Assembly (NCBI RefSeq): GCF_963676685.1
Contig: NC_092353.1
Span: 620,001-684,000 of the forward strand
Source: Mytilus edulis
Taxonomy: Eukaryota
Direction of reading: 5' to 3'
Length of the DNA: 64,000 bases
A model generated the notes under the pieces. The model was given only the letters and a program-made list of their open reading frames with translations, searched no databases and was not told where the DNA came from. Shown here piece after piece: positions 1 to 64,000 of the stretch. Positions within the stretch are counted from its first letter, which is position 1. The number at the start of each line of letters is the position of its first letter. Position numbers and translations under genes: made by a program.

Positions 1-400
1 CTGGAAAACAAAACAAATAAATGGGGAATGTGTCCATGTGACACAAATGATGCCCCTGCTTGCTTATCATATAAAGTTATGAAGGGACATAAATCAAGTA
101 AAGGGACATAACTCTAGAACAGTACAAGTGACAGTCACACCACCAAAATTAAAACTAGAATCAGGTTTTTTTGTGGTTATAAGCATTGAATATAAGTTTC
201 ATAATAACAGGGTTAATTACAGAAATTAGCAAACAGACTATTAAAGTATTAATTTGCAATTTAATTTTCTACGTCATATAGCAGTAATAAAACACTGTTA
301 TTCTGATTCAAAAGTTAAATCAGATAATTGAAATCAGATTTCAATACCAATTCACCCCTCCCCAACCCCTCTATATATAACTTTGATTGTTCAAACTTAC

Positions 401-3400
401 TGTTGTAATTTAACACCAAACTGTTGTTTTGGATTATGAACTGCAGCCTCACTTTCATCTGAGGAATAAGGATAAGATGGTTTCTGTGCTGACAATATCT
501 TAGCATCATGTCTGTAAATAGTTAATTATTTAGAAGGTGAGAAAATATAATAGATTATAATGATACAAGATATACAGAAGAGTACCTTACTATTAATAAA
601 TTGTAGACTGCTGAATAAATCTTACTTACCTTACCATAGCTATACATGTATATAGAACTCTGGTCAAATATTCAGATTGTGAAGAAAATTATCATCTAGC
701 TCCTTTTTATAAACATATCAGAGTGAGAGTGATGTCATCTTATTGTACCTTGCCTTTATATGTTACTACATTTAAACACATTTTGAGAACAAAACATCTA
801 ATGTAAAAGTACTTACTCTAAAACTAAGGATGGCACGACTAGCTGATCAAAATGTAGATGTTCTTTTAACTTGTGTAAATAATCTACATACATTATCTTC
901 CTTCCAAACTTAGCACTGAAAAATCAAATGTATTTCACTAAGTTATAAATGCTGTAGACTACATTTTGCATCTCAAATTCCAAGTGTAAAAAGTATTGCA
1001 AATCAAAATGTATTTAAACAAAAACAAATGTATCAGTAAAATATTATTGAAATACCATGGTGAAAAGTTGACTTACAAAAAAAATTATGTCAAAATAAAA
1101 CCCTTTCTTGCAATTTTGGGAACTTTGGTGATACGTTTCAGGACTTACATCTGTAATCAGAGGTTAGCCTACAATAACTCTTAATCTCTTAGAAAACTGT
1201 TCAATTATTTAGCTTTAAATTTATATATTTATAGTCAAAAGAAGGGGGAGATAATTTGTACAAAATAATAATTAAAATAGGCTGCACTGTATAAATAAAT
1301 GTTTTATGTTGTCCCATTCCTATCATACTTGTTAACTCGTTATCCGTGTACATACTGTCTGATAAACAGTCATTACTAGTCATCAATGTGTGAGTGTATA
1401 ATATATATAAATCAATATAAATCACATAATGTGATGATACCATAAAGATATAAAATGCTAAATAATACAAACAAGATAATATCATGCAATTAACTCAATA
1501 AAAACCAAGGAATATAAATAAAATGTTAACTCATTTCAAATTAAAATGGATTTTATCATTTATATACTGTTATCTAACAGTTGCTGCAGATTTATACGGT
1601 ACTATTAAAATTTCAAAATCCCATTCGAACCTTTTGAAGGGAAGGTTTTCTAGCTTACTATATCAAGGTTTGAATACATTCTTGTGTAGTAAGACCTGTC
1701 CTATGACTCATCAAAATTTAAAATTTATATTTTTAGATCATAGAAATTGTTAACTGCATTTCAAAAATAAAAAAAAAATAAATATGGCAATTTTATAGTA
1801 TAATACTTTAAATTAGACATAGTCATTGTGAAAATAAATCTGGTCACTCAAAATCTGTTGATTAAAATCTTATTTTTGTGAAATCACAAAATTAATGTAG
1901 AAATACTTTTTCATACATTCTAGTATATATTTATTGACCTTTCTTTATCAGACTATGTCTCTAAAAGTCAGTGGGAGATCCATAACTTTTTAAAAGGGGA
2001 GGGAAGTACTGACTGCCAAAAGAGTGGGCAATCATGTGACTTTGCTTTAATAACATATCCCAAGAAGTATTTTCACGGATTATTTACTAACTAAAGTCTA
2101 TGCAAACCATTATTTATCATGTTTATTAAAATAAAAAGTTATTTTTCATTTAATTTCTATTCCAGATAAAAGCAATTTTATTTCTTTATTTATATTTCTC
2201 AAATACTTCTAAAACATCATACATTTATTCTGCATCAAAAATACTTGTGCAAAAAATTCAAATTGGTAGAGCAAATCACCATCTTAGGCATGAAACAAAA
2301 AATAGAACAACCATAATACCACAATTAATACCACAGTGGTAAAACAATAAGGATACTGTGTGATTCAACGTACCTGCTGTAGTAACGTAAAAATAAAATA
2401 TAAACTCATTAATATTTCTATAATAACCAGTAAAGCAGAGAGAGAAGTTATTATAAAACTGACCAATCAAACGTTTGGAAAATATCCTTATTGGATTAAA
2501 CAAAAAGTCAATTTTGACCACTACAATCAACGATAAGAAAAGTTTTGACCACTACAATCAACGATAAGAAACGTTTACTAAATGAATAAAGCTAACATTA
2601 GTAACAAAGCAATCAGGAAAATAAAATCATTCTTTTAAGATAAACTTTAACAAAATGTACAAACAATCTGTGTATTTACTTATAGGGAAACTTCTCTTAG
2701 TTCTTTTAGTTGTATATGAATAGCATTAATTGACTATAATACAATGTATATTAATATATTTCTTTTTTTTTGTATCCGTTTTTAATGTAAGTTCAAATAA
2801 AAAAAATAATCATGATTCCGAAACCAAATAAACAGGACAATTTTTTTGTTAAAATCAAAATTTTTTTTTTTTTTGGAAAATGGATCCATAATTTTACAAA
2901 TGTCATAAATTGTATTGGTAAATATAATTGATGACTGGGTATTGGTGATTCCCAAGGAAGGTAAAAATACCTAAAACCCAGTATGTATAAAACTATCTTA
3001 CCTTCTTATAAGATAGAAAGAAAAATCACAAACATAAGTTACTCATTTATTGTCAAATAGGCATTTCTGTGGCCTTTGTTAACAAATATGGGCAATTCTT
3101 ATTTCTTGCCAAGAAGCCATTTCTGTAGCCATAGTTACAATAACTAATGGACAATTCTTATTTTTTGCCAAATAGACATTTTTGTGGCCTTAGTAAACAT
3201 AAGTAATAGGCAATTCTTATTTCTTGACTAGTAGGCATTTCTGTAGCCGTAGTAACCATAAGTAGTGGGCAATTCTTATTTATAGTCAAGTAGGCATTTC
3301 TGTAGTCATAGTAACCATAAGTAATGGGCAAATTCTTATTTATTGTCAAGTAGGCATTTCTGTAGCCATAGTAACCATTAATAATGGGCAATTCTTATTT

Positions 3401-6400
3401 ATTGTCAAGTAGGCATTTCTGTGGCCATAGTTATGTCATGTAATTAGCAAGTTTCTACTGAACATGTCTTTAGATATATTTACCATAACATGGTAGAAAA
3501 AACGGTAAATCTAAAATGCTTTGTCAGCTATTTACAACACATGAGCTGCATCAGATACAAAAGAACCTTATGCAAGTGTACGTATACATGTAGATGTATA
3601 AGATTGTGATTAGTTTTGGAACATTATACAATATGAAAGATGAACTTTGGTCTGTTTAATAGGGTTCCTATATGAATTCAATTTACCTACAGTTACAGAC
3701 TTTACATACAGATTTGTACAACCCTAAATAAGTGACCAGATGCAATGAAAAGGGAGGGTATTTATTTGTATAAGGTTGAAATCTATCCGATGAAAGCTCA
3801 AAGTTTATCATAAGGTTGATATCTATCCGATGAAAGCTCAAAGTTTATCATAAGGTTGATATCTATCCGATGAAAGCTCAAAGTTTAGCTAAGGCTATAT
3901 AAAGAATTCAACGGTACTTGATATTTATTTTACCATAAGAAACTTGCAAATTTTAAAAACTTGTTGAGAAGCCATTACTGTAGCCATAGCTACTAGAGGT
4001 AACTGGCAAATTCTAATTTACTGTCAAGTAGGTATTTCTGTAGCCATGGTTACCAAAAGTAACAGGCAAATTCTAATTTACTGTCAATTAGACATTTCTG
4101 TAGCTATAGTTACCAAAAGTAACTGTCAAATTCATATTTACTGTCAAGTAGACATTTCTGTAGCTATAGTTACCAAAAGTAACTGGCAAATTCACATTTA
4201 TTGTCAAGTAGACATTTCTGTAGCCATAGTAACCAACAGTAACTGGCAAATTCTAATTTATGACAAGTAGGCATTTCTGAAGTCACAGTTATGACATGTT
4301 ATGAGCAAGTTCCTACTGAACATTTCTTTAGTCATATAGTAGAATAAATGGTAAATCTAAATGCTTGGTAAACTATTTACAACACATATTAGCTAAGGCT
4401 ATAGTTGCTAAAGAATTCCCCAGTAATTGATATGGTCATTTTGTGTGAAGAAAATTTTTTTCAAGTAAAAATCAAGGGCATAAAATGAACATGAAAAGGT
4501 GGTTCTCTGATTTTGAATATTATTCTCTGAAAATTTCTTAAAAAAAACCACCAAGAGCTATCAAAACAATGCTAGGACACCTCTCCCCCCTTGAAATAAG
4601 CCTTGGATATCTGAATGATATTGTATTAAACAAATTCTTTCAGTGAAAATGTCAACAAAGCTGTTGTGTAGCAAGTCACAGCCCATTCCAGCAGGTACTG
4701 TCTATAAGCTTCTCAAGAGAATACTGAGGAAATACAGGCAAATTCTACAGTTTTTATGCTGAAGCCGTCATAAATTTTAATTGTTCGATTTTCATGCCTC
4801 ATCTCAACAGATGTTTTTTTTAAATTGTGTTTTCTCTTTAGCTCCATGGGAGATGACAAAAGTAAACAAATATATAATTAACAAAAATAAACTGATAACC
4901 AATTTCTTACCCATGTTCCTGTCTATCACAAATAGAAATTGCATGAAAATCTAATATTTAATTTATCATGGCCTAATAGATACACACATGTATTAGAGTG
5001 ATACAATTAGATGCTATGGCAACACAAACTCACCTGCTGTTTTAAAAAAAAAATAGGAACAAAATTATTTCACACATGCCAAGAAATACTGACAGTACAA
5101 AATCTTGCAATAACTTCTAAATGCATATCAAAAATAGAACAAATACAAGGATTTAAATACGATAAAAACATGTAACAAAATTCATCCACATTCAATAAAA
5201 ATGATTTCTCATCTTTCTAAAAATAAAGTCACACATTCACACATGAACATAAAAAATACATGCTTCCTAAATCAAGCAATGTAATTCTTATAGAAAAAAT
5301 GTTTACAATTGTATTAAACAAAATCTTATCAGACATGTCAGATGGTCAACATGTATCAAGGTAAGTGACTCACCTTATAAATGGTTTAAATATATTTAGT
5401 AATAACTTGATAAAGTTTGTAGGATGGACTAGATATAAGGCTTTTAGATTCTTCTTGTACCTATAAAAGAAAGAATAAGGCCATACAAAAACAATCCTAG
5501 ATTCTTCTTGTATCTATAAAAGAAAGAATAAGGCCATACAAACACAATCCTAGATTCTTCTTGTACCTATAAAAGAAAGAATAAGGCCATACAAAAACAA
5601 TCCTAGATTCTTCTTGTACCTATAAAAGAAAGAATAAGGCCATACAAACACAATCCTATACTCTAACCCTAGCCAGTTTTTTTTCCCAGCAAAAACATCA
5701 GATGTACTGGACATATAGAACTTTTTAGATGTTGTTTTTCATGTTTTAATATTTTGAAACCTTTTTGGCAATTTTGAACAGTTGGGGTATCTACATATTA
5801 CACATAAACATTTGACAGATTTTCTTTGTTCACAAATACACAAAAATACATTTCCCCCCAAGATGCAGAACTCAATGATGAATCAGAGTGTTATAACCAA
5901 AGTACACTGAAGGATATATTGCATTTATCTAATTTTGTGAACTAAAAATGATGGAACACATTATGTTAATACTTTGAATTGGTATTCATACAAATAGGTT
6001 AATACAATATGCACAAATCATGTTATTTGTTTTATTAATTGAGAAATCCCTTTAAACACATACCTATCATTTTGTGACTTGAATATCTGAGTTTGCATTG
6101 TCAATAAATTTCATGACAATTTCTCTGTACATTAGTGACATCTACAATGAGACCAGATCTACACTGAATAGGGGCTTTACATTTGTGTACTTACTTTCTA
6201 TCAATTTCTCTGTACATTACTGACATCTACAAAGAGACCAGATCTACACTGAATAGGGACTTAACATTTGTGTACTCACTTTCTATCAAGTTCTCTGTAC
6301 ATTTGTAACATCCAGCCTAATTTAGGTTTGTTTTTACTTGTCAGTCCGTAGTGGAAGTAAACTATAACATAATCATTCTCCACATACTGATCCAAGGTGT

Positions 6401-9400
6401 ATTTAAGGTATCTGTAATATAGAAATCATGATCCTTTAACTAAATCCATTCTTTTTTCTTTATCTTTGTACATTTCTAAACATGTATTTTTAATACTTTC
6501 CAGGTTATAACATTGCTGTAGGAAGTCTACTTATAAAGTACAGCTACTTATATAAATGTATAGGAAGGAGAGATTTTTTGACAGCAGATGAAACACTTTG
6601 ATTTCTAGTGATCGTAGAAAATGAGGTTAACATTATAACTATTTCCTAAACCACTGCAACATTTTTGAAATGTCAGACTGAATATTGAGGACATCTGATT
6701 ATGACTGTTTACACCAGATAATAATGACTTTACTTAAAGAGGACATGAAGTAATGACTGTTTCTTTTAATTATGTAACATTTAACTGTGCATGTGCTTAG
6801 TCAGGAAATCTGGGTACAACAGTTTCCTATAACTTTGCAATATATTATTTTATACTGCAGCAAGTTGTGTTTATTTCCTAAATATAGTAACATAGCTATA
6901 TTTTGTATAATGTCAATTTCATCACGGAACACTTTCTCCACAAATAGGGGTTCATTTAGGGATGAAAATAAGTTTGACATTTGTGTTACGACCTAAAAGT
7001 TATCAATGTGTTAATTTTAGTTGCAGTATAAAAACAATATAAGGTCAATGTCATTAAAATATAAACTTGTTTGTACTCGGTGCAAAACTGGAGAAGGGCT
7101 TGGTAGAACCTCATCCATCCCCAGTTTCTCAGCCTCATACAAAAAAGTTTATATTTTTTCTGACATTGACCTAATATTGTATATGTATCTGTGAACTTAG
7201 AGGAAGTATACAAACTGAAGCTACAGTAACTGTTATAATGTTTTACTTACTCCATAAGTCGTTCATGATTTATCTGTGAACTTGGAGGAAGTCTACAGGC
7301 TGAAGCGACTATAACTTTCCGGCCATAAGTATCATCCCCTGCCAAAATCAAAATCAAATTAGGTAATGAATCATTGAAAAGTACAACAAAATATCTAGTA
7401 AGTCACCTGCCCATCCCCCATATTACAGATAAGTTACCACATGTTGACTCCCTTATTACTCTACTGAGCCACATCTTTGACCAGTTAGTAACTAGTTAGT
7501 AACCCTCCCCTCCCTCCCTCCTCCTTAACAGATAAGTTACCAGCAACTTTCAGTATACTGTACTGGCCACATCTCTGACTAGTAATTCTCCTTTCTCTTT
7601 CCCCTCCTCCCCAAAGAAATAACATATAAATTACCAGCAACTTCCAGTATCCTATACTGTGCCACATCTCTGAATTCTGATTCATCATTGTCCTCAGCAT
7701 CCTACAATTATATACATAAATGAACCAGATGCTCCGCAGGGCACAGCTTTATACGAACGCAGAGTTCGAACCCTGAACATTGGGGCAAGTATGATACAGC
7801 TCTGAATTTTGATTGTGATTAAATAGTTGACACAACACAGGTTTCTGACACATAATGACTGTGGTCTAATAACTCAAACTTAAAAACTTTAAAAAATTGG
7901 ACATTACCTATTATGGTCAAATATCCAAAATCTAAAAACATGGTTAGATTCAGCATATCAAAGAACCCCAAGAATTCAATTTTTGTTAAAATCAATCTTA
8001 GTTTAATTTTGGACCCTTTGGACCGGGTGTACACCAAAAATTTCTAGAATTAAACTTTTTTTCTTAACCTGATTTTTGGGTTTATATGACTGTAAACAAA
8101 TAATTGGTGAAGAAAAAATTACATGGTGGTGCACTTCTTTTTCTGCTACAGCCCTTTGAAAATACCCAATTTTGATGATTTTCCCGTTTTTCATCAATTT
8201 TTACCTATTTTTGGGCTATAATCCGAAAAAAAGTTACAGTTCCACAATTAAACTTTTTTTCATAATTTCAATAAAGATGAAGTGGACCAATCTGAGTAAA
8301 TTTAACTTAAAAAAAACAAAAAGTAGGTGTTAATATAAGAAAGTTTTATCATATTTTGATGCTTTTTTGTGTCAAATTTACCTTGCTGTCAATTTTGTAA
8401 ATTTGTGATTTTTCTCAGTTTTAAGAACAAAATGCATATTATTTCAAATTTTGTTGTCATAAATGATTGAAAAAATACATATCTAAGAAATTTGAAGAGA
8501 CAAAAATAATATGGGATGTACATGATTCTTGTAAAATCACTTTTTGTACCCCTCACCCATTTTCTTAAAATTTAGGCTAAAAAGACTGACTTGGTTTGTC
8601 GTAAAATTTGAAAACTGGATTACTCAAAAACCATTCATTGTAAATACACAATTTTTTCACAGAGTTATGTTTGTTTATAATATTTTTTAAATTCATTGAT
8701 ATTACCCACTTGTATTACATGTTTTTGAAATAATTCAAGAACAAGATTTTAACGAGACTGATCGAGACTGAAAAGTCATAAGAATACATCCTTAATGTAG
8801 ACCAATTTGAAACTGGGAGCAAAAATTAAGAATCTACATACATAGTTAGATTCGGCATATCAAAGAACCCCAATTATTCAATTTTTGATGAATTCAAACA
8901 AAGTTTAATTTTGGACCCTTTGGGCCCCTTATTCCTAAACTGTTGGGACCAAAACTCCCAAAATCAATCCCAACCTTCCTTTTATGGTCAAAAACCTTGT
9001 GTTTAAATTTCATAGATTTCTATTTTCTTATACTTAAGTTATGGTGCGAAAACAAAGAAAAATGCTTATTTGGGCCCCTTTTGGCCCCTAATTCCTAAAC
9101 TGTTGGGACCAAAACTCCCAAAATCAATCAAAACCTTCCTTTTGTGTTCATAAACCTTGTATTTAATTTTCATTGATTTCTATTTACTTATACTAAAGTT
9201 ATTGTGCGAAAACCAAGAATAATGCTTATTTGGGCCCTTTTTTGGCACCTCATTCCTAAACTGTTGGGACCAAGACTCCCAAAATCAACCCCAACCTTCC
9301 TTCAGCGGTCATAAACCTTGTGTGAAAATTTCATAGATTTCTATTTACTTAAATTAAAGTTATAGTGCGAAAACCAAGAAATGCTTATTTTGGGCCCTTT

Positions 9401-12400
9401 TTGGCCCCTAATTCCCAAACTGTTGGGACCAAAACTTCCAAAATCAATCCCAAACCTTCCTTTTATGGTCATAAAAAGTCTTTGGACACTGCTGCCGACG
9501 ACGACGCCAACGTGATACCAATATACGACCAAAAAAATTTTAATTTTTGCGGGAAAATTTTTTTTTGCGGTCGTATAAAAACATAGATATATGTCTTGCC
9601 TTTACATAGTTTTGAAAGTGTATGTATAATGCAAATGTTGATATACAAATTTTTAACTTTCAAACTACCCGTAGGCAAACAGAATAACTTTTGTCTAAAA
9701 TCTGTAAGTACTCATACCTTGACGATTTTAGCCTTTTTTTAATACATTTTTATAGTGTTTCCTTTTATGTCAAGTTCTTACAACTCTGTCTTGGGTTGGG
9801 GTGAAGGTTGGCGCCAAATAAAAATGTTTAAAGCAGCTTCATTTGTTTGCACCTGTCATATGTCAGATACCTGAATGTTCAGTATTTGTTGTTTGTTTGT
9901 TGTCTCATTGGCAATCATACCACATCTCCTTATTTCTATATATCTGGTATGTAATGGATTAATTTCATGAATGAATCATTGAGGCAAATAAATTGTTGTC
10001 TCAATATTCTGATCACACTTTTTTTTTTATTTAGTTGAGTGTCATAGAAATATTTCCAATATTCATCATGTCATTTTAGTAAATTGTATATGTTTTGATC
10101 AATATAACTTTTTTAGATTATTAATTTTTAATTCATCAAAAAAAAGAAGAAAGATAACCCATTCATAAAAATAAAATCACATATTTTAAAACTTTTTCCA
10201 TGGAAGTAACAAAATGCCCTTATAAACTTTACATATGAATATAAGAGATGACTTAAACTAGAATTACAGAGGGTGTTCCAAGTTCCTTTTCAAAATCATC
10301 TTCTATCAATCCCTCTGGTGTAATGGCTCCACTTCTAAACGCTATCTCTCCGGCTTGTTCTCTTGCCAAATCTGTAAAACACACACAACATCTGTGTAAT
10401 AAATACTCATCTTTAATTTGCCTTTTTTCTAAAAGAGGTAGACAAATATTTGTGACACTTACTAGGAGTTGTTTATCAAGAAATTAAGAAAATGAGATAT
10501 CTGTATGCAGTTATTAGTCTGTAACTTCAAACAGTGTCTATAACACCTAATTCTTATTGAAAATTATACATCAGAAGGATTTAAATTTATATTTCAATAA
10601 AAACACTCAATAAATTAAAAAACAAAAAGTGCCGGTATATTTAACCCAAATAAATTCTCACTATCCATGCTATCTGTGACTAAAAAATCAAAATTACACA
10701 AAAATCTACAAAAGTTTATTTATGCATGTATGTAGTTGAAAATATTAATTTAGTACTAGTAATATTAATTTTAGTATAACAATCATATACAGGTTACCTT
10801 GGTTACAGAATCATATACAAGAAAGTAATTACAGACATGCTATACATATATACACTTTATATATACTAGACGTATTAATATATTCTTTGCAGATAAATTA
10901 AGAAATAAGACAGTTTTAGTACTGAAGGAGCTTTGTACATACATATCAATCAATTTTCACAGACTGTTCTAGAGTATGTGATTTCTAACATATAAAGATG
11001 TTAATTGATATCTTGGACATGAAATTTATCTCTAGTAACGACTCTGGATACCAATCTTCTAATGATTTAACAGGAAGAACATGATGGGTATCAACAATGG
11101 AGCAGGAACTGAAGACCCATCCAGAGCATTCGTTTGATGGGGTTCATGTTGCCAAATTTTAGTTTTGTGTGTAGTAACTGTTTTATAAATTGTTGTTTGA
11201 CTTGGTTGTTTTCTTCTTAAGTTTGTTTCACTTCCTTGGTATAATGACATGTTTATGGAATATCATTCTAGTCTCAGAATTGGAGCTGACATGTTTATGG
11301 AATATCATTCTAGTCTCAGAATTTGAGCTCATGTTGGCGGATCTATTTTGATCATTTTCACAATTACTGTACCTGTTTAAGGGGAGGGGGAAGGGGCCTA
11401 GCCCCCTATGCTTTTGTAGCGAAAAAAGGTTGATTATTTAGGAAAGGAATTAATGAATCATGACTGTAGCAGGCCTCCTTTAAGGCAGTGAAAAATTCTG
11501 GATCAACCACTGACAATAGACAGATCATTTTGCTTTGAGAGTTTAGATCAACCACTGACAATAGACAGATCATTTTACTTTGAGAGTTTAGACTTGATCA
11601 ACCACTGACAATAGACAGATCATTTTACTTTGAGAGTTTAGACTTGATCAACCACCGACAATAGACAGATCATTTTACTTTGAGAGTTTAGACTTGATCA
11701 ACCACTGACAATAGACAGATCATTTTACTTTGAGAGTTTAGACTTGATCAACCACTGACAATAGACAGATCATTTTACTTTGAGAGTTTAGATCAACCAC
11801 TGACAATAGACAGATCATTTTGCTTTGAGAGTTTAGATCAACCACTGACAATAGACAGATCATTTTGCTTTGAGAGTTTAGATCAACCACTGACAATAGA
11901 CAGATCATTTTGCTTTGAGAGTTTAGATCAACCACTGACAATAGACAGATCATTTTGCTTTGAGAGTTTAGACTAGAAATTTGTCTTTGGATTATAAACA
12001 ATTGAAATGCTTGACACACTTAAACTTTGAATTTTGTTAAAGTAATATGTCAAAACTGAATGAATTCCTTATTTTGCCTAAAAAACGGATTTTTTCATTA
12101 GTGTGTTTTGTACTTAGTTTCTTTTTTTGTAATATCTAAATTTGTTTTTCATGAGGGTCTAAGGAAAGATTACTTTTACCCTCTTTAAAATAAAAATTAT
12201 TATTGACACATTTTTTACACCTTACAGTAAGTGACTAAATTGTAGGTTAGTAGTATATGGTACATGTACAAATAAAAACATCTATCAACAAGTTAATCTC
12301 AAAAACAAAATACAACAGCAAACAAGTTAGTTCTACAGAAAACAGGAACGTTCCATGCTCTCCTGGCTTATGTAGGTTAGCTCTACAGAGAACAAAAACT

Positions 12401-15400
12401 TTCATGCTCTCCTGGTTTATAAAGAAGATCCAAATACTACTTTCACATCCATCAATACATATCTAACATTGTGGTTATTTTGTTTTCTTCAGAATGATGT
12501 TTTTTTCTTCTCTTCAAGTTATACAATTTTTTTTTCTGTCTGACATAGATTGTTAGATTTACAATTTATTCTTTGTTTAATAAAACATGTATAACATTGA
12601 TACAATATAACTTTAATATGCAATTACTTAAACATGTGCATTACATTTTATGCATTGCAATCGCCCAAAAGAGCAGCTAACCCTAACCAATGTATTGTTG
12701 AATGCACCAAAAGTATAAATGAATCACAAATGCAATGTCCACAACATTTGATCTTACCTTCCTCCCATGATGTCATTGGTACATTATAATCTTCTGTTAT
12801 TCCTTAAATAATGAGCATCAGTCACTTAACAAAACATACCGGTTCATTATAATCTTTTGTTATTCCTTAAATAATTAGCATCAATCACTTAACATCATAC
12901 CAGTACATTATAATCTTCTGTTATTGAATATTCCTTAAATAATTACCATCGATCACTTAACAAAACATATTGGTACATTATAACCTTCTGTTATTCCTTA
13001 AATAATTACCATCGATCACTTAACAAAACATATTGGTACATTATAATCTTCTGTTATTCCTTAAATAATTACCATCGATCATTAAACAAAACATAATGGC
13101 ACATTATAATCTTCTGTTATTCCTAAAGTAATAACCGACAATCACTTAATATACCGGTACATTATAGTCTTCTGTTATTCTTAAAGTAATAACCATCAAT
13201 CACTTAACAAAACATACTGGTATATTATAATCTTCTGTTATTCCTAAAGTAATAACCATCAATCACTTAACATACCAGTACATTATAGTCTTCTGTTATT
13301 CCTAAAGTAATAACCATCAATCACTTAACATACCGGTACATTATAATCTTCTGTTATTCCTAAAGTAATAACCATCAATCACTTAACAAAACATACCGGT
13401 ACATTATAATCTTCTGTTATTCCTAAAGTAATAACCATCAATCACTTAACATACCGGTACATTATAGTCTTCTGTTATTCCTAAAGTAATAACCGACAAT
13501 CACTTAACATACCAGTACATTATAGTCTTCTGTTATTCCTAAAGTAATAACCATCAATCACTTAACAAAACATACTGGTATATTATAATCTTCTGTTATT
13601 CCTAAAGTAATAACCATCAATCACTTAACATACCGGTACATTATAGTCTTCTGTTATTCTTAAAGTAATAACCATCAATCACTTAACAAAACATACTGGT
13701 ATATTATAATCTTCTGTTATTCCTAAAGTAATAACCATCAATCACTTAACATACCGGTACATTATAGTCTTCTGTTATTCCTAAAGTAATAACCATCAAT
13801 CACTTAACATACCGGTACATTATAATCTTCTGTTATTCCTAAAGTAATAACCATCAATCACTTAACATACCGGTACATTATAATCTTCTGTTATTCCTTA
13901 AGTAATAACCATCAATCACTTAACATACCGGTACATTATAATCTTCTGTTATTCCTAAAGTAATAACCATCAATCACTTAACATACCGGTACATTATAGT
14001 CTTCTGTTATTCCTAAAGTAATAACCATCAATCACTTAACATACCGGTACATTATAATCTTCTGTTATTCCTAAAGTAATAACCATCAATCACTTAACAA
14101 AACATACCGGTACATTATAATCTTCTGTTATTCCTAAAGTAATAACCATCAATCACTTAACATACCGGTACATTATAGTCTTCTGTTATTCCTAAAGTAA
14201 TAACCATCAATCACTTAACATACCGGTACATTATAATCTTCTGTTATTCCTAAAGTAATAACCATCAATCACTTAACATACCGGTACATTATAATCTTCT
14301 GTTATTCCTTAAGTAATAACCATCAATCACTTAACATACCGGTACATTATAATCTTCTGTTATTCCTAAAGTAATAACCATCAATCACTTAACATACCGG
14401 TACATTATAGTCTTCTGTTATTCTTAAAGTAATAACCATCAATCACTTAACAAAACATACTGGTATATTATAATCTTCTGTTATTCCTAAAGTAATAACC
14501 ATCAATCACTTAACAAAACATACTGGTATATTATAATCTTCTGTTATTCCTAAAGTAATAACCATCAATCACTTAACATACCGGTACATTATAGTCTTCT
14601 GTTATTCTTAAAGTAATAACCATCAATCACTTAACAAAACATACTGGTATATTATAATCTTCTGTTATTCCTAAAGTAATAACCATCAATCACTTAACAT
14701 ACCGGTACATTATAGTCTTCTGTTATTCCTAAAGTAATAACCATCAATCACTTAACATACCGGTACATTATAATCTTCTGTTATTCCTAAAGTAATAACC
14801 ATCAATCACTTAACATACCGGTACATTATAATCTTCTGTTATTCCTTAAGTAATAACCATCAATCACTTAACATACCGGTACATTATAATCTTCTGTTAT
14901 TCCTAAAGTAATAACCATCAATCACTTAACATACCGGTACATTATAGTCTTCTGTTATTCCTAAAGTAATAACCATCAATCACTTAACAAAACATAATGG
15001 TACATTATAATCTGCTGTTATTCCTAAATTAATTACCATCAATCACTTAACATACCAGTACATTATAGTCTTCTGTTATTCCTAAAGTAATAACCATCAA
15101 TCACTTAACATACCGGTACATTATAATCTTCTGTTATTCCTAAAGTAATAACCATCAATCACTTAACATACCGGTACATTATAGTCTTCTGTTATTCCTA
15201 AAGTAATAACCATCAATCACTTAACAAAACATAATGGTACATTATAATCTGCTGTTATTCCTAAATTAATTACCATCAACATGATCAATCACTTAACATA
15301 CCATGCAACCAAAGCATAGAACAGCCTCATTGCAGCAACCAGATGCTCCGCAGGGCGCAGCTTTATATGACTGCAGATGTTGAACCCTGAACAGTTGGGG

Positions 15401-18400
15401 CAAGTATGGACACAACATTTAAGCTTGATACAGCTCTGAATTTGGATTGTGATTAAATAGTTGACACAACATAGGTTTCTGACACAGAATGAATGTGGTC
15501 TAAGAACTTAAACATGTTAAACTTAAAAACTTAAAAAGTTTAAATTGGACATATACCTATTATGGTCCAATATCCAAAATCTAAATACATGGTTAGATTC
15601 AGCATATTATAGAACCCCCAGAATTCAATTTTTGATGAAATCAAATAATGTTGAATTTGAGACCCTTTAGACCTCAATGTGGACTAATTTGATAACTGGG
15701 CCCAAATATTAAAAATCTAAATACATGGTTAAATTCAGCATATTGAAAAACCCCATATATTCAATTTTTGTTGAAATCAAACAAATTTTAATTTTGGACC
15801 CCGATTTGGACCAACTTGAAAACTGAGCCCATAATCAAATATCTAAGTACATGTTTAGATTCAGCATATCAAACAACCCTTAGAATTCAATTTTTTGTTA
15901 AATCAAACTAAGTTTAATTTTGAACCCTTTGGACCTTAATGTAGACCAAGTTGAAAACAGGACAAAAAATTAAGAATCTAAATACACGGTTAGATTTGGC
16001 ATATCAAAAAACCCCAATAGTTCATTTTTTGATAAAATCAAACAAAGTTTAATTTTAGAGCCTTTTGGCCCATAATTCCTAAACTGTTGGGACCAAAACT
16101 CCCAAAATCAATCCCAAACTTTCTTTTGTGGTCATAAACCTTGTGTTAAAATTTCATAGATTTCTATTTACTTATACTAAAGTTGTAGTGCAAAAACCAA
16201 GAAAAATGCTTATTTGGGACGTTTTTTTGGCCCCTAATTCATGTACTGTTGGGACCATAGATTTCTATTTACTTTTACTAAAGTTATATTGTGAAAACCA
16301 AATGTCTTCGGACGACGACGACGTCATACCAATATACGACCAAAAAATTTTCAATTTTTGTGGTCGTATAAAAATCAGTTTGCATTAAACTGCAAAGAAG
16401 CTCAAATTCTGTAGAATTTTAATTAAGTAAATTGACTCAACAAGTGGTCTTTCTTGAAATGTAAAATAGTAGAAAATGTGAACCTAGATCCCTAATGAAA
16501 AGAGAAGAGCGGAAAGTGATCAATCTGTAAAACTTTTCATTTAAAAGTGAAATTTTTATTTTTGTTTATGCAGCAAGAAAACGAATCCAATCTTTTATTC
16601 TTATTTTTTGAAACACATTATAAGGGCTAGTTATTCTTAAAAGATTCTACCATTTATTTATCTTTTTAACACCTTAAATTTGCTTTTCTATAATCATGAT
16701 AACAATCCATACAAAATATGGTAATTTTGCTCAAGCTCTAGCTTAAAAAAAGAAGCTCTGTGACTTTTTATTATACTCATTACCATGATTACCAAACTTC
16801 TTATTAAATTCAACCTCTTCTTACTTTTTTGTGCTTAGGTTATAATAAGAGAAAAAGAATTATAAAAAAGATTATTTCACCAATTTTCTAAAGAACTTCC
16901 GAGTTCAGATTTACATTGACTATAAAAGTGACAAAAGATGGAAGTGAATAGATTTCTTAATAACAAAAAACTGTTAAAAGTTATTTCTTCATAATTCTAT
17001 TCAGTATACATAGACTGTTTTTGCTGAATTTATTTACACAAAAACACAGAGTTTACAATGTACATCTGATAAATTCCTGACCTTGTAGTATGTAAATATT
17101 GATTTGTTGATTTTTATATAACAACAAACACTCAATGATTCAATGGTAAAATACTGTTACACTTAAAATACATAAATAAGGGATTGATAGAATGTATCAT
17201 ACATGTAATGTATAGATAATGAGGATTTAAAATTAAAGCACTTTAAAGTTTAAAAATTTGAAAGTAATAACAAAATCTTTCATGCAAAACACATGCAAAA
17301 TAAAAGCATAGAAACCAGATCCTTGTGATCAAACTAAAACCCCATAGATTCTCAGGATCTATGTTTAATTCCAAAGATCCTTAAAAGATCTAACTAAAAT
17401 CCCAAAATCTTGCACAACATGAGGTTTACCTTCTAATTCTGCTTCTAGATCTAACTCAGCTGATAAATAACAAATGTATTGATAAAGAAACATACTGGGC
17501 AATATATTGCAGAATAAAAGTTTACTAATCGTTTTATTTATTCATAAATCAAGTTTAATATAAATATGATGTGTTTTGAATAGAAATTTCCTATCAAATG
17601 TATTTTTAAGTACTCTTTATATCTTGAGTTAACGTTTTGTTTTCATATAAAATATTATAATATTGAGATTGTGCAATTGCTAAGTAGACATTGTGTACCA
17701 TGTGTACTGCCTCTCCATACCTGGAGCTTACCAGTCTGTCAGAACTCACTTAATATTTGTCTCCAATGAGTTACCGGTAATGTTTTGCTTCATGTATGAG
17801 GAAAAAATTAACTGCTTGAACCTTTTTATCACACATTAAAAAGAGCTTCTCTGGAAGACATTGTACAGAACAATCGGTCAGAAATCCATTCATAAGTTAG
17901 TAAAGAGCTGTTAATAGTATCTTAGTTCAACGTTACATAAAAACAGTAGATTAAAATGCAATTTTAACAACATAGGATAAAATAATGTAAAGAAGTGGAC
18001 AATACCTTCTTTAGATGCTAGCTGTAAGCCACTTTCATCAAACTCAAACTCTGGATCTTCAGTACTGGCAAATAATTCATTATCTCTGTTGGCTTCATGG
18101 AATTCTGTAATAAACAAAAAGCTGTTTGGTAGATTAAATAATATTGAGATATATGTTTTTAAGTCTTTACTTTTGTAAGTAATGTGTTGTATACTGTTGT
18201 TTAGTCTCTTGATCTTTTTTTAATTAAAAAAATTATTGAAACCTACTTCTGCTTTGTCTGTTATATGGTGGGGTTGTTGTCTCTTTGACACATTCCCCAT
18301 TTCCATTCTCAATTTTATTTAAAGTCATGAAAGTGTGTGGTTTTTTGTTTGTTTGTTTGTTTGTTAAGACATACAACATGCATTTTCATGTTTTCATTCT

Positions 18401-21400
18401 TCTTTTAAAAAAATTGAGCTACATAAACTTGATTTTATCATGTCTATGTGAACACTTAATATAATAAGATGATTGAAGGATATGCTCTAAAATTTACATG
18501 TATATTAAGGAAAAGTAGTCAAATGTTACAAAATGTTCTGATTTAAATGATTTTATATTTAAAATGAATCCATGACAACTGTTGTGAATTGACCTTTTTT
18601 GACCCTATTAAATTCCTAAACAGTTGGGACCATAACCCCCAAAATCAATCCCACACTTCCTTTATTGGTTATAAACCTTCTGTTAAAACTTCATGATTTC
18701 TTTTCACCTATACTAAAGTTATTATTCTGCAACCATCTGTATTTGGATGAAGCAGACAACGACAACAATGTGATACCAATACATGTACGACAATTTTTTT
18801 TTAAATTTTTGCGGCCGTATAAAGGGTAAGATACCATTGAAATAGGTTGAATAACTTGCCCCACTTATGAAAAAGGGTAAAATCCTGTTGAAATAAGCTT
18901 AAGGTCTGCTCCACTCATGACAACTAGATAAACTACGATGACTTTAGTATTCATGGCAACTCGCCTCACTTAAGAAAAACAATGCAATCCCGTGGTATAT
19001 CTATGTCTCTGCCCCACTTATAAATAAATTCAACACATATGAAAACCTAAGATAAACATTTTTTTGTAGATATTTTAAACATATTCATTTATAGTGGATT
19101 GGGAAACAAGTTATTACAAAAGTTGAACTTATGTTAATCCCTTTCCACTATATATGAGTGCCTTTTTTGTAGTTCTTTTCATTTTGATGAAAAAGAAGTG
19201 AAAATCAGTATTTCTGTGATGTGACTTCCAACTAGCCCCACTTGTGTTTTTTAAGTTAAAATAAAGCAGAAAGAAGTAAGCATCAACATTTCTTTGACGT
19301 TTTTTCCCCTATTAAATATATATTCAATGTTTTGTAAGATAAGTTAAGAATCATGTGTGTTTATTGGCATGATAACACAAAATGGAGTACTAGTACTAGA
19401 TGAAATGTCCGCACTAGAAACATGAACATGATAACACATATATTGTATACAATAGATTGTCATTAGATAGTTCTGTAGCTGTCTGCTGTCGAGAACTTTT
19501 AGGTTTTTTTGGTATTCTGTGTAGATTAGTTTTCATTTAAGTGGGGCGAGTTAGCAGACCTGAAAATTTGTATTCATCTAGATTTTACGTAATTTGCATT
19601 ATGTGGGGCGTGTTGGCAAAAGAAAAATTTATGAGATTTAACGCTTTCAGGTTGATCCGGCCCCACGTCGATCCAGCCCATATGTAAAGTCGATCCAGCC
19701 CCAATAAAAAATATATTTATAAGGAATAAAAATAAAGATATATATATTAATTGTAATTCATAAATGTTTATGATTTTTATCATAATGTAAAAGGTGTACT
19801 TTTAAAAAAATAAAAAAAGCCTTTGAAAAATATTTTCTTTAGATGAGTATAAAACAACTATGTTTTTCTTTTAATTTCTTTAAATTTCTAAAATGTTGTT
19901 TGATTTGCCGAATCCTGTGCATTTAATGTCATGTTATTTTCTTGCAATAAAGCATAATGGATACTCATATAACTTGTTTTTATTTATCAACAAAATATTG
20001 TCAACTTTAAGAAAAATATTTTGACTATATCACGGCTGGTAATCTACACACGCAGAACATTTGGTTCTGCAATGAAAACCGTGAGAGGATTTTCTGGTTG
20101 TGCTTGAGGGGAGTAATTGTCACCGCTTCAAAAGGTATGTACATTTCTAAATCACAATTTTCTTATTCAACTGATCAAAATATTGAAAATCGGAGAATGC
20201 TATGCTGTGGTGAATACATTAACGAAGAGATACATGTATCATTTACTGATGAATATGGACTTGAACTCCTACAAAATCAGTTGTCCCACGAGAAATTGCC
20301 TAAAAAAGTGACATTTGAATTTTTAAATGGTTCTATTAACAGACCTACAAGTTCAAATTCACTTGTTTTTCGGTCAATGGGTATGAATGGCGTTTTTGGC
20401 GGCGTGTACGCTGTCCGGTGTTGATAGACTTCTTCATAAATCTAAAATCCTCATATTTTCATCATTTCATGCGTGAGGGGATCGGTTCTGATTGAGGACA
20501 TCCTGAATGCGTGAGGGGACGTGAAATCATATCTGTATATCCAAGCTATGAGTCGTTGAAAGTTGGCTAAATTTTGTTAAATTGTTCATGAAAAAAACAC
20601 ATGTGTGTGCATGAAATTGTGTGATAGAATTTTGAAATATCAATAAATCACCAAGCTTTTGTTACATGAACAAACAATCTAACCAATAAGTTCCAAATAT
20701 GTCTCAAAATTTGCGGATTTAAGCAAATAATCAGTCTAGTTTGGAGACTTATTTGCAACTGAATTTATTGGTTAGACTGTTTATTTTATACAGACAACTT
20801 GGTGATTTTGTGTATAAATCAAATTGTTTCATATCAATTCAATTTTAGTTGGTTTTTCTTTATGAATAAATAAGCATATTCACTTGCGGAAATGGTATAT
20901 TCACCGCGCAAATGTCACGTACTTTTACGTGCATAATTCTTATAAACTTGTTTTATGTAAAATTTGTTTTGATAAATAATTACATACATTTTTGTCGGAA
21001 TATGGAATAAAAGAATTACTGTCTTTTGTAAATATGTGGTTTAATTGATTTTTGAAAAAAACTGATATTCACTTCGGCCGTTGGCTTCAGTGAAAATCAG
21101 TTTTTCATAAGTCAATAAAACTATTTACCTCATCCAAAGACAGTAATTGTACAATATTTAAACAAATATCAAAACTTGAGTTTTAACAATCAATTTTTTT
21201 GTCAAATAAGCAATTTAAGGGGAGATAACTTTTTTCGTAAAAAATAAAAACTGAGATGGTTTTAACTTAAAAATTTATTTGTAGCAAGAAACAAAAACGT
21301 TGACACAATTTTTATTTTACTGATTCTTCGTAAAACATAGCATAAAACCTATCTTCCCTCAATTTATTTCAAAATTCTATTTCATAATTTTGTTTATGCA

Positions 21401-23136
21401 CAAACATGTGTTTTTACATCATCAATTAAACCAAATTTAGCCAACTTTCAAAGACTCATAGCTTGGATATACAGATATGATTTCACGTCCCCTCACGCAT
21501 TCACGATGTCCTCAATCAGAACCGATTCCCTCACGCATGAAATGATGAAAATATAAGGTTTTTAGATTTATGAAGACGTCTATCAACACCGAAAAGCGTA
21601 CACGCCGCCAAAAACGACATCCATATCCATAGACCGAAAAACAAGTGAATTTGAACTTGTAGATCTGTTAATAGAACCATTTCAAAATTCAAATGTCACT
21701 TTTTTAGGCAATTTCTCGTGGGACAACTGATTTTGTAGGAGTTCAACTCCATGTACACCAGTAAATTATACATGTATCTCTTCAATTAATGTATTCACCA
21801 CAGCATAGCATTCTCCGATTTTCAATATTTTGATCAGTTGAATAAGAAAATTGTGATTTAGAAATGTACATACCTTTTGAAGCGGTGACAATTACTCCAC
21901 TCAAGCACAACCGGAAAATCCTCTCACGGTTTTCATTGCAGAACCAAATGTTCTGCATGTGTAGATTACCAGCCGTGTATATTCGATATTACAAAAAAAC
22001 AAGTGTTATAGAAGCCTATGATGTACCTGAAAAAAAAATGTACAATTAATACTTATTATTTATACCAAACAAAAAGATCAAACTTTAAAGACCTTGTTGA
22101 TTACGTACCTTTAATCATAGATGTAATGGGTATTACATCTATGCTTTAATTAATCAGGCTTTGATTGAATTAAGTGATTACCAGTGGCATCACCTTAGTT
22201 CACAATCATCAGACAATTGTTGAATTAACAAACCAATTATAGACTAATGATTTGCTTAAACAAGATATTATGATGAGTTAAATTTGAACGGTTCCATTGG
22301 ACTGTAAATATTTATTTAGCTACTCTGTGTGAGAAGTAAATAAAAAAAAATCGCCATGACATTCAAAGTCAACATGGAAAGTATCTTCACATTTTAAAAC
22401 ATTTAAATTCTTATACTGCTATACACAGACACAATAACACTCAGTTTCGTATTGATTTAAAATTGTTCTTTAACTGGTACTCCAATACTTCACTTATCTG
22501 TTGTCGTCCATCATCGACACTTTTTGCAAATTCCGTTTATACTGTTCAAATTTGTGACAAATTCCTCCATATAGTGAATATATAGTTTATTCATATTTCA
22601 TTATTGGGCTGGATCGACTTGGGCCCCGGATCGACGTGGGCCGGATCGACTTGGGTCGGATCGACTTTGGGCCGGATTGACTTGGGGCCGGATCGGTTTG
22701 GGGCCGGAACAACCGGATACCGATTTAAATCTATTCACAAGTTAGCTGTCAGTTAACTGCGAGTACATGTACTCTCACTTACATTGTCATTTCAGGGCCT
22801 GTTATAGCTGACGGCAGTATGGGCTTTCCTCATTGTTGAAGGCCGTAAGGTGACCAATAGTCGTTAATTTCTGTGTCATTTTGGTCTCTTGTAGAGAGTT
22901 GCATCATTGGCAATGATACCACATCTTCTTTTTTATATGATATTCTGAATTTTTGTTGGGTTTTTCACTTTCTTTTATTTTTTTTTATCATATTAGAAAT
23001 AACAAAACTCTTCTATGACATGCAACATTCAGTTTGAATATTAAAATCTTTTACCTGCTAACAGCTCTGAAGAGAGTTCCTCTCCACTTGGAGTATCTGT
23101 TTTATTTTGAAGGCCTTGCTCATTTGTTGAACTCAT
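401..23136 (-). CDS. ARHGAP1: ARHGAP1/ARHGAP8-like Rho GTPase-activating protein (BCH/CRAL-TRIO domain + start of RhoGAP domain); multi-exon, 3'-partial (runs off left edge)
   Basis: Manually assembled GT-AG exons with consistent phases: 23055-23136 ([11 protein letters not shown]..), 18006-18104, [12758-12802 optional], 10268-10371, 7635-7701, 7251-7338, 6280-6411, 5374-5460, 817-915, 401-511. Translation ..[94 protein letters not shown] matches the BCH domain of p50RhoGAP/Cdc42GAP as I recall it, followed by the FGV motif that opens RhoGAP domains. Confidence 0.9.
3050..3430. repeat. 60-bp tandem repeat (~6 copies); sister array at 3970-4290
   Basis: gggcaattcttatttattgtcaagtaggcatttctgtagccatagtaacc units. 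Confidence 0.85.
5445..5656. repeat. 53-bp x4 tandem repeat spanning an ARHGAP1 splice acceptor
   Basis: tagattcttcttgtacctataaaagaaagaataaggccatacaaaaacaatcc; the first 16 nt of the unit are exonic. Confidence 0.9.
7723..9580. mobile_element. Helentron/HINE-like non-autonomous element with internal tandem repeats, interrupted by a ~8025-8791 insertion
   Basis: Subterminal tttatacga(a/c)cgca inverted to terminal tgcggtcgtataaa, with internal repeats cctaaactgttgggaccaaaactcccaaaatcaa. Same family as 15337-16372 and ~18590-18822. Confidence 0.65.
11502..11972. repeat. 45/50-bp minisatellite (~10 copies)
   Basis: gatcaaccactgacaatagacagatcattttgctttgagagttta(gactt). Confidence 0.9.
12758..12802 (-). 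CDS. Candidate 45-nt symmetric (phase 1-1) microexon of the ARHGAP1-like gene, (G)[14 protein letters not shown]
   Basis: Minus strand ctcattatttaag|GAATAACAGAAGATTATAATGTACCAATGACATCATGGGAGGAAG|gtaaga. Frame is open, phases match the flanking exons, and the donor is strong. Confidence 0.6.
12776..15302. repeat. 58/62-bp tandem array (~43 copies) anchored on the microexon acceptor
   Basis: cataccggtacattataatcttctgttattcctaaagtaataaccatcaatcacttaa. Confidence 0.95.
15337..16372. mobile_element. Helentron/HINE-like element, same family as 7723-9580
   Basis: Shared start aaccagatgctccgcaggg and shared end atacgacc...ggtcgtataaaa. Confidence 0.65.
19642..22722. mobile_element. Non-autonomous DNA transposon with subterminal gggccggatcgactt repeats and a 6-bp TSD
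   Basis: Left end cgctttcaggttgatccggccc and right end gggccggaacaaccggataccg are imperfect inverted repeats. atttaa is duplicated at 19636-19641 and 22723-22728. Confidence 0.65.
20031..21977. mobile_element. Foldback-type element with ~550-bp terminal inverted repeats and CAC..GTG termini
   Basis: 20031-~20580 is the near-identical reverse complement of ~21432-21977; flanked by tatat on both sides. Confidence 0.85.
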
Positions 23137-23139
23137 GAT

Positions 23140-23336
23140 TTTCCCTTGGATAACACACTCTCTTTCAATTGACCGACATTTTCCTATCGGCAGACTTAAA
23201 TTTACAAAACCATTTATCTATGTTTTCTTTAAGGATGTACGTTTATCGTTTATGACAGTCTTATGTTCTTTAATACAGGGGAATAAAAGTATGAATGTCA
23301 AATTTTGGTGATGACAGAAAACAACATCCGGTAAGC
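23140..23336. promoter_or_regulatory. Putative compact bidirectional promoter / 5' UTRs of ARHGAP1-like (-) and TTK (+)
   Basis: ARHGAP1 ATG at 23136 (-). A + strand donor CCG|gtaagc at 23330/23331 could join the TTK acceptor ttttacag at 24915, which lies 10 nt upstream of the TTK ATG and needs an upstream non-coding exon. Confidence 0.5.
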
Positions 23337-24925
23337 TTCGTTTCCTGTTTTTGTTGTCTCCCTTTCTGGGTTGGTTTGTCCAATCAATGAGCTTTTTACA
23401 AAATTCTTTGTCAAATCAAAACAACTAAGAAGCACTTTAAAAAATGTCAGGGAATTATGAATGGATATGAAAACCTTGAGTATATAAAACAAAAGGAATA
23501 AGTTTAATTGTAAAAGAAGGTTACTGAATTTTTAGTATGGTTTATAAGTATATATATCTAGTACTACTACAAGTCAAATCGGCACCTGGTAAAATTATTC
23601 GACACCTATAATTTTGGCCACAGTCACTTGTTTCTATCCATGGGAAGGTAGACTATCCATATATAGAAGCTTATATATATATATATATATATATATAAGA
23701 AAATTATTAAAAGATAATAACGGTTTCAATGCATCACTTTACCGTTATTATCTTTTAATAATTTTCTTATATGTTACCAGCATACGGACTTTACTTAACT
23801 TTTTCTTATATATATATATACATGATATATATGCATAGTCGATCTTCCCATTGATAGAAACAAGTGCCTGTGTTCATCTATTGACATAAGACATAAAGCT
23901 TTATTTAGAGTCGGTATAAGCAAGCAATTACAAACATAAGCTCTGAAGAGCTTGGCAAAGTCAATACGGCTACTGGTCAATTCACAGGCACTTGTCTCAG
24001 AAAAAAATTTCCTACATACCTTAATATAACACAAGGTACTTAACTTGCATTTTAGAAAAATGTAAGGTGGTGACGAATTTCCGTTATATGCCGCTTTAGA
24101 GGCTGTCAACCCCACTAAAACTTATTATATCATAAATCTAAATTGATTTATCTTTACAATGGTGTAATCACTGTATAACATGCCTACATTTGTTGTCGGA
24201 TGATTCCGTAGCAATCCTACCCAAGTATGGCAGTCGTAATTATATCGTCAACGTACACACAAAATTTTGGCAATACTCGTCTCGCAGTAAATGAGTAATT
24301 ATAAAAAATTGTTTTAAAAAAAAACTGTTAGTTTTCGTATGAATAGAACTTATCATACAGTTAGCAGGTTAGTAAAATTGTATAATATACCGTGAAAAAA
24401 ATCTAACAAGTATTGTTTCTGGTATGTACAACTATTAAGTTGCACTCACCTACATCAGTTTTTATTTTTTATAAGTATGATACAACTCTATGTACTTTAA
24501 TGCAATGTGAAATTTCATTAGGACATTCCATGTTTATGGGTCAGCAGAAGACATGGCTTATTTCATGACCGTAGATTGAGGTATATAAATCAAAACTGAC
24601 CAAGGACACCACAAAACTTCAATCAGATTTGGAACTGAATATGTAAGATTTAATATTTTCTGCCATGAACTTATGACAGAAACTTTTTCACAGTACGTTG
24701 TGGCCACAGACATATTAATGTTATGACATATTGTCTGGATGATATTTACCTATGCTGTATTGTCTGGACAATATTTACCTTTGAAATATATAAGTTCTTA
24801 CTTGGGTCAATCACTTACAGAATATGGCAGAGTTTACCAAGCCATTTCCAACAGATTTACAGTTTACTCACAAACATGTACTTCATTGTACTTAATTCCT
24901 TTTTTTATTTTACAGATCTGGAACC

Positions 24926-27900
24926 ATGACATCCATGAGCTCTTTGAAGAGTAAGCTACACAAACTGAAGAAGGAGGATACCAGTGAGGTGACAGGTTAG
25001 TATTGGTTAGCTAATCTGGCTTTGTTTTAACATGATATTATCTGTCGCTTTATCAGCATGTCATGACAGATTTATAGCTTTACCTAGCCATTTCATAAAT
25101 AAGAAAAGATATGAATGTCCACTCTTAATGGCTTTAGATGTAGAACTGTCCTTTTAGTTAAAAAATGGCAAAGCATTGAAAATCTTTAAAAATTATGATG
25201 TTCCTAAATACTACTTCATTTTTTCATTTCTAAACATGCTAAATAAAAACAATAAATAAAAACACTTTATTGGAAAAGAGTGAAAACATTTACAACTATA
25301 GCTCTTACCATTCCTTTTCTTTACTTAACTTCCAAGAATTTTTCAGATTATAAAACATGGATGAGAAAGATAACTGACTGTGGGAACCGTGCTGAAGATT
25401 GGTTAGAATATACAACTTACATGAGACACAATCTGAACTTTAATGATAGGTTCCAGGCTCATAACTTTCTCTCTGATCTGTATGAGAAAGCTTTCAGGGT
25501 AAGAGTCCCATACAAACTTTAATGATAGGTTCCAGGCTCACAACTTTCTCTCTGATCTGTATGAGAAAATTTCAGGGTAAGTGCTCCATAAAAACTTAGA
25601 AACACACTATACTTGTAGCTATGTATATTTGAGATCATACTATTTTTATTTAATGTCTAATATGTTACACGATCTTTATTTAGATCTGAGAGCACACTAT
25701 CTTTAAATTCAGAGATCACACTATATCACTCAGATGTCACACCATATTTATTTATATCTTAGAGATCACACAATCTTTAAATCTCAGAGATCACGCTATA
25801 TCTCTCAGAAGTCACACAATATTTATTTAGATCTGAGAGCACACAATCTTTAAATCTCAGAGATCATACTACGGTATATCACTCAGATGTCAGACCATAC
25901 TTATTTATATCTCAGAGATCACACTATCTTTATTGATATATATTTCAGAGATCACACTACATTTATGTCTTAAAAATCACACCATCATTATTAATATCTC
26001 TCTGTCTTTATTTACAGGCTATTGATGGAAAGGCAAATAAAGACAATGAAGCATTTGCTCATCTATTTATAGACTTTGCTGAGGTCAAAAGGTAATATAA
26101 CAGATAGATTATTGTAATAATTTTGTAAGATTGTGGAGATAGCACAACGATGCCATACAGTACTTTCGTGAGATTGGTTAATGAATATTTGTTACAAACA
26201 TGAGCACCAATATTTACTTCCCAAAATTGCAAATGCAGCTCTGAACCAATTTGTTTTGTCCTTAATATCATGATCAACGTTAATTCCTCCATTTCTTGTA
26301 GGGATCTTTGGCATATCAAAACTATAGTCACAACATGTACTTATAGTACAAAATTAACTTAAAGCTTTTATTTTTTATTCTCTGATATTTTGTTTGTGAG
26401 GTGTTGTCTTTTCCTTTATCCTTGACTCTAATTTTCCTTAGAATTCAAATTTATGTGGGAAATGGTATTCCTCAATGATGAAATTATGGAAAATAACAAT
26501 GGCTGTTTTGTTTGACAGTTTTTAAAACAGCAATTTCTTACTGTGGTATAACTAAATAAAGTGAATGTTAACTGCCATAGTATTTTGTTTAGTCAAGAAA
26601 ATTTATTTCCAGAAACAAAAGCATAGTTTGATAATTGATTTATTCATAATTTACAGTGAACAGTTGCTATTGGAAGATGCCATTCAGCTGCTAACAGAAG
26701 CAAGAAACATAGTCAAAAGATATGCCATAGTTCATATTGCTTCAGCAGAGCTAGAGGTCAAAGAAGGTAAACATTTGTATTTTTTGTTTAAAGAATATTA
26801 TAAAATATGCATTTAAACTTGACTGGCTCATAGGGGTGTGAGAGCCTTTGCAATCATTGTGTGTCCATTGTCCAATTAGGGAGAAAAATATACAAGTTTT
26901 GGAGTTATTTCCCCTGAAATATACATATTTCACAATTTTCCCTGTTATTTTGAAAACTACAGTAGCTAGGTTAAAAGTTAACACTGCATAAATGATGAGC
27001 ATGATAAGATCTATCTCCTGGAATATTTTTGTCAATCTGTTTTGGATTATTTGTTCTTTAAAAGTAGATTTGTTTTACTGTTTTATGCAATTTTGACTGT
27101 TACCTAAATAACAAAAATGTGCTAGCTTAAACATGTAAACTGCAAAAATGTTAAGCATCATAAAGAGTTACTGTATTATGTGCATATTAAAGTCATAATT
27201 AGTAAACAAAAACATCACTTGTTCTGTATATAAAATTGAAGGTATATATTCCAAGTCATTTTATTTGTGTAAATTTGTGTTTTCTTTGTTTTGTAGGAAA
27301 TATTAGTAAAGCCAGAAATATTCTGAACAAAGCTAGATTGTTTAAATTTGAGCCTACAGAACTATTAGTGGAAGCTTTAAAGAAACTTGATGCTGGAGAA
27401 ACCATTTTACTGTCACCAAGGCATAGAAGATACAGTATGTATATTCACATACTTGCTAAGTAGAAGCACAAGTTGCATTGTCTAATGTTTTTTTACATTA
27501 TTGAATTTTAAGAAGGTGTGGCTTAGGATTCAAATTATTGACAACTGGCTTATGGACACTCCTTACAGAAAAATGATTCCACTGAATTTGTATTAAAAAA
27601 CTAGTTCTATACTGACAAGATTACCATTAATAATATTTCTAAGAAGTTTTTATGGACTGTTAATTATATGGTTTCACACTTACAAGTTGTTTCTTTTATA
27701 GTTACTAAATAAATCATCATGCAGGTCTATGCAAAAATTAGATAATTTATCAGAGTAAAATTTGTTAAGATTTGAATTTAAGTTTAGGGTATATTTTTAA
27801 AGGAAAATCTTTCAGTAAATTCTATAATGCAGGTTCAGCTAAATACTGAAACTGGTTATGGTAAGATGTATATATGATGAAGTCCATGTTACCATTCAGC

Positions 27901-30900
27901 ATACTGATGAGAAACAATTTTATATTTTTGTAGGTTCTAGCCAAAGTAAAGTGAACCTGTCGGATGATAGTCAAAGCATATTCCATGGTGGTGCTCCTGA
28001 AGGGTAGGAATTAATGTTATTCTTATTGATACAGAGCTTTAATTGCTGTTCTTCATCTCAAAGTCACAATGGATCATGTTAACCTTTAATATACCTAATG
28101 CACTGACAGTAAATAAGTAGTAGCTAGTATTTTGGTGGAATTAAAAAAGTGCAACATTTATAAATCACTTGATAAATGTAAATCAAAAATCCTCTCAGTC
28201 GATTATCGAAACTTATTCTGTAGTTTTTTTAATTTCAACCTATACCTATTTTTTGTAAGTACTGATGAAAATGGTTACTGTATCAGGTAATTAACGTTTC
28301 CTGCAAATAATAGATTAATTTGTGATGCACAGTTTACTACAAAACAAAATGATATAAGATTGCGCAAGTTGCTTGCTATGATATTTCTCAGTTCTATTTA
28401 TAAATGTTAAGTTAGGAAGTTTGATTGTGATGTGCTTTAGGAATTTACAAGAACATATTGGACCCGATGAAATGGAGACTGCACCAGTTATGATGGAATC
28501 TCATAAAGAGAAATATGTAACAGTGCGGGCCAACTCCTGTAGACCTGCCATGAGAAGTTATAGTAGTACACCAGAAATGAGGAGTCTGTCCAATCTTCAG
28601 TGGAAAAGGTATGGTCTACCACTATATGATAAGGAAGACAATTTAAAAATATTTGGTAATGAGAATTGGAACATATTTTGGTCAATTACTTTAAGCAAAA
28701 TTTTCATTGACTTCTTCCTTCAACATTATCTAGATGGTATAAAGTTTACACTCTTAATATTCTCGAGCTATCTCCCTTTCCAAATATAAAAATAGCTGAA
28801 TTTGCCATATATTTTCAAGCATCTGTGTCCTTTGGACACATTCTTTTATTAAAGAATTGTTAAAATTACACCTTGAGAACACAACTCCTCTGTGACCTTT
28901 TTATACAAAACTCTAATTGGTATGATTTTATGCCATCCATTTATACCTGCATTTTTATGCCCCACCTACGATAGTATTATGTTTTCTGGTCTGTGGCTCC
29001 GTTCGTCTGTGCATCCGTTCAGGTTAAAGTTTTTGGTCAAGGTAGTTTTTGATGAAGCTGAAGTCCAATCAACTTGAAACTTAGTAGACTTGTTGCTTAC
29101 GATATGATCTTTCTAATTTTAAAGCCAAATTAGACTTTTGACCCCAATTTCACAGTCCACTGAACATAGAAAATGAAAATGGGAGTTTCAGGTTAAAGTT
29201 TTTGGTCAAGGTAGTTTTTGATGAAGCTGAAGTCCAATCAACTTGAAACTTAGTAAACTTGTTGCTTATGATATAATCTTTTTAATTTTGAAGCCAAATT
29301 AGACTTTTGACCCCAATTTCACGGTCCACTAAACATAGAAAATGAAAGTGGGAGTTTCAGGTTAAAGTTTTTGGTCAAGGTAGTTTTTGATAAAATTGAA
29401 GTCCAATCAACTTGAAACTTAGTACATATGTTCCCTATAGTATAATCTTTCTGATTTTAATACCAAATTAGATTATTACCCAATTTCACGGTCCATGGAA
29501 CATGGAAAAGGATAGTGCGAGTAGGGCATCCATGTACTTTGGACACATTCTTGTTTAGACTATTTTTATAGGAGTCAGTGTTCTCCCCAGGCTGTTTTAG
29601 CGTCGCGGTACCGCGACGCTATAATTATTTTTAGAATGTAATTTTTCTCGTTTCTGTATGGCAAAGCCATGTCCTAAATTGTGAACTTTCATCTAATTAC
29701 CGCTTATGATCATAAAAAAATATATCACCGTTAATTGTAATCCCTTCAAGTCAGACAATAGAGGCAATTTAAAGAGATTACATAGTGTTAATTGCCCTTT
29801 GGGTGATAACTGGTTGGATACGAATACCCCAAGCTGTCACTTGTGACATGATTAATACCACGTGGTATGCAATCGCAAATTTCGACAAGGAGAAAATTAA
29901 ATCAGAAAATCATAAAATAAAGCAAAATATATGTTTGCAAAATGAAAATTCAAAGAAACAAACATTTTTTCTCTTTTAAAAAGAGATTGAGTCTTATCTT
30001 TTTATTACTTTCAAAATATTAGTATTACTTTCTTTCTCTTCCTATTACTAGTTGTAAATCGAGAGTGAAAATTTTGATTTTGAGCTATATAAGTTTTGAA
30101 CTTTCTTTAGAAAGTGATCATAATTGGCTTAAGCTTATGTTTCATCCATTTAATGCATTAAAAACGCCATATTCATTCCCAATCTCTTGTCAAACATTAT
30201 TTTATTTTCACATTTTTCATTGCTTTCGGCGGCCATTTAATATTTTAGTGTAAACTACTGATCGGAATTGGACCAGATATGACAAAAATCTGCATTTTAC
30301 AATAATAACTACATATCCACAAATGGCACAGTTGACAGAAAACTAAGCATTAACAGACTATTTATTAGATAACTTTGTTAAACATATATATCATTTTGAT
30401 AAAAAAAAGTTTTTTAATTTAAATTTTATTGCTAAATGATACTTTCTCTTCCCTTTTTTTTGGTTATACGAACCAGTGTTTTTTCCTACATATTTAGTTC
30501 AATTGTATCTATACACATATATTTTTATTTGGCCCAAGAGGAAAAAAATAATTCTGGAACTATAAATGAATATAGAAAACATAAACTGAAAATACTGTTA
30601 TCATGGTTTTAGTTTAATTGTATTCTCAGTTATGAATTCAACAACATAGACAGTGGCGGATCCAGAAATTTTCATAAGAGGGGGCCCACCGACTAACCTA
30701 AAGGGGGGCCCGCTCCAGTCCAATTTATGACAAAAATAAGCAAAGACCCATCGAAACAACATCTGATAAACAAATTTAATAATACTTTTAGATATTTGGA
30801 TGATATTTTGGCTCTCAATAATGACGACTTCAGTATGTATATTAATGAAATTTATCCTGTTGAACTTACTTTAAATAAAGCTAATACTAACAATGACCAC

Positions 30901-33900
30901 TGCCCTTTTCTCGATCTTGATATCTATATCACTAATGGAAAGCTGAATACTAAAATTTATGATAAAAGGGAGGATTTTTCATTTCCTATCGTTAATTATC
31001 CGTTTTTAGATGGTGACGTTCCCTTGTCACCATCTTACGGTGTTTATATATCTCAACTTGTACGATTCGCTCGTGTATGTAACAATGTTTTAGATTTTAA
31101 CGAGAGAAATTTATGTATTACTGAAAAATTATTACACCAGGGTTTTCGATATCACAAACTAGTCAAAACATTTACTAAATTTTATCATCGGTATAAAGAC
31201 ATCATTCGTAAATATAGCTCAACATGCAGACTTCTAATACGTTCAGGTATTTCACATCCAATTTTTTATGGTAATATTCTTTATAAAGCACAAAGGTGTC
31301 AGTATTCACCTCAGAAACTTACAAAACCTTTGAATAGACTTATTAAGAAGGGATATAATTACGATACTGTTGTCAAGTCATTAAAGATTGCATATTTTGG
31401 CGTTAATATTGAGTCACTGATAAGGTCTTTGCATTGGAACTAAACACATTTATTCTAAAAACAGTTGTTGGCATGACACGGGTTATGTTCTTCTCATATA
31501 TGTTATGATGGTATGATACTAAACCCCTAACGGGAAGGATTGTGCCTGATGTTCATATGATGAAATCATAATCTTTCAGTCAGTTTAGTTGAAGTCTGGA
31601 GCTGGCATGACAGTTAACTGCTAGTAGTCTGTTGTTATTTATGTATTATTGTCATTTTGTTTATTTTCTTTGGTTACATCTTCTGACATCAGACTCGGAT
31701 TTCTCTTGAACTGAATTTTAATGTGCGTATTGTTATGCGTTTACTTTACTACATTGGTTAGAGGTATAGGGGGAGGGTTGAGATCTCACAAACATGTTTA
31801 ACCCCGCCGCATTTTTGCGCCTGTCCCAAGTCAGGAGCCTCTGGCCTTTGTTAGTCTTGTATTATTTTAATTTTAGTTTCTTGTGTACAATTTGGAAATT
31901 AGTATGGCGTTCATTATCACTGGACTAGTATATATTTGTTTAGGGGCCAGCTGAAGGACGCCTCCGGGTGCGGGAATTTCTCGCTACATTGAAGACCTGT
32001 TGGTGACCCTCTGCTGTTGTTTTTTATTTGGGCGGGTTGTTGTCTCTTTGACACATTCCCCATTTCCATTCTCAATTTTATCAGTGATTCCCTATATAAG
32101 CAACCAAATTTTTTCCCAAAAAAGGGGGGGCCCAGGCCCCCTGGGCCCCCCTAAGTCAGCCTCTGCTAGACACAAAGAATAGGGTGGAATAGAATATTTT
32201 ATTCACCAAATAAGGGCCTATAGCATACAAACAATATAATACATTTTGTAATAAACAATAAAATATATAACATAAAGGAAATAGAGCATTACCACGACGC
32301 GACAAATTGCATTGAAAAAAAATACAATTTATTTTTTACGCCAAATGTGATGCTATCCAAAATTTCTGGGGAATACACTGGGAGTCATGGTACTAAGACT
32401 CGTTTTTCATATATATTTAAAAGGTATTTTGAGAATAAAAAACAACACAACTCCTCTGAGAAGAAATGACAGAAAGCTTTCATGCTTAATACAATTGTTT
32501 GCTATAATATGTAGTGAAAGCTTTGCAGACGTCCATCTGTTTTTTGTTGTTGCAAATATTCATTTTATACTTGTCTCAGCTACATGTCGCCAGGTAAATA
32601 TAAAAAAGAAGATGTGGTATCATTGCCAATGAGACAACTGTCCACAAGATACCAAAATGACACAGACATTGACAACTATAGGTCACCGTACGGCCTTCAA
32701 CAATGAGCAAAGCCCATACCGCATAGTCAGCTATAAAAGGCCCTGATAAGACAATGTAAAACAATTCAAACAAGAAAACTAACGGCCTTATTTATATAAA
32801 AAAAATGAACAAAAAACCAATATGTAACACATAAAAAAGCGACAGCCACTGAATTACAGGCTTCTGACTTGGGACAGGCACATACATAAATAATATGGCG
32901 GAGTTAAACATGTTAGCGGGATCCCAACTCTCCCCATACCTGGGACAGTGGTATAACAGTACAACATAAGAACGAACTATAAAAATCAGTTGAAAAAGGT
33001 TTAACTCATCAGATGGACAAAAATACAAGTGGACGTGGCCGGGTACTTATACATCCGACACAAAAAGACACAATGAACAGATCTGAGAATACTCACAGTG
33101 ATCTGACAGCTAGTTCAAATACACTAAAAACTAATAAAAAAAATCATGCATCTAAGACTAAACTATCAATCCGTACCCATCCAACATCCAATGGATTTAG
33201 TGTAAAGACATCATAAACAGCCAGAGAAAAACATGACCTTGTGCAATGCCAAGTTCCAGGTATTACACAAACTCAATTTGTGATAGTTAAACTCTTAATG
33301 GACGTCCAAAATCTTCAGATACAATACAGTTATCTATTAATTCTATTATTGTTGTCACAGGAAAGACATTGGTGTACCACAGAGAGTAAGGAAGCTTAAT
33401 TTACCATTCACAACAACAGCTGAGGAAGAAGAAGATGAAGAGGGAGTTGAAGATATGGATACAATGGCTGGTTTTACTCCACTAGAACCTCAGGCTAGTT
33501 GTAAGTAAAATACCTTGAAAAAGCCTCAGGCTAGTTGTAAGTAAATTACCCCTTTAGAGCCTCAGGCTTGCTCTAAATAAATTACCCCATTAGAGCCTCA
33601 GGTTAACTGTAAATGAATTAACCTATTAGAACCTCAGGCTAGTTGTAAGTAAAATACCCCACTTGAACCTCAGGCTAATTGTAAGTACCGGTAAACTACC
33701 CACTAGAACATCAGGCTAGTTGCAAGTCAAATATCCCCACTAGGGCCTCAGGCTAGTTGTAAGCAAAATACCACACTAGATTTACAGGTAATATAAAATT
33801 ATGGAGATGTGGTATGATTGCCAATGAGACAACTATCCAACAAAAAAATGATTCATTTTACTTTTTTGTGAACAAGAACTTCCCCACAAGTTGTGGGTAG

Positions 33901-36900
33901 TAAGATATTTGAAACACGTATGAAGGATTCTTGCAAGAATTCCATGCCTTTCAGACAAGACACAGCTGACTTCGACCTTATTTTGTGGTTCAGCGATCAA
34001 GGTTCAGATTTTGTGATCTAGTTCCTATCTCAGATACTACTGTATTAGTTGTAAATATTGATTGTAATGTGTATATGTCTATCTGGCAGGTTTAATCTGA
34101 TCTTGACCTCATTTTCATGGTTCATTGATCAATGTTAAGTTATTAAAGTTATGATTGTATTAAACCTGTATCTTAAAGACTCAATAAAAGATAAATCATG
34201 ATCAGTACATCAGCCTAGATATTTCACCTTGTATACTCTTGTTTCTTTCAGCAACCTTTGTTTCAATGACCACTGCTCAGAGTAGTGGTTACCAGTCTAT
34301 GATGGAGACAACTATTCCACTGGAAACAGGCAACCAGTTTGAAAATAACCTATTTCATTCTGGAAAACAAGAATTTGACTTGTCAGGAATACATCCTCAA
34401 AAACAAGCATTTGACTTGTCAGAAATTCATCCTCAGAAACAAACATTTAACTTGTCAGGAATTCATCCTCAAAAACAGATTTTAGACATGTCTGGAATTC
34501 ATCTCCAACGGCAGACATGTGACTTGTCAGGAATTCTTTCTCAACGGCAGACATGTGATTTGTCATCAAGGCAATCCAAATCGTTGAAGGAACCCACAAA
34601 GTCTGACAATGTTTCATTGTTACAACCAAATGGACGACCACAGATTATGAAAAGTCAAGCGTTACCTGACACAAAATCTAATTTGGTGTCATCTAACCAA
34701 GTTTCTGCCAATCCAACACCCAGCAGAGGTGCCTCTAGAGTTGTTACACCAAACCAAATGTCAGACTTTCCTACATTGAGCAGAGGTGGTCCTATAGTGG
34801 TTTCACCAAACCAAGTATCAGGCAATCCTACACCCCATGGAGGTGCTCCTAGAGTGGTCACTCCAAACCAAGTGTCAGCTAATCCTACACCCAACAGGGC
34901 GGCTCCTAAAGTGGTTACACCAAACCAGGTGTCAGCCAACCTCCATCCTAACAGAAGAGTTCCTGAATTACCAACACCTAATAGATCTATTGAACCTACA
35001 CCTAGTAAACATGTTATGTAAGTACTGATAGGATACATCATTGAATTGTTGTCCTGAATATGCATAAATATTTGAAACTGGACATAAAAAAAAAACAATA
35101 ATATTTGACAGTTACATATCATTGACCAGGGTCCACACTGTTAACTGTGTAACATTGACAAAAATCTTCTTTGAGACCACTGGACAAATTTTTCTAATTT
35201 ATTTGATCACCTACCCATACTCATCCAGATTTATTTTAGACTTACAAAGCCTAGCAAGAGTTAAAAGAATAAAATGGTAATGACTTGAGATGCATATTAG
35301 GCCAAAAATAAAATATTGTTTGTTTCCCCTCCCACCACCGACCGGTAAAATCGCTGCGACTCGAAAATTTTTATTGGCCATTCTTGTCCAAAATTTTTTT
35401 TTTGGTATGTTGGTTTTTGGTGATATCTTTTCGATGCTGTAGTAAACGTGCGTTAGTTTTTGGAAAGTTTGCTATAGCTTGCTATAGCAATAAACTTTCT
35501 TAAGGCATCGGCCTAACCGGAAAAGAGACAGCCTAACTTACTTTAGGAAGTGTGTCCTACTTCAAGATAATGTAGTACTGGTGTTTGAAAACTAATAATA
35601 GAAAGATGCTTTTGAAATTTTGAGCTCTTCTATTTTAATAGCATACAGCTTGAATAAAAAATGCACTGAATTTTCATTGATAAATCAAATAATTCAACTT
35701 CATTTGAAAGACGAACAAAAACTACTCCGCGGATCTGCGCTACGCGGAAAGTAAAATCAATACACACACGAGACAGCAGTTTCTACGTTATGATTTTATC
35801 CGTATTCTTCACACATGCGTCAGATTCATATATGTGTGCCTCCAAACGGGAGTACTACAATCCCGGTTTCAAATGTTTCCTCCGGTTGAAGAGAAAATTA
35901 ATAGCGTGTTTAAAATATTTCATGAATGAACATTTTTCGTCGCTTTATACTACGATTTTTACAAATTTCTATTCAATATGTAAAAGCCCGAGAGTATCGG
36001 AAGTATCATGGTATCTCATCTGATATCGGCCCACAACAAACTCGGACTATAATAAACTCGGCCTTTTACATATTCGGCATAAGAAATCGGACTATAACAA
36101 AAATCGTAATTATACTAATTGCTATTAAGACTCCTAAACAAAGTTTTTGCTTATTTCTTATTATTTTTCTCCTTGGGGTCTATTTAGTTGTATTTTGAGG
36201 GGCCAACAGAAGGGAGGAATTTACTAAAGAACCCTAAGGGATTTTTTTTTTAATTTTCAATAACAATAATAAATTATAAACTTGAAGAAAACAGTAAGTG
36301 ACAGACACACATGGTTTTCAGTAATGATCACAGGACCATAAAACAAATCAAATTAATTAAATTTAGGTTGAGTCCATGGTGTCACCCCACCTAACCCCTC
36401 ATGTTTGAATACTTAAAAACAGTCAGATCCCCACTCCTAAACATTATATGTTCTTTATATGTTACAATAAAACAAATCAGATGAAATAAAAGGCGAGTCC
36501 CCTGGGGTCACTCTCACCCCCTGGTTTTTTGAGAACTTATTAACAGTTGAGACTTCAACCAATATACCATATATATTATTGTATGGGACAATGAAATAAA
36601 TCAAATGAAATATAGAGGAACTCCAGAGGGGTCAGTCACCCCACCCATAAACCATATGTATTTTTGTATGTGTCAACAAAACAAATCAAATGAAATAAAG
36701 TGGGTGTCCCTTTGGGTCAGCCCCAACCCCTCATGTCTGGGAACTTGTAAACGGTCGAGATCCCCACCCCTAAACCATATATATTTTTGTATAGGGCAAC
36801 AAAACAAATTCAATGAAATAAAGTGGGAGTCCCTTTGGGTCAGCCCCACCCCCTCATGTCTGAGAACTTGTAAACGGTCGAGATCCCCACCCCTAAACCA

Positions 36901-39900
36901 TATATATTTTTGTATAGGGCAACAAAACAAATCAAATGAAATAAAGTGGGTGTCCCTTTGGGTCAGCCCCACCCCTCATGTCTGAGAACTTGTAAACGGT
37001 CGAGATCCCCACCCCTAAACCATATATATTTTTGTATAGGGCAACAAAACAAATTCAATGAAATAAAGTGGGAGTCCCTTTGGGTCAGCCCCACCCCCTC
37101 ATGTCTGAGAACATGTAAACGGTTGAGATCCCCACCCCTAAACCATATATATTTTTGTATAGGGCAACAAAACAAATCAAATGAAATAAAGTGGGAGTCC
37201 CTTTGGGTCAGCCCCACCCCTTCATGTCTGAGAACTTGTAAACGGTCGAGATCCCCACCCCTAAACCATATCTATTTTTGTATAGGGCAACAAAACAAAT
37301 TCAATGAAATAAAGTGGGAGTCCCTTTGGGTCAGCCCCACCCCCTGTTGTTTGACAACTTGGAAATGGTCAAGATCCCCTCCCCTTAACCATATATATTC
37401 TTGTACTGGACAATAAAACAAATCAAATTCAAAAGAAGGCGAGTCCCTAGGGGTCACTCCCATCCCCTTGTTGTTTGAGAACTTGTAAACGGCTGAGATC
37501 CACACCCACAAACCATATATATTTTTGTATGAGAAAATAAAATAAATCAAAATGAAATATAGAAGAAGTCCACAGGGGTGACCCAACCAACTTTTTTTGG
37601 AAAACTTATACAGTCGAGATGATCACCACCAAACCATATATATTCTATTTTATGGGGCAACAAAACAAAACCAATGAAATATAGTGGGAGTACCTCTGAG
37701 TCATCCCCAACCCCTCATGTTTGAGAACTTGTAAACGGTTGAGATCCCCAACCCTTAATCATAAATATTCTTGTATTGGACAATAAAACGAATAAAGTGA
37801 AATATAATTAAGTCCCTCTTTGTAACCCCACCCCATCCTGTTTTGAGAACTTGTAAACAGTCAAGATCCACCCCCTTTTCGAAAACTTGAAAACTGTTGA
37901 AATCCCCACACTGAAACAACATATAGTCTTGTACGGAATAATAAAACAAATCAGATGAAATAAAAGGCTAGTCCCCTAGGGCCACTCTTACCCTACCTCC
38001 TGCCTGTTTGAGAACTTGTAAACTGTCTAGATCCCCACCCCCAAATCATGAATATCACTTTACTAGACGGGACCAATTTGTATTGGACTTTGCTTAATGT
38101 CAGGCGACCCGTGGGAATGACTAATTTTGAGAGCTTTGTTTGGGAGACTTCGTAGCAGCATCCTGTTACAATTATTTCTTGATAAAGTTTTTTCTTTTTT
38201 AAGTAGGAAAAAAAGGTAACCATGCAATCTACACACTATCTATTTCAAATATTACAATCTACAGTTGCAAACTTTCCACAGGTGCTATCCAGCACTTTGA
38301 TTTGTCATACCTTTTGCTGTAGTCAACAAGCGTTTTAAATCAAGGCATTTTTGCATTGAAGCGTCTATATGATTCGGAATCAAGGAAAACAAACATCACA
38401 CGATTTGTGTTGTGTGCAAGGGTGATATTTGAAAATAAAAAATCTGAAGAACCTTTCAACCCACTGAGTGCACCTTGATTGGCTTTGTCTTTTACCTCTG
38501 TTCCTGTTTAAGGATGTTCGCTGCTCAGTTTCAAAATAAATAACTTTTCATAAAACTAATATGTATTGATAGGTAATAAATTGAGGAATCCAAAAAGCAA
38601 AAAAAATATAGGGGTCAATGTGCTTGTTTTAGAGACATTAGTCATTGAAATTTTGGCGGGAAAATGTTCTCTCTTGATTTTTCATAGCTTTATCATTGAA
38701 CAGTTAAAGTTCTCAAATACTATTAAAAAATAAATGAAATTTTATAAGACTTTTACAAATGACTTATAATTATACACGTAAAAGATTTATAAAAAGAAAA
38801 ATGGGGGTTCATGGGCAAAATTGTTTAAGGCATTCAAATGGTTAAAACCAGAGGATTCCGAAAATCTGACAAAAATTCCAAAACATGACAAGCAGACATC
38901 CTTAAGGGATAAAATCTTTGAGTAAATATGGTCTGAATCGTGCTTTGAAATCAATCTACTTTGTCTTCACTTCGAACAGGTTGGGCACAAGTCAGAAAAT
39001 GTTGGATACCTGATTGAATTCCCTGCTTTCAGGGAACCTCCCTGATTTCTGGTGTAAACAAGACCCGTTTAAATGTGTTTTTATTATTCAATTTATGGCA
39101 TGAAATTTACAAAAGGGCTCGTTTTACGTTATTACTGCATCAGTTGAATTTGTAAATACTCATAAGTATTCTAGGAACAACAAAACATGAATAAGTGAAG
39201 CCTTGTTTTTTCTAGAACTCGAAAAAACATACAAATCTTTTGTTTAGGAATTAATTGACCAAGCTGCATGATCCAGGTGTAACTGAACATCACTGAATTA
39301 TATTCACTTCTATTGAAAATTTTTATTCATTGAATTTTAATTCCCAAGTCATTAACATATCTTTTTGTCATCTCATAATTGATGATCAATGTATGGATTG
39401 GTGAACACAGGAATTGTTTTGTTGTGAGTTATGCATCAAATTAGACTTGAAATAAGCTTGATTTTTAACTAATTAAACACTTGCTTTCATTAAACATTGT
39501 TATCACATGAAGAATGTGTGCTTTTGTAGATTTTATACCTTAGAATAAATAGGAAAAAAAATGAGTCCCTGTATACAGTTTTTAACACCAGAAACCTGGG
39601 ATGTACACTGAAATCAGGGAATACCCCACTTTTCTTGACTTATCTTACCTATTGAATTTTGTAAAAATTCAATATAGAAAAATTATATCAAGAAATAAAA
39701 TAAAATAATTTACCTACCTACCTATCCATACCCTGATAACCTCTGTGAATCATTTATTTTCTTAAATTAAGGAAAACTTACATGTTCGTGAATATCTAAT
39801 TTCGTGGTTCTGCCAAAGTCTACATACATGCCTAAATAGATTTTTTTTACCGAGGGTATAGTTTGCCGGCCTAGATGGTCAAGAGACCCGCGGTAGCCCG

Positions 39901-42900
39901 CACAGTTCTTACGTGCGAATCATTTCATGGTTCACCTGTACCCATGTAATCCATGAAAATTAATATCCAACAAGTAAGAATGAATCCACAATACTAAGTT
40001 AAATCATTTTTGTGGAGCCTTTGACTTAAGTCGAAAAAGCGAGACTAAGCGATCCTATATTCCGTCGTTGTCATGGTTGGCGGCGATGGCGTCCATAAAT
40101 TTTCACTCTGTGGTTAAATTTTTTAAAATTTTAATTTCTTTCTTAAACTGTCCTGGATTTCTACCAAACTTGGACAGAAGCTTGTTTATGATCATAAGAT
40201 AGTATACAGAAGTAAATTTTGTAAAAATAGAATTCCATTTTTTCCATATTTTACTTTTAAATGGACTTAGTTTTTCTGCCAGGAAATATTACATTCACTC
40301 TGTGGTTAAAGTTTTTAAAATTTTAATAACTTTCTTAAACTATCCTGGGTTGGTACCAAATTGGACAGAAGCTTTTTTATGATCATAAGATAGTATCCAG
40401 AAGTAAATTTGTAAAAAAATAAATCCATTTTTCCGTATTTTACTTTTAAATGGGACTTAGATTTTCTGCCAGGAAACAACACATTCACTCTGTGGTTAAA
40501 CTTTTAAAATTTTTAATAACTTTCGTATACTCTTTTGGATTTGTACCAAACTTAAACAGAAGCTTGTTTATAATCAAAAGCTAGTATCTATAAGGAAATT
40601 TAGTTTTCTTCCAGTTAACATTACATTTAGTCTGCAGTTAAAAGTTTTTAAACATTTATTAGTTTCATAAACTATCCTGGATTTTTACCCAACTTGAACA
40701 GAAGCTTCTTACAATTAAAAGATAATATTAACAGGAATATTTTATTGATTTATTTCCTCATTTTTGTTGAGCCTGCGATTAACAGAAAGAGTAGGCGAGA
40801 CACTGGGTTCCGCGAAACCCATACAATTTTTTTTATATGAGCACATATTTTATGGACTTATATAAGCAAATTACCAGTTTATACATGTATTTTTTAGGTC
40901 TGATAGATTGTCCAACGTACCAATTTGTGCCACTCCAAGTGCCGTGCAGCAGACATCAATACCATGTACACCAAGTGTAAGTATTTATTTTCTGGATTAT
41001 AATTAGTGTACCACTTGATAAGTTTGATGATTTTGTACTGTTCAAGAGTAAGAACCTTAGCTACTGTAATAGTTACATTTTCTGTGGTATCCAGATATAA
41101 ATGATAAAATGACTTGACCAAATCTTTTTTGATAAAGTGACCATAAATTACAGGTCAAGTTCAACTGTTGATTGTAAATATTTACATAAATATTTACTAT
41201 AAAATTGTCCAAAAATCATCCCCTAAATAGAAATGGTTACATGGTGATTATTTTATAAGGTTCAAACAATATCATAAAAGAAAGAATGTTTACTTAATAG
41301 AATGTGTATAAAGATGTGAAGCTGCTGATATACAATAATTCAACCAAAAGTCCATCAAATAACACATTAGAGTATGTCAAATCAAGACTGACTTAACAGC
41401 ATGATCTATTATTTAATTTTCAGGTTATGCAGGATGTAGAAACTATCACAGTAAACAATGTAGTCTACATGATACTGGATTTACTTGGGAAAGGTGGCTC
41501 TAGTAAGGTAATTATAGTCAAAATAGTTAGAGAAAGGTTGTTGTAGTAAGGCAATCACATGTTTTTTGACATGCTGTGAAAAGTCAGCCTAAGTAAGGTT
41601 CAAAGAATGTACCTGTCCATATGACCTTTACCTAATTGTCCCTTTTTAAAGTTTTCATCATATGGTCATTTATTTAGTTGCTATAAGGAATACTTAAAAG
41701 TATTTTTGATTTTTTTGTATGATTTTTGGTGTACACTTAAGAGAACTGCAAACAGTAGTGTACAAAGTGTCACTTGACCTTACAATAAAACAGATTGACT
41801 TTTTATAAATTGTTCATCATACTTTTGCAGGTCTACCATGTACATGATTCCAAGCCTCCATCTAAAGCACTCAAAGTAGTCAACTTAAATGATGCCAATG
41901 AAGAAATAGTCAATGGTTACAAAAACGAAGTCAAGTTACTGCTACAGTTACAGTATTGTCCAAAAGTAATCAAACTATATGATTAGTAAGTAAAATGTCT
42001 AGACTTACAATACATGCGTCTTCCCTATAATCAAATACAATTTCTCAAGCAAGTCAAACAATACACATGTGGCCTCTCTGAAAACAAATCCATGTAAATA
42101 GCAAATCAATTAATACACATGTGTCATACTCTAAAGCAAGTCAGTTATTACACATGTGTCATCTGTGTAATTAAACCTATGCTTAGAGCAAATCAAACAT
42201 ACACATGTGTCCTCTCTGTTATACTCTAAGGCAAGTCAAATTACACATGTGTCCTCTGTAAATAAATCAGTCTTCATCAAGTCAAACAGTACACATGTGT
42301 CATCTCTGTATCAAATTCAATGTCTCAAGCAAGTCAAATAATACACATGTTTCATCTTTTATAATTTGGAGTCTTCCCCTGAAGTATTTTTAACCACAAT
42401 GATGTCATAACTGACCTGGCTGAACAAGTTTACATTGATAAAACAGCTGTAGAAAATGTATTCACATTTTTCTTGTCTGACTTGAACTAATCTTTTGTTC
42501 CTGTTGGTTTCAAAGCATGATAAGAGTTATTTTCAGCTTTGTGCTTATATTAAGTTCTTTTATTCTAAGTTATGTGTATTTCTTTCCTCATTATTCAGTA
42601 TTTATTTTTTCAGTGAGTACAGACCAGAAGAAAACAAATTATATATAGTAATGGAGTATGGGAACTGTGACTTTGCTCAGTTTCTGAAAGATAAAATAAA
42701 AGAAGATTGTAAACTTTCAGACCATTTGATCAAGTATTACTGGGAGTCTATGTTAATGGCAGTCCATGCTTTACATAAAGAAGGTAGGGGTCAAGGGTCA
42801 TGGTCAGACCATTTGATCAAGTATTACTGGGAGTCTATGTTAATGGCAGTCCATGCTTTACATAAAGAAGGTAGGGGTCAAGGGTCATGGTCAGACCATT

Positions 42901-45900
42901 TGATCAAGTTTTACTGGGAGTCTATGTTAATGGCTGTCCACGCTTTACATAAAGAAGGTAGGGGTCAAGGGTCATGGTCAGATAGTTTGATCAAGTATTA
43001 CTGGGAGTCTATGTTAATGGCTGTCCATGCTTTACATAAAGAAGGTAGGGGTCAAGGTCAGACCAGTTGATCAAGTATTACTGGTAGTCTATGTTAATGG
43101 CAGTCCACACTTTACATAAAGAAGGTAGGGGTCAAGGGTCATAGTCAAATCATTTGAAAAGTATTACTGGTAGTCTATGTTAATGGCAGTCCACACCTTT
43201 CATAAAGAAGGTAGGGGTCAAGGGTTATAGTCAGATGATTTGATCAAGTATTACTGGGAGTCTATGTACATGATGTAGATGGCTGTCCACGCTTTACATA
43301 AAGAAGGTAAGGGTCACTGTCAGATCACTGAAAGTCAAGTTCTTTTCAATAACCTAGATAAACATGCATGTGTTAAAGATATGGACCATATCTATTTTCA
43401 AGATAAGGGTATATTGTGCTCAGTCTGAATGTACATACAATATTTATCTTCATAATTTACAGGAATCATTCATTCAGACTTAAAGCCATCAAATTTCATC
43501 ATAATAGGAGGTGCCTTAAAACTGATAGACTTTGGTATAGCTAAATCTGTGCAACCAGATAAAACCAGTGTTCTGACTGAAATGCAGGTTGGCACATTAA
43601 ACTACATGAGTCCAGAGTCTATAGCAGATTATGGTTTAGATGAAAAACCAATGTATAAGGTATGATCATGTTGTAATTATCTCCCTTGTATTAGATATGA
43701 TCATAATTATAATTATCTCCCTTGTATAAGATATTATAATGCTGTTATTATCTCCCTTGAATAAGATATGATCATTATTATAATTACCTCCCATGAATAA
43801 GATATTATCATAATTATAACTATCTCCCTTGTATAAGATATTATGTTGTTATTGTCACTTGTTTCAGTTTTGGAATAGGACCCCAGTTACATGATATCAG
43901 TCCAGCCTACAAATGAAGTCCCTTAATAAATCAACTATCTTTCAAATGGGTTATTCTCTTAAATGCCAGTCATGACGCACCATGAACCATAAAGGGGGCT
44001 ACTAGTATGAGAAAATAAATAAAATTTTGTAGTCTTATATTGGGAATAAAAAATCTGCCTGTTAACTTGGATAAAATTGCATTGAAGTAATGGGGGATTA
44101 ATTGGGTCTTCATTCTATATAATCGCATGGTAATTATCTCCCTTGTATAAAAGAGGGGCGCAAGATACCAGAGGGACAGTCAAACTCATAGATTGAAAAA
44201 TAAAGCCATGGCTAAAAAAAAACAGACAAATAATAGTACACAAGACACAACATAGAAAACTAAACACTTAGTAACACAAGCCCACCAAAAACTGGAGGTG
44301 ATTTCAGGTGCTCCAGATAAGATATGATGTTTCCAAATACATAAATAAGATTTCCCTTACAGACAGTATGATGTTTTGAAGATGGACAATACATACAATT
44401 CTTTGTTACAGATAGGTGTGAAGAGTGACGTCTGGTCCCTTGGATGTATTTTATACAATATGGTGTATGGTTTTACTCCATTCCAAAGAATCAACAAACA
44501 ATTTGCCAAACTTCAGGCTATCACCAACTCCAGTTATGTTATTCATTTCCCAGAAATAGAGGACAAACGTCTGCTGGATGTCATGAAGGTTAGTAGGTTA
44601 TCTCCCCTGAAATAGAGGACAAACGTCTGCTGGATGTCATGAAGGCTAGTAGATTATCTCCCCTGAAATAGAGGACAAACGTCTGCTGGATGTCATGAAG
44701 GTTAGTAGATTATCTCCCCTGAAATAGAGGACAAACGTCTGCTGGATGTCATGAAGGCTAGTAGATTATCTCCCCTGAAATAGAGGACAAACGTCTGCTG
44801 GATGTCATGAAGGCTAGTAGGTTATCTCCCCTGAAATAGAGGACAAACGTCTGCTGGATGTCATGAAGGCTAGTAGGTTCCAAATAGAGGACAAACGTCT
44901 GCTGGATGTCATGAAGCTAAGTAAGTTCTCTTCCCTGAAATAGAGGACAAACGTCTGCTGGATGTCATGAAGGTTAGTAGGTTCCAAATAGAGGACAAAC
45001 GTCTGCTGGATGTCATGAAGCTAAGTAAGTTCTCTTCCCTGAAATAGAGGACAAATGTCTGCTGGATGTCATGAAGGTTAGTAGGTTCTCTCCCCTGAAA
45101 TAGAGGACAAACGTCTGCTGGATGTCATGAAGGTTAGTAGGTTCTCTCCCCAGAAATAGAGGACAAACGTCTGCTGGTTGTCATGAAGGTTAGTAGGTTC
45201 TCTCCCCTGAAATAGAGGACAAACGTCTGCTGGATGTCATGAAGGTTAGTAGATTATCTCCCTTGAAATAGAGGACAAACGTCTGCTGGATGTCATGAAG
45301 GTTAGTAGGTTCTCTCCCCAGAAATAGAGGACAAACGTCTGCTGGATGTCATGAAGGTTAGTAGATTATCTCCCCTGAAATAGAGGACAAACGTCTGCTG
45401 GATGTCATGAAGGTTAGTAGGTTCTCTCCCCTGAAATAGAGGACAAACGTCTGCTGGATGTCATGAAGGTTAGTAGGTTCTCTCCCCAGAAATAGAGGAC
45501 AAACGTCTGCTGGTTGTCATGAAGGTTAGTAGGTTATCTCCCCTGAAATAGAGGACAAACGTCTGCTGGATGTCATGAAGATTAGTAGGTTATCTCCCCT
45601 GAAATAGAGGACAAATGTCTGCTGGATGTCATGAAGATTAGTAGGTTATCTCCCCTGAAATAGAGGACAAACGTCTGCTGGTTGTCATGAAGATTAGTAG
45701 GTTCTCTCCCCTGAAATAGAGGACAAACGTCTGCTGGTTGTCATGAAGGTTACTAGGTTCTCTCCCCTGAAATAGAGGACAAACGTCTGCTGGATGTCAT
45801 GAAGGTTAGTAGGTTCTCTCCCCTGAAATAGAGGACAAACGTCTGCTGGTTGTCATGAAGGTTACTAGGTTCTCTCCCCTGAAATAGAGGACAAACGTCT

Positions 45901-48597
45901 GCTGGTTGTCATGAAGGTTACTAGGTTCTCTCCCCTGAAATAGAGGACAAATGTCTGCTGGATGTCATGAAGATTAGTAGGTTATCTCCCCTGAAATAGA
46001 GGACAAGCGTCTGCTGGATGTCATGAAGATTAGTAGGTTATCTCCCCTGAAATAGAGGACAAACGTCTGCTGGATGTCATGAAGGTTAGTAGATTATCTC
46101 CCCTGAAATAGAGGACAAACGTCTGCTGGTTGTCATGAAGGTTAGTAGTAGGTTCTTTTCCCAGGAATAGAGAACAAACGTCTGCTGGATGTCATGAAGG
46201 TAAGTAGCAGGTTATCTCCCCAAAAATAGAGGACAAGCGTCTGCTGGATGTCATGAAGGTAAGTAGCAGGTTATCTCCCCAGAAATAGAGGACAAACGTC
46301 TGCTTGATGTCATGAAGGTAAGTAGCAGGTTATCTCCCCAGAAATAGAGAACAAACGTCTGCTGGATGTCATGAAGGTTAATAGTAGGTTCTCTTCCCAA
46401 AAATAGAGGACACACGTCTGCTGGATGTCACAAGGTGGTATTAGGTTCTCTCCCCTAAACAAGGTATAAATGAATGAATAGAAATTATATGGAAAATTCA
46501 ATAAAAGAGATCTCATACCTATGCATCAGAAAGCATATGTATAAAGAAGTTTAAAACAACAACAAAAATAAATTAGGAGATAACTGTATTGTATTTTAAG
46601 TTTGGCCATCATAAAACGTAGATTTTACTGTCGCAAACTGAGTTTACCTAACGATACGTAGTGGAGCTAAGTACACATATCAAAATAAATTCCATTTGGT
46701 AAATACTTAAGCCAAAAATGCAAAAGTCTGAGAAACTGTTACATATTCTTTTAATAGTATACAACAATGTGAGGTCATATGTATGGCAAACATAAACACT
46801 AAAATTATTATTGTTTGCAGCTTATTATTTGGTTTAGAAATTACATACCCAAAAAAACAGAATTCAAAATGGTGGCTTTCTTTGTTACTGACTGGTAGAA
46901 CATATAATCTTATCCTTCTAAATATTTGTCAACGTTCAATGAAAATTATTGTTACAAACAAATTGCATTAAAATTTATCATTGTATCTGTACTTTCATGA
47001 TTATTTTGCAGTCCCATTTACTGATTTCACCAGTCAGAGTATTTGTTTAAAAATGACAAAGTTGATATAATTTTCTATTTTCAGTAAGATGTTTGCATAG
47101 TTTATTAGTTGCACTCCCCTACACTTAAAAATATTTAACATACAATTGTACAATATATGAAAACAAAACAAATATTATCCATCAGATTTCAATTATATAC
47201 AAGATATGTTATTCTTACTATTTTTAGAAATGTTTGATCAGAGATCCTAAAGTTCGACCAAGCATTGAAGATTTACTTCACCATCCATATCTGAAGAGGG
47301 AGAAAAAAGAAGGTATAAACTGATTAGAGCTATTGCTGATAAGTTTATCCACATTTCTGAAGAGAGCATTGTAATGTGTTTTGACTTCAATATTTAAAGA
47401 CTCTATTGTTACAAATATGTTGACAAAGTACCACTTGGGTAAAATGTTATAGAAAATGAAAATGAATGAAAAAAAAATCACAACATGACTATTTGATTAA
47501 TGAAATTAACTGTGTTTTACAGAACTAAGAAAAAATGAATCAAAATAGAATGGACTATATTATCCAATTGGTTTTTATTTTTTTCCCCTACAAAGTAAGT
47601 GTTGTATTCAAATTTTCAGCTTGCATTTTGTTTTACTTTCAGAACCATCAGTAGTAGACAAAAGAATAGAGAGACTTGTAGAAAGATTAGCAGATAAAGT
47701 ATCTTCCCCTAATACTCTACGCAGTCTACTAAGGAGTGAAATATTAAAGGTATTAATTATTGGCAATTTGTACTTTTTTCCTTTGATCTTACTGCTTGTT
47801 ATTAATTTGTATCATGTAAAGACCTGATACTTGAAAATATTAGGCATTTTTATGCCCCACTTAGGAGCATTATTTTTTCATTCTGTGCAGCCATTTGTCT
47901 GTTTGTCTTGCTTCAGGATAAAGTTTTCGGTCAAGGAAGTTTTTGAAGAAGTTGAAGTCCATTCAAATTGAAACATAGTACACATGTTCCCTGTGGTATG
48001 ATCTTTCTAAATTTAATGCCAAATTAGAGGTTTTACCCCAATTTAACAGTCAGTTTAACATAGAAAATAATTATGTACATTTTGATATGGTGTAGCTACA
48101 TTATTGATTATTGTGGATTCATTATTATTCTTTTAATACCAATTTTCATGGAATTTGTGGGTATAGGTATATATTGTTATTAAATGTTCAACAAATTACA
48201 AATTTCCAATAGGCTTTTATGTAGACTTTGGCAAACCACAAAATTAAATATCCATGAACATGTAAGTTTTCCCTAATCCATGACAATTGGTATTTACAAA
48301 TTCGAATGAATCCACAGTATCACTGTTAATTCAGAAATTTTTGTGATGTTTTTATTATCGCAACAATTTAAACTCGCATTTTGACATTTATTATATGAAT
48401 TAAACAGGATTTTTCTCAATATTGCAAAAATTAAAATCCCATTTCAGTAAAAAAAATGTCAAAATCACAATAATTTCTGATTTACAGTAATTTGATGAGA
48501 TAAAGAGTTAAGATAATTGTAAAAAAAACTTATTCTATAATTTCAGGGAATGTCAGCTGAAAGAGAATGTCCAGAAAACAAAGAAAATGTTCATTAA
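24926..48597 (+). CDS. TTK: Dual-specificity protein kinase TTK/Mps1 (spindle assembly checkpoint kinase); 18 coding exons, 930 aa
   Basis: GT-AG exons with consistent phases: 24926-24995, 25347-25498, 26018-26091, 26657-26766, 27297-27434, 27934-28003, 28441-28608, 33361-33500, 34252-35017, 40898-40976, 41424-41507, 41831-41985, 42614-42783, 43463-43659, 44412-44588, 47228-47312, 47643-47749, 48547-48597 (2793 nt including TAA). N-terminal TPR-like region ([37 protein letters not shown]). Kinase motifs [86 protein letters not shown] are typical of Mps1. Confidence 0.95.
28260..28286 (+). CDS. Candidate 27-nt symmetric (phase 2-2) alternative microexon of TTK (TDENGYCI)
   Basis: tattttttgtaag|TACTGATGAAAATGGTTACTGTATCAG|gtaatt; preserves the frame between exons 27934-28003 and 28441-28608. 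Confidence 0.4.
28953..29555. mobile_element. HINE-like interspersed repeat with three ~169-bp internal units (partial copy at ~47848-48070)
   Basis: caggttaaagtttttggtcaaggtagtttttgat repeated at ~29020, 29189 and 29358. Confidence 0.55.
30721..32082 (+). mobile_element. 5'-truncated Penelope-like retroelement (probably Naiad-type, RT C-terminal) with 3' UTR
   Basis: ORF 30727-31443 followed by ~640 nt of 3' UTR. The terminal motif gttgtctctttgacacattccccatttccattctcaatttta recurs at ~18272-18318. Confidence 0.75.
30727..31443 (+). CDS. C-terminal half of a Penelope-like reverse transcriptase (5'-truncated)
   Basis: FRYLDDI catalytic motif, [30 protein letters not shown]. The ORF stops with no downstream GIY-YIG domain. 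Confidence 0.75.
   Translation: MTKISKDPSKQHLINKFNNTFRYLDDILALNNDDFSMYINEIYPVELTLNKANTNNDHCPFLDLDIYITNGKLNTKIYDKREDFSFPIVNYPFLDGDVPLSPSYGVYISQLVRFARVCNNVLDFNERNLCITEKLLHQGFRYHKLVKTFTKFYHRYKDIIRKYSSTCRLLIRSGISHPIFYGNILYKAQRCQYSPQKLTKPLNRLIKKGYNYDTVVKSLKIAYFGVNIESLIRSLHWN
32600..33262 (-). mobile_element. Retroelement 3'-end fragment related to the Penelope-like 3' UTR
   Basis: Reverse complement shares aacatgtttaac.ccgcc..gcctgtcccaagtcag with 31790-31835. The tail motif gttgtctcattggcaatcataccacatct recurs at ~9900, ~22900, ~33805 and ~49810. Confidence 0.55.
36340..38045. repeat. ~120-bp tandem repeat with homogeneous core (36665-37340) and degenerate flanks
   Basis: gagaacttgtaaacggtcgagatccccacccctaaaccatat..aaatcaaatgaaataaagtgggagtccctttgggtcagcccc units. 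Confidence 0.9.
38512..38901. mobile_element. TTAA-flanked MITE (Kolobok-like GG..CC termini)
   Basis: ttaa|ggatgttcgct ... agcagacatcc|ttaa. Confidence 0.65.
40015..40833. mobile_element. HINE-like interspersed repeat with ~185-bp internal units
   Basis: Repeated cattcactctgtggttaaa..cagaagctt units; terminal gggttccgcgaaaccc stem followed by a T-tract. Confidence 0.5.
42717..43325 (+). repeat. 87-bp x7 tandem repeat spanning a TTK kinase-exon donor
   Basis: Unit is the last 67 nt of the exon + gtaggggtcaagggtcatgg. Confidence 0.95.
44548..46458 (+). repeat. 56-bp tandem array (~34 copies) spanning a TTK kinase-exon donor
   Basis: gaaatagaggacaaacgtctgctggatgtcatgaag|gttagtaggttatctcccct. 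Confidence 0.95.
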
Positions 48598-50387
48598 CTG
48601 AATATTAGCAATGTTAGTGGAGGAAGACATGCTATGGGCATCATGCAGGTGTCAATGCTTTTAATGAGAAAATAAAACTAGGTCTAGCACCTGTGGCTGA
48701 AATAGATAATGAGGAGGAAATGCATTTTAATCAAAATCTGTTTGAAGAAAAATGTGTTTTTACATTCTTTATGGCTTTAAAAGCTTTGTTGAATTTTTAT
48801 ATATCTTATGTAATATATATTAGTCCTATTGGTTGTACATTTATAGATTATTTAAGATTACAAGATGAAGAGAAATTTGTTATTTTATTTTAATCAACGT
48901 TCATAAGATAAGGCTATATTTGTTATTTCTTTAAATTAATGGATGCATCAATAGTTTTGTGTGCATCTGTCATACAAGTGAGAGGTTTGTCTAGGTTATC
49001 CCACCATTTCTACATTAGAAAATTCTTGTACCAAGTCACGAATATAACACTTCCTGTCCATACTTTTGATGTCTTTGACATTTTTTACCATTTGATAAGG
49101 CACTTTCTGTTTTTGAACTTTCCTCAGAGTTCAATATTTTGAGATATAACATTTTTGTGAGGCAAATCAATTTATTAGGGGGTTTCCTTTTCACTTAAAG
49201 AATCTGTGTAAAAAAAAGAAATTGGGTTTACATATATGATACAGCAATTCAACAACAAAAGACACCAAGTGAGTTAAGCAAGAACCACACAACTGTTTTA
49301 ATGTTATATTCTTTGTCCCTGCTAGGTGTATCCCTTGTCAAACACACAAAATCGCTATGTTTGCTTTAAAAGTAGATATTTTTGTGCAACAGTTTAAATG
49401 ATTTCATTAGTTTTGATAAGATAAGTAGAAAATAAGTGGAACTTTGAAATCACCAAGTTTCTATTCATTTAAGAAGTATTAGTATGTGTAGTTTACTATA
49501 TGTTTTGTTCATTGTTGAAGGTGATATGGTGATCTATAATTGCTTACATTCATGTTTTATTGACTCTGGTGGATAGATGTCAATGGCAATCAAACTAGAA
49601 CCCTTTATTATATTATAAAATAGTTAATGATAAATAAAAAAATTAAGGCAAAGTAATATGGTACATTTTGTACTTACATTTGTTTGAAATTGTTTCATTT
49701 TGTCAGTTTTTATAGACTTTCTCTGTATGAATTTACCTTGGGGTTCACTATTTCTGTTTTCACTTTTTTGCATGATTAACCATCAACAGTAACCTGACTA
49801 CGAAGGAGAGTTGTCTCATTGACACTCATACCACATCTTCTTATATTTAAAGAGAGTAATTTATTAATACTTCAGTTCAGAGAAAAGGGTTTAATGAATG
49901 GTGATTTACTACACTGTGCTGTATTAATTGTACATTATTTTAGCCACTTACCATTCGGTTAATTTATTGAAGATAAATGTGTTATAATTTATTTTGAAGA
50001 TTCATATTTATGCAGTTGAATCACTCTTTAAAAACCTTTTAAATGTCTTTTCTTGATGTATTTGAATAACTTTTATCCTGTAATATTTTGTATACTGTTT
50101 GTACTATCATTTTAGACTGTCTGTAGTTCTGCTTGAAGACTTGTTTAATTTCATCTAACTTTATTATGTTAGTATGTCTGTATATCTGTATTTCTGAGAC
50201 TTCTTTACTTCTTATGTTAAATGTCTGTATTTCTGCTTTAAGATTTGCTTACTGCTCTTTTACGTCTATTTGTTATTGTATAGAAATAAATATACATCAT
50301 TGTCTTATTTTCATTATTAATATACTTTTATAACCAAATGCTGTTTATTGGTATAAAAATGCTTCATTCCAAGTCCATTCTTTCGTA

Positions 50388-53062
50388 AGAAGAAAGACGA
50401 GGGTTACAGGTGGAATGAGAATGTGTCTGGTAATATCATGTTTGTTCTTTTCTTTATTACTGAGTTTTAAGGACAGTATTGTCAATCTTGCACAGGTAGA
50501 AGAAAGACGAGGGTTACAGGTAGAATGAGAATGTGTCTGGTAATATCATGTCTGTTCTTTCCTTTATTACTGAGTTTTAAGGACAGTATTGTCAATCTTG
50601 TACATGTAGAAGAAAGACGAGGGTTACAGGTAGAATGAGAATGTGTCTGGTAATATCATGTCTGTTCTTTCCTTTATTACTGAGTTTTAAGGACAGTATT
50701 GTCAATCTTGTACAGATAGGAGAAAGACGAGGGTTATAGGTAGAATGAGAATGTGTCTGGTAATATCATGTCTGTTCTTTCTTTTATTATTGAGTTTTAA
50801 GGACAGTATCATCAATCTTGTACAGGTAGAAGAAAGACGAGGGTTAGAGGTAGAATAAGAATGTGACTGGTAATATCATGTCTGTTCTTTCCTTTATTAC
50901 TGAGTTTTAAGGACAGTATTGTCAATCTTGTACAGGTAGAAGAAAGACGAGGGTTATGGGTAGAATAAGAATGTGACTGGTAATATCATGTCTGTTCTTT
51001 CTTTTATTATTGAGTTTTAAGGACAGTATTGTCAATCTTGTACAGGTAGAAGAAAGACGAGGGTTGTAGGTGGAATGAGAATGTGACTGGTAATATCATG
51101 TCTGTTCTTTCCTTTATTACTGAGTTTTAAGGACAGTATTGTCAATCTTGTACAGGTAGAAGAAAGACGAGGGTTATAGGTAGAATAAGAATGTGACTGG
51201 TAATATCATGTCTGTTCTTTCTTTTATTACTGAGTTTTAAGGACAGTATCATCAATCTTGTACAGGTAGAAGAAAGACGAGAGTTACAGGTAGAATGAGA
51301 ATGTGACTGGTAATATCATGTCTGTTCTTTCCTTTATTACTGAGTTTTAAGGACAGTATTGTCAATCTTGTACAGGTAGAAGAAAGACGAGGGTTACAGG
51401 TAGAATGAGAATGTGACTGGTAATATCATGTCTGTTCTTTCCTTTATTACTGAGTTTGAAGGACAGTATTGTAAATCTTGTACAGGTAGAAGAAAGACGA
51501 GGGTTACAGGTAGAATGAGAATGTGACTGGTTATATCATGTCTGTTCTTTCCTTTATTACTGAGTTTTAAGGACAGTATTGTCAATCTTGTACAGGTAGA
51601 AGAAAGACGAGGGTTACAGGTGGAATGAGCATGTGTCTGGTAATATCATGTTTGTTCTTTTCTTTATTACTGAGTTTTAAGGACAGTATTGTCAATCTTG
51701 TACAGGTAGAAGAAAGACGAGGGTTACAGGTAGAATGAGAATGTGTCTGGTAATATCATGTCTGTTCTTTCCTTTATTACTGAGTTTTAAGGACAGTATT
51801 GTCAATCTTGTACATGTAGAAGAAAGACGAGGGTTACAGGTAGAATGAGAATGTGTCTGGTAATATCATGTCTGTTCTTTCCTTTATTACTGAGTTTTAA
51901 GGACAGTATTGTCAATCTTGTACAGATAGGAGAAAGACGAGGGTTGTAGGTAGAATGAGAATGTGTCTGGTAATATCATGTCTGTTCTTTCTTTTATTAT
52001 TGAGTTTTAAGGACAGTATCATCAATCTTGTACAGGTAGAAGAAAGACGAGGGTTAGAGGTAGAATAAGAATGTGACTGGTAATATCATGTCTGTTCTTT
52101 CCTTTATTACTGAGTTTAAAGGACAGTATTGTCAATCTTGTACAGGTAGAAGAAAGACGAGGGTTATAGGTAGAATAAGAATGTGACTGGTAATATCATG
52201 TCTGTTCTTTCTTTTATTACTGAGTTTTAAGGACAGTATTGTCAATCTTGTACAGGTAGAAGAAAGACGAGGGTTGTAGGTAGAATGAGAATGTGTCTGG
52301 TAATATCATGTATGTTCTTTCTTTTATTATTGAGTTTTAAGGACAGTATCATCAATCTTGTACAGATAGAAGAAAGACGAGGGTTAGAGGTAGAATAAGA
52401 ATGTGACTGGTAATGTCATGTCTGTTCTTTCCTTTATTACCGAGTTTTAAGGACAGTATTGTCAATCTTGTACAGGTAGAAGAAAGACGAGGGTTATAGG
52501 TAGAATAAGAATGTGACTGGTAATATCATGTCTGTTCTTTCTTTTATTACTGAGTTTTAAGGACAGTATCATCAATCTTGTACAGGTAGAAGAAAGACGA
52601 GGGTTACAGGTAGAATGAGAATGTGACTGGTAATATCATGTCTGTTCTTTCCTTTATTACTGAGTTTTAAGGACAGTATTGTCAATCTTGTACAGGTAGA
52701 AGAAAGACGAGGGTTACAGGTAGAATGAGAATGTGACTGGTAATATCATGTCTGTTCTTTCCTTTATTACTGAGTTTTAAGGACAGTATTGTAAATCTTG
52801 TACAGGTAGAAGAAAGACGAGGGTTGCAGGTAGAATGAGAATGTGACTGGTAATATCATGTCTGTTCTTTCCTTTATAACTGAGTTTTAAGGACAGTATT
52901 GTCAATCTTGTACAGGTAGAAGAAAGACGAGGGTTATAGGTGGAATGAGAATGTGTCTGGTAATATCATGTCTGTTCTTTCCTTTATTACTGAGTTTTAA
53001 GGACAGTATTGTCAATCTTGTACAGGTAGAAGAAAGACAAGGGTTATAGGTAGAATAAGAAT
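50388..53062. repeat. 120-bp satellite (~22 copies)
   Basis: Exact two-line periodicity in the listing: agaagaaagacgagggttacaggtagaatgagaatgtg..tgagttttaaggacagtattgtcaatcttgtacaggt. Confidence 0.95.
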
Positions 53063-54812
53063 GTCATTGAGTTGACTAGAGATAATGAAATGGCATAGTC
53101 ATTGGGTTGACTAGAGATAATGCAATGGCATAGTCATTGAGTTGACTAGAGATAATGAAATGGCATAGTCATTGAGTTGACTAGAGATAATGAAATGGCA
53201 TAGTCATTGGGTTGACTAGAGATAATGAAATGGCATAGTCATTGGGTTGACTTGAGATAATGAAATGGCATAGTCATTGGGTTGACTAGAGATAATGAAA
53301 TGGCATAGTCATTGGGTTGACTAGAGATAATGAAATGGCATAGTCATTGAGTTGACTAGAGATAATGAAATGGCATAGTCATTGGGTTGACTAGAGATAA
53401 TGAAATGGCATAGTCATTGGGTTGACTAGAGATAATGAAATGGCATAGTCATTGATTGACTAGAGATAATGAAACGGCATAGTCATTGATTGACTAGAGA
53501 TAATGAAATGGCATAGTCATTGGGTTGACTAGAGATAATGAAATGGCATAGTCATTGGGTTGACTAGAGATAATGAAATGGCATAGTCATTGGGTTGACT
53601 AGAGATAATGAAATGACATAGTCATTGGGTTGACTAGAGATAATGAAATGACATAGTCATTGGGTTGACTAGAAATGAAATGGCATAGTCATTGAGATAA
53701 TGAAATGACATAGTCATTGAGTTGACTAAAGATAATGAAATGTCATAGTCATTGAGTTGACTAGAGATAATGAAATGACATAGTCATTGGGTTGACTAGA
53801 GATAATGAAATGCCATAGTCATTAAGTTGACTAGAGATAATGAAATGGCATAGTCATTAAGTTGACTAGAGATAATGAAATGACATAGTCATTGAGTTGA
53901 CTAGAGATAATGAAATGGCATAGTCATTGAGTTGACTAGAGATAATGAAATGGCATAGTCATTGAGTTTACTAGAGATAATGAAATGGCATAGTCATTGA
54001 GTTTACTAGAGATAATGAAATGTCATAGTCATTTGGTTGACTAGAGATAATGAAATGGCATAGTCATTGAGTTGACTAGAGATAATGAAATGACATAGTC
54101 ATTGAGTTGATTAAAGTTAATGGTGATTATGGTCAATATGTTATTGAGCTGTCTAAAGGTGATTCTGGAAGATAGTCATTGAGTTGACTAAAGATAATAG
54201 AATAGCATAGTCATTAAATTGCCTAATATAATGGAATAGCATAATCATTGAGTTGACTAAAGATAATAGATAGCATAGTTATTGAGTTGTCTAAAGATAA
54301 TGGGATAGCATATAGTCACATGGTTGTCTAAAGATACCGGGATGGCATTGTCATTGGGTTAACTAAAGCTAATGAGTAGGATGTGATTGAGTTGTCTAAA
54401 GATAATGGAATAGCAGGCCCGTAGCCAGGAATTTCCAAAAAGGGGAGGGGAGCTAATTTGGACTCATGAACTCGACTTTAGCAGTCACAATTCGAACAGA
54501 TTGTTGACTTTAGCAGTGCTGATTTGTTTTCAAGGGGGAGGGGTTCCCCGAACCCCTTGGGCTACGGGTATGAATAGCATGGTCTTTGAGATGAATTAAA
54601 GATAATGTGATATTAGCATAGTCATTGAGATGACTAAAGATCATAATGGAATAGCATAGTACTTGAGTTGTTTAAAGATAATGAAATAGCATCGTCATTG
54701 AGATGCCAAAAAGTAATGGGATAGCCGATAGTCGTTGGTTTGTTTAATCTAATGATAATGATAGTCATTGGGTTTGTTAAAATGTAATGGAAAGGACAGT
54801 CAAATTGGTTTG
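53063..54812. repeat. 35-bp minisatellite (~30 clean copies to ~54110, then degenerating)
   Basis: gtcattgagttgactagagataatgaaatggcata. Confidence 0.92.
54414..54572. mobile_element. Short MITE inserted in degenerate satellite; 5-bp TSD aatag
   Basis: caggcccgtagcc / ggctacgggtatg termini with aatag on both sides. Confidence 0.65.
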
Positions 54813-54835
54813 TTATAATCTAATTACTTACTTAC

Positions 54836-57800
54836 TTACTTACTGCCCGGTATGCCATCGGCATGTAGGGCAGCAACAAAGGTTCTCCATTTCTGTCTGT
54901 CTTTGGCCATCTTTTCTACTGTTCCCCATGTTTTGTTCATGGTTTTCAGTTCTCCTTCTACAGTACGCCTCCATGTGTTTTTTGGTCTTCCTCGCTTACG
55001 CCTTCCTTCTGGAGTCCAATGTAATGCTGTTCTAGTGATGGAATTACTATCTCTTCTGATGACATGTCCAATCCATTTCCAACGCCTTTTCACTAATATT
55101 GTACCCATGCTATTTTGCTGACACTGGTTTAGAAGATCTTCATTAGATATTTTGTTTGGCCAGAAAATGCGCAGGATTCTTCTTAAGCTTTTGGTATGGA
55201 AAACCGACAGTTTGTTTTGATCGACCTCTGTCATCCTCCAGCATTTTGATCCGTATAACAGAGTAGATAGTACACAACTCTGGTACAGTTTTAGTTTGGT
55301 CTTCTTACTATACTGGGATGATTTCCATACATTGTTAAGTGATCTAAATATATTCCTGGCTTTGTTCAATCTGTTCATTATGTCATTTCCTGCACCTCCA
55401 TCGTTTCTTATTGTACTTCCTAGGTATGTAAATGTTTCTGTGATGGGGAGATCTTTTCCATCTACTAGGATAGGAGTTGGGTTATTGATGTTAAGCGTCA
55501 TGACTTCAGTTTTGGTTTGGCTGATTTTAAGTCCAACTTGACTAGCAAAAGTGTTAAGGCGGTTTGTCTTCTCTTGTAAATGGTGGTGGGTATGAGATAG
55601 AAGAGCAAGATCATCAGCAAAATCAAGATCTTCTAATGTTGCTGAAAGGTTCCATCTTATTCCTCTTGGAGAATCTTCCATTGTTTTTCTCATTACCCAG
55701 TCAATGACGACATTGAAAAGAAGGGAAGACATCACACAACCTTGTCTAACTCCTGTTTTTACCTCAAACCAGATGTTGCTTTGCCCTACACTGCAAGTGA
55801 AATTGTTGTAGAAACTTTTAATGAGCTCAATTATTTCTTTTGGAATTCCATATGATCTGAGTATTCGCCACAAGGTCTTTCTGTTGATACTGTCAAAAGC
55901 CTTCTGAAAATCCACAAAGTTGATGTAAAGCTGCCTTTGCCATTCTGTACATTGTTCAATGATGTTGCGTAAAGCAAAGATTTGATCTATGCATCCTCTA
56001 CCTTTACGGAATCCTGCTTGTTCCTCTCTTAGCTGTTTATCAACTGCATCTATTATTCTTTGGATAATAATTTTGGCCATGATCTTACTTGGGATTGACA
56101 ATAGAGTTATACCTCGCCAGTTGTTGCAATCACTTAGAGCTCCTTTCTTTGCTAACTTTATTATTATGCCTTTTGTCCAATCGTCAGGTATAATTTTTCC
56201 TTTCCATATTGAAGTAAATAGAGATTGAAGAATTTCAGCTGCAAGTTCTGGGTCGACTTTGAAAAGTTCTGCATTTAGATTGTCCTGCCCTGGTGATTTC
56301 CCATTTTTTAATGCTTTTATTGCTGTTATTATTTCCTGTCTTTCTGTTAAGTTGGTATTTATTTCCAAATCTTCAAGTGCCTCAATTATAATTGCTTCTT
56401 CATCTGGAGCTGGTCTGTTGAGTACTTCTTGAAAGTGTTCTGCCCATCTGGCTTTTTGCTCGTTTTCTGTTGTCAATAGCCTTCCATTTTTGTCTTTTAT
56501 ATGGACATCATTATTGCTTCGAAATTTACCACAGATTTCTCTTGTTATCTTGTAAATTTTTCCCTGTTCACCCTTTTCAGCTGCTTCTTCTGCTTGTTTA
56601 GCAAGGTCTTCCATGTAAGCTCTTTTGTCTGCTCTAGCCATTCGCTTAACATTTTTGTCTAAAACTCTATAGGCTGCTTTGTGTCTCTCTTGTAGCCTTT
56701 CTGATTTTGTGTCCAGTATTTTCTTATTCATATGGCGTCTTTCTTCTATAACCTTCCAAGTACCTGGTGTTATCCATTTCTTCATCTTTTTGCCCTGCTT
56801 AAAACCAAGACAGTCCTGGCTAGTTGTTTCATATATTGTTCTTATTTGATCCCATTTTGTGTTGACTTCTGTTGTTTCTGATGGAACTATGTCAGGATTA
56901 TCTGTTAAAGCTTGAAACTTATTCTTCATTTGAAGGATGAATGCATTCTTTACTTTATGATCTTGTAGTTTTTCAATATCATAACGTGTAGGAACAAGTG
57001 TTTTACGTCCTGTACTTCTCAATTTCATTTTAATATTTGCAGTAACAAGGTGATGGTCACTGCCAACATCTGCTCCCCTCTTAACTTTGACATCTAGTAA
57101 TGAACGTCTCCATGTACCATTTATCATAAGGTGGTCGATCTGGTTCTTATCCCTTCCATTTGGAGAACACCATGTTAACTTATGAATATCTTGATGTGGA
57201 AAGAGTGTTCCTCCTACAACCAGGTTGTATGCTGCACACAATTCTACTAATCTTTCTCCATTATCATTTATAGTACCACATCCATGTTCACCTATTATTC
57301 TGTCCATATCAGTGTTGTTGTTTCCCACTTTGGCATTCAAATCACCCATCACCACTAGAAGATCATGACGTGGTACTAATCTCACTTCTGCTTGAAGTTG
57401 CTCGTAAAAGGTGTCTTTTGCAGCTTCATCACTGTCATTTGTTGGTGCATAGCATTGTATAAGGGTCATGTTGGTGTGTACTCCTTTCAATTTTGCTGTT
57501 ATCAGTCTACTATTAACAGGTTTCCATTCAATAAGTACCTTCTCAGTGCCTTTCTTGAGAATGATGGCTACTCCTTCAAAATGATGGTTGTCTTCTCTGC
57601 CTGAGTAAAGAACTGTTTCACCTGTGTCAGTTTTCATTTTACCAGAACCTGTCCATCTGCATTCACTGACTCCCAAAATGTGCAAGTTATATCGCCTCAT
57701 TTCTGATGTGACCTGTGCGAGTTTTCCAGTTTCATACATAGTACGTACATTCCAGAATCCTATTCTGGTTTTTGCTTTAGCGCTCAGCACTTCATTCCTG

Positions 57801-58012
57801 CCAGTAGCTTCCTTGCGGCTTTCACCACTGGCAATCATACTATTTACTTGAAGGCCTATTCGTAAAGCGGTTGTGTTTGATTCCTTTGTTGCTGTTTCCG
57901 TAACTTTAATCTTTTTATAGGATAGGGTTGTTGGCCCTATGCCAAACCCCCTGCTTGGAGGGCCAGGGATTTTTCGTCGAGGTTTCCTTCCTTTAGATAA
58001 ATTGCCTACCAA
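54836..58012 (-). CDS. RTE ORF: apurinic-like endonuclease + reverse transcriptase (1058 aa from TTG; first ATG at 57838)
   Basis: APE motifs GFWNVRT, LGVSECRW, YAPT, GDLNAK, IDH, SDHHLV. RT motifs NWRGITLLS, QAGFR, FVDFQKAFDS, GVRQGC, LDFADDLALL, YLGS. RTE-type C-terminus KRGRPKNTWRR. Confidence 0.95.
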   Translation of the reverse strand: MVGNLSKGRKPRRKIPGPPSRGFGIGPTTLSYKKIKVTETATKESNTTALRIGLQVNSMIASGESRKEATGRNEVLSAKAKTRIGFWNVRTMYETGKLAQVTSEMRRYNLHILGVSECRWTGSGKMKTDTGETVLYSGREDNHHFEGVAIILKKGTEKVLIEWKPVNSRLITAKLKGVHTNMTLIQCYAPTNDSDEAAKDTFYEQLQAEVRLVPRHDLLVVMGDLNAKVGNNNTDMDRIIGEHGCGTINDNGERLVELCAAYNLVVGGTLFPHQDIHKLTWCSPNGRDKNQIDHLMINGTWRRSLLDVKVKRGADVGSDHHLVTANIKMKLRSTGRKTLVPTRYDIEKLQDHKVKNAFILQMKNKFQALTDNPDIVPSETTEVNTKWDQIRTIYETTSQDCLGFKQGKKMKKWITPGTWKVIEERRHMNKKILDTKSERLQERHKAAYRVLDKNVKRMARADKRAYMEDLAKQAEEAAEKGEQGKIYKITREICGKFRSNNDVHIKDKNGRLLTTENEQKARWAEHFQEVLNRPAPDEEAIIIEALEDLEINTNLTERQEIITAIKALKNGKSPGQDNLNAELFKVDPELAAEILQSLFTSIWKGKIIPDDWTKGIIIKLAKKGALSDCNNWRGITLLSIPSKIMAKIIIQRIIDAVDKQLREEQAGFRKGRGCIDQIFALRNIIEQCTEWQRQLYINFVDFQKAFDSINRKTLWRILRSYGIPKEIIELIKSFYNNFTCSVGQSNIWFEVKTGVRQGCVMSSLLFNVVIDWVMRKTMEDSPRGIRWNLSATLEDLDFADDLALLSHTHHHLQEKTNRLNTFASQVGLKISQTKTEVMTLNINNPTPILVDGKDLPITETFTYLGSTIRNDGGAGNDIMNRLNKARNIFRSLNNVWKSSQYSKKTKLKLYQSCVLSTLLYGSKCWRMTEVDQNKLSVFHTKSLRRILRIFWPNKISNEDLLNQCQQNSMGTILVKRRWKWIGHVIRRDSNSITRTALHWTPEGRRKRGRPKNTWRRTVEGELKTMNKTWGTVEKMAKDRQKWRTFVAALHADGIPGSK

Positions 58013-58200
58013 GGCTGACGAACCATTATCTGCCCGTTTTTGGAGTTTCTTTCTCCTAGATAAATTACCTTCCTGGGTTAACGATTTTCATCTAACCGGC
58101 TATTTACCCATAGTTGGGGCAAGGTTAATGAGAGTAAGGGCGTGTCCACACGTCGGTGGGCCTACACTCTGCATCTTTAGGGCCCTTGCTGCTCCAAGAT

Positions 58201-58428
58201 CCTCTACAGTAAAGCCTGAGATGCTAGACCCCAGTTACCATGTGCTGTCGCGGGGAGGCACTGTAGAAGTCTTGACAGTGTAGAGGCTATGTACTGGCAG
58301 GAGAGGCTTACTCACTCGGCTCTCTCTTCGCTTACATATGTAGGCTAGCCAGCGGCAGCTGCTTTTTATAAAAAAAAACAGCCACACTAGACGCGTACTA
58401 CTGCCCTGTGGAACAACCACCAGCACAC
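58201..58428 (-). ncRNA. Candidate HDV-like self-cleaving ribozyme at the RTE 5' end (long J1/2)
   Basis: Minus strand: P1 GTGTGCT (58428-58422) pairs with AGCACAT (58246-58240) and is followed by GG. P2 CTTCTACAGT/ACTGTAGAGG. P3/L3 GCC-TCCCCGC-GAC. P4 CTGGGGT/ATCTCAG. The predicted cleavage site coincides with the element 5' end. Confidence 0.7.
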
Positions 58429-59740
58429 ATTATAATCTAATGGGAAGGATTATATGGTCATGAGTTTGTCAGTTTAATCTAATAAAAAGGATAGTAAAAC
58501 CCCTTTTCATTTTCGGGCATTTTTGGGGGGAGGGGGACATATAATTAATAATTCAAACCGGTATTTAGTGTGTGCGGATTGGATCCAGGTAGGCGTAGAC
58601 AGTGCCTCCATAATATAATAATTTTTATTTTCATTCATGAAAATTCATTACGTTTTTCACTTCTTTTTTTTTTATAAAATCGTCCAAATTTTGTTTTGTC
58701 TCGCTTTACTCGGCAGTAACTTAATCCGTCTAAGGAAGCACCCCTCCCCCTTTTAAAATCTCCATGGTCCTTCTTCTTCTTCTCTGGATCTTAACACCCT
58801 TTATAGGGTAACCATACTTTGTATGTCGAACAGTTCCACCACCAAAAAAATAATTGAAGAATAAATTAACAATCGTAACACAACATATATACACTATATA
58901 TACATTTTTTAAGTCTTTATGTGTTTATATAAAGGAGGTTTACAGGTTTTATTTTGACTTTTACATGGGAAGTTTACAGTTTTTAATACTTTTAACATGC
59001 AATTAAAGGAAAAATTAATATTTTTACTTTTAGCAATTATTTTTCATATTTTTTTTTTATTTTTGGTTTACTGATCAATATTTAATATGATAACATTTAC
59101 AGATTAGGTCACATATTCACTTTTTAGATAATTCACTTTTTAGATAATTTACAAAATGAAAAAGGCCAAGATTTTGGTCTTTGACCTTTAGGAATTCGCC
59201 TTTATATCTTTAAGGATAATTTGACACTAATTTATTCACTGTGTAGTATGAGTCCGCTTCTGGTAGTGATAATAATTTCCTCAAAAATAGCATTATCTCT
59301 AACAAATTCTCATTCTTATTAAAAACATGTAGGCCTAGGCCTATGCCTAAAATATTTATCAAATGTTGCTCTAGCCTGGTTGCAAAAGGCAAATTTACGA
59401 TAAATCTGGATATTTCCGAATGATTATTTTCTGAACTCCATGACCCATTTCTTTTCCCAGTCCCGTTGATGGGTTACGTTATGGATATGGATTCTAAGAA
59501 TTTCAAGGTTCATGAACATGTGAAATGCTGGCAGGTAAAAGGTTGACAACAAGGTGCTAGGTAAGTTCACATTAACTAATTACGTTGTGTAGAATTGGTG
59601 GTTCTTCGTAAAAGCAAACGAGATGTCATATGATTAAAAATTAGTTGGGAATTCCCACAACGTCAACAACAATATTATTAAATCGCCTCGTAAACACAGT
59701 TATACATGTAGCATGTATTTTCGGCATTATAGGGTTGTTA

Positions 59741-59853
59741 TAGCTGCGGAACCGTAGCTCTTAGGTCCTTATGTTATTTTTTGACTATTTGCGGATGGTC
59801 CGCAAATAGTCAAAAAATAACATAAGGACCTAAGAGCTACGGTTCCGCAGCTA
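59741..59853. mobile_element. Perfect-hairpin MITE (55-bp arms, 3-nt loop), TAG..CTA termini, 9-bp TSD
   Basis: 59741-59795 is the exact reverse complement of 59799-59853. gggttgtta is duplicated at 59732-59740 and 59854-59862. Confidence 0.85.
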
Positions 59854-60171
59854 GGGTTGTTACTGTTAGTGCCATGCTGCTCAGCTTTCTCTCTTCCTTC
59901 TATACATTTCATTATAGATACATCTTTGAACTTTTTTCGTTATTAAAACTTAAAAGGTGACGAAGCAGGGGGCATTCATGACCACCCATTCATGGGCCAT
60001 CAAACTAGTTAAATTTATAATGGTAGCAGTAAAAATACCTGGACTTGCCTTAAATAAAACTCCATAAAAAAGGGGGGGGGCTTGGTCCTGAGCACTCCCT
60101 TATGTGGGTCTCATAGAGGTCTAAGCATGACACAGGATTTGCTGATTTTTTTAAGCGTGAAAGTTGAATAA

Positions 60172-60334
60172 TACACCTTATCGCTATTTGTCTGCCATTA
60201 CTGGATATCACACAGGTTCCCATAAAATGTTGACGTCATAAAACAAAATATCTGACGCCATAATGGAAAAGTGATTGTTGTTGACGTCAAAAGTTCAAGC
60301 GGCCAGGTCAGCCGGGATTAGCGATAAGGTGTAT
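60172..60334. mobile_element. Small MITE
   Basis: TIR tacaccttatcgcta / tagcgataaggtgta. Confidence 0.55.
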
Positions 60335-60633
60335 TAAGCGTGAAAACAGGAAACAAAGTCTGGAGGGACAGAGAAACTTACATGCGCTATTATGGCAACG
60401 AGTAGCAGGATATGGGATTCTCACTAAACAATAAGTGGAGGGTGGTAAACGGGGGTACTGAACACAGAAACATGTGAAATAAAAATCGCAAAAACGTAGC
60501 ACGAAAAATAAAAATCAGGAAAAACGAGGCACGAAAAAATAAAATTGTAAATATTAAGGAAAAAACTACCAGAAGTTATTACTCAGCCGTTCTTGGAGAT
60601 CATGTAGTCATTATTAATTATTAATTGTTTATC

Positions 60634-62025
60634 AGGTCAAGATCTATCTGCCCTGAAATTTTCAGATGAATCGGACAACCCGTTGTTGGGTTGCTGCCCC
60701 TGAATTGATAATTTTAAGGAAATTTTGCTGTTTTTGGTTATTATCTTGAATATTATTATAGATAGAGATAAACTGCTAACAGCAATAATGTTCAGCAAAG
60801 TAAGATTTACAAATAAGTCAACGGGACCGAAATGGTCAGTTGACCCCTTTAGGAGTTATTGCCCTTTTTAGTCCATTTTTAACCATTTTTCGTAAATCTT
60901 AGTTATCTTTTACAAAAATCTTCTCCTCTGAAACTACTGGGACAAATTAATCCAAACTTGGCCACAATCATCATTGGGGTATCTAGTTTTAAAAATGTGT
61001 GGCGTGACCGTCGTCGTCTGTCGTCGTTAACAATTTTTCAAACATCTTCTCCTCTGAAACTACTGAATGGATTTGAATGAAACTTAAAATGATTGTTCCT
61101 TAGATTATCCTGCACAAAGTGTGTGCTTCGATTTTTGATCCGTCAAAAAACATGGCCGCCGTTACTTAAAATAGAACATAGGGGTCAAATGCAGTTTTTG
61201 GCTTATATCTCAAAAACGGAAGCATTTAGAGCAAATCTGACATGGGGTAAAAATGTTCATTAGGTCAAGATCTATCAGCCCAGAAATTTTCAGATGAATC
61301 AAACAAACCATTGTTGGGTTGCTGCTACTTAATTGGTAATTTTAAGGAAATTTTGCAGTTTTTGGTCATTATCTTGAATATTATTATAGATGAAGATAAA
61401 CTGGAAACAGCAAAAATGATCAGCAAAGTAAGATCTACAAATAGGTTAATATGACCAAAATTGTCAATTGACCCCTTAAGGGGTAAATGTCCTTTAATGA
61501 CAATTTTTCACAATTTGTTCATCATATTTGCTAACTTTAAAAAATCTTCTCCTCTGAAACTACTGAATGGATTTGGATGAAACTTAGCATGATAGTTCCT
61601 TAGATTATCCTGCACTAAGTGTGTGCTTCGATTTTCGATCCGTCAAAAAACATGGCCGCCCTTACTTTAAATAGAACATAGGGGTCAAATGCAGTTTTTG
61701 GATTACTAGTATATCTCAAAAACGAAAGCATTTTTTTAATACTTTATGCATTAGGTCAACTATATTTGGTGTCTGAAAATATTTTATGATCTATATGTCG
61801 GTTACGCAGGTTTATTATTTGAACTTGACCTCATTTTCACAGTCCATTGCTAAGTTTTAAGTGTTTGTATTTTGGTCTCATTTTCTTTATTTATAAACAG
61901 TAAGTCATATATATTTGTAATATTGAAGAATTGTTAGCTGTACATGTTTGCCTGGCATGGTTCAATATGTTTAATAAGGCATTGTTTACCAGGTGAGCGA
62001 TTCAGGCTCTTGAGAGCCTCTTGTT
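60634..62025. mobile_element. HINE-like interspersed repeat with long internal duplications
   Basis: Duplicated blocks aggtcaagatctatc.. (60634, 61262) and tcttctcctctgaaactactg (60919, 61045, 61545); terminal aggctcttgagagcct hairpin. Confidence 0.5.
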
Positions 62026-64000
62026 AATAAATTCCATTGGAAATTTGTCAAAAACTTTAGGTTAATGAACTTCACTGGAAATTTGCCAATATAAAATGTT
62101 GCATTGGAGTTATCTTTCTTTGTCCAGAATAGCAGTTAAATCAACTTAAATCATGACTGTATGACATTTTATATTTTATGATGTATTTAAATGAGTTGTT
62201 ATTGTTGAAAACTCCATTAGAAATTTGAAGTGAGATTATTTTTGGAATTAGGGAAAAGGGGAGGTAAAAAAAAATTGATGGGGTTTAATTTTTCTTATTT
62301 CAGATTTCAGAAATGAAAAAGAAAATTTCTTCAAATATCAAAGGATTAATATTCAACATCATAGTGAATTGCTCAAAAACAAAAAAAACATTTTAAGTTC
62401 ATTAGACCACACTCATTCTGTGTCAGAAACCTATATGGGCCATTTTAAAAAAAATGAGGCAAAAGTGTGACATGGGGGGTCCAATTTCAAACTCAATATT
62501 TTGTATTTCTTTTTGTCTTACCCTATTACCGATACTTTAAATTTTATAATTCCAAAGTTTCAGGCAGAATGAAACAGACACATTGAATAATCTTAAATTT
62601 TAATAACATACATCTCAAAAAATTTGAACAGAAACCATACTACTTATAAACAAGTTTGGTAATAAAACAGTTAAAAAAACATTGCTCAAATCTTTTCCAA
62701 ATGAAAGTCAATAGAAAAAGAAAAATTTTAAAACCAAAATTTCCATCTTTTCTGCTAAATCATATAATAACAATCAAGTTGAATAGCTTAATTTGAAAAA
62801 AATAATAATAACTAGTGATTGAAGTTTTTGCCAATAAAAAGAATCTTAATATATTTCAGTTAAAATAGTAAACTTTGAAAGGCCTGAGTTTTTGTGATCA
62901 TTTGCAAAAAAAAAATGTCATTTCATTGTACCGTTTTTATGTAATTGTATATAGAAAAAGCCTTCTATTTTTCAGTATTTTGTCACACTCCTGACATATG
63001 TTACAAAGATTGAAAAATGCTTTTAACTTTCACAAAAAATCACTTAACACATTGCTATATCATTGATTTCAATTACTGATATCTTTTGCCATAGAACAGG
63101 ACTTTCTTTTTAGGGCCATTTAAAAAAAATACAAAGAGAGACACCCAAAAATGTCAGGAGTGTGACAACTGTCTTTAAACATCTACCAAAGAATACATAG
63201 GACTTAAATGTTTTCTTCTTCTTTATTTTTCAGAAGTGGCTATTCCAAAGAGAAGAAAAAAAAAATTACAACTGTGATATGTTTATATCATAGATGTGGG
63301 AGTGCATTATATATGTCAGGAGTGTGACGCTTTTTTTAAGACATTTTCTGTCAATTCATAATTTCACAAGGACAAGTCCCACAAGTTTTTTTGTGTTAGA
63401 AATGTTAAAACCCAGTTATATTCCTATCATTTACCCCTTAAATGTGTTATTTATCATGATTGTTTTGGCACAATGAGTTTTAATTAGTTATTTTTCTATT
63501 TTTTGTGCACAGTAATGCAAATTTATCAAAGGAAATAAGTGTGTACAACTATAATATCATATAGGAAAGTGAGGAAATGAATTTTGTACAAAATAGAACA
63601 ATTATTTTGATTTAAAATGGTATATTTAAAGATATTTCAAGGATTAACCATTCAGATGTAATTCGTCACACTCCTGACATGAATTTAACAATTTAAGAAA
63701 AATATGAAAATTAGCTTTATTTTTAGGACAGATAGTTGAAAGACAGCTAGTAAAATGAAAAAACTTTTGGTAAAACTTCCATTCCTTAAAACATCCACTA
63801 GACTTGCTGACATAAGCCAGGCAAAATTCTCTAGAAGAAATGATTCAAAGAAAGAGACCTGAAAAGAGAGAACCCGCTAATACTGGCTGAATATAAAATT
63901 GAAAAATGATCAGAGGAAGTTGGACAATCTTAAACAAAATAAAAAAAACTACAAAACCAAGCTAAAAAAAAAAGGCTTAAAGAAAGAAGAACTTTGAATT

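What the first reader, a model, noticed from the sequence alone, without database searches (positions are those of the whole stretch)
5445..46458. Recurrent tandem repeats seeded exactly at exon-intron junctions in both genes (decoy splice-site arrays)
Seen: about 11 junctions carry a tandem duplication whose unit contains the exon edge plus the splice site. ARHGAP1-like: 5445-5656 (acceptor, 53 bp x4), ~6115-6310 (donor, 85 bp), 7186-7320 (donor, 85 bp), ~7425-7675 (donor, ~94 bp), 12776-15302 (acceptor, 58 bp x~43). TTK: 25436-25597 (donor, 79 bp x2), 33480-33785 (donor, ~38 bp), ~41965-42360 (old, degenerate), 42717-43325 (87 bp x7), 43650-43845 (~37 bp), 44548-46458 (56 bp x~34). Units are unrelated to each other, ages vary, and arrays extend into the intron so that the exon-proximal site gives the normal protein. 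Inference: either a junction-targeted duplication mechanism (e.g. splicing-coupled R-loops or break repair), or a splicing system with strict exon-proximal site choice that makes such duplications neutral. I do not know of a named description of this, but cannot search the literature.
Basis: partly seen in the sequence, partly recalled or inferred. Interest (0 to 1): 0.9.

Follow-up and report, generated by a model that had tools for sequence, protein, structure and literature searches.

The report
Minisatellites seeded on exon–intron junctions
In this mussel (Mytilus) genome, short tandem repeats often start on an exon edge plus its splice site and pile extra, mostly intact splice sites into the intron; this happens about ten times more often than random placement predicts, and the cell still splices at the copy next to the exon.

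Summary
Nine of the eleven listed arrays are tandem repeats whose unit carries an exon edge plus its splice site. They sit at 5 TTK donors, 3 ARHGAP1-like donors and 1 ARHGAP1-like acceptor.

- One claim fails: the 52-bp array at 42130-42357 lies 145 nt from the junction and shows no significant similarity to it.
- One stays open: the 58-bp x43 array is real and unique to this locus, but its 45-nt microexon has no RNA or homology support.

The excess is real. Under one uniform criterion (periods up to 100 bp), 7 of 46 window junction ends carry such an array against 0.69 expected. In an independent sample of kinesin and myosin exons elsewhere in the genome, 4 of 77 do against 0.33 expected (p = 4e-4). 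Ordinary intronic arrays are not denser near exons.

Spliced RNA contigs from two studies join the exon-proximal donor at the 87-bp x7 and 36-bp x5 arrays. Consecutive Pfam coordinates support proximal sites elsewhere. Short-read k-mer depth supports multiple copies.

Each array resembles the human F7 intron-7 minisatellite. The genome-wide excess was not found in the searched literature, and its cause is unresolved. First readers noted the same pattern in at least eight other windows of this genome.

The parts
24926..48600 (+). TTK (Mps1) kinase gene, 18 coding exons: 24926-24995, 25347-25498, 26018-26091, 26657-26766, 27297-27434, 27934-28003, 28441-28655, 33361-33500, 34252-35017, 40898-40976, 41424-41507, 41831-41985, 42614-42783, 43463-43659, 44412-44588, 47228-47312, 47643-47749, 48547-~48600
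   Evidence: tblastn of P0002 (TTK-like of Mytilus californianus) on the window. Splice consensus. Spliced RNA contigs for exons 12-15. Pkinase HMM positions 69-117, 119-173 and 175-212 for exons 13-15.
401..7701 (-). ARHGAP1-like gene, the six homology-backed exons inside the window: 7701-7635, 7338-7251, 6411-6280, 5460-5374, 915-817, 511-401. N-terminal exons upstream are not mapped, and the RhoGAP domain runs off the window start.
   Evidence: Sequence and splice sites. CRAL_TRIO_2 positions 29-68 and 71-96 for exons 6411-6280 and 5460-5374.
25436..25597 (+). Donor array at TTK exon 2: 79 bp x2.1. Unit is about 63 nt of exon end plus about 16 nt of intron. The decoy donor GTAAGT is intact.
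   Evidence: The relative's protein reads ...LYEKAFR, which is the first copy.
33479..33767 (+). Donor array at TTK exon 8: 36 bp x about 8. Unit is 13-25 nt of exon end plus GTAAGT and following intron. 5 of 7 decoy GT are intact.
   Evidence: (score 85.5 at period 36).
41470..41575 (+).
   Evidence: score 13.5 at period 43; a 24-nt copy spanning AAG|GTAAT, reached by 1 of 500 shuffles.
42130..42357 (+). 52-bp x4.7 purely intronic array. It is NOT seeded on the exon 12 junction.
   Evidence: 145 nt from the exon; alignment to the junction is not significant.
42717..43316 (+). Donor array at TTK exon 13: 87 bp x6.9, in frame. Unit is 67 nt of exon end plus 20 nt of intron. 6 of 6 decoy GT are intact. 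The first donor (42783|42784) is the one used.
   Evidence: RNA contigs X2 rec 9 and X3 rec 14 join 42781/3 to 43461/3. DNA k-mer depth is 549 against about 76 nearby, a ratio of about 7.
43651..43841 (+). Donor array at TTK exon 14: 36 bp x5.3. Unit is 8 nt of exon end plus 28 nt of intron. All 5 decoys read AT instead of GT. The first donor is used.
   Evidence: RNA contigs join 43657/9 to 44410/2.
44549..46456 (+). Donor array at TTK exon 15: 56 bp x34. Unit is about 40 nt of exon end plus about 16 nt of intron. 21 of 32 decoy GT are intact. The array is unique to this locus.
   Evidence: Next exon is at 47228. RNA contigs cannot tell which copy is joined. Short-read DNA depth within the array reaches 155-5940, baseline about 76-100, with one 197-nt bin uncovered.
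7420..7690 (-). Old donor array at ARHGAP1-like exon 7701-7635: about 94 bp x3. Unit is about 45 nt of exon plus about 49 nt of intron. Decoys are degenerate but keep GT.
   Evidence: (score 27.5 at period 94).
7150..7320 (-). Decayed 85-bp duplication across the donor of exon 7338-7251. A 42-nt, 86% identical copy of exon sequence lies in tandem register in the intron. The decoy donor is lost.
   Evidence: 0 of 500 shuffles reach the score.
6117..6312 (-). Donor array at exon 6411-6280: 85 bp x2.3. Unit is about 25 nt of exon plus 60 nt of intron. The decoy donor GTAAGT is intact.
   Evidence: (score 88.5).
5445..5658 (-). Acceptor array at exon 5460-5374: 53 bp x4. Unit is 37 nt of intron end plus 16 nt of exon start. 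3 of 3 decoy AG are intact. The last, exon-proximal AG gives the conserved protein.
   Evidence: (score 148.5).
12778..15279 (-). 58 bp x about 43 array, unique to this locus. Each unit has an acceptor-like and a donor-like site around 26 nt. It is a candidate acceptor array of a 45-nt microexon (12802-12758), which is unverified.
   Evidence: There is no RNA or homology support for the microexon.

Best explanation
These are locally born minisatellites. A short tandem duplication of 36-94 bp covered an exon edge together with its splice site, and unequal exchange or slippage later changed the copy number (2 to about 34 here).

The spliceosome keeps using the exon-proximal site: the first donor, or the last acceptor. 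All further copies therefore end up inside the intron, and the protein is unchanged.

Such arrays are about ten-fold more frequent than random placement of this genome's small minisatellites predicts. My preferred reason is that tandem duplications arise at least as readily in exon sequence as in introns. Purely exonic ones are purged unless they are in frame in a tolerant region. Those that carry a splice site along are rescued because they are spliced out.

Shown: anatomy, local origin, multi-copy state, excess over random placement, proximal donor use at two large arrays.
Inferred: the birth mechanism (end-joining or fill-in type duplication), tolerance by positional site choice plus decay of mis-spliced RNA, and the exon-bias-plus-filter cause of the excess.
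For: Anatomy. Units contain conserved coding sequence plus GT or AG.

Local origin. The 56-bp and 58-bp units match nowhere else in the 1.37-Gb genome.

Real copies. Independent short-read contigs show about 7x depth over the 87-bp x7 array and up to about 60x within the 56-bp array.

Proximal use. RNA contigs of two studies are colinear over 41829-41985 | 42614-42781 | 43461-43657 | 44410-4458x. Pfam coordinates are consecutive across array-bearing junctions. Mytilus TTK proteins, including two from RNA assemblies, pass from ...DVMK straight to the exon at 47228.

Excess. Window: 7/46 against 0.69 expected. Independent kinesin/myosin sample: 4/77 against 0.33. Combined p = 1e-8. With the most conservative null (all periods up to 260 bp): 12 against 3.85, p = 7e-4. 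Non-spanning 20-100-bp arrays have a flat density of 0.11-0.29 per kb at all distances from exons.

Extra cases at exons outside the test list: L039 60 bp x2, L040 55 bp x9.5, L039 73 bp x2.

Hints for exon bias plus filter. In 8 of 13 donor arrays the intron share of the unit is below 0.3 (p = 0.018). The only arrays wholly inside exons are in frame (36 and 57 bp, TTK exon 9). Periods of junction arrays are multiples of 3 in about one third of cases, as chance predicts.

Hint for birth by end-joining. L039 60 bp x2.00 is 100% identical with blunt borders and no microhomology. That outcome is described for polymerase alpha-primase fill-in at break ends (PMC8355091).

Precedent for tolerance. 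In the human F7 intron-7 VNTR the most upstream of identical donors is chosen (PMC1557585).
Against: The independent sample is small: 77 junction ends, with a 95% interval of 2-14.5% for the 5 of 77 rate. It is not significant if large TE-type satellites are kept in the null (5 against 2.0, p = 0.053).

The window was picked by a reader because it looked striking. It is also subtelomeric (0.62 Mb from a contig end), and its rate is higher than the sample's (p = 0.04).

The cut at periods up to 100 bp was chosen after seeing the data.

Exon-biased birth is not shown directly: no arrays were seen in 13 kb of kinase coding sequence, which is uninformative.

Which donor copy is used at the 56-bp x34 array is unresolved. 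Short RNA contigs inside two arrays could be pre-mRNA or distal-donor products.

There is no RNA evidence for any acceptor array or for the ARHGAP1-like gene.
Confidence: 0.55

Rival explanations
1. A junction-targeted mutational process. DNA breaks or replication problems would concentrate at exon-intron borders, for example through polymerase pausing, co-transcriptional spliceosome assembly, R-loop edges or nucleosome edges. Their repair would leave small tandem duplications centred on the border.
For: The excess is confined to arrays that span a junction; arrays merely near exons are not enriched. The excess is seen in unrelated genes on several chromosomes. One very young duplication has blunt borders typical of break repair (PMC8355091).
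Against: The junction is not central in the units. The intron share ranges from 0.08 to 0.78 and is skewed to mostly exonic units, which a hotspot at the border does not predict. Arrays inside exons cannot be seen because selection removes them, so 'contains a junction' and 'contains exon sequence' cannot be separated here. There is no direct evidence of breaks.
Confidence: 0.22
2. Chance. The genome is so rich in intronic minisatellites that some fall on junctions, and a reader scanning for them finds several per window. There is no real excess.
For: About 9% of control positions lie in some tandem repeat. With all periods up to 260 bp in the null, the independent sample alone gives 5 against 2.0 expected (p = 0.053). 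The window was selected for looking striking.
Against: Most of that null comes from 110-195-bp satellites that recur at the same periods in several loci, which I take to be transposon-borne; only the 56-bp and 58-bp units were tested for copies elsewhere. For periods up to 100 bp the expectation is 0.33 in the sample and 0.69 in the window, against 4 and 7 seen. Combined, even the conservative null gives p = 7e-4. Three of the 'control' arrays turned out to be junction arrays at unlisted exons.
Confidence: 0.1
3. Selected function. Arrays of decoy sites would be kept because they help the gene, for example as extra U1 binding sites that strengthen exon definition or suppress premature polyadenylation in AT-rich introns, or as regulated unproductive splicing.
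For: Donor arrays outnumber acceptor arrays (11/59 against 3/64, p = 0.02). Many decoy donors are perfect, for example 14 of 14 GTAAGT in L032 and 31 of 31 in L035.
Against: Decoys decay freely in older arrays: TTK exon 14 has 0 of 5 GT, exon 15 has 21 of 32, and the ARHGAP1-like 7251 copy has lost its donor. Copy number differs 2 against 9.5 between recent paralogs. Acceptor arrays also occur. Intact decoys in young arrays are expected from their age alone.
Confidence: 0.07
4. Assembly artefact. The arrays would be false expansions made by the assembler.
For: Long tandem repeats are a known weak point of assemblies, and copy numbers could not be checked with long reads.
Against: Independent short-read contigs show raised depth that matches the copy number (about 7x for 7 copies). 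Copies carry distinct variants in higher-order patterns. The same kind of array is seen at many loci, and low-copy arrays with diverged copies assemble unambiguously.
Confidence: 0.02

Closest known systems
Human F7 intron-7 37-bp VNTR (Borensztajn et al. 2006, PMC1557585)
   Same: It is a minisatellite whose first unit spans the exon-intron boundary, so the authentic donor is followed by identical pseudo-donors that stay silent. The most upstream site is chosen (5'-to-3' 'oriented scanning'). Here the first donor is likewise used at the 87-bp x7 and 36-bp x5 arrays.
   Different: F7 is a single locus in a mammal. Here the pattern recurs at roughly 5-20% of the sampled junction ends, in unrelated genes, includes acceptor-side arrays, reaches 34 copies, and is in excess over random placement.
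Internal gene duplications that create or extend introns (Rogers AGGT model; Gao and Lynch 2009, cited from my own knowledge; potato RdRp case, PMC4974935, title and abstract only)
   Same: A tandem duplication that includes splice signals is neutralised because the duplicate is spliced out.
   Different: Those cases duplicate exon sequence to make a new intron. Here the introns already exist, are long, and continue with unique sequence beyond the array. The duplication only adds decoy sites and length, and then expands into a minisatellite.
Small tandem duplications from break repair (polymerase alpha-primase fill-in at break ends, PMC8355091; patch-mediated repair of adjacent nicks in plants, from my own knowledge)
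   Same: The size range is tens of bases and the borders are blunt. The 60-bp x2.00 duplication in L039 has no microhomology.
   Different: Those studies describe the mutational step only. No link to splice junctions is described there, and the link is not shown here either.
Tandem exon duplication / mutually exclusive exon clusters
   Same: Both are tandem copies of exon-derived sequence within a gene.
   Different: In those clusters whole exons with both splice sites are duplicated and used alternatively. Here units hold part of an exon and one splice site, and periods are not biased to multiples of three. The 58-bp unit with both site-like motifs is the only possible exception.

Membership tests
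Boundary-spanning intronic minisatellite (F7 IVS7 type) | Head-to-tail units of about 10-100 bp | tested here: met
   TRF periods are 36-87 bp with 2-34 copies. Two older arrays (85 and 94 bp) were found by alignment.
Boundary-spanning intronic minisatellite (F7 IVS7 type) | The terminal unit spans the exon-intron boundary, so the authentic site is accompanied by homologous pseudo-sites | tested here: met
   Met for 9 arrays in the window and 8 in other loci. Not met for 42130-42357.
Boundary-spanning intronic minisatellite (F7 IVS7 type) | The exon-proximal (most upstream) donor is the one used | tested here: met
   RNA contigs of two studies show it at 42783 and 43659. Pfam coordinates are consecutive across five junctions. 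It is unresolved at 44588 and there is no RNA evidence for acceptor arrays.
Boundary-spanning intronic minisatellite (F7 IVS7 type) | Pseudo-sites are functional when the authentic site is removed | not testable with these tools
   This needs minigene mutagenesis. Sequence alone shows most decoy GT/AG and their consensus intact.
Dispersed satellite or transposon-borne tandem repeat | The same unit occurs at other places in the genome | tested here: not met
   The 56-bp and 58-bp units match only their own arrays in 1.37 Gb. Other units contain the host gene's conserved coding sequence.
Intron gain by tandem duplication of an exonic AGGT segment | The duplication lies within an exon and the new intron is bounded by the duplicated copies | tested here: not met
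   Arrays sit at one edge of long introns that continue with unrelated unique sequence. For example, 46457-47227 lies after the 56-bp array and 43317-43462 after the 87-bp array. The opposite splice site is not part of the repeat.
Tandem exon duplication / mutually exclusive exons | The unit contains a whole exon with both splice sites | tested here: not met
   Units hold 8-87 nt of one exon edge and one splice site. It is inconclusive only for the 58-bp unit, which has an acceptor-like and a donor-like motif.

The most novel reading that the evidence does not exclude
Exon-intron borders in Mytilus would be true mutational hotspots for small tandem duplication, through a process coupled to transcription or splicing or to exon-positioned chromatin. 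That process would have seeded thousands of decoy-splice-site minisatellites genome-wide. Extrapolating from 5 of 77 junction ends gives roughly 2-14% of all junction ends.
Probability: 0.25. Interest if true: 0.8.

Novelty: new variant of a known kind. Interest (0 to 1): 0.62.

Why it matters
If the sampled rate holds genome-wide, this mussel genome carries thousands of natural experiments in which an authentic splice site is followed or preceded by 1 to more than 30 near-identical copies.

- How a spliceosome picks one site among equals (scanning, exon definition or competition) has been studied at single engineered loci such as F7. Here it could be read genome-wide from RNA data, for donors and acceptors alike.
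- The excess points to an unknown bias in where small tandem duplications arise or survive. That bears on how introns grow, how minisatellites are born and how new exons or protein repeats could emerge. The 87-bp, 69-bp, 45-bp and 36-bp arrays are in frame.
- The arrays are also traps for gene prediction and short-read assembly in bivalve genomes.

Tried and rejected
- Assembly artefact: rejected on short-read depth and unit variants.
- Dispersed satellite or transposon origin: rejected for two arrays by a whole-genome search and for the others by their coding content.
- General crowding of minisatellites near exons: rejected, because the density of non-spanning arrays is flat with distance.
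- Systematic inactivation of decoy sites: not seen. Only TTK exons 14 and 15 show loss, and the copies there are not independent.
- In-frame bias of periods: none.
- The '~41965-42360' array as junction-seeded: rejected.
- The C. elegans minisatellite and splicing paper (PMC4039745) concerns a dispersed regulatory repeat, not junction-seeded arrays.
- Three further literature searches found no genome-wide description.
- Intronless kinase loci L001-L030 were uninformative on exon-biased birth.
- Which copy of the 56-bp x34 donor is used: RNA contigs stop inside the first unit and carry only 28 nt that are identical in all copies.
- Microexon at 12802-12758: could not be verified. No RNA call was left, and length limits of the protein search exclude full-length relatives for such short exons.
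Full report
**What the window is.** It is AT-rich (about 31% G+C) and lies at C10:620001-684000 of a 1.37-Gb assembly (matches fall on contigs up to C14). It holds a TTK (Mps1) kinase gene on the + strand and an ARHGAP1-like gene on the - strand. The best protein match to a TTK exon is 'TTK-like' of Mytilus californianus, with M. coruscus in the same cluster. Identity of 93-100% per exon points to another Mytilus species.

I mapped 18 TTK exons with that protein, splice consensus and spliced RNA contigs. I mapped six ARHGAP1-like exons with sequence, splice sites and Pfam.

**Check of the observation.** TRF finds about 25 distinct arrays in the window. Nine of the eleven listed items are junction-seeded:
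- Five TTK donors: 25498 (79 bp x2), 33500 (36 bp x about 8), 42783 (87 bp x7), 43659 (36 bp x5) and 44588 (56 bp x34).
- Three ARHGAP1-like donors: 7635 (about 94 bp x3), 7251 (85 bp x2, decayed) and 6280 (85 bp x2.3).
- One ARHGAP1-like acceptor: 5460 (53 bp x4).

These rest. The item at '~41965-42360' fails. The 52-bp array there begins 145 nt past the donor, and its similarity to the junction is matched by 78 of 500 shuffles.

The 58-bp x43 array (12778-15279) is real and unique to this locus. The 45-nt exon it would be seeded on has no RNA or homology support, and its frame does not join the next known exon directly. A borderline extra case lies at the exon 11 donor.

**Are the arrays real, and which site is used?** I laid two RNA contig sets, one raw RNA run of a relative and one DNA contig set on 41700-47600.
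- Two RNA contigs from different studies (726 and 1457 nt) are colinear over 41829-41985 | 42614-42781 | 43461-43657 | 44410-4458x. So the first donor is used at both the 87-bp x7 and the 36-bp x5 arrays.
- At the 56-bp x34 array the contigs break inside the first unit. The contigs of the next exon carry only 28 nt that are identical in every copy, so the copy used is not resolved.
- Mytilus TTK proteins, two of them from RNA assemblies, pass from ...DVMK directly to the exon at 47228.
- Short RNA contigs inside two arrays have depths compatible with pre-mRNA summed over copies. They do not exclude minor distal use.
- DNA contigs of an independent short-read run show about 7x depth over the 7-copy array and up to about 60x within the 34-copy array.

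Pfam positions run on without a gap across array-bearing junctions. They are Pkinase 69-117 | 119-173 | 175-212, and CRAL_TRIO_2 29-68 | 71-96. This holds only if the proximal sites are used, including the last AG of the 53-bp acceptor array.

**More than chance?** I used one criterion for junctions and for control positions. It is an ungapped tandem match of score 25 or more running through the position, with a copy on one side only.
- In the window, control positions meet it at 1.2-1.7% for periods up to 100 bp and at 3.2-4.2% for periods up to 260 bp.
- Seven of 46 junction ends meet it, against 0.69 expected (p = 8e-6), or 1.84 expected with all periods (p = 0.003).

The window was chosen by a reader, so I built an independent sample. 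It consists of exon-level matches to the kinesin and myosin motor profiles across the genome, picked without regard to repeats.
- Control rates there are 0.53% and 0.35% for periods up to 100 bp, and 2.6% for all periods. The latter is dominated by 110-195-bp satellites that recur in several loci, which I take to be transposon-borne.
- Four junction ends meet the criterion against 0.33 expected (p = 4e-4).
- A fifth (L035, 45 bp x31) is caught only at a longer period because its first unit has an indel. With all periods the count is 5 against 2.0 (p = 0.053).
- Combined: 11 against 1.02 (p = 1e-8), or 12 against 3.85 with the most conservative null (p = 7e-4).

Verified by eye:
- L032: 61 bp x at least 15, made of 56 nt of exon plus GTAAG, with all 14 decoys perfect GTAAGT.
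- L037: 69 bp x2.
- L035: 10 nt of exon plus 35 nt of intron.
- L043: 94 bp x8, made of TTTTTAG plus 87 nt of exon.
- L048: 83 bp x3.8.

Three arrays that I had counted as controls turned out to sit on myosin exons absent from my list. They are L039 60 bp x2, its paralog L040 55 bp x9.5, and L039 73 bp x2 at an acceptor. The excess is therefore, if anything, underestimated.

The density of non-spanning 20-100-bp arrays is flat from 0-50 nt to more than 1 kb from exons, at 0.11-0.29 per kb. The excess belongs to spanning a junction, not to being near an exon.

**Further properties.**
- Donor arrays outnumber acceptor arrays: 11 of 59 against 3 of 64 (p = 0.02).
- Decoy GT/AG are mostly intact, so site choice is positional. 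Loss is seen only in TTK exon 14 (0 of 5, all AT) and exon 15 (21 of 32).
- Periods are multiples of three in about one third of cases, as chance predicts.
- The only arrays wholly inside exons are in frame: 36 and 57 bp in the poorly conserved TTK exon 9, where the relative's protein differs by whole repeat units.
- Donor units tend to be mostly exonic: the intron share is below 0.3 in 8 of 13 (p = 0.018).
- One very young duplication (L039, 60 bp x2.00, 100% identical) has blunt borders without microhomology.

**Explanation.** Each array is a local tandem duplication that happened to include a splice site and then changed in copy number. It is harmless because the exon-proximal site stays in use. 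The same was shown experimentally for the human F7 intron-7 minisatellite, whose first unit spans the boundary and whose identical downstream donors stay silent (PMC1557585).

Tolerance alone cannot give a ten-fold excess. My preferred account (about 0.55) is exon-biased or at least exon-inclusive birth, followed by a selection filter that keeps only duplications carrying a splice site along. A true junction-targeted break-and-repair process remains possible (about 0.2). Pure chance (0.1), selected function (0.07) and assembly artefact (0.02) are less likely for the reasons listed under the rivals.

**Comparison and novelty.** Single arrays are members of a known kind, the F7 type. I found no description of a genome-wide excess, of acceptor-side arrays, or of this feature in bivalves in four literature searches. 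First readers of this scan noted the same pattern in at least eight other windows of this genome. Those notes are unchecked leads, not support.

**Limits.**
- Only one reads call was available, so there is no RNA evidence for ARHGAP1-like or for acceptor arrays.
- The independent sample is small.
- The cut at periods up to 100 bp was chosen after seeing the data.

Noticed in passing
window 34364-34565 and 34684-34955 (+): There are in-frame coding minisatellites (36 bp x5.6 and 57 bp x4.6) inside the long, poorly conserved TTK exon 9. The M. californianus protein differs from the window by whole repeat units.
   Followed up: partly
window 50388-53064 and 53063-54415: Two large arrays abut each other downstream of the TTK stop codon: 110 bp x24 at 95% identity and 35 bp x39. 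Origin and relation to the TTK 3' end were not examined.
   Followed up: no
window 54839-58087 (-): An open frame of 1083 aa looks like a LINE-type retrotransposon with endonuclease and reverse transcriptase. A first-reader note places a ribozyme-like 5' end at 58201-58429.
   Followed up: no
window 44147-44290: This is a piece of a very high-copy dispersed repeat inside the TTK intron. Summed word depth in the bin holding it reaches 3.9 million in the DNA contigs, and it is strongly covered in RNA runs too.
   Followed up: no
window 8908-9475; L031 1908-2528; L035 6500-6885; L047 3662-4256: Satellites of about 160 bp containing GGGCCC recur in several loci. They look like a dispersed, element-borne family and dominate the large-period tandem repeats.
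   Followed up: no
G000 C1:44210256-44230434 and C3:19693088-19698990: Whole kinase-domain open frames (270-284 aa) are repeated head to tail, at least 10 times with a period of about 1868 bp and at least 4 times with about 1765 bp.
   Followed up: no
L039 392-511 and L040 4-523 (C10:50.24 and 50.29 Mb): Two recent myosin heavy-chain paralogs carry the same donor-junction unit with identical borders, but 2 copies in one and at least 9.5 in the other (with a 5-nt deletion). The array predates the gene duplication and changes copy number quickly.
   Followed up: partly
G000 C3:11403690-11404098: Two adjacent kinesin matches cover overlapping profile positions (40-93 and 54-129) only 14 nt apart. 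This may be another partial exon duplication at an acceptor. The DNA could not be fetched.
   Followed up: no
L036 3723-3997: A 36-bp x7.6 intronic array reads ...CATGTAAGTG... on the strand opposite to the kinesin gene, which is donor-like. There is no evidence of an antisense exon.
   Followed up: no

Follow-up and report, generated by a model that had tools for sequence, protein, structure and literature searches.

An ARHGAP8-like gene of Mytilus edulis carries, directly before a real 45-nt cassette exon, 41 imperfect tandem copies of the end of the preceding intron together with the start of the exon, and the array can be classed as a large acceptor-side 'mirage' minisatellite, a repeat type that is already known. 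Probably it is a largely silent side product of tandem duplication at this locus and does not regulate its host gene. The window, that is, the whole stretch of DNA that was analysed, comprises 64,000 nt, and coordinates refer to it unless they are marked L009 (Table 1).

On the minus strand the array runs from 15260 to 12758 and consists of 42 units, namely 41 imperfect pseudo-units and a terminal one, the true exon (12802-12758). Its repeat statistics are far beyond chance (TRF score 3609, matches 91%), and a genome search with the unit returned 41 matches, every one of them within the array, i.e. a single locus in one haplotype. The array originally predicted from the letters is thus real, and the predicted number of about 43 pseudo-microexons was close, the actual content being 41 pseudo-units, the true exon and an upstream intron-only partial copy (about 15302-15261, minus strand). 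A 58-bp unit with a 32-nt gap, as first described, holds for 26/41 units but not for the others: 13 measure 63 bp, one 61 bp and one 70 bp, and the spacer from GT to the next AG is 35-44 nt outside the 26 units. In 36/41 units the copied exon start differs from the original at 0-2 of 26 letters. The acceptor AG is retained in 36/41 pseudo-units, a GT after the 26 nt also in 36/41, and both in 31/41. Measured over the 58 letters of the consensus, units 1-36 differ by 0-4 and units 37-41 by 6-20, with mild divergence only at the upstream edge, which suggests a homogenised core and an old edge adjoining the true exon; altogether there are 16 distinct pseudo-unit sequences, arranged in a patterned order with diverged edges. 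A metagenome scan for other haplotypes of the array gave 52 pattern matches, none of them confirmed, and no related locus. Several other identities were considered and rejected: a transposon or dispersed satellite by the single locus in the genome, a cluster of tandem alternative exons because chained units hit a stop at once, and intron gain inside a coding repeat by the spacers of 32-44 nt and the lack of any such protein.

The donor-like site of the units had been described as newly formed, but the hexamer is inherited, as the same GTATGT is found in the intron flank upstream of the first unit (ATG/GTATGT at 15304-15296, minus strand). Given that this flank site scores 8.8 in the matrix described below, against 8.4 for the commonest unit donor, the donor-like site is older than the array; the intron already contained GTATGT when the duplication took place, and the one novelty is its position behind an exon fragment. 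Among the 41 units the junction reads ACCGGTATGT in 25, ACCAGTATGT in six, ACTGGTATG in four and ACCAATATGT in two, three further forms accounting for the remaining four, and most of these variants can be explained as the exon joined in register to the flank at slightly shifted points, or as derivatives of the most frequent form by CpG transition. We infer that the array originated by duplication and unequal exchange. More specifically, a segment of ~63 bp, whose first letters are a donor-like GGTATG located ~37 nt upstream of the acceptor, would have been duplicated, which would have placed the donor-like motif behind the exon fragment, and unequal exchange would afterwards have expanded the array and homogenised its centre, while the edges diverged.

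The host gene is the Mytilus ARHGAP8-like gene: its exon at 6410-6279 (minus strand) is 100% identical to protein P0001, whose 90% cluster holds Mytilus records named 'rho GTPase-activating protein 8-like' with CRAL-TRIO and RhoGAP domains. P0001 itself has PF13716, PF00650 and PF00620, and the order of CRAL-TRIO/BCH followed by RhoGAP is the architecture of ARHGAP1/ARHGAP8; this match and PF00620 support the earlier assignment of the gene as encoding a RhoGAP. The protein maps exon by exon onto 11 exons in the window and five more in L009, and the gene spans >29 kb. According to the protein models, the start codons of ARHGAP8 (23136, minus strand) and of TTK (23457, plus strand) are arranged head to head ~320 bp apart, which suggests a shared promoter. 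By eye, a ~550-bp element occurs twice in intron 1 of ARHGAP8, in inverted orientation and nearly identical sequence (20011-20570 and 21350-21960).

The 45-nt exon is real and frame-preserving, as had been proposed. Its peptide occurs in 8/15 listed cluster members (cluster total 30), carried by records naming M. edulis, M. galloprovincialis, M. trossulus and M. coruscus, and in a Logan-only protein from a 3.3-kb contig that we take to be a transcript because the gene spans so much more. The splicing step from 18006 to 12802, suggested for counting, overlooked the 30-nt cassette exon lying between them (17459-17430); all four combinations of including or skipping the two exons are found in protein records, all in frame. 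The joint of 18006 to 17459 is covered by five reads in two of four RNA runs; these raw runs, chosen by species label, were aligned to 16400-18300 with an exon-2 depth of ~1.5-7.6, and their loose ends are dominated by a dispersed repeat (18254-18300), so that splice partners downstream are hidden. Oysters, scallops and clams have the peptide of the 30-nt exon, and where Mytilus has the 45-nt exon they carry an optional segment that is longer, different in sequence and built around a Pro...Trp core, so the cassette position is old. The exact peptide was seen in Mytilus records only, and the proposed check for its 14 letters in mollusc orthologues therefore turns out positive in Mytilus and negative in oysters, scallops and clams, where the longer segment is not identical.

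Table 1. Positions of the array, its host exons and other junction-associated or intronic repeats.
Feature	Position	Strand	Remarks
Acceptor-side mirage-type minisatellite, 41 tandem pseudo-units	12803..15260	-	26-nt exon-start copy + 32-44 nt intron-end copy each
Intron-only first part copy and flank	15261..15304	-	donor-like ATG/GTATGT (15304-15296), pre-existing
True 45-nt in-frame cassette exon	12758..12802	-	weak acceptor, strong GTAAGA donor; protein records
30-nt in-frame cassette microexon	17430..17459	-	RNA reads + protein records; conserved in bivalves
First coding exon, ARHGAP8-like	23055..23136	-	protein mapping
Upstream exon (coding exon 2)	18006..18104	-	all listed Mytilus isoforms
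Downstream exon	10268..10371	-	all listed Mytilus isoforms
56-bp x34 array	44549-46456	+	copies end + donor of TTK/Mps1 kinase exon (true donor 44588)
TTK donor-side duplication, 87 bp x7	42717-43316	+	
TTK donor-side duplication, 36/72 bp	33479-33767	+	
TTK donor-side duplication, 36/71 bp	43651-43841	+	
TTK donor-side duplication, 79 bp x2	25436-25597	+	
ARHGAP8 acceptor duplication, 53 bp x4	5445-5658	-	
ARHGAP8 donor duplication, 85 bp x2.3	6117-6312	-	
ARHGAP8 donor duplication, ~94 bp, degenerate	about 7485-7635	-	
ARHGAP8 donor duplication, 42 bp x2	L009:9852-9938		
62-bp x43 array, 98% identity	L009:3967-6628		wholly inside ARHGAP8 intron, touches no junction

On a small matrix built from the window's own junctions, 27 acceptors and 28 donors, the donor of the true 45-nt exon scores 11.1, above all 28 real donors when these are scored leave-one-out (maximum 9.9), and its copies reach at most 8.4, a value in the upper range of real donors. 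At the acceptor the score is 4.9 in 28 units as opposed to 2.6 for the true site, so that most pseudo-acceptors lie above the true one; 24/27 real acceptors score at least 4.9. The shortest listed intron of ARHGAP8 and TTK measures 296 nt, and the array spacers (32-44 nt) are far below this. However, the true acceptor is likewise preceded by a donor-like site, 37 nt upstream, and crowding therefore cannot tell the true exon from the copies. According to a review, exons <50 nt tend to be skipped and microexons depend on stronger splice sites (PMC8911335). Yet ARHGAP8 itself splices a 30-nt exon, and shortness is therefore not enough to silence an exon in this gene.

The consequence of using a copy was modelled with the 30-nt exon left out. 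Splicing of a 26-nt unit to 10371 leads to a stop at codon 79; if the unit is joined to the true exon instead, or to a further unit, the stop falls at codon 71. All 36 AG-bearing read-throughs and all 31 inclusions of complete units stop before codon 85, as poison exons do, in agreement with the original prediction that inclusion of a 26-nt unit would shift the frame of the RhoGAP mRNA. These stops (codon 71-79 of ~490) precede both domains and many later junctions, and for stops so placed nonsense-mediated decay (NMD) is expected.

To what extent junctions in this region are copied was assessed with a 20-letter stretch across each junction, counted when it recurred within 400 bp with at least 16 matches. 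Of the ARHGAP8 and TTK junctions, 8/57 in the window and 1/9 in L009 have such a copy (9/66 in all); the copies are all intron-side, two at acceptors and seven at donors, and a 79-bp duplication at 25498, which scored 15/20, is excluded from the count. In introns outside arrays, 522/3658 grid positions have a copy (14%, a rough background that includes internally repetitive mobile elements), and compared with it the 8/57 junctions show no repeat enrichment at splice sites (binomial p=1.0). This suggests that local duplication is frequent here and that the array is one of its products, without any mark of special design. The neighbouring TTK/Mps1 gene has duplicated sites at 4-5/18 donors and 0/18 acceptors; nearly every one of its exons matches an M. 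edulis protein at 100%, and the animal is accordingly a Mytilus, probably M. edulis.

Further repeats and open frames were observed in passing. A 110-bp x24 array (50388-53064, plus strand), for which no host exon was found, has units resembling AG + 24 nt + GT, and a 35-bp x39 array (53063-54415, plus strand) abuts it. An open frame of 1083 aa at 54836-58087 (minus strand) looks, by its motifs, like the endonuclease/reverse transcriptase of a non-LTR retrotransposon, and a TTK intron holds a 248-aa fragment (30697-31443, plus strand) that is presumably reverse-transcriptase-like. In other animals, a TTK model of Nucella lapillus and two unnamed ORFs (P0171, P0172, P0177) repeat the same kinase exon start with short segments between, which suggests that acceptor-side mirages may have been read into their gene models.

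If the array is mostly silent, the spliceosome would define the last copy and no other, since all 45 nt, a purine-rich 3′ half and the strongest donor are found nowhere else in the array. The shorter, 26-nt copies are crowded, each donor-like site lying 32-37 nt before the next AG, an intron far too short, and any rare leak product would hit a stop at codon 71-79 and probably undergo NMD. Protein records are consistent with this: among 229 proteins, nine hold the repeated peptide and all nine continue into the true exon, NMD targets being poorly shown in protein databases and records with the 45-nt exon possibly stemming from animals without the array, and none of 11 short N-terminal search matches is a truncated unit-derived product (a weak test for NMD targets). 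It is possible but unlikely that an unselected array leaks nonetheless, i.e. that the 31 complete pseudo-exons together draw off a measurable fraction of transcripts or make inclusion of the true exon less frequent, producing frameshifted NMD targets and a loss of ARHGAP8 that depends on copy number. The presence of both AG and GT in 31/41 units, acceptors above the true one, a donor of 8.4 and modelled stops in every case argue for leakage, as does precedent in the published descriptions, since single units of the human ABCA7 VNTR are retained and its exon skipping is tied to VNTR length (PMC5954066), and the 6-16 and CBS minisatellites employ nearby pseudo-donors (PMC1557585). However, the protein searches, weak as they are for such targets, gave no unit-derived product, and amphioxus mirages with AG/GT signals are reported as leaving splicing undisturbed (PMC3087553, PMC3902484). 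Rather improbable is a heritable rheostat, in which added copies would divert ARHGAP8 transcript to frameshifted, NMD-degraded forms or lower 45-nt inclusion, so that alleles differ in RhoGAP dosage; it too draws on the 31 complete AG-26 nt-GT units with acceptors above the true one.

The original prediction had left two options, a silenced array or a copy-number-tunable splicing sink; the former fits the protein records and the latter finds no support, arrays occurring here at background rate. That selection keeps the array to dial ARHGAP8 dosage via poison exons is very unlikely: the donor-bearing junction is indeed the majority form (ACCGGTATGT, 25/41) and the host exon is already alternative, but the majority junction matches the ancestral flank, homogenisation accounts for its spread, similar arrays exist at 9/66 junctions, and the same gene has the purely intronic 62-bp x43 array. 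Moreover, oysters, scallops and clams also use the cassette as an alternative exon, and its optional use would therefore need no array. It is equally unlikely that assembly has partly created the copy number; long arrays of near-identical units are difficult for assemblers, yet the 16 distinct sequences, their patterned order and the diverged edges at a single locus look like real turnover.

By itself the array is an ordinary though large mirage repeat, of modest value as a natural test of 3′ splice-site choice, with 36 near-identical acceptors, 31 of them followed by a usable-looking donor, standing before the acceptor that protein records use. About one in seven splice junctions in ARHGAP8 and TTK has a copy, which can mislead gene prediction and exon-based markers in mussels. 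Should the copies leak in proportion to their number, the array would match, in an invertebrate, the effect of the ABCA7 VNTR.

The array shares the defining features of mirages: its unit spans an authentic boundary (the intron end and 26 nt of exon 12802-12758), the authentic exon is the terminal copy with the extra copies intronic, and evolution is concerted inside with divergent edges. Mirages were reportedly first described in amphioxus in the Adh3 paper. No description of mirages in bivalves was found in the literature searched, most subscription journals and supplements lying outside it, where a bivalve survey could exist. Ebner et al. 2010 describe amphioxus mirages, acceptor-side in BflGb6, with AG/GT signals kept, centres homogenised and splicing undisturbed (PMC3087553), and PMC3902484 adds one in amphioxus PGBD5 and cites Adh and troponin C. 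As described there, BflGb6 and BflGb9 resemble the mussel array in tandem copies across an intron/exon boundary, many units with AG/GT, and a homogenised centre with divergent edges, BflGb6 also in being acceptor-side (intron 3′ end and exon start); they splice normally to the authentic copy, and in the mussel the nine peptide-bearing proteins, which use the true exon, suggest that the same may hold. The mussel array differs in having 41 extra copies (vs 3-6), a unit of 58-63 bp (vs 150-160), a host exon that is short and alternative, mostly complete AG-26 nt-GT units, and a mollusc rather than a cephalochordate as its host. A minisatellite of abalone is, in the account of PMC6905558, intronic only.

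With poison exons of SR-protein genes the mussel units share that inclusion would give a premature stop. Such NMD-coupled cassette exons are single, conserved and demonstrably included; the mussel has 31 near-identical copies. The human ABCA7 intron 18 VNTR likewise bears splice sites and leaks into a frameshifted isoform, single-unit use giving a frameshift and a premature stop (De Roeck et al. 2018; PMC5954066), but as described it is donor-side with a measured effect on splicing, whereas the mussel array is acceptor-side and known from sequence and protein records. Finally, the human minisatellites treated by Borensztajn et al. 2006, namely the F7 IVS7 37-bp VNTR, 6-16, CBS IVS13, LMNB2 and PDGF, also reiterate a real splice site, and in their account authentic or nearest sites alone are used, some with nearby pseudo-sites (PMC1557585). 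The work on F7 treated donor choice only, and F7 and its kin are donor-side and explained by 5′-to-3′ scanning, whereas the mussel array concerns acceptor choice and its used site is the last acceptor, so that exon definition, rather than first-come scanning, would have to be invoked.

Follow-up and report, generated by a model that had tools for sequence, protein, structure and literature searches.

A predicted HDV-type ribozyme in the 5' head of a Mytilus edulis RTE LINE and the likely exchange of this head between RTE families

The DNA analysed here, which we call the window, is a 64,000-nt stretch of the Mytilus edulis genome (GCF_963676685.1, NC_092353.1, positions 620,001-684,000), and it contains on the minus strand an intact, TSD-flanked RTE-type LINE of 3,604 nt, at the 5' end of which the putative ribozyme is located, also on the minus strand. 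The boundaries and the coding part of the element are as follows:

58430..58441, minus strand: 5' TSD of 12 bp, repeated exactly at 54813-54824
58429..58429, minus strand: single extra T between TSD and G1, absent from the TSD; other copies lack it
54836..57838, minus strand: ORF of 1000 aa with AP-type endonuclease and reverse transcriptase, zero stops, Met at 57838
54825..54842, minus strand: (TAAG)n tail, overlapping the stop codon of the ORF
54813..54824, minus strand: 3' TSD, after the (TAAG)n tail

LINEs of the RTE clade possess a single ORF coding for an AP endonuclease and a reverse transcriptase, have no ORF1, are about 3.6 kb long and end in a short 3' UTR with a microsatellite tail at its end, with a TSD on both sides. 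The window LINE has the same build, namely one ORF with Pfam matches to an endonuclease (E 3e-8) and a reverse transcriptase (E 9e-38), no ORF1, a length of ~3.6 kb, a short 3' UTR, a microsatellite tail and TSD flanks. We take the element to belong to the RTE clade on the basis of its architecture and of putative catalytic motifs in this ORF; no named RTE reference was returned among the homologues of the ORF. With a stop-free ORF, a perfect TSD and its length of 3,604 nt, the element is as intact as the original prediction had it. The nearest genomic copy is 99.6% identical along the element and has the same core. Five nucleotides at position 58037, upstream of the Met codon, are missing from the window copy and present in contigs of four public sequencing runs, and a short upstream ORF of 8 codons starts at 58091 (58065-58091, minus strand). 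The best database protein for 54836-57838, named from a fish, shares 74% identity, more than any other family of this genome, for which the endonuclease gives 60% at most; this sequence match might be a hint of horizontal transfer. Exons with protein-kinase motifs that resemble those of TTK/Mps1 are found at 42620-47300 on the plus strand, so that the LINE lies antisense, ~7.5 kb past the last kinase exon found. A frame at 42486-43070 encodes a short peptide in four repeats.

The first 228 bases of the element can be folded into the pairing of an HDV-type ribozyme. Read on the minus strand, all parts that had been predicted are present, and P1, P2, P3, P1.1 and P4 follow each other in the order of the nested double pseudoknot:

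58422..58428, minus strand: P1 5' strand; the element begins with G1 (58428), where cleavage is predicted
58270..58421, minus strand: J1/2 peripheral domain, 152 nt; 20/48 predicted pairs change on both sides, the structure being taken from the same alignment
58260..58269, minus strand: P2 5' strand, 10 bp with 58210-58201; U16 is 58260
58247..58259, minus strand: P3 (GCC/GAC) with L3 TCCCCGC; C18·A29 mismatch at 58258/58248, U20 and G25 in L3
58238..58246, minus strand: P1 3' strand (58246-58240) and the GG of P1.1 (58239-58238)
58216..58234, minus strand: P4 hairpin, 7 bp, 58234-58228 with 58222-58216
58211..58215, minus strand: J4/2 GCUUU(A) with the candidate catalytic C (C75 equivalent) at 58214
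58201..58210, minus strand: P2 3' strand
58173..58200, minus strand: conserved hairpin directly 3' of P2; 3/9 pairs change on both sides
58100..58113, minus strand: conserved 5' UTR block, the commonest break between head and body (nt ~326-331 of the element)

P1 comprises 7 bp (58428-58422 with 58246-58240) with a G1·U pair at its base, and P1.1 has two pairs. The adenosine at 58210 may either pair with U16 or serve as a J4/2 adenosine. J1/2, at 152 nt close to the ~150 nt first estimated, is predicted to start with a small hairpin 1 base after P1, followed by a multibranched domain which closes 4 nt before P2; on its own it is not unusually stable (z -1.2). In the covariance search that had been suggested, Rfam (E up to 5, 10 and 3) returned zero HDV-like or other ribozyme families. 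Two deviations from the HDV consensus, the C-A mismatch in P3 and the J4/2 sequence, had already been pointed out, and both are indeed found here.

A ribozyme of this kind would be expected to mark the start of the element, and this part of the original prediction agrees well with the other copies in the genome. Sixty longer stretches were taken for a comparison of head-bearing loci, 42 of which passed the head-start anchor (the placement being probably wrong in three) and 27 of which have a TSD adjacent to the tail; locus L042, a duplicate of L043, was left out of these and of the core-position counts. Of the 27 copies bounded by a TSD, 25 have their start at most 3 nt from G1; since the loci were selected for the head, this count tells us where intact heads start and not which fraction of copies is full-length. 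The TSD abuts or overlaps G1 in 18 copies, 1-3 extra nucleotides are found in 7, and 7 and ≥12 extra nucleotides in the remaining 2. G is kept at position 1 in 22/27 copies, conservation ends at -1 (T 23, G 8, A 7, C 4; n=42), where the base does not resemble a cap-like G, and no sequence upstream of G1 is shared among the copies compared. As predicted, G1 of the window copy is one base away from the TSD, which ends at 58430; the intervening T at 58429 is likely an untemplated base. In one contig from a public run, G1 borders immediately on a flank that occurs once in the assembly, as an empty site, but as only 29 letters of this flank are available (below our bar of 31), the junction is just a hint of recent mobility; its second flank was not found. 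Another contig (X17) covers the upstream flank of the window element (58430-58650) and has other sequence from 58430 on, possibly reflecting an empty allele, and a further one (X16) spans the junction at 58430.

The head is repeated many times in the genome. A search with the 5' region, in which 40 of 228 candidates were scored, returned 30 loci; by our count by eye, 22 of these, including the window and one duplicated pair, reach the P1 strand and 8 break off within the head. The P3-L3 motif has 64 exact matches in the genome compared with 0 for the reversed control, so that it is not a chance motif, and a pattern allowing a Watson-Crick P3 has 63 matches (60 GCC/GAC, 2 GCC/GGC, 1 GTC/GAC) compared with 1 for the control. 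For counts of core positions 37 copies were used, excluding three loci (L124, L128 and L129) in which the head start is unaligned. U20 and G25 are each present in 37/37 copies and also in all 30 BLAST-selected loci, although, with loci picked for holding the head or the core, part of the L3 invariance is by construction in those selected by pattern. The candidate catalytic cytosine is kept in 36/37 copies, which on its own is weak evidence as 123 of 286 alignment columns are invariant. The base following it is free (T 17, A 13, C 4, G 3); in the HDV-type core the equivalent base is the flipped-out G76, as described in PMC6326823, and this agreement counts for an HDV-type core.

That the pairing itself is under constraint is indicated by the changes between copies, one of the checks proposed at the outset. 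In 19 copies aligned by sequence only, the core pairs form in 94.5% of the cells compared with 29-49% when the partners are slid, and both sides change in 7/29 core pairs (P1 1, P2 3, P4 3), the alignment not having been fitted to the structure. The number of double-change pairs was reached in 20/500 shuffles and the number of pair types in 490/500, and the kinship of the copies inflates such measures; support from these 19 copies is good but not overwhelming. In 20 more diverse copies both sides change in 33/86 pairs, a number reached in 0/500 shuffles, with 3/7 in P1, 4/10 in P2 and 3/7 in P4, so that P1, P2, P4 and J1/2 all covary.

The two deviations were originally left as either a variant fold or an inactivated copy. 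By script, 68 cores were found, of which one (L080) was false, leaving 67 for the P3 tally, and 63 could be parsed for J4/2. The middle pair of P3 is C·A in 62 of the 67 cores, C-G in 4 and U-A in 1; a fully Watson-Crick P3 is typical of HDV-like ribozymes but not strictly required, and the window copy lacks it. In J4/2, position +1 varies freely, U stands at +2 in 53 of the 63 cores, +3 is U in 34, A in 24 and C in 5, and +4 is A in 57; an A is present at +3 or +4 in 62/63. The CUUUA of the window is found in 14/63. Both deviations are hence common to copies and families and not a decay of the window copy, which makes it hardly credible that they arose after insertion and inactivated this one ribozyme: the window copy does carry both, but its ORF is intact, its TSD is perfect, and contigs from four public runs have zero substitutions in 58201-58428 where they cover it. 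The variant fold is the part of the original choice that stands, and copy-specific inactivation can be rejected.

Between families the core varies in a graded manner. A Watson-Crick P3 is found in family J, mostly together with CUAA; of its four copies with such a P3, three have C/U-U-A-A as their J4/2, and in one copy with a TSD the core is fully canonical beneath a homologous J1/2. Family C combines a C·A P3 with CUAAA and a P1.1 of one pair. J4/2 reads CUUUA in family A, to which the window element belongs, mostly CAUAA in families B, E and H, CAUUA in I and K, and CCUUA in D, and is one base longer in F and G, in which the A is still at +4. U16 is invariant in 37/37 copies including those with U at +4. 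The association between A at +3 and A at +4 has a Fisher p of 0.026, which we do not count as evidence because the copies are related. An order of events in which the C·A mismatch came first and the J4/2 change later was considered and dropped, as the head tree has no root and is not resolved at its base. P3 C·A pairs may already be present among published HDV-like ribozymes.

In structures of the HDV and CPEB3 ribozymes, the last adenosine of J4/2 makes a type I A-minor contact with C18-G29. As the C·A found here is the pair that receives this contact, we infer that both deviations touch one and the same tertiary contact, which by analogy would either be lost or be remade by A79 at +4. A descriptor of HDV-like ribozymes asks for CRRA in J4/2 (PMC6326823), and the CUUU of the window does not match it at +2 and +3, with its A at +4. 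HDV-like ribozymes have merely five nucleotides conserved, and an active R2 ribozyme is described as carrying a P3 mismatch (PMC3774820).

It is conceivable, though we consider it unlikely, that the fold is real but that the families with C·A and CUUU no longer cut usefully, in which case the end would be set otherwise, either by an internal promoter with its start at G1 or by an exonuclease that halts at P1, and a protective cap or translation element would be what the structure is kept for. Family A is without both J4/2 purines at +2 and +3, and cap-like protection and IRES-like roles have been described for such folds. In pseudoknot-free folding, G17 and C75 of the window copy pair with each other at 0.9, P1 is at ~0 in all 20 sequences and P3 forms only in a family J copy (0.83); as this model is without pseudoknots, it reveals a competing, inactive fold but not its share. 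Against this stands that the candidate catalytic C is retained beside its free neighbour in 60/63 parsed cores (the exceptions being two substituted copies and one parse in a deleted region), that the 18 of 27 junctions mentioned above have no extra base and that extra bases are mostly T, and that the partner of G1 at position 37 can be C or U (G-C in 11, G·U in 6 and other combinations in 3 of 20 copies). We therefore favour the reading, which we hold with good confidence from sequence comparison, that the 228-base head of this intact 3.6-kb RTE keeps the HDV pairing and would likely free the RNA of the element just before G1; the head of the window copy is very probably an HDV-type ribozyme for 5' processing that works or nearly does.

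We propose that host read-through transcription would supply RNA containing the element, in which C58214, the putative general acid, would act in cleavage just before G1, leaving a 5'-OH G1. The structured J1/2 and the 10-bp P2 would pinch P1 and P2 together and in this way offset a core weakened by C18·A29, while the J4/2 A-minor contact would be lost, or made by the +4 A in a junction that is one base longer. Target-primed reverse transcription would then run to the 5'-OH end and at times add 1-3 untemplated bases. Such a head would not depend on which RNA follows it and could for this reason be passed from one RTE family to another, through template switching or gene conversion at conserved blocks of the 5' UTR.

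A homologous head is in fact found on eleven RTE families in this genome. Protein trees were made from 22 copies of ten families, 15 of the 37 copies being left out for too little protein or as near-duplicates; the eleventh family, K, is represented by two TSD-bounded copies whose ORF reaches 36-48% identity with the others when the best local matches are taken. Identity among the ten families amounts to 35-64% for the endonuclease and mostly to 65-83% for the heads, but some pairs are far more alike in their heads: 98% nt compared with 50% aa in the endonuclease for L050/L116, 90% nt and 52% aa for L111/L114, and 93% and 51% for L121/L116. L213 and L121 are 92-100% identical across the first 350 nt and 93% over 514 nt, after which identity falls to 60%. 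Such change points, at nt 326 (97.5% to 62%), 453 (92% to 59%) and 514 (93% to 60%), lie at or near conserved 5' UTR blocks. The head tree groups F with G (100/99) and E with H (100/98), whereas the protein tree groups F with I (100/100) and G with J (100/99). In AU tests, for groups named after the trees had been inspected, the protein clades were rejected on the head data (p 7e-8 to 0.006) and the head clades on the protein data (p 2.5e-55 to 3e-5). A second family E copy, L206, has the same core-side head and body, so that this family is not a one-off chimera. The conflict between the trees and the breaks at nt ~326, ~453 and ~514 suggest that heads have likely been swapped between distantly related RTE families. 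The head of family A is 69-81% identical to all others and has no sign of a recent swap.

Alternatively, purifying selection on an old common 5' UTR could have kept the heads alike without any exchange. In every pair of families the heads resemble each other more closely than the coding parts do, for example 81% compared with 65% for the window and L045, and selection therefore does act; it leaves unexplained, however, why the variable nt 50-100 are 98% identical in L050/L116 and 56-70% in unswapped pairs, why identity breaks off in steps, and why the head and protein trees have conflicting clades. We regard selection as the sole cause as very improbable and retain exchange of heads as the likely explanation.

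Four further loci (L210, L211, L215 and L220) carry the head on bodies that are at most ~70% identical in nucleotides to all ten reference families, and additional head-bearing families beyond the eleven are likely. Copies of ~600 nt from four families (L038, L040, L112 and L046) consist of the head and 5' UTR joined to a 3' tail of their own family, with TSDs in the first three and none in L046; they resemble the bipartite non-autonomous RTE derivatives, made up of 5' UTR and 3' tail, that are described in PMC5786205. A 550-nt 5' fragment of family A (L034) has a 13-bp duplication and is without a tail, which suggests priming inside the RNA. In L126 and L127, and also L094 and L110, L3 ends in U, and identical upstream flanks are found at different places, so that one insertion has probably been multiplied inside a larger repeat; about 10 further pattern matches share the L126/L127 core.

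Relatives of the element were also found in metagenomes, at 73 loci, 52 of which have enough upstream DNA. A strict HDV descriptor, run without a positive control, had 0 matches in these 52 loci, and a looser one (positive control 22/37) gave 3 rows in two loci (L158 and L183), none of them convincing. One metagenome locus, L138, has the same head but lacks part of the core. Eight others (L131, L134, L145, L153, L155, L158, L163 and L183) have downstream 5' UTR motifs in common with the window element and have at their start another head, rich in G+C, ~130 nt long and similar among the eight, in which no HDV fold was found by descriptor; an Rfam ribozyme match was found in 0/7 scanned.

HDV-like ribozymes at the 5' end of RTE and other non-LTR elements have been reported, with a proposed role in the release from host co-transcripts (PMC6765202, PMC5786205). 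The window head is like these in its nested double pseudoknot and in that G1 is the first base of the RTE, and differs from them in the family-wide C18·A29, the pyrimidine-rich J4/2 and the presence of one homologous head on eleven families. With drz-Agam-2-1, in the account of PMC4908430, it has in common a large structured J1/2, short linkers and an extended P2 (10 bp here, 12 bp there); a J1/2 that opens close to P1 and closes shortly before P2, as predicted here, is also what activates drz-Agam-2-1. It differs in that J1/2 is here predicted as a separate hairpin and multibranched domain, and in that no Rfam ribozyme model matches. As for the R2 ribozymes described in PMC3774820, the core is conserved little beyond the catalytic C and four positions, and the P3 mismatch of an active R2 ribozyme and untemplated bases at 5' junctions also have their parallels here. 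R2 is however specific for rDNA and often uses 28S sequence as P1, while P1 of the window head is all element-encoded and insertion is dispersed. RTE bodies of plant LINEs also change their 5' UTRs, for which template switching has been proposed (bioRxiv 10.1101/2022.11.04.512097); these are non-homologous promoter-type UTRs cycling within a subfamily, and the word 'ribozyme' is absent from the text of that preprint, whereas here homologous ribozyme heads likely move between families ~50% identical in protein. Thus RTE 5' HDV-like ribozymes, large J1/2 domains, 5'-end switching of RTEs and bipartite derivatives are already published, and what appears to be new is the core series with C·A and variable J4/2 and the head common to eleven families, partly at 90-98% nt. 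In a search of titles and abstracts, outside of which lay primary papers on HDV-like ribozymes and RTEs such as Ruminski 2011, none was found that describes a C·A P3 with a U-rich J4/2 or an exchange of ribozyme heads between RTE families.

One genome thereby offers a natural series from a canonical P3 with CUAA, through C·A with CUAA, to C·A with CUUU, CAUA, CAUU or a five-base junction, and as all of these stand under a homologous J1/2, the tolerance of the HDV core to a loss of the A-minor contact and the compensation by J1/2 become directly testable. The mosaic of heads and bodies points to a trade in processing modules among promoter-less LINEs, comparable to the trade in promoters among other LINEs. 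Going further, one might tentatively speculate, as a possibility that we rate below even chances, that the head is a portable 5'-processing cassette which RTE bodies, horizontally transferred ones included, capture from resident elements at conserved UTR blocks, and that its core is a rewired HDV active site with a C·A receptor, a J4/2 adenosine shifted by one base and a dependence on the 152-nt pinch domain, which Rfam and strict CRRA descriptors miss, so that counts of such ribozymes in animal genomes would be too low. RTE UTRs and HDV-type 5' modules are described as being in use for RNA-based gene insertion, and a portable head is therefore also of practical interest.

Two other features of the window may be mentioned. 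A near-perfect palindrome of 110 nt at 59741-59851, with miRNA-model scores below the gathering scores, is probably a MITE-like repeat, and a 248-aa frame on the plus strand at 30697-31443, with an RT-like YLDD motif, is probably a fragment of another retroelement.
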